The notes: a model not told the origin generated them from the sequence alone. A stretch of 64,000 nt of DNA from Candidatus Krumholzibacteriota bacterium (GCA_963727455.1 CAVSGG010000009.1:224001-288000), one strand, 5' to 3'. Positions 1 to 64,000 are shown, counted from the stretch's first letter. Numbers and translations are program-made.

Positions 1-21
1 GACTCATTTTTAGGAGGAAGT

Positions 22-852
22 TTGATCATGCGACGCACCATCCTCTTTGCGATTCTCGTCGCTCTGCTCGTGCTCTCGGCCGGAATTGCCACCGCTCAAG
101 AGACGCAGACGAAGAACATGGAGGGCTCCACGACGAGCTCTTCCACGGTCACCGCGAGGACGCAGTCCAATCTGAGCTATCGGGGGCAAAGCGAAGATGT
201 CCGTCCTTTCGTGGCCTGGATGAAGGATACGGTGATCGCCCCCGGTGTCGTGGTCGAGCCCTTCTTCGCGCTCAACGACTACAATCATGCCAGCGGCTGG
301 AATTTGGGAGGGCAGGCCGGTTTTCGCGCTGCGCCCGATTTCGAGACCGGGCTGCGCTGGAGTCTGGATCATTTCAGCGTGGACAATGGCGGAGATGAAA
401 CCGGCCTCTCCGATCTGCGCGGCTACGTCCGTTATCGCATCCAGCCGCAGAACCCACAGTTCTCGCTCGGTGCCTGGGTCGACCTCCCCGTGGGTAAGGA
501 AGAGGTCGGGGCCAGCAACTTCAACGTCGATCTCTTCGGAGCCATGCGCTACCACCTCGATTCGGGCTTGGTGGTGCTCGGCAACGCGGGAATCGAGAGC
601 GTGGAAAAGGGCGGCGACAACCGCGACACCGGCATTCACTTCGGCGGCGGGGTGATCTATCCCCTCTCGCAGGATCTCAGCGCGCTGGGCGAGCTGAACT
701 GGGGCAGCGCCAGCGAGTACGGCTTGATCAACGGCGGGCTGGACTACCTGGTCAGCAACAACGGTCACATCCGCGCCTCCCTGGGCTTCGGCTTCGACGA
801 TGGCGCTCCGGATCTGACTCTGCTCTTGGGATTCCTCCTGGGAATTGACTAG
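22..852 (+). CDS. Secreted outer-membrane beta-barrel-like protein
   Basis: Signal peptide (MRRTILFAILVALLVLSAGIATA), then amphipathic beta-strand pattern rich in Gly and aromatics; AGGAGG RBS upstream. Confidence 0.6.
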   Translation: MIMRRTILFAILVALLVLSAGIATAQETQTKNMEGSTTSSSTVTARTQSNLSYRGQSEDVRPFVAWMKDTVIAPGVVVEPFFALNDYNHASGWNLGGQAGFRAAPDFETGLRWSLDHFSVDNGGDETGLSDLRGYVRYRIQPQNPQFSLGAWVDLPVGKEEVGASNFNVDLFGAMRYHLDSGLVVLGNAGIESVEKGGDNRDTGIHFGGGVIYPLSQDLSALGELNWGSASEYGLINGGLDYLVSNNGHIRASLGFGFDDGAPDLTLLLGFLLGID

Positions 853-923
853 TTTCCTCCCGCGAGGGTAAGGCTGCGCGCGAGCAGTCCAAAAGAGCCT
901 GAAGAAATTCGAGGAGAGAGATC

Positions 924-2556
<1,633 letters not shown>

Positions 2557-2694
2557 TCCCTGCCGACGCGAGTACCTGGGTCGGCGCTCAAGGGGGACCC
2601 GTCTCGAAGGTCCGTCCTCGCGTTTCGGCCAAAGCGCCCTATACAATTCACTCTCCGTCTGTCCGTTGTCCGTCACTGTCCCTCCTGGAAGTGT

Positions 2695-4758
2695 TCACGT
2701 TGACGCCATAAGTCTCTCGTCGCGGTAAACCCTGAAGGGGCGCCCGTGCTCATCGAGGCCCATCTCCCAGGTGAGCCCTTTCCCGTCGGTCCCAACTTCG
2801 CCGCGTACGCGCAAAAGCCCCTGGTGCTCGCCGATCTGGTGGTGGAACGCGCAGAGTGTGATGCGGTTGGAGTCGCGATCGTCGCCCCCTCGCGCCCGGT
2901 ACTGCAGGTGATGGACCTGGAGGTTGCGGCGTTGCGTACACTCCGGAGTGGCGCAACGCCAACCATCGCGATCGAGAATGCGCCGTTGGGAAGCCGGGAT
3001 CGACTGGTGATGGTCCGCCCACACCTTGCGTGCGCGATAAAAGAGGCGACACAACGCGAGCCACGCCGGGATCCGTCGCGGCGCGGGAACTTCGGCCTGG
3101 GCTCGCACGCGATCCTGTTCGCTGGCGAGCTGCATCAGGAGCTCGTCGCGGGTCTGAAGACTGAGGCGAAAGCGAGCGGTGCCCCGGGGGGCGTCATTCC
3201 AGGCCAAGAGTGCCTCGTGGAGAGCGGCCCCTTGCGCATGCTCCGGATTTCGCACGAGTACTTCCAAAGAGTGGTTGCCGGTTCGGAGTTGGTCCTCATC
3301 CGGAGGAGCGCAACCGGCCAGAGACCACGCGCGATAGTCGGTGAGGAGCTGTCGGCGCGCCCAGGCCATGGCGGCGCGCAGGCCGCGCACGGTATGGCGA
3401 AGTGCGTAGCGGATCCACTTCCATAGGTCAGAGACGGGAACGTGGCAACGCCGATGCAGGAGCGCCAGGAGGTCGGCCTGCACGGTGGAGAGTTTGCCCC
3501 GGGCGCGGGCGAGGGCGATGGGGTGTTTTCTCCGCCTCTCTCGCGCGCGACGCAGGCGATCGGTGCAGGTCGACTGCGGCAGATCGAGAAGCGCGCGCGC
3601 GAAGCGCTCGAAGTTGGAGTACCCGTAGCGCTCGTGTAGACCGTCGAGCATCCATTCATAGAGCTGATCTTCTTGGCGGAGGCGCAGGCGATTGCGTCGC
3701 GCCAAAAGACGCTGCAAGAGGGCGTGCAGACGGAAGGCGTAGCGACGTTGGGCAATCTCTCCCAGGACGGGAAGGCGCGGATGGGGGAGGGTTCGCGCGG
3801 TGCGTTCCAAACGCGCGGACTGTTCCCGTGAAAGGGGAGTGTGCGTGCGCCCGTCCCGAACCCCGAAACGGCGCCGTGCCCGCGCCGCATCAACGGTTGA
3901 TTCGCCTTCGCCGCCTGCCTCGGCGAGGAGGGCGCTGATGGCTTCTTCGTCGCCCTGGCAGCGTCCCACAATTGCACGGGCGAGCTCGAGGGAGTCCTCG
4001 AGATAGAGGACGGCGGGAGCGGGTGCGGAAAAGGAGATGTTGGTGAACTCGCCGGACTCGTCCCCTCCCGCAGTGCCGGTGGTTGCCGGTTCGGAGTTGG
4101 TCCCCTTCCGTTCTTGTTTGTCTGCGCGGTGGGCGGATGCGCCCGGAGCGTGGTCCTCCCCGCTGCCCTTGGCATCTTGCTCCTTAAACCCATGCCGCGC
4201 GATGAGGTCGAGCGCACGAAGGGAAGTATGCCCTTCGCGAAACTCGGCCCGCAGATGCGGCTGCTGACAGAGCAGGCGACCTACTCGAACCCACTCCAAG
4301 AGGGTCGAGGGGGAAACGCCGAGCAACGCGTTGGCGTAATCACGTTGCGAATGGGCCATCCAGCGCGGCCCCCGCAGCGCGATGAAATAGGCACTGGCCA
4401 GACAGAGGCGGAGTAGGAGCCGCGAGTCGGCGGCGCGATAGGCGGCGAAGGTGTCGCGCAGCTTGTCGCAAGAGACTGCAGTCGCGCGGGAGCCAGAGGA
4501 CGCCGGGGAGCCTAGCTTCGCCGAAGTGCCGGCGGTCGCGCGAGAGCGAGCCACGCCCGACCCAGAGCTTGCGCATAACGAGTGAAAACTCTGTATCTCC
4601 TGCTCGGAGGGCGACGGGAGCAGCCGCGGACTTCGGGGAGAAGACAGCTGATCTCGTAGTTTGTTGCTGCTCGTGGTAGGACACGCCGCTCTCCAGAAAT
4701 TGGGTGGCAAAGGTGGCGGTGCGTAGATGCAATATAGTACAAACAGATGAGTGTGCAA
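2695..4758 (-). CDS. DUF222-like protein with C-terminal HNH endonuclease (true start uncertain)
   Basis: C-terminal RDGWRCATPEC...LQVHHLQYRARGG...NRITLCAFHH HNH signature; helical Arg-rich N-terminal region. Confidence 0.75.
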   Translation of the reverse strand: MHTHLFVLYCIYAPPPLPPNFWRAACPTTSSNKLRDQLSSPRSPRLLPSPSEQEIQSFHSLCASSGSGVARSRATAGTSAKLGSPASSGSRATAVSCDKLRDTFAAYRAADSRLLLRLCLASAYFIALRGPRWMAHSQRDYANALLGVSPSTLLEWVRVGRLLCQQPHLRAEFREGHTSLRALDLIARHGFKEQDAKGSGEDHAPGASAHRADKQERKGTNSEPATTGTAGGDESGEFTNISFSAPAPAVLYLEDSLELARAIVGRCQGDEEAISALLAEAGGEGESTVDAARARRRFGVRDGRTHTPLSREQSARLERTARTLPHPRLPVLGEIAQRRYAFRLHALLQRLLARRNRLRLRQEDQLYEWMLDGLHERYGYSNFERFARALLDLPQSTCTDRLRRARERRRKHPIALARARGKLSTVQADLLALLHRRCHVPVSDLWKWIRYALRHTVRGLRAAMAWARRQLLTDYRAWSLAGCAPPDEDQLRTGNHSLEVLVRNPEHAQGAALHEALLAWNDAPRGTARFRLSLQTRDELLMQLASEQDRVRAQAEVPAPRRIPAWLALCRLFYRARKVWADHHQSIPASQRRILDRDGWRCATPECTQRRNLQVHHLQYRARGGDDRDSNRITLCAFHHQIGEHQGLLRVRGEVGTDGKGLTWEMGLDEHGRPFRVYRDERLMAST

Positions 4759-4959
4759 TGGGCTTCGATGAAGTTTTTCAAGGGGGCGACGGCGCGACTA
4801 TACGATGCCGCCCAGGCTTCCGACGGACGAGTAACGGCGCGAGTTCAACAAACTTGATCGCCGGCCCAAGTCTACGCGAAATCACATGCACCTGAAGAGC
4901 CCGTGCCACCTCGACAAGGGTTGTGTTGCCATGCTCTCTGGCCTCCCCTATCCATGCAG

Positions 4960-5338
4960 GATCCGCCGTCTGTGCGCCCAGATCCCCGCACCGCGCCAGC
5001 ATTTGGTCAGATACTACGGCTGGTACTCGCACCGGGCCCGAGGGGCAAGAGCCAACCCCCAGGACGCGCCGATCGCCAGGGCACCCTCCACTGCGCGCAG
5101 CCGCAGCTGGGCACGCCTGCTGCGCAGGATCTTCGAGCTGGACCCCATGCTCTGCCCGCAGTGCGGGGGAACCATGAAGATCGTGTCGGTGATCGACGAA
5201 GCAGCCGTGGTGGACCGGATTCTCAGACACCTGGCACGGATCGGCGGCAACGACCCGCACGAGGGAACCGCGCAACGAGCTCCGCCAAGAGCATGAACCC
5301 CTACCAGTACCCTGAGCCTCCCGACGAATGCGCAGGGC
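4960..5338 (+). mobile_element. IS91/ISCR-like remnant 1 (transposase C-terminus plus start of the 3' region; ori deleted)
   Basis: Encodes QIPAPRQHLVRYYGWYS...SWARLLRRIFELDPMLCPQCGG; near-identical to 20925-21303. Confidence 0.85.
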
Positions 5339-6875
5339 CACTCCTATGGACTCGAGTCCATGCTTCGCGCGGCTGATCGGCGTTTCGCTGGCTTTCTCCC
5401 CGACGTCTATCGTACACTTGGCGCACGCGACGCACTGCCGTCGTGCGGTTACCGTACTTCCCCCGGTTCCGGAGGTATGGGATGCGATCGCGCCTCCTCC
5501 CTGTCGTATTGGTATTCCTAGCACTCTCACTTGGTTGCGGCGACAGCAGCACGAGCCCCGACACGACCGGCGTCCAAGCGCTGAGGTTCGAGACTTTCCA
5601 ACGCGCGAGTCTGGAATTCGGCCAGCTCGACATGACCTCCGGAGACGCCAACCGGGGCACCGTGACCAACCAGATCGGCCTCAGTTCGCCGAGCGGCGCG
5701 GGTTCCGGGTTGTTTTACCTCCCCGATCCGGGTAACAACCGCGTGCTGGGGTACACCTCATTTCCCACGACCAACGGCGCCGCCGCGGACTTCGTCGTCG
5801 GTCAGACCGGTTTCGGATTCAATCAGTCAGGGACATCGATCCAGCGCTTCCGGCGACCGACGGCCTGCGCGGTGTCCGACGGTAAGCTGTTCGTCACCGA
5901 CTATTTCAACAACCGCGTGTTGATCTGGAACTCGCTCCCCACGGGCCCCGATTCGGCCGACGTCGTGGTCGGGCAGCCCGATTTCACGACAGCAAGCTCC
6001 GGGCTCTCGTCGACGAAACTGGGCGGTCCGATCGATCTCGCGGTCGCGGGAGGAAAGCTGTTCGTGGCCGAGTACGGCAACCACCGGGTCCTGATCTGGA
6101 ACACCATCCCCACGACCAACGGCGCGCCCGCGGACGTCGTCGTAGGCAAGCCCGACTTCACGTCCGGGGGCGCCGGACCCACCGCCTCGATCACGGGCAA
6201 CGTGTCAGCAGTATGGAGCGACGGAAGGCGGCTCGTGGTGACAGACGAATACAATGCCCGCGTCCTGATCTGGAATTCGATTCCAAGCACGAACGGCGCT
6301 CCGGCCGACATCGTGCTGGGAGCGTCCGATTTCGAGAGCGAAGGTTGCTGCCGAGGAGGCTTCGACAACGCATTTGACCACCCGAGCGGACTGGCCTCGG
6401 ACGGCTACAGCCTGTTCGTCGCCGACACCAGCGAGAATCGGGTGATGATCTACACGCCGTTTCCCCGCAAGAACAACGAGGCGGCGAGCCGGATCCTGGG
6501 GCAGGGCGCGTTCCACCGCGCCAGCCGGAACGACGACAACCAGGATGGGGTCGCCGACGCCCAACCGTCCGACCGGACGATGTACCTCCCGACGGGGCTC
6601 AGCATCGTCGGCCGGCGGCTGCTGGTGGCCGATCAGTACAACAATCGGGTCCTGGTCTTCGACAGCAAGTAGCGGTGGTATCTGCGAGGCGGGAAAGCTC
6701 GGCGCGCGAGCGGTCCCGCTGTCTCCTGCGCTGCGCGCACGAGGCGACCCAGCGCCGGCTGCCCGAGAAGTCAGCGCTTGGTATGCTCTGTGTCCAAAAA
6801 CGTCACAGTGGACGAGGTTACCGAAATCTCTGATGGTCCCAGCGTCCCGTAGATGGTGTTCTCCGTCGGACGGAT
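5339..6875 (+). repeat. About 1.54 kb direct duplication of 46580-48118
   Basis: Near-identical sequence covering the upstream region, the NHL gene and the 3' tail of the next minus-strand gene. Confidence 0.95.
5482..6672 (+). CDS. NHL-repeat beta-propeller lipoprotein, copy 1
   Basis: Lipobox LSLGC; repeated LFVxDxxNNRVLIWNxxPTxNGAPADVVVGQPDF units; GGAGG RBS. Confidence 0.85.
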   Translation: MRSRLLPVVLVFLALSLGCGDSSTSPDTTGVQALRFETFQRASLEFGQLDMTSGDANRGTVTNQIGLSSPSGAGSGLFYLPDPGNNRVLGYTSFPTTNGAAADFVVGQTGFGFNQSGTSIQRFRRPTACAVSDGKLFVTDYFNNRVLIWNSLPTGPDSADVVVGQPDFTTASSGLSSTKLGGPIDLAVAGGKLFVAEYGNHRVLIWNTIPTTNGAPADVVVGKPDFTSGGAGPTASITGNVSAVWSDGRRLVVTDEYNARVLIWNSIPSTNGAPADIVLGASDFESEGCCRGGFDNAFDHPSGLASDGYSLFVADTSENRVMIYTPFPRKNNEAASRILGQGAFHRASRNDDNQDGVADAQPSDRTMYLPTGLSIVGRRLLVADQYNNRVLVFDSK

Positions 6876-7002
6876 GACGAATGCGTGATGCAGCTTGGAA
6901 TCGCCAAGGGCCATACTATAGTCTCTCGCGAGGCGTGGAGACTCCCGAGGATCGACCGTTGGAGTGTCGGTTCTCTATTGTCAGGTCGAGGGGAAGGACG
7001 GT

Positions 7003-8229
7003 ATGAAGTACTTCATGGTCGGGATGCTGGCTCTTGATCTTCTGCTGTTCATCACTTTCCCCTGTCGAGCCCAAGTCATCCCGGATGACCCCCTGTACCC
7101 CGAGCAGATCTACTACGCGCACAATGCAGGTCGGACGACGTTGATTCTGGACTCAAGCCGGCCCAAGTCGCGTGAGGTCGAGGTCGATCCGAAGGTGTTG
7201 TTGGACCTGCCATCGGCCTGGCAATACACCACGGGTAGTAGAGCGGTCGTCGTGGCTGTCCTCGATGATGGCTTCTTCTATTGGCACGAGGACATCCAGG
7301 ACAATCTCTGGCAGAACCCGGGCGAGGTCGGGGTGGACAGCTCAGGATATCCAAGACAGACCAACGGCGTGGATGACGACGGCAATGGGCATGTAGACGA
7401 CGTACTCGGATGGGACTTCGCGTTCGAAGATCCCGATCCGGATCCCTATGTTTTCGACGGGATGGACAGGAACCGAGTGCAGCCGTATTCCCACTCGATC
7501 CCGGCGCTTGGGATCATTGGAGCCAAAGGAAACAACCACCGGGGAATCGCCGGCATCAACTGGGACGTGTCACTGATGCTACTGAAGATTGGCGCCCAGG
7601 GGGTCCGATACAAGGCCCCCGATACCGAGCGAGCCGCCAATGCTGCGAGGGCGATTCGCTATGCGGTGGACAATGGAGCCCGAATCATCAACTGGAGTGG
7701 CTACGTTTCCATCGATGATCCAGCGCGGTTGGAGCCTCTGAAGGAATCCATCGATTACGCACGGGATCACAACGTACTGCTCGTCTTGGCGGCCGGCAAT
7801 GACGGGGTGGATGTGGACAGCGACGAGAACTGCTTGTATCCCCAGTGCTTTGACCTCGACAACATGATACGTGTGGCCGAACTGGGTTATGACGGCACAC
7901 TGATCCACTACAAGACCGGAAGTCGTTGGCGTGGTTCGAACTATGGTGTCAAGCGGGTCGAGATCGGAGCGGTCGCCGAAAATCTGACCACGGCGTTCAG
8001 AGACGGAGTAAGTACCTATGCCACTCGGGGGGGAACCTCCAATGCAGCGCCGGTGGTCGCAGGAGTTGCTGCGCTCGTACTCTCGATTCGACCCGATCTG
8101 ACGCCACCGGCTCTGATCCAACTGCTGATGGACACCGCCACCCCGATCGATGCACTCCGAGGCAAGGTCCGGTCGGGCGGTTCCGTCAACGCCTACAAGG
8201 CGGTTCATCGCGCCGTCCATGGTGGATAG
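7003..8229 (+). CDS. Secreted S8 (subtilisin-like) serine peptidase
   Basis: Signal peptide; VAVLDDG, HSIPALGIIGA, LAAGN and GTSNAAPVVAG motifs; NGVDDDGNGHVDDVLGWDF insert. Confidence 0.85.
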   Translation: MKYFMVGMLALDLLLFITFPCRAQVIPDDPLYPEQIYYAHNAGRTTLILDSSRPKSREVEVDPKVLLDLPSAWQYTTGSRAVVVAVLDDGFFYWHEDIQDNLWQNPGEVGVDSSGYPRQTNGVDDDGNGHVDDVLGWDFAFEDPDPDPYVFDGMDRNRVQPYSHSIPALGIIGAKGNNHRGIAGINWDVSLMLLKIGAQGVRYKAPDTERAANAARAIRYAVDNGARIINWSGYVSIDDPARLEPLKESIDYARDHNVLLVLAAGNDGVDVDSDENCLYPQCFDLDNMIRVAELGYDGTLIHYKTGSRWRGSNYGVKRVEIGAVAENLTTAFRDGVSTYATRGGTSNAAPVVAGVAALVLSIRPDLTPPALIQLLMDTATPIDALRGKVRSGGSVNAYKAVHRAVHGG

Positions 8230-8500
8230 ACGCCAACAGTCGGAGTCCTGAACAGCTGAGCATGGCACCGCGTCACCTTCTTGGGAGGAGTGGGGCGTAC
8301 GGCCAGCGCGCAAGCACGCGATTGGCCCTTCAGAACGGACGGAGATGGTGCGGACCGAGCCGCGGGCGGTTCCGTGGCGCGTCCCGTAGTCCAGCTACCC
8401 GGTCTTCCGTTCCCAGGCGACGGCAGGGATGTGGATGGTGGAGGCCGGGGCTCGGATCGAGGGCAGAGAAACGATCTCTGGGGAAAAGTGCATCCGGGCA

Positions 8501-8529
8501 TTGATCTCCGAACCGGTTCGGAGTAAGCT
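8501..8529 (+). promoter_or_regulatory. Sigma70-like promoter with a palindromic BlaI-type operator
   Basis: TTGATC-17bp-TAAGCT with the perfect palindrome CTCCGAACCGGTTCGGAG (8506-8523) filling the spacer. Confidence 0.7.
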
Positions 8530-8558
8530 GTCGGGGGGTTGACTCTAGGAGGGAGACC

Positions 8559-8933
8559 ATGCGGCCACTGCCGTCCGATGGTGAGCTGGCGATCCTGCGG
8601 GTTTTGTGGGCTCGAGGACCGAGCACCGTGGGAGAAGCCCACGATCGGATCCGTCGGAACCACTCGGTGGAATACAACACCGTGGGCAAGCTCTTGCAGA
8701 TCATGACGGAAAAGGGACTGGTGAGGGTGGACGATCGCAAGAGGGCACATGTGTTTTCGGCGGCGGTGAAGGAAGAAGACGTGCAGAACCGTCTTGCGGC
8801 GGACCTAGCGAGGCGCGCTTTCGGAGGCTCGGCCGCACAACTGGCCCTACGAGCCTTGACCGGGGAGCGTTGCACGGGGGCGGAGGCAGCTGAACTACGA
8901 CGCCTACTAGACGAACTAGAGAGGGAGGACTAG
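8559..8933 (+). CDS. BlaI/MecI/CopY family repressor
   Basis: ELAILRVLWARGPSTV...YNTVGKLLQIMTEKGLV...FGGS; adjacent to an M56 gene. Confidence 0.9.
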   Translation: MRPLPSDGELAILRVLWARGPSTVGEAHDRIRRNHSVEYNTVGKLLQIMTEKGLVRVDDRKRAHVFSAAVKEEDVQNRLAADLARRAFGGSAAQLALRALTGERCTGAEAAELRRLLDELERED

Positions 8934-8937
8934 CGGC

Positions 8938-10173
8938 ATGCCCGGGTCGATGGCGCTGGTGACAAACATTCTCGGCTGGGGCGTTCTGCAGCTCGGTTGG
9001 CAGACTGCAGTGGTGGCGGGCTTGGTGTGGGTGCTGCGTCGAGCCGGTAGGAAGGCGCCCCCCCATTGGCGATACAGGATAGCGTGGTTGTCGCTGGTCT
9101 CACTTCCGATCCTCCCGGCGGCTACCGGCGCCGTCCTACTGTCAGGGGACGCCCCCGCGGCGATCCGCACAGGGGGTGTAGCGAGTAGTCCTGTGGTGAG
9201 GTCCGTGATGCCGGTCGCCGACTCCCTCATACAGCGCACGACCAATGTAGTCCCTTGGCTCGGGCTGGCATGGTGGGTGGTGATCGTGGCGGCCTGTGTT
9301 TGCTTTATCGTCGGAGTCTGTTCGGCGCGGCGAGTCGTGCGACGAAGCACGGCGCCGCCAGAAGAGCTCCAAGCCATGTACTTGGAGGTCGCGGCACGCC
9401 TGAATGTTCGGGCGAGACTGCGAGTGTCCGCGGAGGTGCAGGTCCCTACGATTCTCGGGGTTATTCGCCCGACAGTGCTCGTTCCTGAAGGTTTGGTGCA
9501 TGCGCCGCGAAGCGAGCTGTCGCCCTTACTCGCACATGAACTGGCCCACGTCCAGCGGGGTGATCATCGAGACAACGCCCTTCAGTTCCTTGTCCGCGCC
9601 ATCCTGGTCTTCCACCCGTTGACGCGGTGGATCTGTCGTCAGATCGATCTGGACCGCGAGTGTGCGTGTGATGATCTCGCAGCCGTTGCAGTGGAGGACC
9701 GTCGACGCTACGCTGCGTCGCTCGCCAGGCTCGAACTGAGTCTCGGGCGCACGGGAGTAGAATTGGCGCTCGGCGGTGACGGTGCACCTATCGTAGAGCG
9801 AGTTCGTCGTATGGTCGCACCACCCCATCGCCTTGGCGCAGTCGGTTGGGTCCGAATGGCCGCTATCGCGATCCTGGGTGGGACCATTCTAATCTTCGGG
9901 GCGTGCACGGGGGTGGTGACCGGCGCGGAGGCCACGCGCGACGTGATGCATCGGGTCACAGCCATCCACACTGTGCGAGCATCCGACCCTGCCGGTGTGT
10001 TCACCCTGTCGATTCGCCGCGGGCTGGCCGTGGCCGCCACCATCGATGGACGGTCTGTCAGATTCGTCCAGCATCGTGACAGCGTCACGCTAGTTCCTGA
10101 CCCCCGGTTGCTGCCCTTCACTGTTCGGGTAGGGCCAAATGGGGGAATTCACTGGTCCGCCCGAAAACCCTAA
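8938..10173 (+). CDS. BlaR1-like M56 metallopeptidase sensor
   Basis: Transmembrane N-terminus, LAHELAHVQRGD, FHP, RECACDDLA. Confidence 0.9.
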   Translation: MPGSMALVTNILGWGVLQLGWQTAVVAGLVWVLRRAGRKAPPHWRYRIAWLSLVSLPILPAATGAVLLSGDAPAAIRTGGVASSPVVRSVMPVADSLIQRTTNVVPWLGLAWWVVIVAACVCFIVGVCSARRVVRRSTAPPEELQAMYLEVAARLNVRARLRVSAEVQVPTILGVIRPTVLVPEGLVHAPRSELSPLLAHELAHVQRGDHRDNALQFLVRAILVFHPLTRWICRQIDLDRECACDDLAAVAVEDRRRYAASLARLELSLGRTGVELALGGDGAPIVERVRRMVAPPHRLGAVGWVRMAAIAILGGTILIFGACTGVVTGAEATRDVMHRVTAIHTVRASDPAGVFTLSIRRGLAVAATIDGRSVRFVQHRDSVTLVPDPRLLPFTVRVGPNGGIHWSARKP

Positions 10174-10225
10174 CAAGTCGGGAGTGAACCGTGGAATTCC
10201 GTAGCTGGAATCAAGGTGACGCGAT

Positions 10226-10243
10226 CTCCGAATCGCTTCGGAG
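10226..10243. promoter_or_regulatory. Second BlaI-type operator
   Basis: CTCCGAATCGCTTCGGAG has the same 7-bp arms as 8506-8523. Confidence 0.65.
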
Positions 10244-10274
10244 TTCTGGGATGAGCAACCCATGGAGGTCGAAG

Positions 10275-11741
10275 ATGTACAGACAGCATCCAGCCCTCGT
10301 CTCCCTATTGGTCTTGGTGATCACGTTCCCATGCGCCTTTCCACCGGGTGCCGGGGCGGGTGCGACAGCGGAGCCGGTGAAGATGAGCGGGTCTCGAACG
10401 GCGCCGGAGTGGACCCTTCGAGTGCTTCCCATCGACCATCTGGTTCAACTCGCGGGCCGGAGGCCGCTCCTCTGGCCGGACTTCCGGCCGGAGGTTGTGC
10501 CGACGCTCTACAACGTGAGGGGTCACGGCATGGTGTACGCGAACCCGGCCACTCCGTTGCCAGGCGAGTTCGCTCCCGTTCCCGGTTTGGTGGGCGGGTG
10601 GACCGACGAATCACCCTTCGCGTTGCTGGAGGGTCGGCAGTTTGCCATGAGTTCGATTCTTCCGAACGAGTCAGTCGCGAGCAACGCTGGACTCGCGATC
10701 CACGAGATGTTCCATCAGCACGAGGCGAGAGTTCGGTCGGAGGGGAGGATGTTCGGTGGGGCGGAAGATCCTCCCGGAATCCGGCTGTATCCCGCCTTTG
10801 ACGCGGTCAACATGACGCTGCTCGGTCGCGAGGGAGACCTGATCGCGCGGGCGCTGGCCACCACGTCTCTCGCGACGGTCCGCAACCTGGCTCGGGAATT
10901 CCTGGCCGTGCGCGCGACTCGCAGGTCTCGGCTTTCCGAGTCTGTGGTCGTCTATGAGGACATGACGGAGTTGAACGAGGGTTTGGCCGAGTACGTTAGG
11001 CTCCGGGCTCTGCAGCGGTGGGCCTCTGAGGCGCAAGCGCCATGGAACACTCAGGCGGAGCAGGAGCGCAGAAGCTTGTTGGCCCGGCAAGACAAGCTTC
11101 ACCGATTGAGCGCCCCACAGCTTCGACGCGTCTTCTACGTCACCGGTTCTGGTATCGGCTTGCTTCTGGACCGACTTGACCCGGGCTGGGCAGTGCGTTT
11201 GATTCGCGAAAACCGCACGCTGGTAGGGCAATTGAACCATGTGGTCGGCGGCCGAGCCGACACCAGAGTGTCTCCCAGTGCCGATCCTGGGGTGGCTGAG
11301 TATCTCCGGTCGCTGGAGGGCCGACGGGTGGTTGAAGCCGACAGTCTTCTTGGAGGCGAGGGGCTGGTCGTGGAGATCGTGTGGCAGGACGGCTCCGGCT
11401 TCCACGTCTGCGGTCTGGATCCTCTGAACGCCAAACCAGTCGGTGATGGGCGCGTACTGCATCGCTTTCTGCGGCTGTGCCACGACGACGAGCTGGTAGC
11501 GACGATTGGAGAGTCATCCGTGGAGGGCCTCGATGGGCACTTCATCGCTGTGCCTCTAGGGATTGACTCCCCTGACTCGTTTGTGACTGTGGACGGAGTT
11601 CCGCTGAACGAGTGGATCGACGCAGGCGCGCCCCCAGCCAAGAAACTGGCTGTCGATCACGGGGGAGTGCACATCGAGAGTCCAGTGGAACGTGTGACCT
11701 ACGCCGACTCCCACTTGAAAGCCTGGCTACGAGCGCCGTGA
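10275..11741 (+). CDS. Secreted putative gluzincin-like metalloprotease
   Basis: GGAGG RBS, signal peptide, IHEMFHQH and a downstream NEGLAEY motif. Confidence 0.55.
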   Translation: MYRQHPALVSLLVLVITFPCAFPPGAGAGATAEPVKMSGSRTAPEWTLRVLPIDHLVQLAGRRPLLWPDFRPEVVPTLYNVRGHGMVYANPATPLPGEFAPVPGLVGGWTDESPFALLEGRQFAMSSILPNESVASNAGLAIHEMFHQHEARVRSEGRMFGGAEDPPGIRLYPAFDAVNMTLLGREGDLIARALATTSLATVRNLAREFLAVRATRRSRLSESVVVYEDMTELNEGLAEYVRLRALQRWASEAQAPWNTQAEQERRSLLARQDKLHRLSAPQLRRVFYVTGSGIGLLLDRLDPGWAVRLIRENRTLVGQLNHVVGGRADTRVSPSADPGVAEYLRSLEGRRVVEADSLLGGEGLVVEIVWQDGSGFHVCGLDPLNAKPVGDGRVLHRFLRLCHDDELVATIGESSVEGLDGHFIAVPLGIDSPDSFVTVDGVPLNEWIDAGAPPAKKLAVDHGGVHIESPVERVTYADSHLKAWLRAP

Positions 11742-11988
11742 ACGTGGGATGGCTCGCAGTGATGACACGACGACCAGTGCGTGGGCCGCTCGAACACGGC
11801 TGCGAGTGGGCGTGTAGGGAGTGAGAGGGGCTGTTCTCGGGTCATACGGTCCAGTACTTGGTAAGGCGTGTTCCGAGGCATGAATTGGGACCCCTAAGCC
11901 GGTGGGTGTCAGCACGAGACGGGGTCGAGTCGAGTCGTCCAATCAGGGGCGGGTGGGCCACCGTACCCCCCAGCATGGGAGAGAGAGC

Positions 11989-12693
11989 ATGGAGCAACGC
12001 GTCCGACGCCTCGAGAAATCACTGAGGCGAATGCAGTGGTTGGCCACTTCGACGGGGCTATTGGTGGTAATGCTAGTCGCGTATGGTGCGAAACAGAAGG
12101 CCGAACCCCAGGTCCTCCGGGCACGAGGCTTAGTTCTCGTAGATGATCAGGGGCGGGAGCGCATTCTGATCGGCGCACCCATACCATCGGCCAGTCATCG
12201 AGTCCGCACTGACGATGCTCGTGTAAGAGAAGCCTGGGCCGGCCGATACCCGGATCCCGACGAGTACATGAAGTACTACGCCGGGTATGATAACAGTACG
12301 AATGGGATGCTCATTCTCGATGAGAACGGCTTTGACCGGGTCGCGGTCGGCAGCCCGACCCCAGACCCAAACATCGGGCGACGCTTGGGACCCTCCACTG
12401 GCATTGTGATAAACGACGCACAAGGGTTCGAGCGATCCGGATACGGACTCCTCACGGTGAACGGATCGGACCGAGTGGTCCTTGGTCTTGATTCGAATCG
12501 AGGTACGGAAGGGTTAGTACTCTCGCTTCACGACGAGAGTGGCTACGTTGGAATGGACGTCGCCAGTGGGTCCGATCGGATCTTCGTGGGAAGTAAGAAT
12601 GGTCAGAAGCCTGACGGAGAGCCTAGCTCGGAGCTGGCGATCACACGTGGAGACAGCATCCTCTACTCGACTCAAGCGCACGGGTCCAAGTGA
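11989..12693 (+). CDS. Hypothetical membrane-anchored protein
   Basis: N-terminal coiled coil plus TM helix, then repeated (L/I)xDxxGxER beta motifs. Confidence 0.55.
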   Translation: MEQRVRRLEKSLRRMQWLATSTGLLVVMLVAYGAKQKAEPQVLRARGLVLVDDQGRERILIGAPIPSASHRVRTDDARVREAWAGRYPDPDEYMKYYAGYDNSTNGMLILDENGFDRVAVGSPTPDPNIGRRLGPSTGIVINDAQGFERSGYGLLTVNGSDRVVLGLDSNRGTEGLVLSLHDESGYVGMDVASGSDRIFVGSKNGQKPDGEPSSELAITRGDSILYSTQAHGSK

Positions 12694-12771
12694 ACGTGAC
12701 CCGCCCGCTGCGTAGAGGGAATGGCGATCGGGCCACCATCACTCTGGAGAGGCCTGTCCCTTGTCCCCACC

Positions 12772-13820
12772 CCGAGTTCAATAAGCAAGTGCAACACTTC
12801 TGGCTTAGCGACTTCCGCGCTAGAATGCGCGGATTATGTCTAAACACTACAAGCACTTGTCCGAAGAGGAGCGGGATCGTCTGGCGATCCTCAAGGGCCA
12901 GGACCTGCCGATGAGAGCGATCGCGGCTCAACTCGGTCGGTCTCCCTCGACGATCTCACGGGAGCTGCGTCGTAACGCCTCCTCCGGCAGATCAAGCGGC
13001 TATCTGCCCCATAAAGCCCAAACCGAAGCCGACCTTCGTTGGAGGCAAAGTCATCGTCGGCCGCGTCTGAAAGCCCCCTTCCTGAGGTCATATGTCCGAA
13101 TCGGTCTCAAACGAGGCTGGTCACCCGAGCAGATCGCCGGACGACTTCGATACGAAGGTCACTCGCTGACCGTCAGTCACGAAGCCATCTATCAATGGAT
13201 CTACCTCGAGGCTAGGGAGCTGATCCCTCGGCTCGCCAAGTCTCACCGCAAACGACTACCGCGCCGGTATTGCAAACACTCCCGATTCCGTATCCCCAAC
13301 AGGGTTTTCATCTCCGAACGCCCCCAGCATGTGCTTACACGGGAACAGCCAGGACACTGGGAGGTCGACACCGCCAACTCACCTCGCGGGACGGCGGCGC
13401 TCGCTGTTGCTGTCGAACGCAAGACTCGGTACATGAGGATCAAGGCCATCTCTCGAAAAACGGCTATGGCGTTCCGCAAGTCGCTGGTTGAAAGTCTCGG
13501 CAGCTATCCCGACCACATCCGAGCGACAATCACTTACGATAACGGTGCAGAGAACACATGCCATTGCTGGGTCGATCGCGCCCTGGGCACTCAGGCGTAC
13601 TTCTGTGAACCTTAGCACAGCTGGGAAAAGGGGACTGTTGAGAACAGCATCGGCTTGGTCCGACGCTACTTCCCAAAGGGAACATACTTCAACAAAGTGA
13701 CAAGGAATCAGGTAGTATCGGTCGAGAGAAGACTGAACAACAGGCCTCGTAAGTGCCTGAATTGCCAAACACCTGCGGAGGCGTTCAGACAGGCGTGTTG
13801 CACTTAGTCGTTGAATGCAG
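12772..13820 (+). mobile_element. IS30-family element, copy A (1049 bp), transposase with a premature TAG at 13613
   Basis: HTH (IAAQLGRSPSTISRELRRN), WSPEQIAGRL, GHWEVDT, TITYDNG; imperfect 26-bp inverted repeats sharing AAGTGCAACAC. Confidence 0.92.
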
Positions 13821-13834
13821 TGTAGGGACACTTC

Positions 13835-13927
13835 GTGAAGACGATTCTGGGTATTTCTGCCTTCCATCATGACAGCGCGGCGTGCCTGGTCGGCGACGGA
13901 AAACTCGTCGCCGCGGCCGCGCGCTAG
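13835..13927 (+). pseudogene. N-terminal 30-codon remnant of a NodU/CmcH-type carbamoyltransferase
   Basis: Translates as MKTILGISAFHHDSAACLVGDGKLVAAAAR*. Confidence 0.7.
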
Positions 13928-14110
13928 CGCCGGCTTTCCCAGCATCGAATTTGGTTTTTGGTCCCCTTCGGGTGTCACACTTCCCGAGGTGGAACGACCC
14001 TTTCTCTGCGAACGCCCCGATTCGTCCGCGCGCCGCGCCGTTGCGAGCATTCCCCCCGCGTTCGCATCCCATCCTGACCTGCGCCGCGCCCAGGCGAGGA
14101 GGAGGCCCCA

Positions 14111-16858
14111 ATGCCCGGATTCCGCCGTAATCTCTGTATTCCCGCCCGAGCTTTCTCGGATTCTCGGGCTCGAGGCCTGATGGTCCTTTTCCTCGTCGTG
14201 TTCGGGGTATCATGGACTTCCGGTTTGTCTGCGCGCTTGAGCGATGCGGCAGAGCCGGCTTCCAAATCACTGCCCCCGGGAACCCCCAGCGTCACGAACT
14301 CCATCGTGAAATTGCCCGGGGGGCCCAGCGTCATTACCTGCCTACCCGACGGGTCTGGACCCTCGTTGGCCGATGCCGGCGCTACCATTCAGGTACAGGT
14401 TCTCGACGACGTCAACCATCCCATTCCCTTCGTGGCAGCAAGTCGCATCACACTGAAGGCTCTACCCAACAGTGATCTCAGCTGGTGCTCTGGACCACTT
14501 ACCGCAGACGCACCCACCGACGATGCCGGGTATACCGAATTCACCATGCCACTTGCCGCCGGTGGCTATGCCCAACAGATGGAGGTTTGCATCGACGATG
14601 TCCCGATCGGCGGCAGCCTCACCCCCATTCCGATCAATCTCGAAGTGCGGTGCTTCGACCTCGACAAGGACTTGAACTTGACTCTCCTGGACTGGGTTCT
14701 CTTCGACGAGCTGGGCTCCATGGACGACCAGAGAGTGGACTATAACCAGGACGGAGTCGTGTCTCAGGTCGATACGGAGATCTTCCTGGCCCATCTCGCC
14801 CTCGATTTCGACTGTCCTTCCAACCCACCAAACATCGGTCCCGCGCAGGGAGTACTCGGCATCTATTTTGATGAGGCGGGAACGCAGACGATTGGGAACG
14901 CAGCTCCCGGATCGACTTTCGACGTATACGTCATCGCAAGAGGACTCACCGCGGGGTACCCCAAGAGAGCATTCGAGCTCGGGCTTCCCTTCCTCGACGA
15001 CCCTGCCATCGAAGTGGTCTCCACGGAGTTTGGCCCCGCTCCCGCCTACTGGAGGCCTGGGAACTCCGTGCCACCTTCTGACTTGAGTTTGGTGTGGTAC
15101 TCTGCAGTGATTTCCATCCTTCCCTATCCGGATACTGACGAGTTGATGCTCTTACATCTGAGGCTACGGCTCCGGTACACGATCGAGGGCCTCGAGCTGC
15201 GGCCGGGTGCGTACTCCCATTCCAGCTTCGGAAGCCCTGGTGTGCCAGGCTGGGTCGGCGGCGACCCGAATATCGTCAGTCATCCCTTCGTAGGCACGAC
15301 CAGCGCCACTCTCAATCCCTTTCCGGGTGAGGTCTATGCCGGCCTGGTGACCGAAGCCTTCGATGCCGCCACACTCACGAGCGTCTCGGGAGGTCTCGAG
15401 CTCGGCGGACTCGATTTTTCCATGGGCGCGATGAACATCGACCTGATGGGGGGAGGAGGATCCTCTTCCAAAGTCGGAACCGCCGGGGTGGACGGAGCCG
15501 GCATCGTCTTCGCCAACTCCATGCCCACCGCAAATCTGGTTGACGGCGCAAGCCTGAACTGGAGTTACCAGAGCCCGGGCGGTGCCTCGCTCGTCACACT
15601 TCAGTCCACCGCGTCCTCCGGCGTCATGACCCACCAGGTGGACATGAGTGCGTTGGGATCTCCCACGCTTTCGCTGAACTTCACCCAGGACGACCAAAGC
15701 GTCTTCTCGCAGAGTGGCTTCAACGGCAGCTGGCAATGCGACGAGGGACTGCCCGCCGTCCTGGGTCTCTTTACCATCGGTGAAGAACTGAATCTGCTGT
15801 GCGACTGGGGGAAGGACGTGACGGTGTCCATCGGGGGACAGGATTACGTCGGCGATCAGTTGATCCTGACCTCGGAGACGGGTGGCACCGTGCCGCGGGG
15901 TCTCTTCGGACGAATCCACCTCGCGGCCAACCACGTCCCCCCCATTCAAATCTCCTCCTTCGGGATCCAGCGCTTTGACCAGATCTACCGCGATCTGCAA
16001 AACGGCTACTACGTGAACACCAATGCGGGCCTGGAAGTCATTCGCTCGGACTGGAACAACCCGGCGTCGTTCCTGGTGGAGCGGCTCGACGGTCAACCCG
16101 TGGCACTGAATTTCCCCGGTCCCAACATGACCACCGAACCCGATGGCGCGGTGGACGTCGTGTTCCAGGGCAACAATACCGGTAGCGAGGTGAAGTGGAG
16201 CCTGCGCAATGGTCCCACTGTCCAACTCGCGACCGACTTCAGCGGCGTGGGCGCCAGCGGCTGGACGGTGCAGGGCTTGGTCGGCGGCATCAAACAGTGG
16301 GAGTACGGCGGAAGTACGCCGGAACTCGCGTCCCTCGAGAGTTGGCCTTTACGCCCGGCGATGACCGCGACTGGCGTGAGCACCGAATGGAACTCCCCTA
16401 CCGTGGTCAGCGAGCCCGGTGGCACTCCACACACCGCCGTCAGCGCGTTGCAGGTGGATGCGGTCCAACCCACGCAGCCCTTGCCCGATGGCAGCAAGGC
16501 CACGGTCAGCTTCTCGGATATGCGCGAGCTTGTCCTGACCGAGCAGCAGTTCTCGACCGCCAATCCGAGCGTGACGCGTCGAGTCAGCGGTCTTCTTGAG
16601 CCCTATCCCAATCCCTTCAATCCGTCGACCAAGATCAGAATGTACCTGGAAAACCAAGGCCACGTGCGCTTGGAGATTTTCGACGTGCGTGGACGTAGAG
16701 TCCGTCGCCTACTCGACGGACCGATGCCGGCCGGCGAATCCTACATCCGATGGGATGGGCGCGATCAGAATGGCGGCGCCCTGGCTTCGGGAATTTACTT
16801 CGCGCATCTGGTGACGAGCTCGGGAGAATTCAGCGAAAAGCTCGCGCTGGTGCGCTAA
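14111..16858 (+). CDS. Large secreted multidomain protein with dockerin-like Ca-binding repeats and a C-terminal FlgD-Ig domain
   Basis: GGAGG RBS; signal region; DLDKDLNLTLLD and DYNQDGVVSQVD repeats; PYPNPFNPST...IFDVRGRRVR...WDGRD...SGIYF tail. Confidence 0.8.
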   Translation: MPGFRRNLCIPARAFSDSRARGLMVLFLVVFGVSWTSGLSARLSDAAEPASKSLPPGTPSVTNSIVKLPGGPSVITCLPDGSGPSLADAGATIQVQVLDDVNHPIPFVAASRITLKALPNSDLSWCSGPLTADAPTDDAGYTEFTMPLAAGGYAQQMEVCIDDVPIGGSLTPIPINLEVRCFDLDKDLNLTLLDWVLFDELGSMDDQRVDYNQDGVVSQVDTEIFLAHLALDFDCPSNPPNIGPAQGVLGIYFDEAGTQTIGNAAPGSTFDVYVIARGLTAGYPKRAFELGLPFLDDPAIEVVSTEFGPAPAYWRPGNSVPPSDLSLVWYSAVISILPYPDTDELMLLHLRLRLRYTIEGLELRPGAYSHSSFGSPGVPGWVGGDPNIVSHPFVGTTSATLNPFPGEVYAGLVTEAFDAATLTSVSGGLELGGLDFSMGAMNIDLMGGGGSSSKVGTAGVDGAGIVFANSMPTANLVDGASLNWSYQSPGGASLVTLQSTASSGVMTHQVDMSALGSPTLSLNFTQDDQSVFSQSGFNGSWQCDEGLPAVLGLFTIGEELNLLCDWGKDVTVSIGGQDYVGDQLILTSETGGTVPRGLFGRIHLAANHVPPIQISSFGIQRFDQIYRDLQNGYYVNTNAGLEVIRSDWNNPASFLVERLDGQPVALNFPGPNMTTEPDGAVDVVFQGNNTGSEVKWSLRNGPTVQLATDFSGVGASGWTVQGLVGGIKQWEYGGSTPELASLESWPLRPAMTATGVSTEWNSPTVVSEPGGTPHTAVSALQVDAVQPTQPLPDGSKATVSFSDMRELVLTEQQFSTANPSVTRRVSGLLEPYPNPFNPSTKIRMYLENQGHVRLEIFDVRGRRVRRLLDGPMPAGESYIRWDGRDQNGGALASGIYFAHLVTSSGEFSEKLALVR

Positions 16859-16949
16859 ACGATGCGGAATTGACTCTCTCTCCATCATAGGACACATTTG
16901 TCTCTTATGTGAGCCCAGTGTGTTCCAGTCCTTACATGGAGAGGGTCGA

Positions 16950-17776
16950 ATGATGAGTGTTTCCAAGCGCCTTCTTCTGTGCTCTGTACTGTTCTTTGTT
17001 CTGATCGTTCCCATCTCCGCGGTCGCGGAGTCCATATGGCTTCCCCGGCCTGATCAAGGCGATGAGCTGCGCTTGGAAGCGGTTCTCCCCAACGTGGATG
17101 ATGGGAATTTCACGACCTTTTCTCTGGCCTGATCTTATCCGGCACCTTCGAGACCAAAGAGACCCTCGCCCTCAGTGTGGACGTCCCGTTCGCCCACGTC
17201 GCCAACCCAGAAGGACCCGAGTCCTCTACGGCCATCGGGAACCCCTACATTGGTCTGCGTTTGGGACCCCGTGATGCAGGAGTCATGGGTGAGATCGGTG
17301 TCCGTCTGCCCTTCGCCCCGGACAACGAAGAAGCAGCTCTGTTCGGCTTTCTCATCGATCAGGTGGACCGGCCGGAGGCCTTCCTCCCCGAAGTGGCTTC
17401 GGCGACACTGGGCCTCAATTACCGCTACCGTTCCGCGGAGGGATTTGGTGTGAGATTGCGTCTGGCACCCATCCTCTGGTTCGACTCGGGTACGACCTTG
17501 GCCGACGACTTCGAAGCTTGGGTCAGCTATAGCGTGCATGGCACCTATCGCGCGGGGCCTGCCTCCTTCGGCGCAGGTTTTGTGGGACGTTATTGGGCAT
17601 CCGATGATTCCGACGCCAATTTCGGCCAGAAGTCTGTTCATGAGTTCGATATTTTCACGAACCTCGATTACGGCCGCCTGAAGCCCAGCATTCGTATTCG
17701 CATTCCTTTGGACAAGGACCTCACGGAGATTTACGACCCCAGTGCCGTGCTGAGTTTGGGCGTCGGTTTACCCTGA
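16950..17776 (+). pseudogene. Secreted beta-barrel-like protein with a 1-bp deletion near 17130
   Basis: Restoring a G (GCC TGG ATC) joins the two ORFs into ...FSLAWILSGTFETKETLALSVDVPF... Confidence 0.6.
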
Positions 17777-17798
17777 GCGTAAAGGCAGTCTTGGTGCG

Positions 17799-20099
17799 CT
17801 AGACGCTTCTCGGGCGGCGCTTTTGGTACAGCAAGGAGATCGCAAGAACCAACACGCCCAGACCAACGAATGCCGCGATCCGGTAGCCCTGTTCCAAGCT
17901 AGTCAGATCGACCACGAAGACTTTCGCGATCGTGATGGCAAGCATCGTAATCCCCAAAAGTCGCATGGGTTTGAACTGCGCGAGGAAACCGACCGCGATC
18001 ACCGCCGCGGCGTAGAACGCCCATACCAGGGAGAGGGTCAGCAGGCTCTCGCGTTCGCTCGAAACCATCCCCGCATGCGCGCGGAACGAGAAGTGATAGA
18101 GAATCTCGGCGGAGATAATCCAAATGAGTGCGCAGAGAGCACTGAGCACCAGCGGCATTGGTAGTTTGTACTCGCCCGCGCTAACTCGGGCGCGATACCG
18201 GTGGAAGCTCCAGGCCACCCCGGCGAGGAGCACCGGCAGCACGAGCTCGATTGAGAATTGAAAGTTGAAGAACGGCCGCAGCCCCGCCTCATACGCGCGA
18301 TCGGACAGGATGTCCCACAGCAGGATCTTCGCCGTCGTCAAAGTGAGCAGCGCCACTCCCAAAAGTCGCAGCGGCCGGAAGCGAGTCAAGAGTCCGGTCG
18401 CGAGCACCGCACCCGTGGTTAGCAGCCAAAACAACGAAATCGATGCCATGCGTTGGGGCGCATACTCGAGATCTGTGCCAAGGCCATGAAGTTTCCACCA
18501 AGCAGCGATCTCGAAACTCCCCTTCCACCACAGCACCAATGCAGCGAGCAGGACCAATGGCACGATCAAGTGCTCCTCGAAGCGCGCCAACTCGAAACGT
18601 CCCCGCTGGTAGGACCACCCCGACCAGGCCAAAAGACCCGTCACCGCGAGTCCGGTGAGGAATTGCCCGTTCAAGAGGAAATGAAATGCCTCAGGGTCTC
18701 TCTGCGATATGGGAAGGTCGAAGGCGAGAACCCGCACCAGCGCCAGCACCAGGACGGTCAGTCCGGCGATACGGTGGTTGCGATCCGCGCCGAGAATTCC
18801 GTGCACCAAAAGAACGCCCGCCAGAGCCGTCCAGCCCAGAGTGATCCAGCTCAGATCGAATTGCACCGGTACGGCGAGTGCAGCCAAGGCGATCGCGGTG
18901 TAGAAGTTCATGCGGGCGCCGGCATCGCTGATGCGGGCGTTGGCGCTGGAGCGATACACGGTGAAACTCAGCAGCAGGTATGCAAATGCAAGCAAGCCCA
19001 AGGCGAGACCTTGATACCGAAGCGCATCGGGCCTGAGCACGTGGTAACAAAAAAGGCCGAAGAGCAGGCCGTTGGCGACGGTCAGGATTCCCCGTGCCAC
19101 GCTCCAAAACTCCGCCGGAGGTCCAAAGCGTCTTGGCCGAACATCCAAATTTCGACGTCCATACAGCCCGCGGAACCTCGGGCTCAGGGCGAAGATCAAC
19201 CAGGAGGCGCCGACAAACACAAAGGCAAACAAGCGGCTAGAAGTCTCGTATTCGGCGTCCATCCACAGGGCAATCAGGAGACTCGCGCCGGCGAAAGAAG
19301 CCAGGGGCAAGCCGGCCCATCCACGCCTCAATCCCACCAGGACCGCGCCCAGGTTGACTGCCACCAGATAGGGAAGCAGTGCGTTGGTGAGTCCTTCGGT
19401 GTGGGGAAAGAGAACCGGAGTCAACAGCGCGCCGGTGAGGGTCAAAGAAGCGATGGTCAAGGAGTGGCGCTCGAGGGCGAGCCAGGCGCCAGCCACCGCG
19501 ACCAAAAGGAGCATGGGCAGGACCGCCCCCAGCGGCACGAGGTGGTGAAAGCCGTAGGCCGAATAGGCGACCAGAAAGAGCAGCGCCACTCCCCCACCAA
19601 GCAGACCCAATCCGAGGAAATGCAGACTCTCGCTGCGGCTCCATGCGCGGCCGATGACACAAAAGGCGAGCGCCACCGCAAGTCCGATGATCAGCTGCGG
19701 CAGTCCGGCCAGAAAACTCGCACCCAGGTCGACGCCCAAGAAGAAGGCGGTGCCAAAAAAGAGTGCCAGCACCCCGATCCAGGTGAGCCACTGTCCTCCC
19801 AGAATCGCTTCCAGATCGAGCGGCCGGCCGCGATCCTCCTCGCCGCGGCTGCTGGGTTCCCCGCGGCCGCTGCGGGCTCTGCGCAATCTTTCGGCGAGAC
19901 CGGCGCTGCCTTTGCTCGCTACTCGAGAAGTCACCGCGACCGGAGGGGTTGAGCTCGGCGCGGTAGCCCGCGTTGTCGCTGCGAGGCCGAGCTCGGCGCG
20001 TAGACGGTCGATCCGGCGCAGGCAAACGATGCCCACGGTCAGACCGACGGGACCGGCCAGAACGGCCACGAGCACGAGGATGATGACGATTGCCTCCAC
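17799..20099 (-). CDS. DUF2339-like polytopic membrane protein
   Basis: LEAILGGQWLTWIGVLALFFG and C-terminal KVFVVDLTSLEQGYRIAAFVGLG; many TM helices. Confidence 0.8.
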   Translation of the reverse strand: MEAIVIILVLVAVLAGPVGLTVGIVCLRRIDRLRAELGLAATTRATAPSSTPPVAVTSRVASKGSAGLAERLRRARSGRGEPSSRGEEDRGRPLDLEAILGGQWLTWIGVLALFFGTAFFLGVDLGASFLAGLPQLIIGLAVALAFCVIGRAWSRSESLHFLGLGLLGGGVALLFLVAYSAYGFHHLVPLGAVLPMLLLVAVAGAWLALERHSLTIASLTLTGALLTPVLFPHTEGLTNALLPYLVAVNLGAVLVGLRRGWAGLPLASFAGASLLIALWMDAEYETSSRLFAFVFVGASWLIFALSPRFRGLYGRRNLDVRPRRFGPPAEFWSVARGILTVANGLLFGLFCYHVLRPDALRYQGLALGLLAFAYLLLSFTVYRSSANARISDAGARMNFYTAIALAALAVPVQFDLSWITLGWTALAGVLLVHGILGADRNHRIAGLTVLVLALVRVLAFDLPISQRDPEAFHFLLNGQFLTGLAVTGLLAWSGWSYQRGRFELARFEEHLIVPLVLLAALVLWWKGSFEIAAWWKLHGLGTDLEYAPQRMASISLFWLLTTGAVLATGLLTRFRPLRLLGVALLTLTTAKILLWDILSDRAYEAGLRPFFNFQFSIELVLPVLLAGVAWSFHRYRARVSAGEYKLPMPLVLSALCALIWIISAEILYHFSFRAHAGMVSSERESLLTLSLVWAFYAAAVIAVGFLAQFKPMRLLGITMLAITIAKVFVVDLTSLEQGYRIAAFVGLGVLVLAISLLYQKRRPRSV

Positions 20100-20112
20100 G
20101 GGAATCCCTCCT

Positions 20113-20595
20113 CTACGAGCTGAGCCCGTCCTCCACCTTCACCAGTCCGAGACGAAGTTTGCGGGTCAGTCGAATCAGGGTTTGGCACTCGCTCTTGCTG
20201 AGTTCCTGCATGGCTTCGCCCACCATTTCGTGATAGGCGGGATCAATGGCATCGATTTGCGTGCGGCCGGCCGCGGTCAGAACCACGTGATAGCGGCGCC
20301 GGTCCTCGGGATCGACTTCGCGGCGGATGAGACCTTCTGTTTCGAGCCGGTCGATGAGAGGAGTGACATTCGATTTGTCGACGAGCAGGCGCTCACTCAA
20401 GTCACTCTGGCTCAGATCGGTCATGGCATGACGCAAAACGAGCAGCAGGTTGAACTCCGCCTCGGAGATCTTGGAGCGGCGAAAGAAGCGACGAGCCATT
20501 CGTTTCATCAAGGTCCCCGTCCACCAGACGTTCACCAGGGCCTCGTGATCGGTGTAGCGAAAGACCTGGGGGATGTCGACCCGCGCGTCGCCCAT
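20113..20595 (-). CDS. MarR-family regulator
   Basis: LSQSDLSERLLVDKSNVTPLIDRLETEGLIRREVDPEDRR...LTAAG. Confidence 0.9.
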   Translation of the reverse strand: MGDARVDIPQVFRYTDHEALVNVWWTGTLMKRMARRFFRRSKISEAEFNLLLVLRHAMTDLSQSDLSERLLVDKSNVTPLIDRLETEGLIRREVDPEDRRRYHVVLTAAGRTQIDAIDPAYHEMVGEAMQELSKSECQTLIRLTRKLRLGLVKVEDGLSS

Positions 20596-20604
20596 GGAGC
20601 ACTC

Positions 20605-20655
20605 CTTTAATTGAGTTAAATATAGTTTCGTTTATAATTATTATAATATCAACTA
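20605..20655 (-). promoter_or_regulatory. AT-rich marR promoter/operator region
   Basis: Very AT-rich stretch with near-palindrome TATAATTATTATA just upstream of marR; abuts remnant 2. Confidence 0.45.
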
Positions 20656-20656
20656 T

Positions 20657-21541
20657 TGCTGCAAGAGCTCCGGCGCGCGAAGCGCCTGCGCGAGGAGACC
20701 GAGGCCATGCTCTTGTCATGGCAGCACTCGGGCTTTGGGGTCCATGCCGGCGAGCCGGTGCTGCCCGATCACACCGAGCGCCAGGAGCATCTCGCGCGAT
20801 ACATCACCCGCGCGCCAATCCGGCTCGACGCGATCACCCCGCTCGACGCCAAGCAGGTTCGGGTTCGGACACCGATCCATCCCAGCACCGGCCAACGTGA
20901 TCTCGAACTCGATGTTCTGGAGATGATCCGCCGTCTGTGCGCCCAGATCCCCGCGCCACGGCAGCATTTGGTCAGATACTACGGCTGGTACTCGCACCGG
21001 GCCCGAGGGGCAAGAGCCAACCCCCAGGACGCGACGATCGCCAGGGCACCGTCCACTGCGCGCAGCCGCAGCTGGGCACGCCTGCTGCGCAGGATCTTCG
21101 AGCTGGACCCCATGCTCTGCCCGCAGTGCGGGGGAACCATGAAGATCGTGTCGGTGATCGACGAAGCAGCGGTGGTGGACCGGATTCTCAGACACCTGGT
21201 ACGGATCGGCGGCAACGACCCGCACGAGGGGACGGCGCAACGAGCTCCGCCAAGAGCATGAACCCCTACCAGTACCCTCAGCCTCCCGACGAACGCGCAA
21301 GGGCACGAGCGTCGGGGGTACGGTGTGCCCAAGGATAGGTGGAAGCCGCTCAGGTGGGCGCATGTCGGGCGAACAGAGTTGCGGTAGGGTGAGTCGGGGA
21401 TCGACAATCAATCCTCATCGTGATCATCGCACCGAGAACACAGCGCAAAGAGCACCCGTTCTGAAGTTCGGTGCTCGCTTTTCAGCTAAAGCGCCGTATA
21501 CAATCCACTATCCGTAAAGCGCCGTATACAATCCACTATCC
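20657..21541 (+). mobile_element. IS91/ISCR-like remnant 2 with a tandemly duplicated oriIS-like end
   Basis: HSGFGVH...LARYITRAP...VRYYGWYS...CPQCGG; ends in (AAAGCGCCGTATACAATCCACTATCCGT)x2 followed by TC. Confidence 0.9.
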
Positions 21542-21640
21542 GTTCCAGGAGGAATCAGCTAGCTGGCAAATCGTGTGGATTGATTGGAACATCAGAAGGG
21601 TGGATCTAGATTCGAACCATCTGACCCATCGGGGGATGTA

Positions 21641-22753
21641 ATGAGTAGAGTGAAGATTTCTATATTCTTGGTGATTCTACTGCTTTCCGCTCGAGCGCAG
21701 GCCAGCGGAGTGGTGCTGGGAGTATGTGTGTTCCCAGACAGCTTGCCAATGGACACTCCAATGTACTCAGAACTTTCAGTGACCCCCTGGGTGCCGACAG
21801 ACCTATATGTCTGCGCATATGGATGGGGCGATTCGCTCTTGATTACGGGCTGGGAAGGAAAATTGGAGGGTCCTGCATCACATGATTCAACATTGTACAG
21901 AGGCGCTACGACTCTCTATCCTGCTAGTGCATTGAACTATGGAGATGACTCGATCTTTCGAGTTGGGCTCGGAGAATGTGTGGCTGCTCCGCCTGAATCC
22001 GTCATCGTCCTTGCAAAGGTTTCTTACATACCTTCTGCTGAATTCAATGCAGGAGCATTTACCTTACGAGGATTGGGTGGTCTCTGTAGTTGCCGCGTAA
22101 CGCTTCGTTCAGGCGAGCTGATATCCGCAACATCCTCCTATTCTGCTATTTTCAAGAACATTAATGTCTATGGAAACGATCCATATCCGAGGCCAGACCC
22201 CCCCTTACCCCATCCGCCTTTTCCTAATCGGGTTCAACCGGTTATTGCTGCGATTGGGGTAGTGACGGATTTCCGCACACCGTTCAAGGCCGACTGTTGG
22301 TCCTATAGCATTGTTGATGTAACTATCGAACAGTCAATCGTGGGGAACGCATCCGGCACGCAATCATTCTTGAGTCTAGGAGCCATAATCCCTCAAGAGG
22401 GAGCAGCGACATCGATGGTAGAGGGGTTTCCGAAATATGATTATCAGTATTTCAAACCTGGGGATCGTATTATTTTCGCTGCCGCGACCTTTGAAGAAGG
22501 TAGACGAAGGATCACGTATGATCCATTTCCGGTTCCCTACCGCATTCGTTGGGCCGAGATTCTGCTGCAGTCCGCAGACAATGAAACTCAATTGACCTAT
22601 GAGCAAAGCGAGATCGTGCCGACATATCCTCCCCCAAGCGGTTCAACTGTGAATGGAAAATACAATGCGTCATACATAGAGCGAACTCTGATTGACTCTG
22701 GAGCTTCTCTCGAAGATCGCATTACCGAGCTACTCCAGTATTACGGGGGTTGA
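21641..22753 (+). CDS. Secreted hypothetical protein (lower GC)
   Basis: Signal peptide MSRVKISIFLVILLLSARAQA; N-terminal domain resembles those in 14111 and 36948. Confidence 0.65.
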   Translation: MSRVKISIFLVILLLSARAQASGVVLGVCVFPDSLPMDTPMYSELSVTPWVPTDLYVCAYGWGDSLLITGWEGKLEGPASHDSTLYRGATTLYPASALNYGDDSIFRVGLGECVAAPPESVIVLAKVSYIPSAEFNAGAFTLRGLGGLCSCRVTLRSGELISATSSYSAIFKNINVYGNDPYPRPDPPLPHPPFPNRVQPVIAAIGVVTDFRTPFKADCWSYSIVDVTIEQSIVGNASGTQSFLSLGAIIPQEGAATSMVEGFPKYDYQYFKPGDRIIFAAATFEEGRRRITYDPFPVPYRIRWAEILLQSADNETQLTYEQSEIVPTYPPPSGSTVNGKYNASYIERTLIDSGASLEDRITELLQYYGG

Positions 22754-23361
22754 TCACAGTGTGTCGTGTTATCAAGCACAGCCTGTTCATATTCTTCTTC
22801 TTCAGCGTCCTGGATCCTGGCACTTGCATTGGGCAACCGAGCGGTCACGAGACTCTCCGTGCGAGCTGTTACCAGTGGATGGCAGATCAGAAGGCTAGTC
22901 TGACGGCCCCTTGGCCAATTGCCTTTTGGTTGAATGCCATGAACACCGCAAGCAACGCGAATATTGTCTTCTCGGAAACTCAGGAGGAGAGCAAGGCCGA
23001 CATCACGATTAGTAGTGCCGGTTTTTCTAGCGGGGAACCAGGTGCTATCGGGGAGACGACTTTCACCACTGGACATATCAGTGTGACGTATGACCCCAAT
23101 GTAACGTGGGATGCTGACGGTGACCCGGTCGACGCAAAGTCATACGCGCTGCAAGGGTTACTTTACCATGAGGTGGGGCATGTGTTTGGGGCTGAACATG
23201 AATATTCCGGTTGTCCAGCGCAGGGAGCAGAGACTCCTGATGGCGTTGTAAGCACCATGTGGTCTCGAGGCAACGATACGACCTGTGGCTACGATCCAAT
23301 CTATGAGAAAGACCATTTCTCGACGCCTTTGGCTACCGATACAGACTGGATGGCCACTACC
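22750..23361 (+). pseudogene. Matrixin/M10-like zinc metalloprotease, 3'-truncated by IS3
   Basis: HEVGHVFGAEH zinc motif and STM Met-turn; the ORF runs into the IS3 left inverted repeat. Confidence 0.7.
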
Positions 23362-24880
23362 TGTTTCCCGTCAGACTGATTGAGACAGATCCAAGCTAAA
23401 AATAGAGGACACTTCTGAGGTATCCTTAAGAACCCCAAAGGGAGTGTACCATGTCCGAATCTACGAGTCCCGAGTCGAAAGTCCGTGAGATCCGCCGCAA
23501 GACACGCAGACGTTACAGCGCGGAGGAGAAGATTCGTATCGTCCTGGACGGATTGAAGGGTGAGGACAGTATTGCCGAGCTCTGTCGTCGGGAGGGGATT
23601 AGCCCGAATCTCTACTACACCTGGTCCAAGGAGTTTCTGGAGGCCGGCAAGCGCCGTCTGATGGGCGACACCAAGCGCGAGGCGAGCAGCAGCGAGGTAG
23701 AGGATCTTCGTCAGGAGAACAGCGAGCTGAAGCATACGGTCGCCGATCTGACGCTGCGTGTCCGTGGGCTCAAAAAAAATATCAGTGGCTTAGACGGCGG
23801 ACGGGGCCGCTGACGATGCGATTCAGTCAGCCGGAAAGGATGGAGATCATCCGCCTGGTCGAGGAGTCGGAGCTGGGAGTGAAGCAAACGCTGCAGGAGC
23901 TGGATGTTCCTCGGAGTACCTTCTACCGCTGGTATCGGCGCTACGAGGAGGCAGGCTACGAGGGCCTGGCCTTGAGGCAATCAGCGCGGCAATTCTGGAA
24001 TCGGATTCCCGATCCTGAGAGGCAGCAGGTTGTGGAAACAGCGCTGGAGAAGCCCGAGATGAGCCCCCGGGAGCTGGCCTGGCACATCACGGATACCCAG
24101 GGGCTGTACATCTCCGAGTCCAGCGTCTACCGCATCCTGAAGGACTTCGATCTGGTGACCAGTCCGCACTACATCGTGATGCACGCCGCGGATGAGTTTG
24201 CGCGGCCGACGCGGGCGATCCACGAGCTGTGGCAGACGGATTTCACCTACTTCCGGATCGTCCACTGGGGCTGGTACTACCTGCTGACGATCCTGGACGA
24301 TTACAGCCGCTACATCATCGCCTGGAAGCTCTATACGGGGATGGGGACTGCGGATGTCACCGATCTCCTCGATGAGGCGATCGAGAAGACAGGCGCGGAT
24401 CACGTGGCGGTGAAACATCGACCCAGGCTGCTTTCGGACAATGGACCTTGCTTCGTCTCTCAGGAGCTGAAGGAGTATCTGCAGGCCCATGAGATGAGGC
24501 ACACCCGTGGCAAGCCCTACCATCCGATGACGCAGGGGAAGATCGAGCGTTACCACCGGACGATGAAGAACGTGGTGAAGCTGAAGAACTACTACGCACC
24601 GGGGGAGCTGAGCGAAGAGCTCGAGCGCTTCGTCCACTACTACAATCACCAGCGCGTCCACGAGTCGCTGAGCAACCTGACCCCGGCCGACGTGTACCTC
24701 GGTCGGGGGCGGGAGATCCAGACGGCCAGGCAGCGGCTGAAGGCGCAGACGCTACGCCGCCGCAGGCGCTACAACAAAGGTCTCAAACCAGGAAAGGAGG
24801 AGCTGATTCGACCGTCGATCTATCGTGAAAGTGTCCTTTAGCAATCGGCGCAATTTGTCCCAATCAGTTGACGACGTACA
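23362..24880 (+). mobile_element. IS3-family element (orfA 23451-23813, orfB 23816-24841)
   Basis: orfA HTH (YSAEEKIRIVLDGLKG); orfB DDE (WQTDFTY, LSDNG, GKIERYH); TGT...ACA imperfect inverted repeats; no target duplication seen. Confidence 0.9.
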
Positions 24881-25602
24881 GCCTATCCCTTTGCTTCGAA
24901 TACACTGTTACGCAATGATGGAGGAACCTTCACCGATGTTTCTTCGAGTCCTCTGAACAGTGACCAAGGCACCGTTGGTGTCGCGTGGGGTGACTACGAC
25001 TGTGATGGCTATCTGGATCTGTATTTGGCGAACCTAGACCACCCAAGTCAACTGCTTCACAACCGTGGTGATGGGACTTTCGAAGATGTTACTCCGCCCG
25101 TTCTCGCGGACAGTGGTGGTAGCAGAAGTCCGGCATGGATCGATTTTGACAACGACGGATGGTTGGACCTCCATCTGACTAGCGGACCCGATCCAAGCCG
25201 ACTATTCCACAATTTGGGAGGCACCTTCTCTGACGTATCCGCCCCGCCTCTCAATGCTGGCGGGGTCCAGAATGGCGCCGGTTGGTCGGATGTCGACGGG
25301 GACGGGGATCTAGACGTCTTCATGGCGACCGACGATGCCGATTCATCAAGCCTCCTTCTGAAGAACCAACAGAATTCGGCGAACCACTGGATCGAGGTCG
25401 AGCCTTATGGCACGGTCTCCAACCGATTTGGAATCGGCCTTCGCCTCCGCGCCATCACTGGTACCCATTCCCAGATCCAAGAGATCACTGCAGGATCTGG
25501 ATTCTGGTCGCAACACTCAAGGATTGCTCACTTCGGTCTTGGGACAGCAACTACCGTCGACTCCCTATTTCTGCGTTGGCCCAGTGGCATCGTGCAGACG
25601 CT
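24881..25602 (+). pseudogene. FG-GAP/CRTAC1-like repeat plus ASPIC/UnbV protein, internal part
   Basis: WGDYDCDGYLDLYL, WIDFDNDGWLDL and DVDGDGDLDVF repeats; AHFGLG...WPSG; cut by IS3 on the left and IS66 on the right. Confidence 0.8.
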
Positions 25603-27977
25603 GTAACCGGTCGCTCTAGGGAGTCTTGCGTTCTCGGTTTTGTCGCGGATTCCTATCTCTCATCTGCGATGGAGCGCATGGGATCGTCAGCGAAGTTCTC
25701 TTTCCACAGCCTCGGGGTCAGCTGATGGACCTTGTTGGCGGGGTGCGTTGCGATCCGCTGCAGCACATCGACCAGGTAGACGTAGGGATCGATCTCGTGC
25801 ATGCGACAGGTTCGTAGTAAACTCTGGACCACGGCCACCTGCTGCGCTCCCATCTCCGTCCAACAAAAGAGCCAGTTTTTTCTTCCCAACGCAATCGGCC
25901 TGATCTCACGCTCGAGATGATTCGTGTCCAAAGGCACGTCGGGATTCTCGAGAAATACCCTCAAGGCCTTCTCTCGATCCAGCGTGTAATGTGCCGCTTT
26001 GGTAAATAGGCTGCTGGGTAAGAGCAAGTGATCGTGAAAGGCCTCGGCAAGCCACGCAAAGAAGCGATCGACAGTCGGTTTACAATGTACCGCCCGGTAA
26101 AGCAGCGCCTTCTCTTCGGACCGATGCTTCTCCTTTAGAATCGATTCGTGCTTGTACAGCTCGGCAATCCAATCCAGAGCCTTCTTTGCCAAAGCCGGCT
26201 CGCTCGCTTCGGCCTGCACAAACTTGCGGCGAGTGTGACTCCAACACTGCGCGCGGGTGACACCCTCGCTTGCTTTTGCAAAGCGCTCGTAGGCCTCATA
26301 GCCATCGCTCAGGAGCACACCCTGGTAGGCTCCCAGTGCCTCGTGAATCACCCGCGTCGCCCGCGTTGCAGCAAAGACGAAGGCGATCTCCTTCTTCTCA
26401 CCGAAGATCGGCCAAAAGTAGCCGGTCTTCATCTTCCCCTTGCCCTTACGCCCCGCCTTGATCGGCGTTTCGTCCATGGCCAGCACCTGACTGTCGAGGA
26501 TCGAGGAGAGCTGGGCCTGGTAGAGGGGCACCAGGAGCTCGCTGGTGCGCTGCGCCCAATTGGTCAGCGTGGAGCGACTGAGGTGGACCCCGGCCTGCTC
26601 CATGCGCTGGTGCTGGCGATAAAGGGGTAAGTGATACACAAACTTATCGATGAGTGTACACGCTAAGACGCTCACGTCGGCCACACAGCGTTCGAGCACG
26701 GTAGGAGGGAAGTCGGGCGCAAGGAAGGCCCCATTGTCCTTGCGTTTGATCACGGGTCTGCGGTAGCGCACGATCTCGTAGGTAGCGGGCTTCTGGAGAA
26801 GACGGCTCGTGGTCTTGTGGCCGACAATATCATAGCTACCAGGATCGAGGGCCTCAGCCTCGGGGCACGCGAGAGTTTCCTCCCGCACCGGCAGTGAAGG
26901 GTCAAATCGAAGTTTGGTGCTGTCACTGGGCCCAGAAAACCGTTTGCGCCGGGCATGGCCTTCGACTTTGGTCTCCTCCACGGGTGTGGCCTCTATGGCC
27001 TGAAGGCTTTCTCCCAGGGACAGCTGGCGGGATTCATCGAGGGTCAGGCGGCGCTCGGACTTCTCCCCGAAGAGCTGGCGTTTGAACCAATCGAGTTGGT
27101 GCTGCAGCTCGTCGATGCGCTCAGTAAGTTGTTCGTTGGTTTTCTCGATCGCAGTCTTGGCCTCGAGCAGCGCGGCAATCTCTTCGCGGTTCATCGTGTC
27201 TGCGCGCTCTAAAGAAGTCATGCATTCTTTCTAGCGCATTTGTGATCTTCTTCCAAGTGGAATCCCATCCAAGAGCAAACGGAACGCCTTCTCGCTCAGC
27301 TCCTGTTTCGCCGAGGAATCCGGCAGGACAAAGCGGCCGCGTTCGAGGCGTTTCGCAAAGAGACAAAAGCCAGTGCGATCCCAGTACACCAGCTTCAGAT
27401 AATTGCGGCGGCGGTTGAAGAAGACGAAGAGCGTCCCCGTGAGCGGGTCTTCTGCGAGCACACTTGTAACCACTCCCAAAAGCCCATCGAACTGTTTGCG
27501 CATGTCGACCGGCTCGCGGTAGGCGAGGATACGAGGGACAGTGGACGAAAACAGCACGCCTAGCTCCGCAGCCGGAGAACGCATCCGCCGGGCAGCTCGA
27601 GCTCGACGGTCCAGGGGGCAAGCTCTTCCCTTTGCGGAGTGATCTCCACGAAGGACTCCTGCGCAGTCTGCGAATTCGTCTCGGCCAAAGTAACCTCAGA
27701 ACGGCGTTGCGAACTCCTCAACTTCCGATGCCAGCGCGCGAAGCTGGCCGCATGGATGTGCTCTCGTTCGCAGAACTTCTCACGGCTCAATCTGCTCTTA
27801 TCGAAGCTATCGAAGATCTCCGACCACTCCGCGGCGCTGCGGTGAACCTTACCATCGGCGGTGACTCGCATGAAATCCTCCTCGTTGGAACTCCAGGACC
27901 AATCACCGATCCTGGCTACGAAAAGGATGTAGCAAATCATGAGCAGTATGGGAATACTCCCCAGAGTGACCGGTTAC
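25603..27977 (-). mobile_element. IS66-family element (tnpA 27560-27871, tnpB 27231-27584, tnpC 25653-27221)
   Basis: GTAACCGGTC terminal inverted repeats; 8-bp target duplication CAGACGCT on both sides; TnpB VDMRKQFDGL; TnpC DETP, CWSHTRRKF, NHLEREIRP. Confidence 0.95.
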
Positions 27978-28346
27978 CAGACGCTGGTCGATGTTTCTGT
28001 AGATCAGCGATTCAGGGTCATTGAAAGCGATGTGTCCACGGATGTGCCTGAAACTCCTACGCGGTCCATCGCTTTTCACTTGGGCAATGCAATCCCTAAT
28101 CCTTTCAACCCACGTACCACGATTACCTACTCGATTCCTCAGGAAGGGGCCGTCCTGCTGGAGATCTATGACCTCGCTGGTAGGCATGTGAATACGTTGG
28201 TCAGCGAGCACATCGATGCTGGTGAGCATCACATCCAATGGAACGGCAAGGATGACGCAGGAAACCAAGTGGCCTCAGGGGTCTACCTGTATCAACTCCG
28301 TGCTGGGGACTTTGTGGATACCAAACGGATGGTTTTGTTGAAATGA
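27978..28346 (+). pseudogene. C-terminal FlgD-Ig part of the gene interrupted by IS66
   Basis: Continues WPSGIVQTL|VDVSVDQ...; AIPNPFNPRT...YDLAGR...WNGKD...SGVYLY. Confidence 0.85.
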
Positions 28347-28413
28347 GGCGCACACAATTCCGTGACGTTCACGCAGGGAGCAGGTGGCACAACAGAGGTT
28401 TCACACCACAACT

Positions 28414-28496
28414 AGGAGCTGGTTCTACCGTCGATCTATCGTGAAAGTGTCCTTTAGCAATCGGCGAGGTTTGTCTCATTCAGTTGACGACGTACA
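28414..28496 (+). mobile_element. Solo right end of the IS3 element
   Basis: About 83 bp matching 24798-24880, including the terminal GACGACGTACA. Confidence 0.85.
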
Positions 28497-28507
28497 ATCA
28501 ACTCTAT

Positions 28508-29323
28508 TCACTTAGCCCACCGGATCTCCTTCACTTCGCGCTGAGGAATGGCGACGACTATCCGGCTTCGTTCGTCGTAGACAAGAAGTCGTTCATCGTT
28601 TGAGTCGACAATGTCAACCACACGGCTTGAATGGTAGCCCCTGTCGTTGGCATCGGTTTGCGCGCCCAAGAAGACTGTCGCGGGAAATTTTTGTCTCACT
28701 GGGTTTGGGCCTAGCGCTCCGAAAAGCAAAGCCAATGGGATCTGCACATATAACAGGAGCATTGCCAGCAATCCCTGCGCAACACGCAAAAACCACGACG
28801 TGCGACGGCGTTCAACGGCCGGATGCGTTAATCGGCTCCGCAATATACCAAATAGTCGTCGGATCGTAAATCCCACGACCAACAAATGAGTGACAACATA
28901 TATGGTGCTACCGCTAGGGCCGGATCTGATTGCTGAAGTAGTATTGTGGGCAATAATATTTGATGCTATTGAGATCGCAAATATTGATAGGGCCCAGAGT
29001 ACAAGCTCTCCGAAAACACGCACTTCGCGCCGCCTTGGCCACGGCAGGCGTATCAGGCTTCTCGAGCCAACGACTACTGCGAAAACTGCAGCCAACACTA
29101 ATGTTACTGTATAACAAATTCCCGGCACCAATAACCCTGAGATACCAATTTTCGGCGCCAAGTTCGCGCCATAGAGTTGTAGCGACGGAGCCACCCACAT
29201 GAAGTACCCCGCGCCATAAACGACGCCTGGCAGCAATACAATAACGGCAAGCGCGTCGCCTAGCGACAGATTCACACGACGATCTGCATCAGGTTCCAGA
29301 ACACTAGACATTTGCTTCTCCAT
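28508..29323 (-). CDS. Hypothetical membrane protein, probable integron cassette ORF
   Basis: Low GC, several TM helices; the ATG lies within the GTTATGG R' core of the attC site. Confidence 0.6.
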   Translation of the reverse strand: MEKQMSSVLEPDADRRVNLSLGDALAVIVLLPGVVYGAGYFMWVAPSLQLYGANLAPKIGISGLLVPGICYTVTLVLAAVFAVVVGSRSLIRLPWPRRREVRVFGELVLWALSIFAISIASNIIAHNTTSAIRSGPSGSTIYVVTHLLVVGFTIRRLFGILRSRLTHPAVERRRTSWFLRVAQGLLAMLLLYVQIPLALLFGALGPNPVRQKFPATVFLGAQTDANDRGYHSSRVVDIVDSNDERLLVYDERSRIVVAIPQREVKEIRWAK

Positions 29324-29453
29324 AACGTGTTCGCTCAGCAGCGAGACCACTTGGCGGGACTGATGCTGAGCCACCTCTAATCCCGAGCCTCATGATGCAC
29401 CCGCAGCACTTGGCGTGACAACGGGTCTCGACTGCTGGAGTGGAGAGCTAGGG
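29320..29453 (-). other. Integron attC recombination site (134 bp)
   Basis: R'' CCCTAGC overlaps the upstream stop codon; R' GTTATGG; arms CTC-AGCAG-CGAGACC pair with GGTCTCG-(A)-CTGCT-(G)-GAG, leaving two extrahelical bases. Confidence 0.75.
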
Positions 29454-30317
29454 GCCCTCATGCCGTTCGAACTCGAACTTGTCGGAGTTCTTGAGAGAGA
29501 ACATAGACACTAGGTATTTCTCGTCTTGGACTCGTTGCGCGAGAACCTTCGCATCTGATCTCCAGTTGTTCAGGATGGCAAAGTGAACCCTAGCCGGGTC
29601 GAGTGAATCGAACGCAGCTCGGAGCTTGGTTTTCTCCTGAGCAACGTTCGTGACGATCCACGCTCCCTGCAGCACTTTGTCGGGAGAGGCGGGAGCAAAC
29701 TTCTGTTCAACACTCCTGAAGAGAATCTGTGGATCGTGTTCTGGAGGCGGGAGCTCTCCACACCCGCGATCCGCGCCAAGCACCAGCTTCTCGCTGTGTT
29801 GGTAGAGATCCGCTACTCGACGCTTTACCTCCAGCATTACTCTAGCACCGGTCGGATCGATGAAGAGCCAATCCGCATCGCGCCCGCCGGCGCCGGTTCG
29901 AACCTCAAACCTAGCTTCGATCTCAGGGGACAGCCTGATCATCGGTGAGAATTCGGTTAGTGCATCTAGATGCTTGTTTGCGTCTGAGAGGCGACGCAAG
30001 TAGGTCTTCTCCTGGTCTCCTTGAAGCTGGATCTGGACGCTGGCCAGTACAGAAAACAGCTTGCGCACTTCGATCCAAATGTGCGCCCCGACGAACTCCT
30101 TGCCTCCAACTTCTGCGGGCACTCCGAACTCGTAGCGCCATAACCCAGTAAGACGGTCGAGAAAACAGCCCACGTCCGGCAGAGGGGCAGGCAGAAGGTT
30201 GAGGACTGCCTCGATCTCTTGCGTCGGGACTGAACGTGACTCGCCTTCTCGATGCAGTGCAGCCGGGAGGGACGACTTCTCAGCCACCACTTGTGGAAAG
30301 TATCGGTCGATCAACAA
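29448..30317 (-). CDS. Hypothetical protein, probable integron cassette; possible PD-(D/E)XK-like motif
   Basis: Ends in the attC site; contains DADW...MLEVK; GGGA RBS. Confidence 0.55.
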   Translation of the reverse strand: MLIDRYFPQVVAEKSSLPAALHREGESRSVPTQEIEAVLNLLPAPLPDVGCFLDRLTGLWRYEFGVPAEVGGKEFVGAHIWIEVRKLFSVLASVQIQLQGDQEKTYLRRLSDANKHLDALTEFSPMIRLSPEIEARFEVRTGAGGRDADWLFIDPTGARVMLEVKRRVADLYQHSEKLVLGADRGCGELPPPEHDPQILFRSVEQKFAPASPDKVLQGAWIVTNVAQEKTKLRAAFDSLDPARVHFAILNNWRSDAKVLAQRVQDEKYLVSMFSLKNSDKFEFERHEGP

Positions 30318-30554
30318 CCAAGTCCCTCTCTAGTGCGGCTAATCTAGATTCTACTGCCCCACAAAAGGGTCCGCTGCGAATTATCCAGTATCGGTAATTA
30401 TCCTACGCCTCACCGGGAAGCCGAGCAAGCGTATGATTTCCGAGGGTCTCGAGCTTGCCCAGCACCTCCGTTCGAGGGTCCGACTCATAAGTTTTGCACC
30501 AAATCGGTTCCAGGAGAGTATGTCAGTCTTCCCTCTCTGTTCTGCGCTTTACGC

Positions 30555-31166
30555 TCAACGTCCTTTTGTCACTGATTTACTAGCCATCGAGGCCTTCAGT
30601 TTTCCTACGCTGCGGGAGGGGGTCAGGACGACGCTACTATCGTCTGCGATGTTACCAACGTACATCCACTCGGCATTGCGCGGCTTACGATACCATTCCC
30701 CATGATCAGTCAAAGCATGCTGGCGGCCGTCGGCTGGGGCATACATGTAGCTGCCGTTGACCGTTAGTGCAACAAATTGTCCAGTAGCAGGGTGTCCTGC
30801 AAGTGTGCCTATGTTGCCCTCGTGGGTCCACCTGCTGCCATGCGCAAAGGACTGGAAGAAATACTCACCCGATGCTGTAACCGAGCATTGGAGCTCCGAT
30901 GTGGGGGTCTGATGAGCAAGTGCAACAATCTTATCACCTGCGTTGGCGTACCCAGCTTCGTCAAAGATATTACGTTCTAGTCGCCATCTCATGTCCTCCC
31001 CTTGACTAACAATGTCGCCAGATCCAGTCACCGCGTAGAATGCGAGGGCCGTGTCATTTCCATAGAGACCGTGCGGGAAGATTGCTACGAAGCTGTCGGT
31101 TGTTTGGGGAAATGCAGGGGACACAAGACTAAAAATGGTGAATGTTAGAAGTAGCCAAATCTTCAT
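30555..31166 (-). CDS. Secreted hypothetical protein
   Basis: Signal peptide MKIWLLLTFTIFSLVSPAFP; internal W..(E/V)GNI repeats; SVGKLKA-type tail. Confidence 0.6.
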   Translation of the reverse strand: MKIWLLLTFTIFSLVSPAFPQTTDSFVAIFPHGLYGNDTALAFYAVTGSGDIVSQGEDMRWRLERNIFDEAGYANAGDKIVALAHQTPTSELQCSVTASGEYFFQSFAHGSRWTHEGNIGTLAGHPATGQFVALTVNGSYMYAPADGRQHALTDHGEWYRKPRNAEWMYVGNIADDSSVVLTPSRSVGKLKASMASKSVTKGR

Positions 31167-31409
31167 CGGAACTCCCTTCGGTTCGATCAATACGCTCAGC
31201 TACGCACCCATGACGTATGCCAGCGAGAACTATTCTATATACTGACCTAAGAGACTTGTCTAGGTAGTGTCCAGAATCTTTCACACATTCTCTGAGAGAT
31301 TGCTCTCGAGCTGGTCGCTCCAGATCGAGGACTACCCCTCACCTTCAAATGTGCAAAAGAAACCGTACGTTATCACTTGCTCGCTAATACACCGATTTTC
31401 CTAGGTTTT

Positions 31410-31939
31410 CCCCAGGACGCGACGATCGCCAGGGCACCGTCCACTGCGCGCAGCCGCAGCTGGGCACGCCTGCTGCGCAGGATCTTCGAGCTGGACCCCA
31501 TGCTCTGCCCGCAGTGCGGGGGAACCATGAAGATCGTGTCGGTGATCGACGAAGCAGCGGTGGTGGACCGGATTCTCAGACACCTGGTACGGATCGGCGG
31601 CAACGACCCGCACGAGGGGACGGCGCAACGAGCTCCGCCAAGAGCATGAACCCCTACCAGTACCCTCAGCCTCCCGACGAACGCGCAAGGGCACGAGCGT
31701 CGGGAGTACGGTGTGCCCAAGGATAGGTGGAAGCCGCTCAGGTGGGCGCATGTCGGGCGAACAGAGTTGCGGTAGGGTGAGTCGGGGATCGACAATCAAT
31801 CCTCATCGTGATCATCGCACCGAGAACACAGCGCAAAGAGCACCCGTTCTGAAGTTCGGTGCTCGCTTTTCAGCTAAAGCGCCGTATACAATCCACTATC
31901 CGTTTTTTCAGCTAAAGCGCCGTATACAATCCACTATCC
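31410..31939 (+). mobile_element. IS91/ISCR-like remnant 3 with a 38-bp duplicated end
   Basis: Matches 21022-21513; the end is repeated at 31867-31904 and 31905-31942; final junction CTATCC|GTTC. Confidence 0.9.
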
Positions 31940-31940
31940 G

Positions 31941-32801
31941 TTCGCCTGTAGCCTATTTCTCACAGCACCAGGATATTCCCAGGAGCAAGACCACCTCGAC
32001 TCTGCCATTCAACATGGAAGCGACGGCCAATTCACCCTAGCGAAATCCGAGGTGGAAAAGGCCTTGGCACTCGATCCTTGGGACGAGCATGCCAAGGCGG
32101 TCCGTAGACTTGCGACCGACGCAATCGCAGCTAGGGCCGATTCGGCGACAATCATCCATCTTTTCCGAGCCACTCAACTCAGAAATGCAGGAAGTCTGGA
32201 TGAGTCACTCTCCGAAATCGATATGGCGGTCAAGCAAAGTCCAAACTACGCGCTTGCCTATCTCGTCCGCGGGAACATCCGTCTTGCAAATGCCAGCGTC
32301 GATGGAGCTATTGCCGATTACGATCATACGATCAGCCTTGATTCCTCAGACGCCGTCGCCTACTACAATCGAGGCGTGGCGTATGTCACAAAGAAAAACT
32401 ACGTGAGTGCCATTGCAGATTTCACAAAGGCGATCACGCTTGATCCAAAGGATGTTGCCGCATACAAGAACCGAGGCAACGCCAATCAAGTGCTGGGCAA
32501 GCACAATGAAGCACTTGCTGACTATAACAGCGCAATTGCGATCAATCCGAATGATGTCCACGCCTTCTACAATCGAGCCGAGGAGTGGTCACGATCTGGG
32601 CAATTCGAGAAAGCGATCGCAGATTACGGAAAAGCGATCGAGCTGGACAAGAACTTCGCTGAAGCCTATGACAGCAGAGGTTTTGTGTACCTCGTAAAGC
32701 TCGGCAAGACGGAGCTTGCGTGCATCGACTGGAAGCGCGCCTGCGAACTTGGTCGATGCTCAAACTACAATCTCGCAAAATCAAAGGGCTATTGCAAATG
32801 A
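31941..32801 (+). pseudogene. TPR-repeat protein, 5'-truncated within its signal peptide
   Basis: The frame is open from the ori junction (FACSLFLTAPGYSQEQ...); multiple AYxNRG...AIADYxKAI TPRs. Confidence 0.75.
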
Positions 32802-32852
32802 TGGATTGGCCCAAAACATGGTGGGCCTGCTGGCCGCTTCGCCTATGGTATA

Positions 32853-33901
32853 CTGCATTCAACGACTAAGTGCAACACGCCTGTCTGAACGCCTCCGCAG
32901 GTGTTTGGTAATTCAGGCACTTACGAGGCCTGTTGTTCAGTCTTCTCTCGACCGATACTACCTGATTCCTTGTCACTTTGTTGAAGTATGTTCCCTTTGG
33001 GAAGTAGCGTCGGACCAAGCCGATGCTGTTCTCAACAGTCCCCTTTTCCCAGCTGTGATAAGGTTCACAGAAGTACGCCTGAGTGCCCAGGGCGCGATCG
33101 ACCCAGCAATGGCATGTGTTCTCTGCACCGTTATCGTAAGTGATTGTCGCTCGGATGTGGTCGGGATAGCTGCCGAGACTTTCAACCAGCGACTTGCGGA
33201 ACGCCATAGCCGTTTTTCGAGAGATGGCCTTGATCCTCATGTACCGAGTCTTGCGTTCGACAGCAACAGCGAGCGCCGCCGTCCCGCGAGGTGAGTTGGC
33301 GGTGTCGACCTCCCAGTGTCCTGGCTATTCCCGTGTAAGCACATGCTGGGGGCGTTCGGAGATGAAAACCCTGTTGGGGATACGGAATCGGGAGTGTTTG
33401 CAATACCGGCGCGGTAGTCGTTTGCGGTGAGACTTGGCGAGCCGAGGGATCAGCTCCCTAGCCTCGAGGTAGATCCATTGATAGATGGCTTCGTGACTGA
33501 CGGTCAGCGAGTGACCTTCGTATCGAAGTCGTCCGGCGATCTGCTCGGGTGACCAGCCTCGTTTGAGACCGATTCGGACATATGACCTCAGGAAGGGGGC
33601 TTTCAGACGCAGCCGACGATGACTTTGCCTCCAACGAAGGTCGGCTTCGGTTTGGGCTTTATGGGGCAGATAGCCGCTTGATCTGCCGGAGGAGGCGTTA
33701 CGACGCAGCTCCCGTGAGATCGTCGAGGGAGACCGACCGAGTTGAGCCGCGATCGCTCTCATCGGCAGGTCCTGGCCCTTGAGGATCGCCAGACGATCCC
33801 GCTCCTCTTCGGACAAGTGCTTGTAGTGTTTAGACATAATCCGCGCATTCTAGCGCGGAAGTCGCTAAGCCAGAAGTGTTGCACTTGCTTATTGAACTCG
33901 G
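32853..33901 (-). mobile_element. IS30-family element, copy B (1049 bp), premature TAG at 33325
   Basis: Reverse complement of 12772-13820 with few substitutions. Confidence 0.92.
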
Positions 33902-33912
33902 GGCAGGGACAG

Positions 33913-33936
33913 GCCGCGGCCCCAGAGGGCCGCGGC
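33913..33936. terminator. GC-rich hairpin, possible terminator
   Basis: GCCGCGGCCC-CAGA-GGGCCGCGGC, a 10-bp stem followed by TCCTTTC. Confidence 0.4.
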
Positions 33937-33987
33937 TCCTTTCATCTGTTGCTGCTTCTTCAAACTCTTCATCGCACCAAGGTCAAT

Positions 33988-34084
33988 ATGGTGATCATCG
34001 CACCGAGAACACAGCGCAAAGAGCACCCGTTTCGAAGGTCGTTGCTCGCTTGTCGGCTAAAGCGCCGTATACAATCCACTATCC
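33988..34084 (+). mobile_element. IS91/ISCR-like remnant 4 (terminal ~97 bp only)
   Basis: ATGGTGATCATCGCACC...ATACAATCCACTATCC|GTAC. Confidence 0.9.
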
Positions 34085-34124
34085 GTACGGGGCCCTTGCG
34101 TTCCTGCGCCCTTCCGGGTGGGGG

Positions 34125-35234
34125 CTACAGCTGGACGGCGATGATGCGGAAGCTGACCTCGACTTCGCAGTCGGCGGATCCGGTGAGGTTGATGGTGTGG
34201 ACGCCGGGCGAAAAGCCGTCGGAGCCGCGATAGACGCGGCTGTCCGACCTGTCGTCCATATCGGAATCGTGTATGGGGTCGCCGAAGTCGGTCCACTGCA
34301 GGTCCCACTCGGTCACGCGCACTTCGACCTCGAGGGCCTGGATTTCGCTGAGTGGGAGCGGGCCGAGCTGCGCGGAGTTGAGGGTCAGCGATCCGTTCTG
34401 GTCAACGTGGATGACGTGGTCCTTGCTGGGATAGTCGGTGGTCTCGGCGACGAGCAGGCGGTCGCCGGTCGGCGTAACGACGTTGATCTGGTAACAGAAT
34501 TCGCCGTCGCCGCCATCAGCGTTGGTGGCGCTGTCGCACGAATTGGGCGCCGCGAATCTTTCGGCTTCCACATAGACTTCGTACTGCTTGGGCAGGGGGT
34601 CACCCACCTGCAGTGTGAACTGCGCGTACTGGCCACGGTACTCGATCCAGAGCTCGGTCGCGCCCTGGTCGACGTGGACGGTGGCCACTCCGAATGGATC
34701 GACGGAAATGGCGGCGGGGTTGGACGAGTCGAAGACCGCGCGGTCGGTGATGTCGAGCGTGGTGGCGTCGGGGTATCGAATCTCGATCTTGAGCTGACGG
34801 GTCTCGCCGGGGTTGAGCTGGAGTGCCTGGTCGACCCCGCTGTATCCCTCGAGTGAGATGGAGCCCTGAGGATACCCACGCGTCGGAACACCGAGAAAGT
34901 CGGAGAAGGTGACGCCGCGGTAGCGGATGCGCACCTGGGTGACACCGATGTCGACCGCTGTCACGACGCCGTTGTCCGCGGTAGCCACGGTGGGGTCGAG
35001 CGTGTCCCAGGCGGCGTCTTCGGTGACATCGTGGGTTGTGCCGTCCTCGTACATGACCATGGCCTTCATGGCCGTGGTGCCACCGAGGGATACGTTGAGC
35101 GCGCCCTCGATCCAAACGCGTGTGATAGCCGGGCCCTTGTCGAGCACCGGGGCGGTGCCGTTGTCAGAGCAGCCGACGACCGCCATCGCGACAAGCAACA
35201 GCGTGATAATGAAATAGAGGTGATTTCGCTTCAT
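34125..35234 (-). CDS. Lipoprotein with two bacterial Ig-like (Big_2-like) domains
   Basis: Lipobox VVGC; YEDGTTHDVTEDAAW...DPTVATAD and YPDATTLDITDRAVFDSSNPAAISV. Confidence 0.75.
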   Translation of the reverse strand: MKRNHLYFIITLLLVAMAVVGCSDNGTAPVLDKGPAITRVWIEGALNVSLGGTTAMKAMVMYEDGTTHDVTEDAAWDTLDPTVATADNGVVTAVDIGVTQVRIRYRGVTFSDFLGVPTRGYPQGSISLEGYSGVDQALQLNPGETRQLKIEIRYPDATTLDITDRAVFDSSNPAAISVDPFGVATVHVDQGATELWIEYRGQYAQFTLQVGDPLPKQYEVYVEAERFAAPNSCDSATNADGGDGEFCYQINVVTPTGDRLLVAETTDYPSKDHVIHVDQNGSLTLNSAQLGPLPLSEIQALEVEVRVTEWDLQWTDFGDPIHDSDMDDRSDSRVYRGSDGFSPGVHTINLTGSADCEVEVSFRIIAVQL

Positions 35235-35265
35235 TTTCAATCCTCGTGTTTGAGCTTCCATTATC

Positions 35266-35436
35266 AAGACTGTAAGCTTTTCTGTGTAACTGGCCTTGAA
35301 CTATACTCTATCAAAGGAGAAGAGCCATGGCCAAGCCAGATCCTACCGACAAGTTGCTCGATGAGCTCATCGCCGGCAAGAAGCCCGAGGAGTTTCTCGG
35401 CAACGATGGCATCCTCAAACAGTTGACCAAGCGCCT
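35266..35436 (+). mobile_element. IS256-family left-end stub fused to remnant 5
   Basis: AGACTGTAAGCTTTTCTGTGTAAC end; RBS; ATG at 35327 giving MAKPDPTDKLLDELIAGKKPEEFLGNDGILKQLTKRL. Confidence 0.65.
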
Positions 35437-36064
35437 CACCGGCCAACGTGATCTCGAACTCGATGTTCTGGAGATGATCCGCCGTCTGTGCGCCTAGATC
35501 CCCGCACCACGCCAGCATTTGGTCAGATACTACGGCTGGTACTCGCACCGGGCCCGAGGGGCAAGAGCTGACCCGCCCGACGCGACGATCGCCAGGGCAC
35601 CGTCCACTGCGCGCAGCCGCAGCTGGGCACGCCTGCTGCGCAGGATCTTCGAGCTGGACCCCATGCTCTGCCCGCAGTGCGGGGGAACCATGAAGATCGT
35701 GTCGGTGATCGACGAAGCAGCGGTGGTGGACCGGATTCTCAGACACCTGGCACGGATCGGCGGCAACGACCCGCACGAAGGGACCGCGCAACGAGCTCCG
35801 CCAAGAGCATGAACCCCTACCAGTACCCTCAGCCTCCCGACGAATGCGCAAGGGCACGAGCGTCGGGGGTACGGTGTGCCCAAGGATAGGTGGAAGCCGC
35901 TCAGGTGGGCGCATGTCGGGCGAACAGAGTTGCGGTAGCGTGAGTCGGGGATCGACCATCAATCCTCATGGTGATCATCGCACCGAGAACACAGCGCAAG
36001 GAGCACCCGTTTCGAAGGTCGTTGCTCGCTTGTCGGCTAAAGCGCCGTATACAATCCACTATCC
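35437..36064 (+). mobile_element. IS91/ISCR-like remnant 5
   Basis: Transposase C-terminus with a TAG near 35495, the 3' region, then CTATCC|GTTC. Confidence 0.9.
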
Positions 36065-36447
36065 GTTCGACCCACCACCCAGGAAAGGCTCAGCCCGATG
36101 GGGCCGATCCAGGGGAAAGTGCAGAGGCTCAGGATCGCAAGGGCGAAGACGCCCAGGGCAGACCAGTCCGGCGGATGTGCGGCGCTCCTTGCGGATGTGG
36201 GTTCGGTTTTGTCTCGTCCCGCATGAGTCTCCCAGTCCGTCGGCTCCCCCAGCCGCTTCAGGATCGCGTTCACCTCGTCGGCGTCGGCGGGCTGCGTGCG
36301 CTCGATACCCACCGATTCGCGAACGTGGTCGCGGATGTCCGTACACACCTCGGTGGCGTCCACTTCCATGCCACGCAACGACTGCCTGACCTCGTCGAGG
36401 TAGCTTTCGAGCGCCGCGGCTCCTTCGGGAGTGAGTCCTTCAGTCAT
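36065..36447 (-). pseudogene. PadR-associated membrane protein (HAAS-like N-terminus), 3'-truncated at the ori junction
   Basis: LESYLDEVRQSL...DIRDHV...ILKRLGEP, then a TM segment that ends at the GAAC junction. Confidence 0.65.
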
Positions 36448-36778
36448 CGCTGGGCTCCGCCAGAATTGCCAAACGGTCGACGAGAGCGGTCCACTCACCC
36501 CTCATCCACGTGAGTTCCCGCCGGCCAATTCGAGTCAATCGGTAGTATTTTCGCGCCGGGCCTTCGGCGGATTCCACGAGTTCGCTCGAAATCAGACCGG
36601 CGCGCTTCAAGCGGTTCAGCATGGGATAGACCGTGCCCTCGCCCACCTCGAGGCCGGTGACTTCGCAGATTCTCTGAACCAGGTCATAGCCGTATCGCTT
36701 CCTTTCATGCAGGACTTCGAGCACCACGAGCTCCAGCACGCCCTTTCGGAGCTGCGTCATCCAGTTGTCACGCATCAT
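36440..36778 (-). CDS. PadR-family regulator
   Basis: TQLRKGVLEL...YGYDL...EGTVYPMLNRL...GPARKYYRLT; near-palindrome TACTATGTATAACATAGTA at 36793-36811 upstream. Confidence 0.9.
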   Translation of the reverse strand: MMRDNWMTQLRKGVLELVVLEVLHERKRYGYDLVQRICEVTGLEVGEGTVYPMLNRLKRAGLISSELVESAEGPARKYYRLTRIGRRELTWMRGEWTALVDRLAILAEPSDD

Positions 36779-36947
36779 TAGCTTTCACCATGTACTATGT
36801 ATAACATAGTAGTGGTGCGGCAGCAAGGGTTCACTGGAGCGAGAAGATCTGGGTGGGACTCTTGAAAGAGATGACTGGTTCGGCCTACAATGGCTCTGGC
36901 TCCCGACGGTAAAGACTTGTATGCTGCCACGAAGAAGGAGTCGCACC

Positions 36948-37628
36948 ATGATCAAACTAGCCATGTTCGCTACCTTCGTGGCGATCCTCGCCATGGCTTC
37001 CGAGGCATCCGCTCAGAAGATCGGCATGGCCTTCGACGAGGCGGGAACCGTGTTCTACATCGACGGACGAACGGATCTCGTTCCCAATCCTGACCTATAT
37101 GACTTCCCCTCAGTCGACGTCTGGGTCATCGCGTACGACATTCCCGAGCTCTCCGGATACGAGTACAAACTGAGCTCGACCGATGCTTCTGCTATTGTTA
37201 GCACTGCGGTCGTCTATCCTACGGCGACGGCTCAAAACTCCGGCGATGCCTTGGTGGGTGAGGTTCGTGTCGACACCGGGGTCTGCTTCCTGGCCGGTAG
37301 TGCAGATGCGGGACCCGATCCTACTCATATCCGCCTGGCCAAGCATACCTTCACCTGGACTTCACCCCCGACGGTGGACGTGCTTTACTGTATCGGCCCC
37401 TCGATCGCTTCGGGTGCGGTTGCTCCGCAGTACACGGAGTGCGTCGCGAATCCGGCCTCTCTCTCCTTTGGTGTTGCAAATGAATGGGATGACACCTGCA
37501 CCCCTTATGGCTGCGTTCCCATCGTCTTCGAGTGGGAATCTGACGGAGTAACGGGGGTAAATTGCCGGCAGCGTGAACCCTCACCAGCTGCGTCCACGAG
37601 CTGGGGCGCGCTAAAGGCCGCATACTAG
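36948..37628 (+). CDS. Secreted protein ending in an SWGxxKAxY motif
   Basis: GGAG RBS, signal peptide, C-terminal STSWGALKAAY. Confidence 0.7.
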   Translation: MIKLAMFATFVAILAMASEASAQKIGMAFDEAGTVFYIDGRTDLVPNPDLYDFPSVDVWVIAYDIPELSGYEYKLSSTDASAIVSTAVVYPTATAQNSGDALVGEVRVDTGVCFLAGSADAGPDPTHIRLAKHTFTWTSPPTVDVLYCIGPSIASGAVAPQYTECVANPASLSFGVANEWDDTCTPYGCVPIVFEWESDGVTGVNCRQREPSPAASTSWGALKAAY

Positions 37629-37651
37629 CGCGACCTGACAAGTCACTTTTC

Positions 37652-37970
37652 CTTGGCACGGATCGGCGGCAACGACCCGCACGAGGGGACGGCGCAACGA
37701 GCTCCGCCTAGAGCATGAACCCCTACCTGATCGCTCAGCCTCCCGACGAATGCGTAACAGCACGAGCGTCGGGGGTACGGTGTGCCCAAGGATAGGTGGA
37801 AGCCGCTCAGGTGGGCGCATGTCGAGCGAACAGAGTTGCGGTAGGGTGAGTCGGGGATCGACGATCAATCCTCATGGTGATCATCGCACCGAGAACAGCA
37901 TGCGAGGGACGCACGTTTCGAAGGTCAGTGCTCGCTCGGCGTCCAAAGCGCCGTATACAATCCACTATCC
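37652..37970 (+). mobile_element. IS91/ISCR-like remnant 6
   Basis: Last transposase codons plus the 3' region; CTATCC|GTAA. Confidence 0.9.
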
Positions 37971-38225
37971 GTAATTCCTGGGCTGGCGCTGAGGTGTACC
38001 TGATCGGCTCGACTTGCCCCCCGGGCACGAGCGGCGCTATGATCTGAAAAGTTCCCCCGTATCCAGGAGAATTCGATGGTCCGATTCCCGCGCAATGGGA
38101 TCAGGGCTCGGCCATTTTTTGCGATCAGCCAGTTCCAGTGGATCACTTCCTCTGGAGCGTCCTCTTCGAAGGTGACCATCGTGGCAAGACTCCGCCGGTC
38201 CGCGTGCAAGGTCTCTGAGGCGACC

Positions 38226-38921
38226 ATGCACGCCATCATGGGCCGCTTCCTGCTCCGATCCTCGTTCGCGACCCTCGCCACCGCCCTGGTTCTGTTCTCC
38301 GCCTGCTCGAGCTCCAAGAGCCCCACTGGCACGTCCACTTCCTGCGGAGATGCAAACGTCCACTGCGTGTACGCAACCCTACAGGCCACAGACTGGCGGA
38401 CCAGTGTAACCTATCTGGGACCGACCTACGACGTTACCGACTACGTAGGAGCCGGCTATTTGGAGACGCCGAACATCCCAGACGTTTCGCCCGGGGATGA
38501 GATCACCCTCAACATCACACTCTCTCCTCCGATCGTGGTCACCAGTAATGTGCCGTCTCTGGTAGCCCTGCAGTTCGTGGGCTTACTCGACAACGTCAAC
38601 ACCTACCTGTACATGACCGCCGATGCGTCCGTTAGCTTGCGAGGAGACTGGACGAACGCGGAGCCTCAGCCAGTGAGCATGCGCGGGATCGGGAGGCCGG
38701 GATACGTCGAGCACTTGCTCGCCAACGTGAACGTGAGTGGGTTGTCCGAAGGTGACGAGCTGAAGGGAATCAGCCTTCGATTCACCATGCCTGAAGTATG
38801 GTCCGATTCCACGGCGATCGCATTGGATCGGACCTTTCCCTTCAACAGCTTCAATTGGTCCACCGAACTGCCTGGCGACACCAGCGGAGATATTCCCCCA
38901 ATCCAGTTGAAAGCACAGTGA
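38226..38921 (+). CDS. Lipoprotein, paralog A
   Basis: Lipobox FSAC-SSSKSPTG; similar to 38928 along its length. Confidence 0.7.
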   Translation: MHAIMGRFLLRSSFATLATALVLFSACSSSKSPTGTSTSCGDANVHCVYATLQATDWRTSVTYLGPTYDVTDYVGAGYLETPNIPDVSPGDEITLNITLSPPIVVTSNVPSLVALQFVGLLDNVNTYLYMTADASVSLRGDWTNAEPQPVSMRGIGRPGYVEHLLANVNVSGLSEGDELKGISLRFTMPEVWSDSTAIALDRTFPFNSFNWSTELPGDTSGDIPPIQLKAQ

Positions 38922-38927
38922 TTTAAG

Positions 38928-39608
38928 ATGATGAATCGCCCCAAGCCGCTTCCTTTGTTCGTTCTCCTTTTGACCCTCGGCGTCTTGCTCTTCGCCTGCT
39001 CGGACAGCAAGAGTCCCACCGGCCCTTCCATCGCCTGTGGGGATGCAAATGTGGATTGTTTGACACAGAGCTTCGGTGCATCCGATTGGGCACAGAACGC
39101 CAGCTACTACGCTCCGGGAGACGTAACGAACTTCACCGGGGGCACCGCGCTCTCCGCCCCGAACTTCTCGGACGTCTCACCAGGAGATCAAGTCCACATC
39201 CAGCTGTCGTTCTCGCCACCTCTCGTCGTGACGAGCAACGTGCCGTCCCAAGTAACACTCATGCTGGAGGGAACGAACGGCACCAGTAGCTATGACGAAT
39301 ACGTGTATGCCCCGCATACCTTTCGGATCCGAGGAAGCTGGCCCGACCCGTCGGGGACCAGGGTCGCCATCAACGGCATTAGAAAGACGGGCGAGATCGT
39401 GGAACTCAGAATCGACTGGCGCCCCACGGGCTTCTCCGAGGGGGATGAACTACGCGGTCTTACGGTGGACTTCACCATGCCCTCCGCGTGGTCCGACGGA
39501 GTGGACATCGGCGACAAACAACCGCTTCCCATCGAAGTCCTGACTTGGATCGTGAAGTTCGATGGCGACCACTCCGGAGACACCCCGCCAATTCAAGTGG
39601 GGAACTGA
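38928..39608 (+). CDS. Lipoprotein, paralog B
   Basis: Lipobox LFAC-SDSKSPTG; shares CGDANV, DVSPGD, VVTSNVPS, SEGDEL, FTMP..WSD and SGD.PPIQ with paralog A. Confidence 0.7.
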   Translation: MMNRPKPLPLFVLLLTLGVLLFACSDSKSPTGPSIACGDANVDCLTQSFGASDWAQNASYYAPGDVTNFTGGTALSAPNFSDVSPGDQVHIQLSFSPPLVVTSNVPSQVTLMLEGTNGTSSYDEYVYAPHTFRIRGSWPDPSGTRVAINGIRKTGEIVELRIDWRPTGFSEGDELRGLTVDFTMPSAWSDGVDIGDKQPLPIEVLTWIVKFDGDHSGDTPPIQVGN

Positions 39609-39625
39609 CTCCGGAAGCGCTAGGA

Positions 39626-40588
39626 GCGAGGCGGTCGATGACCCCCGGGCGCAGGTGGGCACCATCGCGTCGATCCAGACCTTCGGCAGCTACGCCGCGA
39701 ACTTCCATCCGCACGTCCACGCGCTGATCACCGAGGGAGCGTTCCACCTACCGCGCCGCGGCGATCCATGGTTTGAGCGCGTCGAGTGGTGGGATCAGAA
39801 GACGCTGACTGAGCTGTTTCGACGGCTGGTGCTTAAAGAGCTCCGGCGCGCGAAGCGCCTGCGCGAGGAGACCGAGGCCATGCTCCTGTCATGGCAGCAC
39901 TCGGGCTTCGGGGTCCATGCCGGCGAGCCGGTGCTGCCCGATCACACCGAGCGCCAGGAGCACCTCGCGCGGTACATCACCCGCGCGCCGATCCGGCTCG
40001 ACGCGATCACCCCGCTCGACGCCAGCATTTGGTCAGATACTACGGCTGGTACTCGCACCGGGCTCGAGGGGCAAGAGCCAACCCCCAGGACGCGACGATC
40101 GCCAGGGCACCCTCCACTGCGCGCAGCCGCAGCTGGGCACGCCTGCTGCGCAGGATCTTCGAGCTGGACCCCATGCTCTGCCCGCAGTGCGGGGTAATGA
40201 TGAAGATCGTGTCGGTGATCGACGAAGCAGCGGTGGTGGACCGGATTCTCAGACACTTGGCACGGATCGGCGGCAACGACCCGCACGAGGGGACGGCGCA
40301 ACGAGCTCCGCCTAGAGCATGAACCCCTACCTGATCTCTCAGCCTCCCGACGAATGCGTAACAGCACGAGCGTCGGGGGTACGGTGTGCCCAAGGATAGG
40401 TGGAAGCCGCTCAGGTGGGCGCATGTCGGGCGAACAGAGTTGCGGTAGGGTGAGTCGGGGATCGACGATCAATCCTCATGGTGATCATCGCACCGAGAAC
40501 ACAGCGCAAAGAGCTCCCGTCTCGAAGGTCGTTGCTCGCTTTTCGGCTAAAGCGCCGTATTCAATCCACTATCCGTAATCCACTATCC
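39626..40588 (+). mobile_element. IS91/ISCR-like remnant 7 (longest; HUH motif; internal deletion; 14-bp duplicated end)
   Basis: IQTFGSYAANFHPHVHALITEG and LARYITRAP; about 110-bp deletion near 40022; (AATCCACTATCCGT)x2. Confidence 0.92.
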
Positions 40589-41394
40589 GTCGATTCCCCA
40601 GGAACTCCCGGAGCAATCGGTGTCCAATCTCGGCGTCGAAACCGACGCTCCATGGAGCTACGTGGAGGATCCAGACTTCCATAGCAAAGTTGTGAGGGTG
40701 ACGATGTCGAATCCGGCATCGAGCCTATGGGTGATTCTGTCGGCCCGCGTGCTACGCCGCCCCGTACAAGGCGCCGGAGCCGGCGACGCTCGATGCCGCG
40801 CAGCGCCGCCTCTTTCTGCGCGAGGAGGGGCTGGTCAGTCTCAGCCCACGCATCCAGGCGCTGGCCGACAGCATCGCGGGCTCCAACCGCACTCGCTTCG
40901 ACTATGTCCGATCGACCATGAGTTACGACAAGCAGACCCCTGGTTGGGGGCACGGCGACTCGGAGCGGGCCTGCGATGTCCGCCGCGGGAACTGCACCGA
41001 CTTCCACTCGCTTTTCCTCTCGCTCTCGCGGGCCGAAGGCGTGCCGGCCAGATTCGAGATGGGCTTCCCCATGTCGCTCGCTGGCGAGAGCAATCATGCC
41101 GGGGGCTACCACTGCTGGGCCTGGTTCTACGACGACAGCGCGCAGGTCTGGGTCCCGGTCGACATCTCCGAGGCCAAGCTCGAGCCAAAGCGTTCCGACT
41201 ACCTCTTTGGACACCTGGACGCCGAGAGGGTGAGCTTCTCCCGCGGTCGCGATGTGCAGCTGCCAGGCATGAAAGGGCGCCCCCTCAACTACCTTCCCAG
41301 CAGCGCCTACGTGGAAGTGGACGGGAAGCCGCTCGACACGGTCGTGCGCACGCTCAGTTACTCGGTGGACGGGGCGGTGGGGGCCAAAGACTGA
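40589..41394 (+). pseudogene. Transglutaminase-like protein, 5'-truncated at the ori junction and frameshifted
   Basis: GNCTDFHSLF, YHCWAWFY and WVPVD triad motifs; upstream IPQELPEQSVSNL begins at the junction in another frame. Confidence 0.75.
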
Positions 41395-41622
41395 TCGTCG
41401 AAGGCAGGGAGAAGATCAGTTCAGGCCGACGGCGGTCCTGGCCCAGCTAGCCGGACCGCCCGTCACACCTCACGGCTTCGCGCGACCTATTCTCTACGAG
41501 CCCCGCGGTGACGCCTCGAGTCGCACGCGTCTCGCGTTGAGGTCCCTAGGGATAGGAACTTCGATTTCGGATTTCCTTCTCATTTCCGGAGGAAAGGCCG
41601 TCCCCAAGAACTGGAGAGACTC

Positions 41623-44052
41623 ATGAAGCGCCCCCTCTTTGCAATTTCTTGCGCCGTGTTCGTAGTTCTGGCCCTGCCAGCAGCGCCCAGCCAGGCCTCG
41701 TGGCAGCAGTATGGCAATCCGGTGAGCTCGGTAATCAACGAGCAACAGCATTCGAGAGCGATCCCGGACGGCTCGGGCGGAGCATTCGTCGTCTGGGAGG
41801 ACGATCGCATCAGTTCGTCCGAGACGGACATCTATGCCCAGCGCCTCGATGCGGAAGGCAATCCTCTCTGGGTGGTCAATGGAGTAGCCGTGTGTACGGC
41901 CAGCAACGTTCAGATCGAACCGCAGCTGGTCAGCGCCGGTCCGGGTGGCGTAATCATCTCCTGGACTGACTATCGGCTTGGTTCCTCGAATGCCAATATC
42001 TACGCGCAGCGGCTCAGTACCGGTGGCATTCCACAGTGGACATCCAACGGCATCCTCGTCTGCGGAGCGGCCAATGACCAGTACGGTTCCCAGGTTGTTG
42101 CCGATGGAAAGGGAGGAGCCATCTTCACCTGGATGGATAAGAGGGCAGACACGCTTGGAGATATCTACGCTCAGCGACTCTCGGCAGCGGGTACGGGACA
42201 ATGGACCAGTAATGGAGTTGCAGTGTGTAGCGAAGGCTCGCAACAGTCAGACGTTCGTGCCGATAGCGATGGCATGGGCGGGATCGTAATGGCCTGGTAC
42301 GACTTTCGCTTTCCGGATGCGGACATCTTCGTCAACCGTCTCGATGACAGCGGATCGGTACTCTGGGGGAACAACGGAAGGGACATCAGCGGCATCATCG
42401 GAACCAGTGAGTTGAATCCAGAGATCGTTGGAGACGACGCCGGTGGCGCGGCGGTGATCTGGGAGGATGCGCGTAGCGGCGATCCGGATCTGTACGCCAC
42501 AATCCTGAACGCATCTGGCATCTCGACGACGACACCGTTTGCGGTGGCGGCAGAGGTTGATCGCCAGGACGACGCCGAGATGATTCGCGACCCCGCCACG
42601 GGAGATCTGATCGTGGTCTTCGTCGACCGGCGATCCACCGCGACCAACGACAACGACATCTATGCACAACGTTTCGATACGACCGGGAAGATGAAGTGGG
42701 ATTACAATGGAGTCGCGCTTTGCACTGCGACGTTCAACCAATTCAGCCCGAATCTGGCACTGGACGACGATGGCGGAGTTGTGTTTGCCTGGGAAGACTT
42801 TCGGAATTCACCCGCAGGGGGCATCTACGCGCAGCGGCTCTCGACCGAGGGCACACGCATGTGGCCGAACAACGGCATCCAGTTGTCCAAGCTACTGCTC
42901 TGCCGGGATCCTCAGGTTGTCGCAGACGGCGCGGGCGGAGCGTTCATCGCCTGGATGGACCACTTTACCGGTGACGGAGACATTCTGGCCCAGCGCGTCG
43001 AACTCGCCCATGGTTACTGGGGACACCCCGAACCGGTAATTTCGAGCGTCGCGGATGTTCCCGGCGATCAAGGCGGATTCGTGCGCGTGGACTGGCTACC
43101 GAGCGACCACGACGCGGCGGGTTTGACGGAGATCAGTCACTACTCGGTATGGCGCGCGACCGATGCCATCGCCAAGACTGCTGGTGGCGGCTTGACGCCC
43201 CAGGTCACCCTGGACGAAGTGGGCGCTGAATTCGAAGGCCCCGCCTACCGCCTCTCCGCGGCCGGCGACTTTTATTGGGAGTACATGGGGGAGCAGAGTG
43301 CCCACGCCTTCCCGGGTTACAGCATGGCAGTGGCGACCGAATCGGACATGACCGGCACCAATCCGGCTTTGCACCATTTCCAGGTCGTTGCCCATACCTA
43401 CTCGCAGTACGTGGTGTTCCCGTCGATTGAGGCAAGCGGTGCTTCGGTGGACGACCTGGCTCCCGCCTCGGCCAAGACCCTGGCCGCGGTGCGCGCTGGC
43501 GAGACCAACGTCGATCTCGACTGGAGCCCCAGTGGGGCGAATGAGCCCGACTTCCTCGAGTACGAGGTGTACCGCAGCAGCTCGCCCGCGGTCGCGATTG
43601 ACCCGGGCAACTTCCTGTTCGTGACAGCAGACACAATGGCCGTCGACACCGGCGCCGCTGCAACTTCGCCCTGGTACTACGTCGTTGTGGCGAAGGACGT
43701 ACACGGGAACCTCAGTGACGCGTCCAACGAAGCCATGGTCGACGTGGTAACCGGCGTGGGGAACTTTCAGCCCACCTCGCTGGGCCTCTTGAGCAACTGG
43801 CCGAACCCCTTTGGGTCGAGTGGGACGCAGCTTCGCCTGCGCTTGCCCCGCGCGGGTGAGGCCACTCTGGAGGTTTTCGATGTGCGCGGCCGCCGTGTGC
43901 GTGAGATCCGGCAACGATTCGGCGAAGGGGTGAATCGTCTCGAGTTCGACGGGCGCGACGCCCATGGGAGCGAACTGCCCAGCGGAGTGTATCTGGTTCG
44001 CCTGAAGTACGGCGGCGAATCGATGAGCCGGAAGATCATCATGCAGCGCTAG
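41623..44052 (+). CDS. Secreted repeat (propeller-like) protein with a C-terminal FlgD-Ig domain
   Basis: Signal peptide; DGxGGAxxxWxDxR...DIYAQR repeats; NWPNPF...FDVRGRRVR...SGVYLVRL tail. Confidence 0.8.
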   Translation: MKRPLFAISCAVFVVLALPAAPSQASWQQYGNPVSSVINEQQHSRAIPDGSGGAFVVWEDDRISSSETDIYAQRLDAEGNPLWVVNGVAVCTASNVQIEPQLVSAGPGGVIISWTDYRLGSSNANIYAQRLSTGGIPQWTSNGILVCGAANDQYGSQVVADGKGGAIFTWMDKRADTLGDIYAQRLSAAGTGQWTSNGVAVCSEGSQQSDVRADSDGMGGIVMAWYDFRFPDADIFVNRLDDSGSVLWGNNGRDISGIIGTSELNPEIVGDDAGGAAVIWEDARSGDPDLYATILNASGISTTTPFAVAAEVDRQDDAEMIRDPATGDLIVVFVDRRSTATNDNDIYAQRFDTTGKMKWDYNGVALCTATFNQFSPNLALDDDGGVVFAWEDFRNSPAGGIYAQRLSTEGTRMWPNNGIQLSKLLLCRDPQVVADGAGGAFIAWMDHFTGDGDILAQRVELAHGYWGHPEPVISSVADVPGDQGGFVRVDWLPSDHDAAGLTEISHYSVWRATDAIAKTAGGGLTPQVTLDEVGAEFEGPAYRLSAAGDFYWEYMGEQSAHAFPGYSMAVATESDMTGTNPALHHFQVVAHTYSQYVVFPSIEASGASVDDLAPASAKTLAAVRAGETNVDLDWSPSGANEPDFLEYEVYRSSSPAVAIDPGNFLFVTADTMAVDTGAAATSPWYYVVVAKDVHGNLSDASNEAMVDVVTGVGNFQPTSLGLLSNWPNPFGSSGTQLRLRLPRAGEATLEVFDVRGRRVREIRQRFGEGVNRLEFDGRDAHGSELPSGVYLVRLKYGGESMSRKIIMQR

Positions 44053-44107
44053 CTGCGGGCGGCATTACCCAGCCACGACGCAAGCGATCGCCGGGCCCAT
44101 CGTTCGC

Positions 44108-44500
44108 TCAAGCCGACGGCGGACCCGTCTTGTCGATGAGCTTCATCATGGCATGCGTGTCGGGAGCGATCAGCTCCGCGATGCGGGCGGAATTCACGTC
44201 GGCCACGATCATCTGACCCACCTCGCTGTGCACGTCGCTGAAGATGCCGTGCTTCATCATCTTCTGGGTCTGGTAGTGGTTGTCTTCGGTGGGGCTTACG
44301 TAGTGTACCGAGACCGCCCTGTAGCGGTGGATCAAAAACACGTGAATCAGAGTCATCAGGCGTTTCTTGCGCATCTCTTCGGCGAAAGTGTTTTGTATAC
44401 GAATGGAGAAAATGCTGCGTTCCTTGCGGTCCTTGATGTCGGCGAAGACCACGTTGGCCAGCTTGTCACCCTGACCGTCCTTGAGAACCAGCTCCAGAAG
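44108..44500 (-). pseudogene. C-terminal domain fragment of a long-form isocitrate lyase (ICL2 type)
   Basis: QNTFAEEMRKKRLMTLIHVFLIHRY...HYVSPTEDNHYQTQKMMKHGIF...EVGQMIVADVN resembles the ICL2 C-terminus; the 5' part is replaced by remnant 8. Confidence 0.7.
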
Positions 44501-44504
44501 ATAA

Positions 44505-44887
44505 CATCTGGTCGAGGAGGTGCTCAGCCCGGTTGCCCACCGCCACGTGGTTTTCACGGTACCCAAGGTGATCCGTGGATTGTTCGAGCGGGAGCGCCGA
44601 CTGTTGTCGATCCTACCGCGCTGCGCGCACCAGGCGACCCAGCGCCTGCTGTGCGAGGCGGTCGATGACCCCCGGGCGCAGGTGGGCGCCATCGCGTCGA
44701 TCCAGACCTTCGGCAGCTACGCCGCGAACTTCCATCCGCACGTCCACGCGAGCTGTTCCGAGGTCTGGTGCTTAAAGAACCCCGGCGCGCGAAGCGCCTG
44801 CGCTAGGAGACCACTCGACGCCAAGCAGGTGCGGGTTCGGACACCGATTTATCCCAGCACCGGCCAACGTGATCTCGAACTCGATGT
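44505..44887 (+). mobile_element. IS91/ISCR-like remnant 8 (most N-terminal part, with internal deletions)
   Basis: PVAHRHVVFTVPK...IQTFGSYAANFHPHVHA, followed by deleted pieces matching remnants 2 and 7. Confidence 0.85.
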
Positions 44888-45205
44888 GACTGCTGATGGC
44901 GAACTTTCTAGTCAGCCCCCTGCAAGTGTACGAAGGGGCATTGAGCATAGAGCGATCGTGATCAGTCTCGGACTGGTCCACGACAGGCCGATGGCGAGAT
45001 CGAGGGCCCTTGGAATTTCTATCTGAGGGAACATCCGCAAATTGGAAACGGTAAAAGGAAAGTGGCAGCGTCGTCGAGAAAGTGGCTCATATTCACTTTC
45101 TTCCTTGCACTTTGCCAAGGCAACATGGAAGCGGAGTAGTCCATACGGACGCGAGCTGCCAGGTGTGAGCAGGATCTCGATGCAAACGACGGGCCGCGGC
45201 TTAGC

Positions 45206-46336
45206 CTACTGGTAGTCGAACTGTGTGCTCGAGATCCACTCGTACTCGCCCTTGATGTCGGCCGAGCCCAGGTCCGCGAAGGTGAAGTTCGGATCCGTGT
45301 AGGGATGGCCGTCCTCGTCCACGAAGGTGTAGTGCTCGACGGACTCCCAAACCGAGTAGACCACGGTCTTACCCTCGATGCCGGTCATCGTCCGCGTCAC
45401 CGTGACGGAGTTCTGCTCCTGGACGGTGACCGTGGACTGAAATGCCTCGGAAAGCGACCCGCCCAGCTTGGCGCCGACACCGGAGTACGACGCGCCGAGC
45501 TCGCCGTTGATCGCCCGCGTGAAGGTGTACGAGTCCTGGTAGTCGGTCCCCTGGGTGCGCGTATACGAGACCGAGAATGACGCGCCTGGATCGACGCGGA
45601 TACTCTTGAGCGTGCTCCCGTCGCTCAAGAGCGGCACGCGCACCCAGAACCGCTCACGCATGATATTCACCGGATTGGTGAGCAGCGGGCAACCGGTGGC
45701 CGCCACGTAGTAGGCGGCGCGACGAGTCTTTTCCCCGAAGGCCGGATCCTTGGCCACCGTGACGGAGCCGTTGAAAAGAGCCCCATGGATATGCAGGTCT
45801 GGATATTGAATGAAATCGAAGAAAGCTTCGGTCCTGTCCGGGTTGATCGGCTGCGCGAGCACGCTGCCATCGTTGATGAACTGCACCCGTTTCGGGAACG
45901 GATCCGGAGGGATGAAAGAACTCCCGTAGGGGGTCGGCGACCTGAGATCCACGACGCCGTTCTCGAAAACGAGAGCCGAGTTGTGGGCGGTGTGGTCGTA
46001 ATACGACCCAGGAGCGTCGCCGTACCACGCGTTGCCGCTCAAGTACTTTTGATACTGCGTCTGGACATCGATGTCCCAGGTGAATACGCCGGCCGTCCAT
46101 GTGGGTATGAAGTCCACTTTCTTGCCCTCGATGGGAACGATGTCCGAGTAGGTGGACGAGGTATCGGGCAGGATCTCGTTCGGCGTCGAGGGGCGCGGGA
46201 TCGGCGGAAACGAGTCAGGTGGTTTCGAGCCGTTTGTGTTGGTCGTCTGATCAGGAGCGGTTGACGATGAGCACGAGGAAAGCGCAAGGGCCGCGACAAG
46301 CCACATGGCGAGGACTGAGTAGAACAGGGGCTTCAT
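45206..46336 (-). CDS. Lipoprotein with a putative Bin/Tpp (Toxin_10, aerolysin-like) pore-forming C-terminal domain
   Basis: Lipobox LSSC; RERFW, Ser/Thr-rich strands, amphipathic hairpin INGELGASYSGVGAKLGGSL, and WESVEHYTFVDEDG. Confidence 0.55.
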   Translation of the reverse strand: MKPLFYSVLAMWLVAALALSSCSSSTAPDQTTNTNGSKPPDSFPPIPRPSTPNEILPDTSSTYSDIVPIEGKKVDFIPTWTAGVFTWDIDVQTQYQKYLSGNAWYGDAPGSYYDHTAHNSALVFENGVVDLRSPTPYGSSFIPPDPFPKRVQFINDGSVLAQPINPDRTEAFFDFIQYPDLHIHGALFNGSVTVAKDPAFGEKTRRAAYYVAATGCPLLTNPVNIMRERFWVRVPLLSDGSTLKSIRVDPGASFSVSYTRTQGTDYQDSYTFTRAINGELGASYSGVGAKLGGSLSEAFQSTVTVQEQNSVTVTRTMTGIEGKTVVYSVWESVEHYTFVDEDGHPYTDPNFTFADLGSADIKGEYEWISSTQFDYQ

Positions 46337-46519
46337 TGCGACCTCCGCGGATCGGGTCTGGTGGGTGGCTCGCCTACGATGGGGGGAAATTTGCTGATCG
46401 CCGATTCGGGGGGAATGACTTTCATGATAACATCAAATAGATCGGGATAGCCCGTGAATTCTGGTGCCGGCGATGAGGTGTACCTGATTCACGCCGAAAT
46501 CAGTGTCCGAGGGAGAGAA

Positions 46520-46577
46520 CCGTTTCGCAGCTCGGTGCTCGCTTGTCGGCCGAAGCGCCCCATACAATCCGCTATCC
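46520..46577 (+). mobile_element. IS91/ISCR-like remnant 9 (diverged terminus)
   Basis: CGTTTCG...TGCTCGCTTGTCGGC.GAAGCGCC..ATACAATCCGCTATCC|GTCA. Confidence 0.75.
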
Positions 46578-46723
46578 GTCACTCCTGCTGACTCGAGTCC
46601 ATGCTTCCGCGCGGCTGATCGGCGTTTCGCTAGCTTTCTCCCCGACGTCTAGCGTACACTTGGCGCACGCGACGCACTGCCGTCGTGCGGTTACCGTACT
46701 TCCCCCGGTTCCGGAGGTATGGG

Positions 46724-47914
46724 ATGCGATCGCGCCTCCTCCCTGTCGTATTGGTATTCCTAGCACTCTCACTTGGTTGCGGCGACAGCAGCACTGGCCC
46801 CGACACGACCGGCGTCCAAGCGCTGAGGTTTGAGACTTTCCAACGCGCGAGTCTGGAATTCGGCCAGCTCGACATGAGCTCCGGAGACGCCAACCGGGGC
46901 ACCGTGACCAACCAGATCGGCCTCAGTTCGCCGAGCGGCGCGGGTTCCGGGTTGTTTTACCTTCCCGATCCGGGTAACAACCGCGTGCTGGGGTACACCT
47001 CATTTCCCACGACCAACGGCGCCGCCGCGGACTTCGTCGTCGGTCAGACCGGTTTCGGATTCAATCAGTCAGGGACATCGATCCAGCGCTTCCGGCGACC
47101 GACGGCCTGCGCGGTGTCCGACGGCAAGCTGTTCGTCACCGACTATTTCAACAACCGCGTGTTGATCTGGAACTCGCTCCCCACGGGCCCCGATTCGGCC
47201 GACGTCGTGGTCGGGCAGCCCGATTTCACGACAGCAAGCTCCGGGCTCTCGTCGACGAAACTGGGCGGTCCGATCGATCTCGCGGTCGCGGGAGGAAAGC
47301 TGTTCGTGGCCGAGTACGGCAACCACCGGGTCCTGATCTGGAACACCATCCCCACGACCAACGGCGCGCCCGCGGACGTCGTCGTGGGCAAGCCCGACTT
47401 CACGTCCGGGGGCGCCGGACCCACCGCCTCGATCACAGGCAACGTGTCAGCGGTATGGAGCGACGGAAGGCGGCTCGTGGTGACAGACGAATACAATGCC
47501 CGCGTCCTGATCTGGAATTCGGTTCCGACTGCGAACGGCGTCCCAGCGGACATCGTGCTGGGAGCGTCCGATTTCGAGAGCGAAGGTTGCTGCCGAGGGG
47601 GCTTCGACAACGCATTTGACCACCCAAGCGGACTGGCCTCGGACGGCTACAGCCTGTTCGTCGCCGACACCAGCGAGAATCGGGTGATGATCTACACGCC
47701 GTTTCCCCGCAAGAACAACGAGGCGGCGAGCCGGATCCTGGGGCAGGGCGCGTTCCACCGCGCCAGCCGGAACGACGACAACCAGGATGGGGTCGCCGAC
47801 GCCGGACCGTCCGACCGGACGATGTACCTCCCGACGGGGCTCAGCATCGTCGGCCGGCGGCTGCTGGTGGCCGATCAGTACAACAATCGGGTCCTGGTCT
47901 TCGACAGCAAGTAG
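46724..47914 (+). CDS. NHL-repeat lipoprotein, copy 2
   Basis: Near-identical to 5482-6672, with a handful of amino-acid differences. Confidence 0.85.
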   Translation: MRSRLLPVVLVFLALSLGCGDSSTGPDTTGVQALRFETFQRASLEFGQLDMSSGDANRGTVTNQIGLSSPSGAGSGLFYLPDPGNNRVLGYTSFPTTNGAAADFVVGQTGFGFNQSGTSIQRFRRPTACAVSDGKLFVTDYFNNRVLIWNSLPTGPDSADVVVGQPDFTTASSGLSSTKLGGPIDLAVAGGKLFVAEYGNHRVLIWNTIPTTNGAPADVVVGKPDFTSGGAGPTASITGNVSAVWSDGRRLVVTDEYNARVLIWNSVPTANGVPADIVLGASDFESEGCCRGGFDNAFDHPSGLASDGYSLFVADTSENRVMIYTPFPRKNNEAASRILGQGAFHRASRNDDNQDGVADAGPSDRTMYLPTGLSIVGRRLLVADQYNNRVLVFDSK

Positions 47915-48012
47915 CGGCGGTATCTGCGAGGCGGGAAAGCTCGGCGCGCGAGCGGTCCCGCTGTCGCCTGCGCTGCGCGCACGAGGCGACCCAGCGCCGG
48001 CTGCCCGAGAAG

Positions 48013-48510
48013 TCAGCGCTTGGTATGCTCTGTGTCCAAAAACGTCACAGTGGACGAGGTTACCGAAATCTCTGATGGTCCCAGCGTACCGTAGATGGTG
48101 TTCTCCGTCGGACGGATGGCGATGTGAAGCTGGTTGGGCGGCACGTTGGACAGATCGATCGCCAGATCGTACATGAACGTGCTTCCGGGGCTCGCCTGGC
48201 CCGACGGCTGGTCGTTGATCGTGACCGCACCCGCTTGGACGAAATTGTAATTGTCGGGCTCCGACCAGAGCTGGATCTGGGGTGGTTTGCTGAAATTCAT
48301 GAAATCCGTCACATCGCTCTCGAAGGTCACGGCGATCTTCGCGGTGGCGTACTTTGAAAGATCGATGTCGGGCGAGGTGACAAACCAGTCCGCTGCCGCG
48401 CTCACCTCGTAGCTCGTCGGCGTCGTGTTCTGGACACCCGAAGGGGAGTCGCTGCCGCATCCGGAAGCCAGAATCATGAGCACTGCCAGTGCCATTACGA
48501 TCACTCGCAC
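48013..48510 (-). CDS. Small lipoprotein
   Basis: GGAGG RBS; lipobox ASGC-GSDSPSG. Confidence 0.7.
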   Translation of the reverse strand: MRVIVMALAVLMILASGCGSDSPSGVQNTTPTSYEVSAAADWFVTSPDIDLSKYATAKIAVTFESDVTDFMNFSKPPQIQLWSEPDNYNFVQAGAVTINDQPSGQASPGSTFMYDLAIDLSNVPPNQLHIAIRPTENTIYGTLGPSEISVTSSTVTFLDTEHTKR

Positions 48511-48520
48511 CGCAAACCTC

Positions 48521-49915
48521 CTACGGCTGCTGGTAAAGGAAGCCGTCGAGCTTGCCGAAGCGGCTCAGCTGGGTTCCATTGGGGAAGATTGTCTCATCTG
48601 ACCAGCTTAGCCCCACGACGACCGCCGTCGAACCGTCGGCGGCTGCAGACGCGGATTCTTCGGTGTCGGAGCCGCCGATCTGGCCGACGCTGAGGACATT
48701 GCCCTCGGCGTCCAAACGGGCGAAGAACACGTCCTGCTCTCCGGTGGACGTGAGAGTCTTCGAACCGAGAGTGATGGAGCTCGAGAACTGGCCGCTCAGC
48801 AGGATACGATTTCCATCCATGCGGGCGAGTCGCAACCCAATCTGATCGTCCCCCGGTCCGAAGGTCTTGAGCCAGAGCAGCTCACCCGCCTCGCTGTAAC
48901 ACGCTACGAATGCGTCGGCGCTTGACGAGGTGGCACTGCCAGCGGCGGTGTTGAGATCGAAGTCCACCGTTCCGTTGAAGAACCCGGTGACGATGGCGTC
49001 GTTGCCCAGCGTCGTCACCGCGCGCACAGTGGTGCCGCCGGCGCCACCGAGGTGAATGGCGCCCAGCCTGGAGCCATCGGCGCCAAAACGTCCGATGAAG
49101 CTGTCGGTGTAGCCGTCGTTGGGGAGGACCTCGCCGGAGATATCCACCGAATTCTCGGCGTAGGTTCCACACACCACGACCGTGCCGTCCGCGCTCACGG
49201 CAACCCCCTGGCAGCTGGAGACTCCGAGCGTCGCCGCGGTCTCAGCCCAACTCCCGCCACCGTTGTCGCGCAGCTTCACGAGGAAGCCCGTCACGTGCCC
49301 CGGCACACCCACGTCCTCCCCCGCCACTGTCATTTCATCGCCGGCGTACCCACAGATGTAGACATTGCCGTCGCTGTCGGCCGCAATGTCTTCGCCATCG
49401 TCCATCCCGCTCGAGGAAGCACCGAGAACCCAGATTGGCTGGGTGTCCTTGTCGAGCTTGGCGAAAAAGATGTTAGTACCGCCGCTGTTGGGGAGCGTGA
49501 TCCCGCCGAAATTGATGCTTCCGTCGTAGGTGCCGACGAGGAGGAGGTTGTCGCTCGCATCCCGCGTCATGTGGGCGATTTGCGGAGCGCTACCGGCAGC
49601 CGAGGTGAGCCACGCGAGCGATCCGTCGCGGCCAAGAGCAGCGAAGTAAGTGCGCGAGCCCCCCCCCGCGGACAGTGAATCGGGCGAACCGGCGATGTGG
49701 AGCATCCCGTTGAAGGAACCCACCACGACGCGATTCCCGTCCGAGGTCACGACCACGGCATCGGCCGTTGTGCTGAGGTCGGGACGACAGCCCATACGCT
49801 TCGCGAAAACGGTGAGTCCGCCATCCTCGGGAGAAGTGGAGCCGTTCCCACAGCCGCTCAGTGCCAACGACACAAAGAGCGCGACGACGAGTAAACGAAA
49901 GAAGCTTGGACGCAC
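48521..49915 (-). CDS. Beta-propeller (SBBP-like repeat) lipoprotein
   Basis: Lipobox LSGC; repeats of the form G.F.G.I.FG..TL...G..D.F.A(K/R)LD..G...W. Confidence 0.75.
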   Translation of the reverse strand: MRPSFFRLLVVALFVSLALSGCGNGSTSPEDGGLTVFAKRMGCRPDLSTTADAVVVTSDGNRVVVGSFNGMLHIAGSPDSLSAGGGSRTYFAALGRDGSLAWLTSAAGSAPQIAHMTRDASDNLLLVGTYDGSINFGGITLPNSGGTNIFFAKLDKDTQPIWVLGASSSGMDDGEDIAADSDGNVYICGYAGDEMTVAGEDVGVPGHVTGFLVKLRDNGGGSWAETAATLGVSSCQGVAVSADGTVVVCGTYAENSVDISGEVLPNDGYTDSFIGRFGADGSRLGAIHLGGAGGTTVRAVTTLGNDAIVTGFFNGTVDFDLNTAAGSATSSSADAFVACYSEAGELLWLKTFGPGDDQIGLRLARMDGNRILLSGQFSSSITLGSKTLTSTGEQDVFFARLDAEGNVLSVGQIGGSDTEESASAAADGSTAVVVGLSWSDETIFPNGTQLSRFGKLDGFLYQQP

Positions 49916-49963
49916 GACTAGGACCTCGGAGGTTGATGGTTGTCAGGGCTTGGCGTTTTCCGC

Positions 49964-51379
49964 CTAGGGCTGCTGATAGATGAAGGCATCGACCACGCCG
50001 GCGAGCGGCCGCTGCGATCCGTCAGGGAAGCTCAAGTCGTTGGATTTGCTGCTGCCGACCATGATGATGGAAGCTCCCGACACCGTGATGCCGGTAGTCG
50101 TCTCCTCGTTCGAGCCGCCCACCCTTTGCGCCGAGCGCACCTGGCCGTCAGCAGACACGCGCGCGAAATACGCGTCGGTCGCGCCGACCGAGTTGAGCGT
50201 CGTCGACCCCGCAGTAAGGATGGTAGAGAAAGTCCCGCACACCACGATTTCTCCGGAGTCGGTGAGGGCCAAGTCGCTGACGAACTGGTCGTCGGCTCCG
50301 CCGAGGGTCACCACCCAACGCAGCTCTCCGGCCCGGCTATAACGCGCGATGAACCCGTCGATCCCTACCGCCGCCATGGATCCCGCGGAGGTGTCGACAT
50401 CGAAGTCGGCGGTTCCCGAGAATGTGCCCGCGACAACGGGCTCGTCGCCGATCGTGGCGACCCGCCGCGCTACGACGGCACCCGATCCACCGATGCGGAT
50501 GTTGCCCATCCCCGCGCCACCGGCGCTGAAACGGGATACGAACGCATTCGCCGCTCCGTCGTTGGGCAGGACCACCCCGCCGATCGTCACGCTCGCACCT
50601 TCATACCCCCCGCACACGAGCACCGAGCCATCCTGACTGACGGCCGTCCCCCAGCAGATCGACTGGGACGCCGTAGTCGCCGTCTTCTGCCAGATCCCCC
50701 CGCCACCGGACCCCAGCTTCGCCAGAAAGCCGCTGTTCTTTCCCGCGGTCCTACCGTCAGTCCGGCCAGATCGATCTCTCCGTAGCTAAAACCGGCGACA
50801 TAGATGGAGCCGTCCGGAGCTACCGCGAGGTCGGTGGCCTCGTCATCGAGCACTCCCTGCGTCCCCCCCTGAGCCCACATCGGGTGACCGGTGGCATCCA
50901 ACTTGGCCACGAACACGTCCCCGCTACCGCTGCCGGTCAGGTTGATGGATCCAAAGGTAATGTCGGAAAAGAAATACCCCGCGATCACGAGGTTGTTGCT
51001 CGGGTCGCTCACCATCGCGTGGATTTCCGGGGGAGTACCAGCACCGGGGACGAGGGTGACCGAGGAGGTCGAACCATCCGCATTGAACCCGGCCACGAAG
51101 AAGTGCGAGGTACCCGAAGGATCCGAAAATCGTGGAGGAGCCGGTGATCTGTAGCGAATGGCCGCACTGCCCTACCATCACCCTCAGACCGTCGGAGGTC
51201 ACGGCGACGTCGCCCGAGAGCGTATTGTCGCTTCCGCTCCCGAAAATCATACGCGAGAACGCGGACGATCCGCCGTTCTCAGGCCCAGTCGGGTCGCTTC
51301 CACAACCACCCAGCAGCGGCATGGCGACCGCGACACAGAATAGAAGAAGAACCGAGAACCACATACGCATGCGTGTCAC
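49964..51379 (-). pseudogene. Paralogous beta-propeller lipoprotein with two frameshifts (near 51110 and 50715)
   Basis: Three consecutive ORF pieces align with 48521-49915 and share the terminal YQQP. Confidence 0.7.
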
Positions 51380-51569
51380 CTCGAATGTTTACACTCGTGC
51401 CTGGTGGACAATTGGCTGGGGGACGCCCGGCGACCACCCGGGAGCGAGGGATGGTCAAATTTGCACGTAGGGACGATTGATGATGGCACACCCGCTTGTG
51501 GCCGTCCATCATCCTATGGCAGAGACGTTTGTCCTGTATTTGTGGCCGGAGGTGCCGGCCAGCAACTCA

Positions 51570-51690
51570 GGGCGGACCCTTCGAGGGACGCATGGCGATC
51601 TTCGACATCCGAGGCCGACGCGTGCGCGAGTTCGAGCTTCAACCCGAACGACGTGTCCTCTCCTGGGACGGACACAATCTACCCGGCGGA
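51570..51690 (+). pseudogene. Orphan FlgD-Ig-like C-terminal remnant
   Basis: GRMAIFDIRGRRVREFELQPERRVLSWDG. Confidence 0.45.
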
Positions 51691-51705
51691 TCTTCCTGGA
51701 AAACC

Positions 51706-52476
51706 TCAGAATACGACGCCGAAGCCCGTGTAGGTACTCCAGTCGGATTTCTTAACGCCGGCTGGTGGCCGCGTGTCGTGCTCGACGGCCATGCCTGCCT
51801 TGAGGTCCACGGCGCCGCTGACCTTCACTGCCAGCGAAGCGTTGACCACGGTGCGGGTGTCGCCGAAATCGGCGCACAAAGGCTGCCAGTAGCCCACTAG
51901 CTCGAGCTTCGTGCCGGCTGCGAGCGCACGCCGGGACAGAATGAAGGTCGACAGGCGACCGCGCCCGGTGTGGCCGGTCTGGCCCGCGATGCGCTCGGCC
52001 TCCAGCATGGGGGTCAGGCCCACCGCCAGGCGGCTGCCCGGGCGGTCGACGAAGTCGTAGCGCAGACCGGCGCCCGCCAGCAAGCGGGACGTCAGCCTCT
52101 GGAAGGAGTTGGCCTGGACCTGCACGAAGGATACGGTGGCCCAACGCGCGCCCAGGCGATGGTTGTGGCGCAGGTGGACCATGCCGTTGCGGTCGGTCAC
52201 CGCGTTGTCGCTCTCCTGGTACGATCCGGCAATCAGCAAGCGCAGGGTTTGGACACGACCTCGCCACTGGATGCGGCCGCCGGCAGCGAGTTGGAGGCTG
52301 GAGCTGTTGCCACCCTGCCCGGTGAACAACCCGTCCAGGCCACCGGACCAGCCGGGTTCGCGCGCCGCGAAACCGTGCAGGGTATCCACGACGACCGTGG
52401 CGGCGGCCACATGGGCGAACAGGATCAGGATGATGACGACTGAGGGTACGAGAGCGGCGCGGGCGCGACGAATCAT
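51706..52476 (-). CDS. DUF481-like outer-membrane protein
   Basis: Signal peptide; GNS; QANSFQRLTSRLLAGAGLRY; HDTRPPAGVKKSD; terminal Phe. Confidence 0.75.
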   Translation of the reverse strand: MIRRARAALVPSVVIILILFAHVAAATVVVDTLHGFAAREPGWSGGLDGLFTGQGGNSSSLQLAAGGRIQWRGRVQTLRLLIAGSYQESDNAVTDRNGMVHLRHNHRLGARWATVSFVQVQANSFQRLTSRLLAGAGLRYDFVDRPGSRLAVGLTPMLEAERIAGQTGHTGRGRLSTFILSRRALAAGTKLELVGYWQPLCADFGDTRTVVNASLAVKVSGAVDLKAGMAVEHDTRPPAGVKKSDWSTYTGFGVVF

Positions 52477-52513
52477 TGGGCTCCCCCAGGTGTGCGGGGA
52501 TACACCCGCCACC

Positions 52514-53033
52514 TCAGCAATCGCCCGCGTCGCAACGCTCCTTGATGTGGCGTAGGACCTTGCGCACCGAGACGAAACCGGTCAGCGTTCCGTCCTCTTC
52601 GCAGATGGGCAGATGCCGGTTTCCCCAGGCGGTCATGCCGTTGAGCGCGTAGGCGATGGTGTCGTTCGGGGAGTAGACGAAGGGTGTCTCGGTCATGACC
52701 TCGGAGATCTTCAATGTGGTGAGCTCAGCGTCGGGCGCCACGCGCCGGATGAGATCGCGCTCGGTGAAGATTCCCTTCACCCCGTCCTCATTGCAGATGA
52801 GAACGCTGCCGCGCCGATCCGCGCGCATCAGGGGCAGAGCATCGGCCACCGAATGCTCGGGACCGACCACTCCGGGTTTGAGGGTCTCCAGATCCGAGAG
52901 GGTGTCCCCCAGAACTCCGGTCTTCAGCCGATTCCGGAAGTTTCTCCACGTCCGCGGAGGCCAAATCACTGTGACAAACTTCGCAGGCGTCGACGCCCTG
53001 TAGATTAGCATGACCGCAGAGGGGACAATCCAT
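52514..53033 (-). CDS. Zinc-ribbon plus CBS-pair protein (frameshift near 52927)
   Basis: MDCPLCGHAN..DACEVC in one frame; GIFTERDL, VMT and RHLP CBS motifs in another. Confidence 0.75.
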
Positions 53034-53052
53034 GTGCTTCTCACTTTCGCGT

Positions 53053-54075
53053 CTAGGCGACCACCCAGGTGTTTTTTCCGTGCAGTAGAGCCTTCAGATC
53101 TCCCGCCCCCTCGCGCTTGCGCGCGGCATCGACCTGCGCCTGCAGACTTTCCTCGTAGATGTCCTTCTTCACATCCAGGAAAACGCCGGTCGGAACCGGG
53201 AAGTCGGGGTAGTCCAGAGTGGAGAGCAAGTAGGCCATCGCAGGATTCGTGGCATCGTGAATCATGAGATCCTTCTCGGTGACGCCGTTTTCGCCGATGG
53301 TGACCTTTTCGGGGCGAAGGCCCTTGAGACGCAGCCCGTATTGACGGTCCTTTCCGAAACGGATCGGCTCGCCCGGCTGCAGATACATCATGTGATCTTC
53401 GCGCACCGCCTTCGCGGTGTACTCCTCGAAGGCCTTGTCATTGAAGATGATGCAGTTCTGATAGACCTCGAGGAAGGAGACCCCGTCGTGCTTGGCCATC
53501 AGCTCGATCATGTGTGACAGGTGCTTGGTGTCGGCGTCGGTCGATCTTCCCACCCAGCTCGCCTCGGCGGCTAGCGCCACGCGGATGGGGCGAATGGGAT
53601 GCTCGACCGTGCCTTGGGGACTGGACTTCGTCCTCTTCCCGTACTCCGAAGTCGGGGAGTACTGGCCTTTCGTGAGACCATAAATACGGTTGTTGAATAG
53701 GATGACGTTGATGTCCAGGTTGCGGCGCAGACCGTGCAGGAAGTGATTCCCGCCGATCGACAGGCCGTCACCGTCACCGGTGATGACCCAGATGCTCAGC
53801 TTCGGATTCGCGATTCGCAGGCCGGTGGCCAGAGTGATGGCGCGGCCGTGGATGCTATGGAATCCGTAGGTATCCATGTAGTAGGGAAAGCGGCTGGAGC
53901 AGCCGATCCCACTGATGAAGACGATGTCCTCCTTGGGGTAACCCAACTCGGGCATCACTTTCTGAACCTGACTCAGAATGGAGTAGTCCCCACAACCGGG
54001 ACACCAGCGCACGTCTTGGTTGCTGGCGAAGTCCTTGCGGGTGAGCTTCTCAGCGGTAGCTCCTGCGGTGTTCAT
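53053..54075 (-). CDS. korB: 2-oxoacid:ferredoxin oxidoreductase beta subunit
   Basis: WCPGCGD, SGIGCSSR, GDGDGLSIGGNH, NNRIYGLTKGQYSPT. Confidence 0.92.
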   Translation of the reverse strand: MNTAGATAEKLTRKDFASNQDVRWCPGCGDYSILSQVQKVMPELGYPKEDIVFISGIGCSSRFPYYMDTYGFHSIHGRAITLATGLRIANPKLSIWVITGDGDGLSIGGNHFLHGLRRNLDINVILFNNRIYGLTKGQYSPTSEYGKRTKSSPQGTVEHPIRPIRVALAAEASWVGRSTDADTKHLSHMIELMAKHDGVSFLEVYQNCIIFNDKAFEEYTAKAVREDHMMYLQPGEPIRFGKDRQYGLRLKGLRPEKVTIGENGVTEKDLMIHDATNPAMAYLLSTLDYPDFPVPTGVFLDVKKDIYEESLQAQVDAARKREGAGDLKALLHGKNTWVVA

Positions 54076-54094
54076 CACATTCTTCCTTTCGGGC

Positions 54095-55951
54095 TCATCT
54101 GGCGACAGCCTTCTTCTCCAGAATGGCCCTGGCCTGTTCAACGATCTCCTCCACCTTGAACGGTTTCCCCTGCACCTTGCTCAAGCCCATGACAGGTTTG
54201 AGATACTCGGCTCGCAGGAGGCGGCGGAGCTGACCCAGGTTCATTTCCGGCACCAAGACCTGGTCGAAACTCTCGAGAATTTTCCCGAGATTGGCGGGGA
54301 ACGGGTTCAGATAGCGCAAGTGCGCATTCGCGACGGATAGACCTTCGGTGTTCCGCAGCGATTCGCAAGCACTCGCAATGGCTCCGTAGGTGGAACCCCA
54401 ACCCAGGATGAGCAACTCCGCGTCGGCGGGTCCCTCGATCTGAAGGTCGGGAACGTCCTGCACCATGCCGGCGACCTTGCGCGCGCGCAGCTGGATCATT
54501 TCCTCGTGATTCGCGGGATCGTAGCTCACGTTTCCTGTGAGGTGATCCTTCTCCAGGCCACCGATGCGGTGCTCGAGATGGGGAGTGCCGGGAATGGCCC
54601 AAGGACGCGAGAGGGTCTTGGGATCACGCCGGTAGGGCATGAACTCGCCCTCGCTCTTGGTGGCGTATTTGACGTGGATCTGCGGAAGCTCGGCGAGATC
54701 GGGAATCCGCCAGGGCTCCGCCCCGTTGGCAAGGTAGCCGTCGGACAGCACCATGACCGGAGTCATGTACTTCGTCGCGAGACGCACCGCCTCCATGGCC
54801 ACATGGAAGCAGTCGCCTGGAGTCGACGGCGCCAGCACCGGCAGGGGACACTCGCCGTTGCGTCCCACCACGGCCTGGAAGAGGTCCGCCTGCTCGGTCT
54901 TGGTGGGCAGGCCCGTGGAAGGTCCCCCGCGCTGCACGTTCACGATGACCAGGGGAAGCTCGGTCATCACGGCCAGTCCGATGGCCTCGCTCTTCAGCGC
55001 CACCCCGGGACCACTGGTTCCGGTAACCGCGATCGATCCGCCGTAGGCGGCCCCTATGGTGGCACCGATGGCGGCGATCTCATCCTCCGCCTGGAAGGTC
55101 TTCACGCCGAAGTCCTTGTGACGCGCCAGCTCGTGCAGGATGTCGCTGGCCGGAGTGATGGGATAGCTGCCGTAGAAGACGTCGGTCTTGCTCACCGCGC
55201 CCGCCGCGACGAAACCCAGAGCAAGCGCCTGGTTTCCGTTGATGCTGCGGTAGGTTCCCGGAGCCAGCGCGGCTTTCTTGACCTCGTAGGTGGTCTGGAA
55301 GACCTCGACCGTCTCCGCGTAATGCAGACCCTTCTTCAGCGCCAATTTGTTGGCCTGCGCGATTTCCGGCTTGGCGCCGAATTTCTGCTCGATCCAGGCC
55401 AGGGTGGAATCCAGGGAGCGCTGGTAGAGATAGAACATCACGCCCAGGGCGAAGAAGTTCTTACAGCGCTCGGCCAGCTTGCGCTTGAGACCGGTTTCCT
55501 CGACCGCGTTGATGGTCAGTTCGGTCATGGGAACCCGAATGAGGCGATAGTCGTCCAGGGAACCGTCTTCCAGCGGATTGCTCTCGTAGCCCGCCAGCTT
55601 CAGGTTCGACTTGGCGAAGGCGTCCTCGTTCACCATGAGGACTCCACCCTTGGGCAGGTCCTTCAGGTTCACCTTGAGCGCGGCCGGATTCATGGCCACC
55701 AGAACGTCGGGGTGATCCCCCGGCGTGCGAATGTCGTGCGAACTGAATTGGATTTGGAATCCCGAAACCCCGGCCAGGGAGCCGGCTGGGGCGCGGATTT
55801 CGGCGGGGTAGTCGGGGAAGGTCGCGATATCGTTTCCGACCAAGGCCGCGGTATCCGTGAATCGTGACCCGGTGAGTTGCATTCCGTCTCCGGAGTCACC
55901 CGCGAAACGAATCGTGACGCATTCCAATTCGGTCACTTTGCGCTCTGACAT
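54095..55951 (-). CDS. korA: 2-oxoacid:ferredoxin oxidoreductase alpha subunit
   Basis: AGDSGDGMQL, YPAEIRAP, YPITPAS, QAEDEIAA, QRGGPSTGLPT. Confidence 0.92.
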   Translation of the reverse strand: MSERKVTELECVTIRFAGDSGDGMQLTGSRFTDTAALVGNDIATFPDYPAEIRAPAGSLAGVSGFQIQFSSHDIRTPGDHPDVLVAMNPAALKVNLKDLPKGGVLMVNEDAFAKSNLKLAGYESNPLEDGSLDDYRLIRVPMTELTINAVEETGLKRKLAERCKNFFALGVMFYLYQRSLDSTLAWIEQKFGAKPEIAQANKLALKKGLHYAETVEVFQTTYEVKKAALAPGTYRSINGNQALALGFVAAGAVSKTDVFYGSYPITPASDILHELARHKDFGVKTFQAEDEIAAIGATIGAAYGGSIAVTGTSGPGVALKSEAIGLAVMTELPLVIVNVQRGGPSTGLPTKTEQADLFQAVVGRNGECPLPVLAPSTPGDCFHVAMEAVRLATKYMTPVMVLSDGYLANGAEPWRIPDLAELPQIHVKYATKSEGEFMPYRRDPKTLSRPWAIPGTPHLEHRIGGLEKDHLTGNVSYDPANHEEMIQLRARKVAGMVQDVPDLQIEGPADAELLILGWGSTYGAIASACESLRNTEGLSVANAHLRYLNPFPANLGKILESFDQVLVPEMNLGQLRRLLRAEYLKPVMGLSKVQGKPFKVEEIVEQARAILEKKAVAR

Positions 55952-56001
55952 GGATCTTCAGTCCTCGAGGTTCAGGTTGAAGTCTTCGTTACGATGCCGC
56001 A

Positions 56002-56502
56002 TCAACCCCCCTCCGCTTGGCTCATGACCTGACCCAAGTGGGGAGGCAAGTTGTAGACTTCGGTGGGAAAGAGCTCCGCGATGTATTTCACGATGCCCAA
56101 AGCGGTGAGAACTCCCACCAACTTGTGGTTCTCGACCACGGGAATGTGCCGATAGCCGCCTTCGACGATGAGATCGAGAGCCTGCAGGATCGAATCGTTC
56201 GGACCGATACAGCGCGGCTCCTTCGTCATGAACTCATCCACCGGTCGCTTGAGAGAGACCCCGTTTCCGGCGATCTTGTCGAGGTAGTCCCTCTCGGTGA
56301 AGATGCCGAGGAGGCGCTCGCCGTCGACAACCAGCGCGTAGTTCGTGGGGCGTGCCTTGATCCCTTCCACCGCTTCCTGGACTGGGGAATGGAGGGCGAC
56401 GGTGAAGGGTTCGCGCCGCATGACGTGGCGCACCTGCTCGCTGCTCAAGATTTGCTTCAGCTGCGGCTCTGAGGAGGGGGAATTCGAGTTTGTGGAGTCC
56501 AA
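56002..56502 (-). CDS. CBS-domain protein
   Basis: LLGIFTERDYL, FMT, GGYRHIPVV; TTG start after GGAGG. Confidence 0.8.
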   Translation of the reverse strand: MDSTNSNSPSSEPQLKQILSSEQVRHVMRREPFTVALHSPVQEAVEGIKARPTNYALVVDGERLLGIFTERDYLDKIAGNGVSLKRPVDEFMTKEPRCIGPNDSILQALDLIVEGGYRHIPVVENHKLVGVLTALGIVKYIAELFPTEVYNLPPHLGQVMSQAEGG

Positions 56503-56738
56503 GGCTAACCTCCCGCGTTCTCTAACGATATAAGAGAGCAGTCTAAACTCGTCTAGCACTGTGAGCAAGCCGACGCGGTAGATAGCTGGCTCAGCGACCC
56601 GGGACATCCCCCCTGATGGCGGCCAATATAGAGCGTGCTGAGGTGAGGTAAAGCCCCGACTGATCATTTTCCTGTCGTGAGCACATCGCGCAGGAACACA
56701 GGCCAGCGATTTTTCGGGCTGAATTTGGCCGCGCCCGG

Positions 56739-59390
56739 CTAGTCGGCAGCCTCTTCCGCTGCTCTCGTACGCAGCAGCGCATTGTAGAATAGCTTGAAGC
56801 TCGTTTCGCTCTGAGCGCGGTGGAGCGGGGAAAAGCCGAAGAGGACGATCCTCCCCTTCTGCAACGGAAGGTCCACCAGGGCCGGCCGTCCCGCGAGATG
56901 TCTCTCCCCCCGCAGATAGCCGGAAACGAGCAGATCCTCCCTGGCGTACAGTGTGGGGACCCCGATCCTCTCGGTATAGGCCTCCGGACGGAAGGCCTCG
57001 CCCTCGTCAAGAACCGCCGCAATCGAGGAAGGCATGCCCCAGCACAGGGGATGGGTCGGGTCGAGCTGGACTCTCACTTGGGTCCCCGGCGCCTCGAACT
57101 CATCCGAGGAGAGGAGCTCCAGTTCCGGTTGCACCGGCAACCTCAGAGCATGCGTGGCCCAGCGTGTGGCGGGTCCCATTGCGATGAGAGTCCCTCCCGC
57201 GCGCACGTACTGGCTGAGCAGCTCGGCGGCATTGCAATCGTCCAGGCCTCCCTGGTACTCCTTGGGCCAGGTAGCGCGGGAAAGACTGGGGCCGCGCGCC
57301 TCCTCGCGCCCCGCGGAGAGGATCTCGGGCGAGATCGGAGGCAGCACGATGATATCGTAGTCGCGCCGAAGGACCTCCCCCGGGTCGACCCGGTTGCTCA
57401 GGGCGCGAAAGTCACCGTTACGCAGGCGCTGGTAGCTGAAGCCGCTGCGATCCAGAACCAACCGCATCCAGCCCTCGCCGGTACTCCCTCCCCACGGACA
57501 ATAGAGCGCCAGGGAAGGCGCGTGCAGAGGAGCCGCATGGATGCGAAGCGCCGCGGCGTCCATACTGGAACTCGGCACCGGCAGAGCGTGCGCGCCGGCC
57601 GCCATGAGTAGAGCATCCTGCGCCCGCCCGTCGCGAAGCAAAAAATCGCCCTGGTGGATCCGGCTCTGCAAGCCAGGGGAAGGTTCCGGAGGACTCTTCC
57701 AGCGCCAGACTTCGACTCCCTGGGCCAAAAGTTTTGCTGCCGCCACGTAGCTCGCGTTGTCCCGGGCGGGCAGACGCACCGGGCCATCCACCGCCTCGGG
57801 TAAGGGACGATGGGGTCGAACCACTGGCGCAGCCCGGCTGAAATCGACGGCCTCGTCGAGGGACTCGACACGCACTCCCAAGAGCGCGGGCAAATTCCAG
57901 GCGCTGAGATCGTAGGGATGGAGCGCCGCCTCGTCCTTGCTCGCCCGGTGGGCCGGATAGTCTGGCGGATCCAACATCTCCATGAGGAAGGGACGAAAGG
58001 GCTGCGCGGCGTCGATGAGATAGGCGCCCTGGGGGTACGGTCTTCCCCCCACCGCAGCCGGACCCTCGAGCCAACGGAGCTGGATCCCCTCGTCCAGGAG
58101 CAGCTCGGCCAGGCGGTGCGCGGATCCCTCGTCGTGTTGGTCGGCCCCTACCACGAATCCGTAGGGCGCTTCGCTGCGTCCGCGCTGCACCGCCTCGGCA
58201 TTCATCCGATAAAAATTGAAGAGGAGCTCCTCCCTCTCGCGCGCCGCATAGGCGAGCAAGGAGAAGCTGAGGTCCTTCTCCAGGCTGACGATGTCCCGCA
58301 GCCGCCACCAACCGCCCGGCCAGGGATCGAGGAAATTGGACTGCCGCGCATATGAGGGCAGGCCTCGCCCACCTCCGTGTAGGCTTCCCGGCGCAAAGTA
58401 CAGTGGCGTCGCGATACGCGCGCTGGCCACCTCCGAGAGCAGGCCCAGCATGTTGTGCCAAAAGCCGGTCGAGCGCACCGAACCCGGCCATTCCCCGGTG
58501 AAGATGGTGGAGGTGGTGATCCCGCGGTGGCCGGCGGCGGTGAGTTCGCTCAGCATCTGCTGACCGGCCGCCGCGAGTTGGCTGTATACCAGTGGGTGCA
58601 CCGTGGAGGAGATCGGATCGTCGAAGGGTGGGAGGAACAGCCGGGGACCTGATGTCCCCATTTGATGCTCGTCGAGAATGACCTGGGGCAACCAATCTTC
58701 GTAGATGAGGCGCGACCAGAGCGAGGTCTCTTTCAGATTGTTGAAGAAACCGTCGCGGTTGTTGTCATGCCCCGCGTAGTGGTGGTAGAGCCACGGCGGC
58801 GGGCTGCCTTCGGCCTCGGTCCCCAGGTTCTTGCCGTACCAATCGCGCACGATGTCCAGCCCGTCCGGATTCATCGAAGGCACCATGAGCACCAGGCAGT
58901 TGTCGAGAATGGAGCGCATGGGCGCGTCATCACGGGTGGCAAACTCGTACATGATCTCCAGCGCGGCCTGCGAGGCTCCCACCTCGATGGCGTGAAGACC
59001 CATGGAGAATGCGACGATCACCTTTCCCTCGCGGGCCAACTCGCGCGCCCGCGCGGAATCGGTATCTCCTACCGTATAGAGCTGGTGGGCGAGGTCCTGC
59101 AGATGGTCGCGCTGGGCCACGGATTCCGCGCTGCCGAGGATCACGACGATGAAGGGTTTGCCCAGAGTGCTCTGACCGAGCTGGACTACGTCCACCCGAT
59201 CGCTCTGCTCGCTCAGATGATGGCTGTAGGCAACGATGCTATCCCAGCCGGCCAGCTCCCGGTCCGCGCCGAGGGGATGGCCCAGCCACTGGGCGGGTGA
59301 TTGGATATCTTCGTTCTCGGCATGCGCGGGCGCCACGGTGGCGCTCAGGAGCATGGCTGCCGCCAGCAAAGAAAGAAGAACTCTCGCCAT
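56739..59390 (-). CDS. Secreted M14 zinc carboxypeptidase-family protein
   Basis: HAIE, NPDG, DNNRD and DEHQMG motifs; C-terminal GATase-like region. Confidence 0.85.
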   Translation of the reverse strand: MARVLLSLLAAAMLLSATVAPAHAENEDIQSPAQWLGHPLGADRELAGWDSIVAYSHHLSEQSDRVDVVQLGQSTLGKPFIVVILGSAESVAQRDHLQDLAHQLYTVGDTDSARARELAREGKVIVAFSMGLHAIEVGASQAALEIMYEFATRDDAPMRSILDNCLVLMVPSMNPDGLDIVRDWYGKNLGTEAEGSPPPWLYHHYAGHDNNRDGFFNNLKETSLWSRLIYEDWLPQVILDEHQMGTSGPRLFLPPFDDPISSTVHPLVYSQLAAAGQQMLSELTAAGHRGITTSTIFTGEWPGSVRSTGFWHNMLGLLSEVASARIATPLYFAPGSLHGGGRGLPSYARQSNFLDPWPGGWWRLRDIVSLEKDLSFSLLAYAAREREELLFNFYRMNAEAVQRGRSEAPYGFVVGADQHDEGSAHRLAELLLDEGIQLRWLEGPAAVGGRPYPQGAYLIDAAQPFRPFLMEMLDPPDYPAHRASKDEAALHPYDLSAWNLPALLGVRVESLDEAVDFSRAAPVVRPHRPLPEAVDGPVRLPARDNASYVAAAKLLAQGVEVWRWKSPPEPSPGLQSRIHQGDFLLRDGRAQDALLMAAGAHALPVPSSSMDAAALRIHAAPLHAPSLALYCPWGGSTGEGWMRLVLDRSGFSYQRLRNGDFRALSNRVDPGEVLRRDYDIIVLPPISPEILSAGREEARGPSLSRATWPKEYQGGLDDCNAAELLSQYVRAGGTLIAMGPATRWATHALRLPVQPELELLSSDEFEAPGTQVRVQLDPTHPLCWGMPSSIAAVLDEGEAFRPEAYTERIGVPTLYAREDLLVSGYLRGERHLAGRPALVDLPLQKGRIVLFGFSPLHRAQSETSFKLFYNALLRTRAAEEAAD

Positions 59391-59445
59391 CGACCGAAGT
59401 GGGCGCCGCCGGGCGCCCACTACCCCCGTTTCGACTACGCGCTTC

Positions 59446-61428
59446 TCAGCGCACCAGCGTCATCGATCGAGTCTGATCGACTCCATCGGCCTGGAAGCGA
59501 TAGTAGTATACCCCGCTGGCGACTTGACGTCCCGCGGAGTCTACGCCGTTCCAGATGACCGAATGCGAGCCCGCTGGCTGGGGGCCGTCGAGTAAGCTCG
59601 CAATCCTGCGCCCACGCGCATCGTAGACGGAGAGATGCACGGTGGCATCGCGCGCGAGATCGAAACGGATGGTCGTGCGCGGGTTGAAGGGATTCGGATG
59701 GTTCGTCAAGAGGCGAGTCAGTCCGGGAATGGCGGGAGTGGCAGTGCCCACGTTCTGCACCGTTGCGCTCAGGTTGTAGACCAGATCATCGCGCGTGCTG
59801 GCACCGAGAACGCCCTGCTCGTCGCGGGTCTTGAAATGGAGAGCCGCGACATACACCTGGCCACCGGTCACTCCGTTGTCGTCGAAGTGGACCGTGAAGT
59901 TGGCGGCGGACCCGCCAATATTGACCGCCGAAAAACCGGGCACGCTGAAGCGTGACGCGTCGGTACCCGAAATCTGTACATCGTAAACGTTCAGCAGGGC
60001 CTGCAGGGTATCGAAGCCGTAGTTGTAGGCATCCACCTGGATGTCGCTGAATTCTCCCTCAGCGTGGTTGCCAAAATCGGCCGACTCACTCGCGACCAAC
60101 GCGTCGGAACGCACCGAGGGTGCGGCCGGAGCAAGCACGGTGGCCGAGGCGGCCCGCTGCGCAGTGGGATTATCGGGCGCATTGGTGGTGAAATCGACCG
60201 TTCCCGTCAAATCGGCCGGGGTGGAGGTCACCACTCCGATGGACGCCGAGCCCGATCCACCCGCGGACACGCTCGAAGTTCCCGCGGGTGCGGTGAAGCC
60301 GCTGCTTGCGTTCATGCTGTAGTCGAGATCGTCCGAAGGAATGGGAGCCGGATTGCTCACGCTCAAGAGGATTTGGGGCGAGCTTCCCACCAGCACGCGG
60401 CCGAAGCCCAGGGTTCCGGTGATCTGCAACTTGGCGGGCATCTGAAGGTCGAGGTAGAGCGGCAGATGATCCGAACCACGAAACAGGGCGTTGGCGATGG
60501 TCGTTCCCTCGGGAATGGTGGGAGAGTCGGTGATGTTCTTGTTGAAGTGGTTTCCATCCTGACCGTAGGTGGTGTAGGTACCGCTCAAGTACGCGATTCC
60601 CGACCCGTCTAGCATATCGTCGTTGGCCAAGAGAAAATCGAAGCGGTCATCCAGGCCGCCGGTGCTGCCTCCGTCGCCCAGATTGTCCAGTCGCGGCGAC
60701 TGAGAATGGACGTCCTCGAAGGCGGAGTTGTTGTGCCAGTCTCCGACACGATTGATGGGATCGAAGACCCGTCCGTCGTTGTCGCTCAGGCTCCCCGTCA
60801 GCTCGTCCCAGGCAGGTTCGGAACTGGCGGAATAGAAATTGAAATCGCCTCCCACCAGGAAGTGGCTTCCCGCCGGTAGAGTATTCAGATGGTTGCGCAG
60901 GATGGTGGCTTCGGCGAGCCGCTTCTGTTCGTTGTCGGTGCCCGAGCTGGCTTTTAGATGCACCGCGTAGATCCGGAACTCCGAGGCGCTCGCGCTGTAG
61001 CCATCCGGCTTGAAGGCCCAGCCGTTGATGTCGCGCAGAGCGGTGGAAAGGGTCACCATGCTCTGATAGTTCAGGGCACTGGTCCGGTAGTAACAGGCAT
61101 TTTCCGTGTCCGGGCCCACCACGAAGGGGGCCATGCTCCACTGTCCCGGCTCGATGGTGTTGAGGACGTTGTCCAGGAAGTACTGAGCCCCATCAGTACC
61201 AATGATCTCCTCGGCGATCATGAGATCCGGATGCACGGCGGACAACACGGTTCGCACATATCCGACCCGCGAGGAGAGATTACTCGGGGAAGCATTCAAG
61301 ACGTTCCACGAGACCACCCGCAGGGCCAAGGCAGGCGAGGCAAAGATGGTCAGAATCAGCACGAAGACGAGGAAACGAGGATACACGGACGCCGGAAGGC
61401 GCCCGGGGAGCCGGGTGAGGGGAGGCAT
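59446..61428 (-). CDS. Secreted endonuclease/exonuclease/phosphatase with a C-terminal FlgD-Ig domain
   Basis: SWNV, HLKA, GDFN, DRFD and SDHLP motifs; NHPNPFNPRT tail. Confidence 0.85.
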   Translation of the reverse strand: MPPLTRLPGRLPASVYPRFLVFVLILTIFASPALALRVVSWNVLNASPSNLSSRVGYVRTVLSAVHPDLMIAEEIIGTDGAQYFLDNVLNTIEPGQWSMAPFVVGPDTENACYYRTSALNYQSMVTLSTALRDINGWAFKPDGYSASASEFRIYAVHLKASSGTDNEQKRLAEATILRNHLNTLPAGSHFLVGGDFNFYSASSEPAWDELTGSLSDNDGRVFDPINRVGDWHNNSAFEDVHSQSPRLDNLGDGGSTGGLDDRFDFLLANDDMLDGSGIAYLSGTYTTYGQDGNHFNKNITDSPTIPEGTTIANALFRGSDHLPLYLDLQMPAKLQITGTLGFGRVLVGSSPQILLSVSNPAPIPSDDLDYSMNASSGFTAPAGTSSVSAGGSGSASIGVVTSTPADLTGTVDFTTNAPDNPTAQRAASATVLAPAAPSVRSDALVASESADFGNHAEGEFSDIQVDAYNYGFDTLQALLNVYDVQISGTDASRFSVPGFSAVNIGGSAANFTVHFDDNGVTGGQVYVAALHFKTRDEQGVLGASTRDDLVYNLSATVQNVGTATPAIPGLTRLLTNHPNPFNPRTTIRFDLARDATVHLSVYDARGRRIASLLDGPQPAGSHSVIWNGVDSAGRQVASGVYYYRFQADGVDQTRSMTLVR

Positions 61429-61656
61429 GCGGACTGTCCTTTCTCGAAGTTGCAAATTCAGGCCTACGCCGATACAAAGATAATAGCAGATGGCAAGCTC
61501 GCGAAGGAAAATGAGCCCCCGTGAAAACGCACGCGACGTCTTTGCCGTCGGAACCGAAGCATCCAAGACCGGCGCAACTGAGAACGTGGGGGATCCGTAG
61601 TTCTGCTTCGGGGTAAACCCCGCCCATTTCAGCCCCCCTGCCACGGAGCCGCTTCC

Positions 61657-62673
61657 ATGCGTAGAGCTAGCAAAGTCGCCCTCGGCTGCCTCCTTTCCCC
61701 TCTCGTACTTCTGGTGTTCGCGCTCATCTTCGTGCTGAGCGCACGGATGAGCGGAGTACCCGAGCCCTCGATGGTCGACACCGAGTTGGGCCAGAAGGTT
61801 CCGACGGAAATCGCTACGCCAAAACCTTCCACTACCAGGACTCACCTGGAACGAAGGGAAACCGCCGCGAGCGATGAGGAAGCGCAGGCACCGTCGAACG
61901 CAGTGCGCGTGGTGATCGAAATGGAAGAGGCCGAATTCCACATCGACCCGGGGCCGGCCGAAGACGGCATCAAGGTGGAGGCCAAGTACGACAAAGCGAC
62001 CTACGATCTGATGCAGAACTACGACGTGGACAACGACGGGACTCCCACCTATCACCTGTCCTTCAAGTCCCGTGTCCACTGGTTGAAGAGAGTCTTGGCC
62101 GAAAAGAACTTCTCCGAGGACCACCCCGACAACCGGATCGAGGTGCGTCTACCGGTCGACACCCCCATGGACCTCCAGATCTCTCTCGCCAAGGGGGAAG
62201 GCAAGGTCGATCTGACCAACCTGGCTCTGACCAAGCTCACCAGCAAGTTCACGATGGGTGACTACCAGATGGACGTCGATCGTTCCAATTCCCTGGACAT
62301 GAGCCGACTCAGTCTCGAAGGAAAAATGGGCGAGTTCGAAATCAACGGCATCTCGAGGTTGGCAGCGCGCAGTATTCTCATCGTAGGAGGTATGGGAGAG
62401 ATGAGAGTCCACTTCGGGGGACCTCTTCTGCGTGACACCTCTCTGGTCACGAACATGAGGATGGGCGAGATGTCGCTCCGGCTCCCCGACAACGCCGTTT
62501 GGCAGGGCGACGGCAAGGCCGTTTTTGGAGAGGTTAGCGGCGGTGAGGGCCAGCGCGAGATCAGCGATCCCGAGGGTCCTCGGCTCAGCTACCGATCAAA
62601 AGTCTCGTTCGGAGAACTCAGCATCTTCCCCTACCACGTCGAGACTCCTTCCCTCGAGAGTCGCCGCGACTGA
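61657..62673 (+). CDS. Membrane-anchored beta-solenoid protein (LiaF/DUF2154-like)
   Basis: N-terminal TM helix; repeated xxMGE/GD beta units. Confidence 0.5.
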   Translation: MRRASKVALGCLLSPLVLLVFALIFVLSARMSGVPEPSMVDTELGQKVPTEIATPKPSTTRTHLERRETAASDEEAQAPSNAVRVVIEMEEAEFHIDPGPAEDGIKVEAKYDKATYDLMQNYDVDNDGTPTYHLSFKSRVHWLKRVLAEKNFSEDHPDNRIEVRLPVDTPMDLQISLAKGEGKVDLTNLALTKLTSKFTMGDYQMDVDRSNSLDMSRLSLEGKMGEFEINGISRLAARSILIVGGMGEMRVHFGGPLLRDTSLVTNMRMGEMSLRLPDNAVWQGDGKAVFGEVSGGEGQREISDPEGPRLSYRSKVSFGELSIFPYHVETPSLESRRD

Positions 62674-63493
62674 TGGAGCGAGAGGGATAGAATTCGTGGA
62701 AATGGTGCAGGGGTCCGTGCCCGTGACCTAAAGGCGACGCGCTCTTCAGCGCTTCCGTCACGAATTCCTTGGCCTGCCCGACTGCCTCGCCGAGTTCGAA
62801 TCCGCGCGCCAGATACGCAGCGATGGCCGACGAGAGGGTGCACCCCGTGCCATGAGTGCTGGTGGTTTCGACTCGTGGTGCAGAGAAGACTCGAAATTCC
62901 TTGCCGTCGAAGAGGATGTCGTCGGCTCGCTCCCCGCCGGCGTGGCCCCCCTTGATCAGTACCGCTCTCGGGCCGAGTTCCAGGAGTTGGCGCGCGGCTA
63001 TCTCCAACTCCTGCATGCCCAAGCGAACAGGGCGCCCCAGAAGAGCTTCGACCTCGGGAAGGTTGGGCGTCACGAGGGTTGCCAGAGGAAAGAGTAAGCT
63101 CTCGAGAGTCTTCAGGGCGTCCAAGGGAAGCAGCACGCCACGGCTTTGGGCGTTGAGAACGGGATCGACCACCACGGGAGCCGAGTTCATCTCAGCCAAA
63201 CTTGCCGCTACTGTTTCGGCGATCTCCCGACTTCCGAGCATGCCCGTTTTCACCGCTGCCACCGGGAAGTCGTCGTAAACCGCGCGCATCTGCTCACACA
63301 CGCTCTTATTTGAGGCGAGTTGAACGTGACGAACCTCTTGCGTGTTCTGTGCAGTCAGAGCAGTGACGGCGAAGACTCCGTGCACTTGCAATGCAGAGAA
63401 AGTCCGCAGATCAGCCTGCACCCCGGCGCCCCCTCCGCTGTCGCTGCCGGCGATGCTCAGGACGACGGGAAGCGGCTGGGCGGTGGAGTGCAT
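62618..63493 (-). CDS. thiD: Hydroxymethylpyrimidine/phosphomethylpyrimidine kinase
   Basis: IAGSDSGGGAGVQADL, TAQNT, KTGML, TPNLPE, KGGH, HGTGCTLSSA. Confidence 0.95.
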   Translation of the reverse strand: MHSTAQPLPVVLSIAGSDSGGGAGVQADLRTFSALQVHGVFAVTALTAQNTQEVRHVQLASNKSVCEQMRAVYDDFPVAAVKTGMLGSREIAETVAASLAEMNSAPVVVDPVLNAQSRGVLLPLDALKTLESLLFPLATLVTPNLPEVEALLGRPVRLGMQELEIAARQLLELGPRAVLIKGGHAGGERADDILFDGKEFRVFSAPRVETTSTHGTGCTLSSAIAAYLARGFELGEAVGQAKEFVTEALKSASPLGHGHGPLHHFHEFYPSRSISRGDSRGKESRRGRGRC

Positions 63494-64000
63494 CAGATGC
63501 GTCCCACGAGATGCGTCCCTGCGCGTCCCTCTAGCGCCTCGGCCAGGTTGTCCGGATCCGTGATGAGTCCGCGGACGCCACCCGATTTCAAGAAGTGGAT
63601 CACGGCGTCGATCTTGGGTCCCATGCTTCCGGCGGGGAAGTTTCCTTCCTCGCGAAGACGCTCGATCTCCTGCAGGGTGACGGCGCCGAGGGGACGTTGG
63701 TTCTTGCTGCCGAAGCCTGCGTAAACCTGCGGCACCGCGGTGAGAATGATCAACAGCTCCGCTCCGATCTCACTGCCGAGAACACTCGAGGTGAGGTCCT
63801 TGTCTATGACCGCCTCCAGACCCTTGTAGGCGCGCGTGCCCTTCTCCTCGGTGATGGGAATGCCACCGCCCCCGCAGGCGAGCACGATGTGCCCCTTTCT
63901 GGCGGTGTCCCGGATCATGTGCCGCTGGATCACCTTCAAGGGACGCGGAGAGGGTACGACCCGCCGCCAGCCGCGGCCGGAGTCCTCGCGCACCGTCCAG
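63493..64000 (-). CDS. arcC: Carbamate kinase (3' part; runs off the window)
   Basis: EDSGRGWRRVVPSPRP, GGGGIP, EAVIDKD, GSMGPK. Confidence 0.92.
   Translation of the reverse strand, partial: WTVREDSGRGWRRVVPSPRPLKVIQRHMIRDTARKGHIVLACGGGGIPITEEKGTRAYKGLEAVIDKDLTSSVLGSEIGAELLIILTAVPQVYAGFGSKNQRPLGAVTLQEIERLREEGNFPAGSMGPKIDAVIHFLKSGGVRGLITDPDNLAEALEGRAGTHLVGRI

What the first reader, a model, noticed from the sequence alone, without database searches (positions are those of the whole stretch)
4960..46581. Candidate HUH (IS91/ISCR-like) oriIS-delimited gene-capture array
Seen: nine remnants of one element, all on the + strand (4960, 20657, 31410, 33988, 35437, 37652, 39626, 44505, 46520). Seven finish at the same terminus ATACAATCC(A/G)CTATCC (21541, 31939, 34084, 36064, 37970, 40588, 46577) while their left ends vary. 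No full transposase is present. Consecutive termini delimit modules of about 10.4, 2.1, 2.0, 1.9, 2.6 and 6 kb, each made of unrelated cargo, a truncated element and the terminus. Known: IS91-family elements transpose by rolling circle from oriIS, make no target duplication and can mobilise adjacent DNA. Inference: the strict co-orientation and head-to-tail modularity look like an integron-like or Helitron-like cassette array assembled by an HUH transposase acting in trans, not a random IS graveyard.
Basis: partly seen in the sequence, partly recalled or inferred. Interest (0 to 1): 0.9.

Follow-up and report, generated by a model that had tools for sequence, protein, structure and literature searches.

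The report
Head-to-tail array of IS91 transposon ends
A 50-kb gene island in an uncultured Krumholzibacteriota bacterium is threaded with same-direction, front-truncated copies of one rolling-circle (IS91-family) jumping gene, which appear to have landed next to each other's ends and sometimes dragged neighbouring genes along; this is a natural example of a known kind of gene capture, not a new system.

Summary
I also found three tandem mini-termini, one older diverged terminus at 2641 and two 40-nt internal fragments.

The element is a true IS91-family member (NF033538 198 bits against a cut-off of 125; Pfam Y2_Tnp plus Zn_Tnp_IS91). The shared terminus is its oriIS end: two subterminal hairpins and an invariant ...ATACAATCCACTATCCGT.

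The array lies in a ~50-kb island (window 2557-52513) between an aldehyde dehydrogenase gene and a CBS gene. These two genes are adjacent in two congeners.

A third congener (G001) has an array at the same locus. It has 12 co-oriented termini, none elsewhere in that genome, and mostly different cargo.

Unit boundaries coincide with termini. A 2.09-kb unit (a cut DUF4386 gene, a transposase-less remnant and a terminus) was copied and inserted exactly after another CTATCCGT. Mini-units of 14-40 nt sit flush after termini. Read-through copies carry 218-250 nt of upstream flank.

Best reading: one-ended rolling-circle transposition with insertion at or near resident oriIS ends, followed by decay, invasion by other IS elements and recombination.

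It is not an integron: no integrase is present. Truncated right-end fragments, read-through capture and chained ΔISCR2-cargo units are all in print. I rate it a new variant of a known kind, of moderate interest.

The parts
2557..52513 (.). The whole island, absent from two congeners in which the aldehyde-dehydrogenase stop codon and the CBS-gene stop codon are 4 nt (G004) or 152 nt (G002) apart
2560..2675 (+). T0': old, diverged 3' end of the element (variant terminus ATACAATTCACTCTCC at 2641-2656, then GT), starting just after the aldehyde-dehydrogenase stop and followed by a TCCGT x3 stutter; conserved in contig C8 and in G001
2695..4758 (-). 687-aa HNH-domain gene in the first module; homologs at 68-81% stand at other places in congeners that have no listed element match
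4907..5341 (+). Copy 1: element left end (about 55 nt) joined to element positions 982-1363; no terminus; the same left junction is present in G001
5339..6880 (+). B1: 97.9% copy of 46580-48122 (NHL-repeat gene plus a 40-nt transposase fragment); it starts at the base that follows CTATCCGT in B2
20657..21513 (+). Remnant of element positions 714-1570 (99.4% to the full copy), ending in the terminus
21514..21541 (+). 28-nt mini-unit (last 28 nt of the element) flush after CTATCCGT
31410..31901 (+). Remnant of element positions 1079-1570 (100% to the full copies in C8 and G001), ending in the terminus
31902..31939 (+). 38-nt mini-unit flush after CTATCCGT
33988..34084 (+). Remnant of element positions 1474-1570 with terminus; shared with G001 together with the next module (99.5%)
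35437..36064 (+). Remnant of element positions 943-1570 with terminus; the same breakpoint is in G001
37654..37970 (+). Remnant of element positions 1254-1570 (89%, variant second hairpin) with terminus
39626..40574 (+). Remnant of element positions 510-908 plus 1006-1570 (internal deletion) with terminus (1 mismatch)
40575..40588 (+). 14-nt mini-unit flush after CTATCCGT
44503..44887 (+). Remnant pieces of element positions 360-607, 695-757 and 896-972, without terminus; its left edge abuts the last ~130 codons of a gene whose paralog on contig C1 is at least 493 aa
46520..46579 (+). T7: diverged (81%) 58-nt 3' end with terminus ATACAATCCGCTATCC, then GT
46580..48122 (+). B2: NHL-repeat gene unit flush after T7; its last part runs on into sequence shared with G001
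12762..13824 (+). IS30-like element; an inverted copy lies at 32849-33911 (99.3%)
23368..24881 (+). rve-type IS; 98.7% to a copy in the G001 array
25602..27977 (-). IS66-family element; 100% identical over 2376 nt to a copy in the G001 array

Best explanation
The island is a chromosomal hot spot that an IS91-family (Y2 HUH) insertion sequence has filled with products of one-ended rolling-circle transposition.

Proposed mechanism:
1. Events start at the oriIS end (two subterminal hairpins, then ...GCGCCGTATACAATCCACTATCCGT) and run leftwards through the element.
2. They stop at variable points. Early stops give 5'-truncated copies from 14 nt to 1.28 kb. Late stops, past the left end, carry upstream DNA along.
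3. The incoming strand is preferentially joined at or near a resident oriIS cleavage site. New units therefore stack head to tail in one orientation.
4. Remnants without a transposase gene still work as origins when the enzyme is supplied in trans.
5. Afterwards the array decays through microhomology deletions, is invaded by other IS elements, and is reshuffled and exchanged between related species by homologous recombination in the copies and flanks.

Shown: family membership; the constant end; locus restriction; co-orientation; variable content between relatives; one unit copied with a cut host gene and placed flush at a terminus; flush mini-units; read-through copies.

Inferred: the direction and chemistry of the reaction (taken from IS91 and IS801); the preference for resident termini as targets; supply of the transposase in trans; and that most cargo arrived by capture.
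For: 1. Family. NF033538 scores 198 bits against a cut-off of 125. Pfam Y2_Tnp and Zn_Tnp_IS91 both match the 433-aa ORF.

2. Asymmetry of the pieces. 11 of the 16 element pieces in the window end at the terminus and 1 keeps the left end. In G001, 12 of 13 end at the terminus and 3 keep the left end. About 13 different 5' breakpoints occur over the two arrays.

3. Junction dinucleotide. 24 of 25 termini are followed by GT: 13 of 13 in G000 and 11 of 12 in G001.

4. Locus restriction. Of the 13 terminus hits in the bin, 10 are in the window, 2 are at the orthologous locus on C8 and 1 is on C2. All 15 listed G001 matches lie in C9:475989-512929 on one strand.

5. A unit moved as a whole. G001 g1rc 47389-49476 equals 65891-67983 (98.9%, 2094 nt). 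The first copy starts exactly after CTATCCGT of the preceding terminus. The second has its left end inside an intact DUF4386 gene (Pfam E 3.4e-50, profile positions 2-210 of 210), so it is the donor context.

6. Flush mini-units. These are 28, 38 and 14 nt in the window and 40 nt in G001. The 40-nt one differs from its neighbour at 6 positions, so it is not a slippage product.

7. Read-through. Three G001 copies carry 218-250 nt of the HNH-upstream flank with two different left ends.

8. Propagation of a non-autonomous copy. Four G001 copies share one internal deletion junction (element positions 1287-1388, AGG microhomology) but have different 5' ends.

9. Population variation. A metagenome contig lacks window 40575-45205 and has 142 other nt there. 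The left breakpoint lies at the terminus. Two Logan contigs show the same join.

10. Published behaviour of relatives, from passages I read. IS91 termination fails in 1-10% of events, and the target tetranucleotide abuts oriIS with T at position 2 (PMC13181058). IS801 right-end fragments of 229, 360 and 679 nt make up 26% of events, and read-through of 290-1431 nt makes up 0.7% (PMC3189936).
Against: - The left breakpoints show no conserved tetranucleotide, unlike the IS801 fragments.
- Not all copied units sit flush after a terminus. In G001 the copies starting at 41849 and 50878 lie 4.3 and 1.4 kb from the previous terminus.
- Only three unit boundaries could be tested against a second copy or an alternative arrangement. 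For the other modules, capture of the cargo is not shown.
- Gene conversion between copies could spread the shared internal deletion.
- Two window remnants have lost the terminus, and many carry internal deletions, so decay contributes to the pattern.
- The B1/B2 duplication has its constant end on the flank side of a terminus. The simple leftward model does not explain this.
- In another genus (G005, contig C28) at least 7 remnants lie on one strand and 2 on the other, so co-orientation is not absolute.
- No full-length copy can be assigned to the same cell as the window's array.
- Co-orientation could also come from strand-biased insertion into single-stranded DNA at replication forks. That is known for other HUH elements (recalled, not tested here).
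Confidence: 0.65

Rival explanations
1. IS graveyard plus recombination. Full-length copies inserted repeatedly into a permissive island. Each then lost its 5' part by ordinary deletion. Unequal crossing-over between co-oriented copies multiplied and reshuffled them. The cargo came in by other routes.
For: - Three other IS families sit in the same region.
- Remnants carry microhomology deletions.
- A gene fragment abuts one remnant.
- The flanks become more similar between lineages towards the array, which points to recombination. Window against G001 on the right: 77, then 84, then 93%. C8 against C9 on the left: 84, then 95%.
- The IS801 paper's abstract says that most IS801 fragments in finished genomes look like products of reorganisation (PMC3189936).
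Against: - Random deletion should remove 3' ends as often as 5' ends. Instead, 23 of 29 pieces over both arrays keep the terminus and 4 keep the left end.
- Homologous recombination cannot make junctions that fall exactly after CTATCCGT. There are five flush units in the two arrays, plus the B2 start and the contig variant.
- Neither genome has copies scattered outside the locus.
Confidence: 0.2
2. Integron-like cassette platform. Each stretch from one terminus to the next is a cassette. The HUH enzyme excises it as a circle, with the terminus serving as both origin and terminator, and re-inserts it at another terminus.
For: - Unit copy A in G001 runs exactly from one terminus to the next.
- B2 and B1 start at the base after a terminus.
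- The population variant breaks at a terminus.
- In the window, the first gene after 7 of 8 termini points away from the terminus (my reading of the ORF lists).
Against: - The donor of unit A begins inside a gene, not at a terminus.
- In G001 only 5 of 10 first genes point away from the terminus.
- No circle junction was seen. The one 'goes back' joint has 63 nt of generic remnant on one side, so it is ambiguous.
- No tyrosine recombinase is on the contig.
- Remnant identity to the full copy (81-100%) shows no gradient along the array.
Confidence: 0.1
3. Assembly artefact: the contig was stitched through near-identical repeats, so the module order is not real.
For: - Repeats reach 860 nt at 99-100% identity.
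- The bin mixes two related lineages.
- No read-level data were available; only contigs of other runs.
Against: - A separately assembled congener has an array at the same locus and shares window 33072-35766 at 99.5% across a terminus.
- Metagenome contigs cover the last bases of T5, the M6 cargo and the remnant at 39626 (99.8%). They also bridge T4 into the M5 cargo (98.4%) and the 376-aa gene through T7 into B2 (99.7%).
- Logan contigs bridge T6 into the M7 cargo (two runs) and T7 into B2 (two runs).
Confidence: 0.04

Closest known systems
IS801 and IS91 one-ended transposition (IS91 family; PMC3189936 and PMC13181058, passages read)
   Same: - Y2 HUH transposase with a zinc-binding N-terminus.
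- Two different ends, with the constant right (oriIS) end downstream of the gene carrying subterminal palindromes.
- Right-end fragments of variable length.
- Occasional read-through that carries upstream DNA, including pieces of genes.
- Mobilisation of defective copies in trans.
   Different: - Here the copies do not scatter: all of them lie in one locus in each genome searched.
- Several units sit exactly after a resident terminus.
- The left breakpoints have no GAAC-like tetranucleotide.
- What follows the end is GT plus any two bases, not GTTC or CTTG.
- The host is an uncultured phylum, and nothing has been tested at the bench.
ISCR2-linked chains such as ΔISCR2-hp-tet(X5.3)-hp-hp-ΔISCR2-IS26-...-tet(X3)-hp-hp-ISCR2 (PMC7722449, passages read)
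   Same: Chains of cargo, each followed by an intact or truncated IS91-like copy. They are interrupted by other IS elements and are attributed to rolling-circle transposition plus recombination.
   Different: - Those chains have 2-3 copies on resistance plasmids or chromosomes of clinical or farm bacteria.
- Here there are 10-12 termini in a fixed chromosomal site shared by related species, with no resistance genes recognised.
- The protein is not an ISCR clade Ia member (184 bits against a cut-off of 925).
Integron cassette arrays
   Same: A co-oriented series of short conserved sites separating unrelated genes at one chromosomal place; content varies between relatives.
   Different: - There is no integron integrase.
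- The sites are the ends of a transposon and carry pieces of its gene.
- Unit sizes run from 14 nt to more than 10 kb.
- There is no polarity of age along the array.
Helitrons (eukaryotic rolling-circle transposons; PMC4778049, passages read)
   Same: HUH-based rolling-circle movement, gene-fragment capture when an end is missed, and non-autonomous copies that outnumber autonomous ones.
   Different: - This element has no helicase domain and is bacterial.
- Here capture occurs at the end where termination fails upstream of the gene. In the Helraiser experiments the transduced DNA lay beyond the 3' end.

Membership tests
IS91 family insertion sequences | Transposase of the Y2 HUH type recognised by curated family models | tested here: met
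   NF033538 scores 198.1 bits against a cut-off of 125. PF04986 scores 94.6 bits and PF14319 79.9 bits on the C8 copy. HPHVH and YYGWY stretches are visible in the ORF; that these are the catalytic motifs is recalled, not tested.
IS91 family insertion sequences | Two functionally different ends, with the right end (oriIS) downstream of tnpA carrying subterminal palindromes | tested here: met
   Two predicted hairpins precede an invariant last ~26 nt. The variant copies change both stem arms. The left end, defined by C2 against C8 homology, is a different sequence. Function was not tested.
IS91 family insertion sequences | Conserved short target sequence abutting oriIS (GTTC or CTTG type, T at position 2) | tested here: inconclusive
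   24 of 25 termini are followed by GT, and 3 of the 10 in the window by GTTC. Flush units leave the GT in place, so GT may belong to the element end.
IS91 family insertion sequences | No target-site duplication | tested here: inconclusive
   No duplication is seen at the flush 2.09-kb unit, apart from the ambiguous GT. No empty site for a single full-length insertion was available.
IS91 family insertion sequences | One-ended transposition: constant oriIS end, variable other end, adjacent DNA carried along | tested here: met
   About 13 different 5' breakpoints. Read-through of 218-250 nt. A 1.84-kb cargo with a cut DUF4386 gene was copied together with its remnant. This is inferred from products, not observed as events.
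ISCR elements | Membership of an ISCR transposase clade | tested here: not met
   NF052416 (ISCR clade Ia) scores 184 bits against a cut-off of 925. Other ISCR clades were not tested.
ISCR elements | No recognisable terIS | tested here: not met
   A left end is conserved between the C2 and C8 copies.
Integrons | Integron integrase (tyrosine recombinase) next to the array | tested here: not met
   PF00589 finds 3 matches in the bin, on C10 (two) and C13, and none on C9.
Integrons | attC sites bounding each cassette | not tested
   No attC model was run. The repeated sites are transposon 3' ends that carry transposase-gene remnants.
Helitrons | Rep fused to a Pif1-type helicase | tested here: not met
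   The full-length 458-aa ORF of G001, scanned against Pfam, carries only the zinc-binding and Y2 domains. The 433-aa C8 ORF matches both families.

The most novel reading that the evidence does not exclude
The oriIS end of this IS91 subfamily is both the origin and the preferred landing site of its own transposase. A single chromosomal locus then works as a self-extending gene-capture platform: an HUH-driven analogue of an integron. Its units can be moved by the enzyme in trans, and the whole platform is swapped between species by recombination in the flanks.
Probability: 0.3. Interest if true: 0.7.

Novelty: new variant of a known kind. Interest (0 to 1): 0.5.

Why it matters
A Helitron paper I read in passages (PMC4778049) calls the evidence that IS91-like elements transduce neighbouring genes circumstantial. 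Most examples come from resistance plasmids.

Here two related environmental genomes give a natural before-and-after pair. A transposase-less origin remnant, together with 1.84 kb of upstream DNA that includes a cut host gene, was copied and placed exactly at another origin end.

If the preference for resident ends holds, it explains three things: how rolling-circle elements build ordered, one-directional gene arrays; why such arrays stay at one site; and why ΔISCR chains look the way they do. It also gives a simple assay to test the idea.

If the preference does not hold, this remains a tidy but ordinary case of IS91-family debris in a flexible genomic island.

Tried and rejected
- Tetranucleotide at the breakpoints. 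I looked for a conserved tetranucleotide at the 5' breakpoints of remnants and at the left ends of read-through units, as reported for IS801. None was visible.
- CTATCC in the aldehyde-dehydrogenase gene. CCGCTATCCG lies about 30 nt before its stop, in the congeners with the empty site too, and could be an ancestral target. The island does not begin flush with it, and I did not test its frequency. Dropped.
- Orientation of the first gene after each terminus. 7 of 8 point away from the terminus in the window but only 5 of 10 in G001 (ORF lists). This gives no support for an outward promoter or integron-like polarity.
- Age gradient. Identity of remnants to the full copy shows no order along the array.
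- Circle junctions in public runs. Only contigs were on hand. The 'goes back 2604' joint in X2 has 63 nt of generic remnant on its shorter side, so it cannot separate a circle, a tandem copy or another neighbour. Parts of the stretch without cover in those runs say nothing.
- Origin of the B1/B2 duplication. I tried models of Campbell-type integration, terminus-primed template switching and deletion after flush insertion. None fits all three junctions. Left unexplained.
- Cargo paralogy. Beyond T9SS-type C-terminal domains and duplicated units, no shared family links the cargo genes.
- Literature. Full-text searches found no paper describing IS91-family insertion exactly at a resident oriIS, or a chromosomal array of this length. 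The library lacks most subscription journals, so this is not proof of absence.
- Not run: structure prediction, complex prediction and the large protein searches. They would not have changed the reading.


Full report
**1. The observation**

The terminus motif occurs 10 times in the window, with up to 2 mismatches. All hits are on the + strand, against 0.02 expected from shuffles.

In coordinates of the 1570-nt reference copy (C8:498685-500254), the remnants are:
- 4960-5341: positions 982-1363, no terminus.
- 20657-21513: 714-1570.
- 31410-31901: 1079-1570, 100% identical.
- 33988-34084: 1474-1570.
- 35437-36064: 943-1570.
- 37654-37970: 1254-1570, 89%.
- 39626-40574: 510-908 plus 1006-1570.
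- 44503-44887: three pieces, no terminus.
- 46520-46577: 1513-1570, 81%.

I add the following:
- Three tandem mini-copies of the extreme end: 28 nt at 21514, 38 nt at 31902 and 14 nt at 40575.
- An old, diverged end at about 2560-2656.
- Two 40-nt internal fragments at 6728 and 47970.

**2. What the repeat is**

ORF fragments in the remnants match Pfam Y2_Tnp. The bin holds one intact gene, at C8:498701-500002 (433 aa). It matches Y2_Tnp and Zn_Tnp_IS91 and passes the curated NCBIfam model for IS91-family transposases (198 bits, cut-off 125). It falls far below the ISCR clade Ia cut-off (184 against 925).

The constant terminus lies downstream of the gene, where the IS91 family has its oriIS (PMC13181058, passages read). 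Its last ~70 nt fold into two hairpins followed by an invariant ...GCGCCGTATACAATCCACTATCCGT. Diverged copies change both arms of the stems. A related element in another genus (50-60% protein identity) keeps a similar end.

24 of 25 termini in the two genomes are followed by GT. The left end, defined by where the C2 and C8 copies begin to align, lies about 55 nt left of my position 1.

**3. Where it sits**

In congeners G004 and G002 the aldehyde-dehydrogenase stop and the CBS-gene stop are 4 nt and 152 nt apart. Window 2557-52513 is therefore a ~50-kb island, and the old diverged end T0' lies just after the dehydrogenase stop.

Congener G001 (about 3.6 Mb, 9 contigs, 96% complete) has an island at the same place. 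Its array of 12 terminus hits is all on one strand and includes one full-length and one near-full copy. All 15 matches listed for G001 lie inside this one stretch.

In the window's own bin, 10 of the 13 terminus hits are in the window, 2 are at the end of C8 and 1 is on C2.

The bin is a mixture. C8:260690-498684 is collinear with C9:12-228961 at about 85% identity, and C2 is collinear with C6 at about 87%. The C8 copy is therefore the same locus in a co-binned relative, not a second site. Whether the cell carrying the window's array has a transposase gene is unknown.

Record titles of the closest named relatives read Candidatus Krumholzibacteriota.

**4. Content and variation**

The cargo is a mix:
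- Secreted proteins with T9SS-type C-terminal domains.
- S8 and M56 peptidases.
- NHL and TPR repeat proteins.
- MarR next to DUF2339.
- Many ORFs without a family.
- An IS30-like pair, an rve-type IS and an IS66.

The modules between 21.5 and 34 kb have lower G+C (0.53-0.58 against 0.62).

Against G001, only three things are shared: the first module, window 33072-35766 (99.5%, spanning a terminus and the next module) and the other IS elements. The rest of the cargo has no close match in four congeners.

The flanks are about 93% identical next to the array and fall to 84% and 77% further out. The C8/C9 pair rises from 84% to 95% towards the array. The youngest remnants, the IS66 and a 380-aa cargo protein are 99-100% identical between the two species. 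The locus is therefore exchanged or refreshed faster than its surroundings.

A metagenome contig from elsewhere carries the T5-M6 part at 99.8%. It then goes from the M6 terminus through 142 unrelated nt straight to window 45206, so it lacks window 40575-45205. Two Logan contigs show the same join.

**5. Evidence on mechanism**

(a) Asymmetry. In the window, 11 of 16 pieces end at the terminus and 1 keeps the left end. In G001, 12 of 13 end at the terminus and 3 keep the left end. About 13 different 5' breakpoints occur.

(b) A moved unit. In G001, g1rc 47389-49476 equals 65891-67983 (98.9%). Both copies end in the terminus. The first begins at the base after CTATCCGT of the previous terminus. 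The second begins inside an intact DUF4386 gene, which is cut short in the first. So a remnant of positions 1326-1570, which encodes no enzyme, was copied together with 1.84 kb of upstream DNA and joined exactly at another terminus.

(c) Flush mini-units of 14-40 nt. The 40-nt unit in G001 differs from its neighbour at 6 positions, so it is not a slippage duplicate. Short TCCGT or ATCCGT stutters follow T0' and one metagenome copy.

(d) Read-through. Three G001 copies carry 218 or 250 nt of the sequence upstream of the element's left end. Two different left ends are seen.

(e) A propagated non-autonomous parent. Four G001 copies share the identical internal deletion junction (positions 1287-1388) but have different 5' ends.

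These are the product classes shown experimentally for IS801: right-end fragments of 229, 360 and 679 nt make up 26% of events, and read-through of 290-1431 nt makes up 0.7% (PMC3189936). For IS91, termination fails in 1-10% of events (PMC13181058).

**6. What does not fit, or is not shown**

- The left breakpoints lack a common tetranucleotide.
- Two copied units in G001 are not flush with a terminus.
- The B duplication (5339-6880 = 46580-48122, 97.9%) begins at the base after T7's CTATCCGT. It extends rightwards into sequence that G001 shares, so the constant end is on the flank side. I could not derive this from the leftward model.
- Internal deletions and a cut gene next to the remnant at 44503 show decay.
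- For most modules I cannot tell whether the cargo came with the remnant.
- Co-orientation is strong but not absolute in another genus: at least 7 against 2. It could also reflect strand-biased insertion or multiplication by unequal crossing-over.

**7. Assembly**

No reads were available. The following support parts of the order:
- The independent G001 assembly shares one stretch that spans a terminus.
- Metagenome contigs cover the end of T5, the M6 cargo and the remnant at 39626. They also bridge T4 into the M5 cargo, and the 376-aa gene through T7 into B2.
- Logan contigs bridge T6 into M7 and T7 into B2.

The full order of all modules is not independently confirmed.

**8. Comparison and verdict**

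The element is a member of the IS91 family. It is not an ISCR clade Ia element, an integron (no tyrosine recombinase on the contig) or a Helitron.

Chains of cargo followed by intact or truncated ISCR2 are described on resistance elements (PMC7722449). Earlier notes of this scan report a cluster of seven same-direction ISCR-like origin ends in another genome, and an ISCR-like capture in a third. Another note calls the C8 copy an ordinary IS91 element beside a resident HNH gene. My finding agrees with that: HNH homologs stand elsewhere in congeners that have no listed element match.

Three things go beyond the known cases:
- Every copy in two genomes is confined to one conserved chromosomal site.
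- The array is long, with 10-12 termini.
- Several junctions fall exactly after a resident terminus.

Together these point to resident oriIS ends as preferred landing sites. My four full-text searches found no description of that, in a library that lacks most subscription journals.

I rate it a new variant of a known kind, interest 0.5. Confidence is 0.65 in the one-ended-transposition-with-chaining reading. I give 0.3 to the stronger reading that the locus is a self-extending capture platform.

Noticed in passing
G000 contigs C8:260690-498684 vs C9:12-228961; C2 vs C6: The bin holds two collinear versions of about 230 kb at ~85% identity, and of about 40 kb at ~87%. It therefore mixes two related lineages. 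Any 'genome-wide' count in it needs care.
   Followed up: partly
window 924-2556: The aldehyde-dehydrogenase Pfam match is split over two overlapping ORFs in different frames: 924-2093 (profile positions 10-139) and 1534-2556 (profile positions 152-449). This is either a frameshift or an assembly indel. The C8 version also looks split in the ORF list.
   Followed up: no
window 12762-13824 and 32849-33911: Two IS30-like copies in inverted orientation (99.3%) bracket about 19 kb of the array. They could invert it or move it as a composite.
   Followed up: no
window 25602-27977 and 34125-35267; G001 array: An IS66 element (2376 nt) and a 380-aa cargo protein are 100% identical between two species whose flanks are about 93% identical. 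This points to very recent exchange.
   Followed up: partly
window 2657-2675; L061 1907-1915: Short stutters of the extreme terminus (TCCGT three times; ATCCGT twice) directly follow two termini, as if nick-and-rejoin events left tiny duplicates.
   Followed up: partly
G001 array (L015:6255-7274, L015:1773-2375, L014:7700-9401): Cargo in the congener's array includes an AIPR abortive-infection-type protein, a pretoxin-HINT fragment and an ECF sigma factor next to a Ser/Thr kinase.
   Followed up: no
window 35968-36513; G001 g1rc 37459-39417: An ORF start inside the last ~100 nt of the element reads outwards into the next module, in both genomes (33 shared N-terminal residues). Whether the end supplies an outward promoter or start, as ISCR1 does, is untested.
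   Followed up: no
window 44108-44496 vs C1:13317-13705: A ~130-codon 3' fragment of a gene whose paralog on C1 is at least 493 aa abuts the remnant at 44503. It has 89.7% DNA identity to the paralog.
   Followed up: partly
G005 contig C28 (L055-L057): A 42.5-kb contig of another genus holds at least 9 remnants of several subfamilies of a related IS91-like transposase. Most are on one strand.
   Followed up: partly
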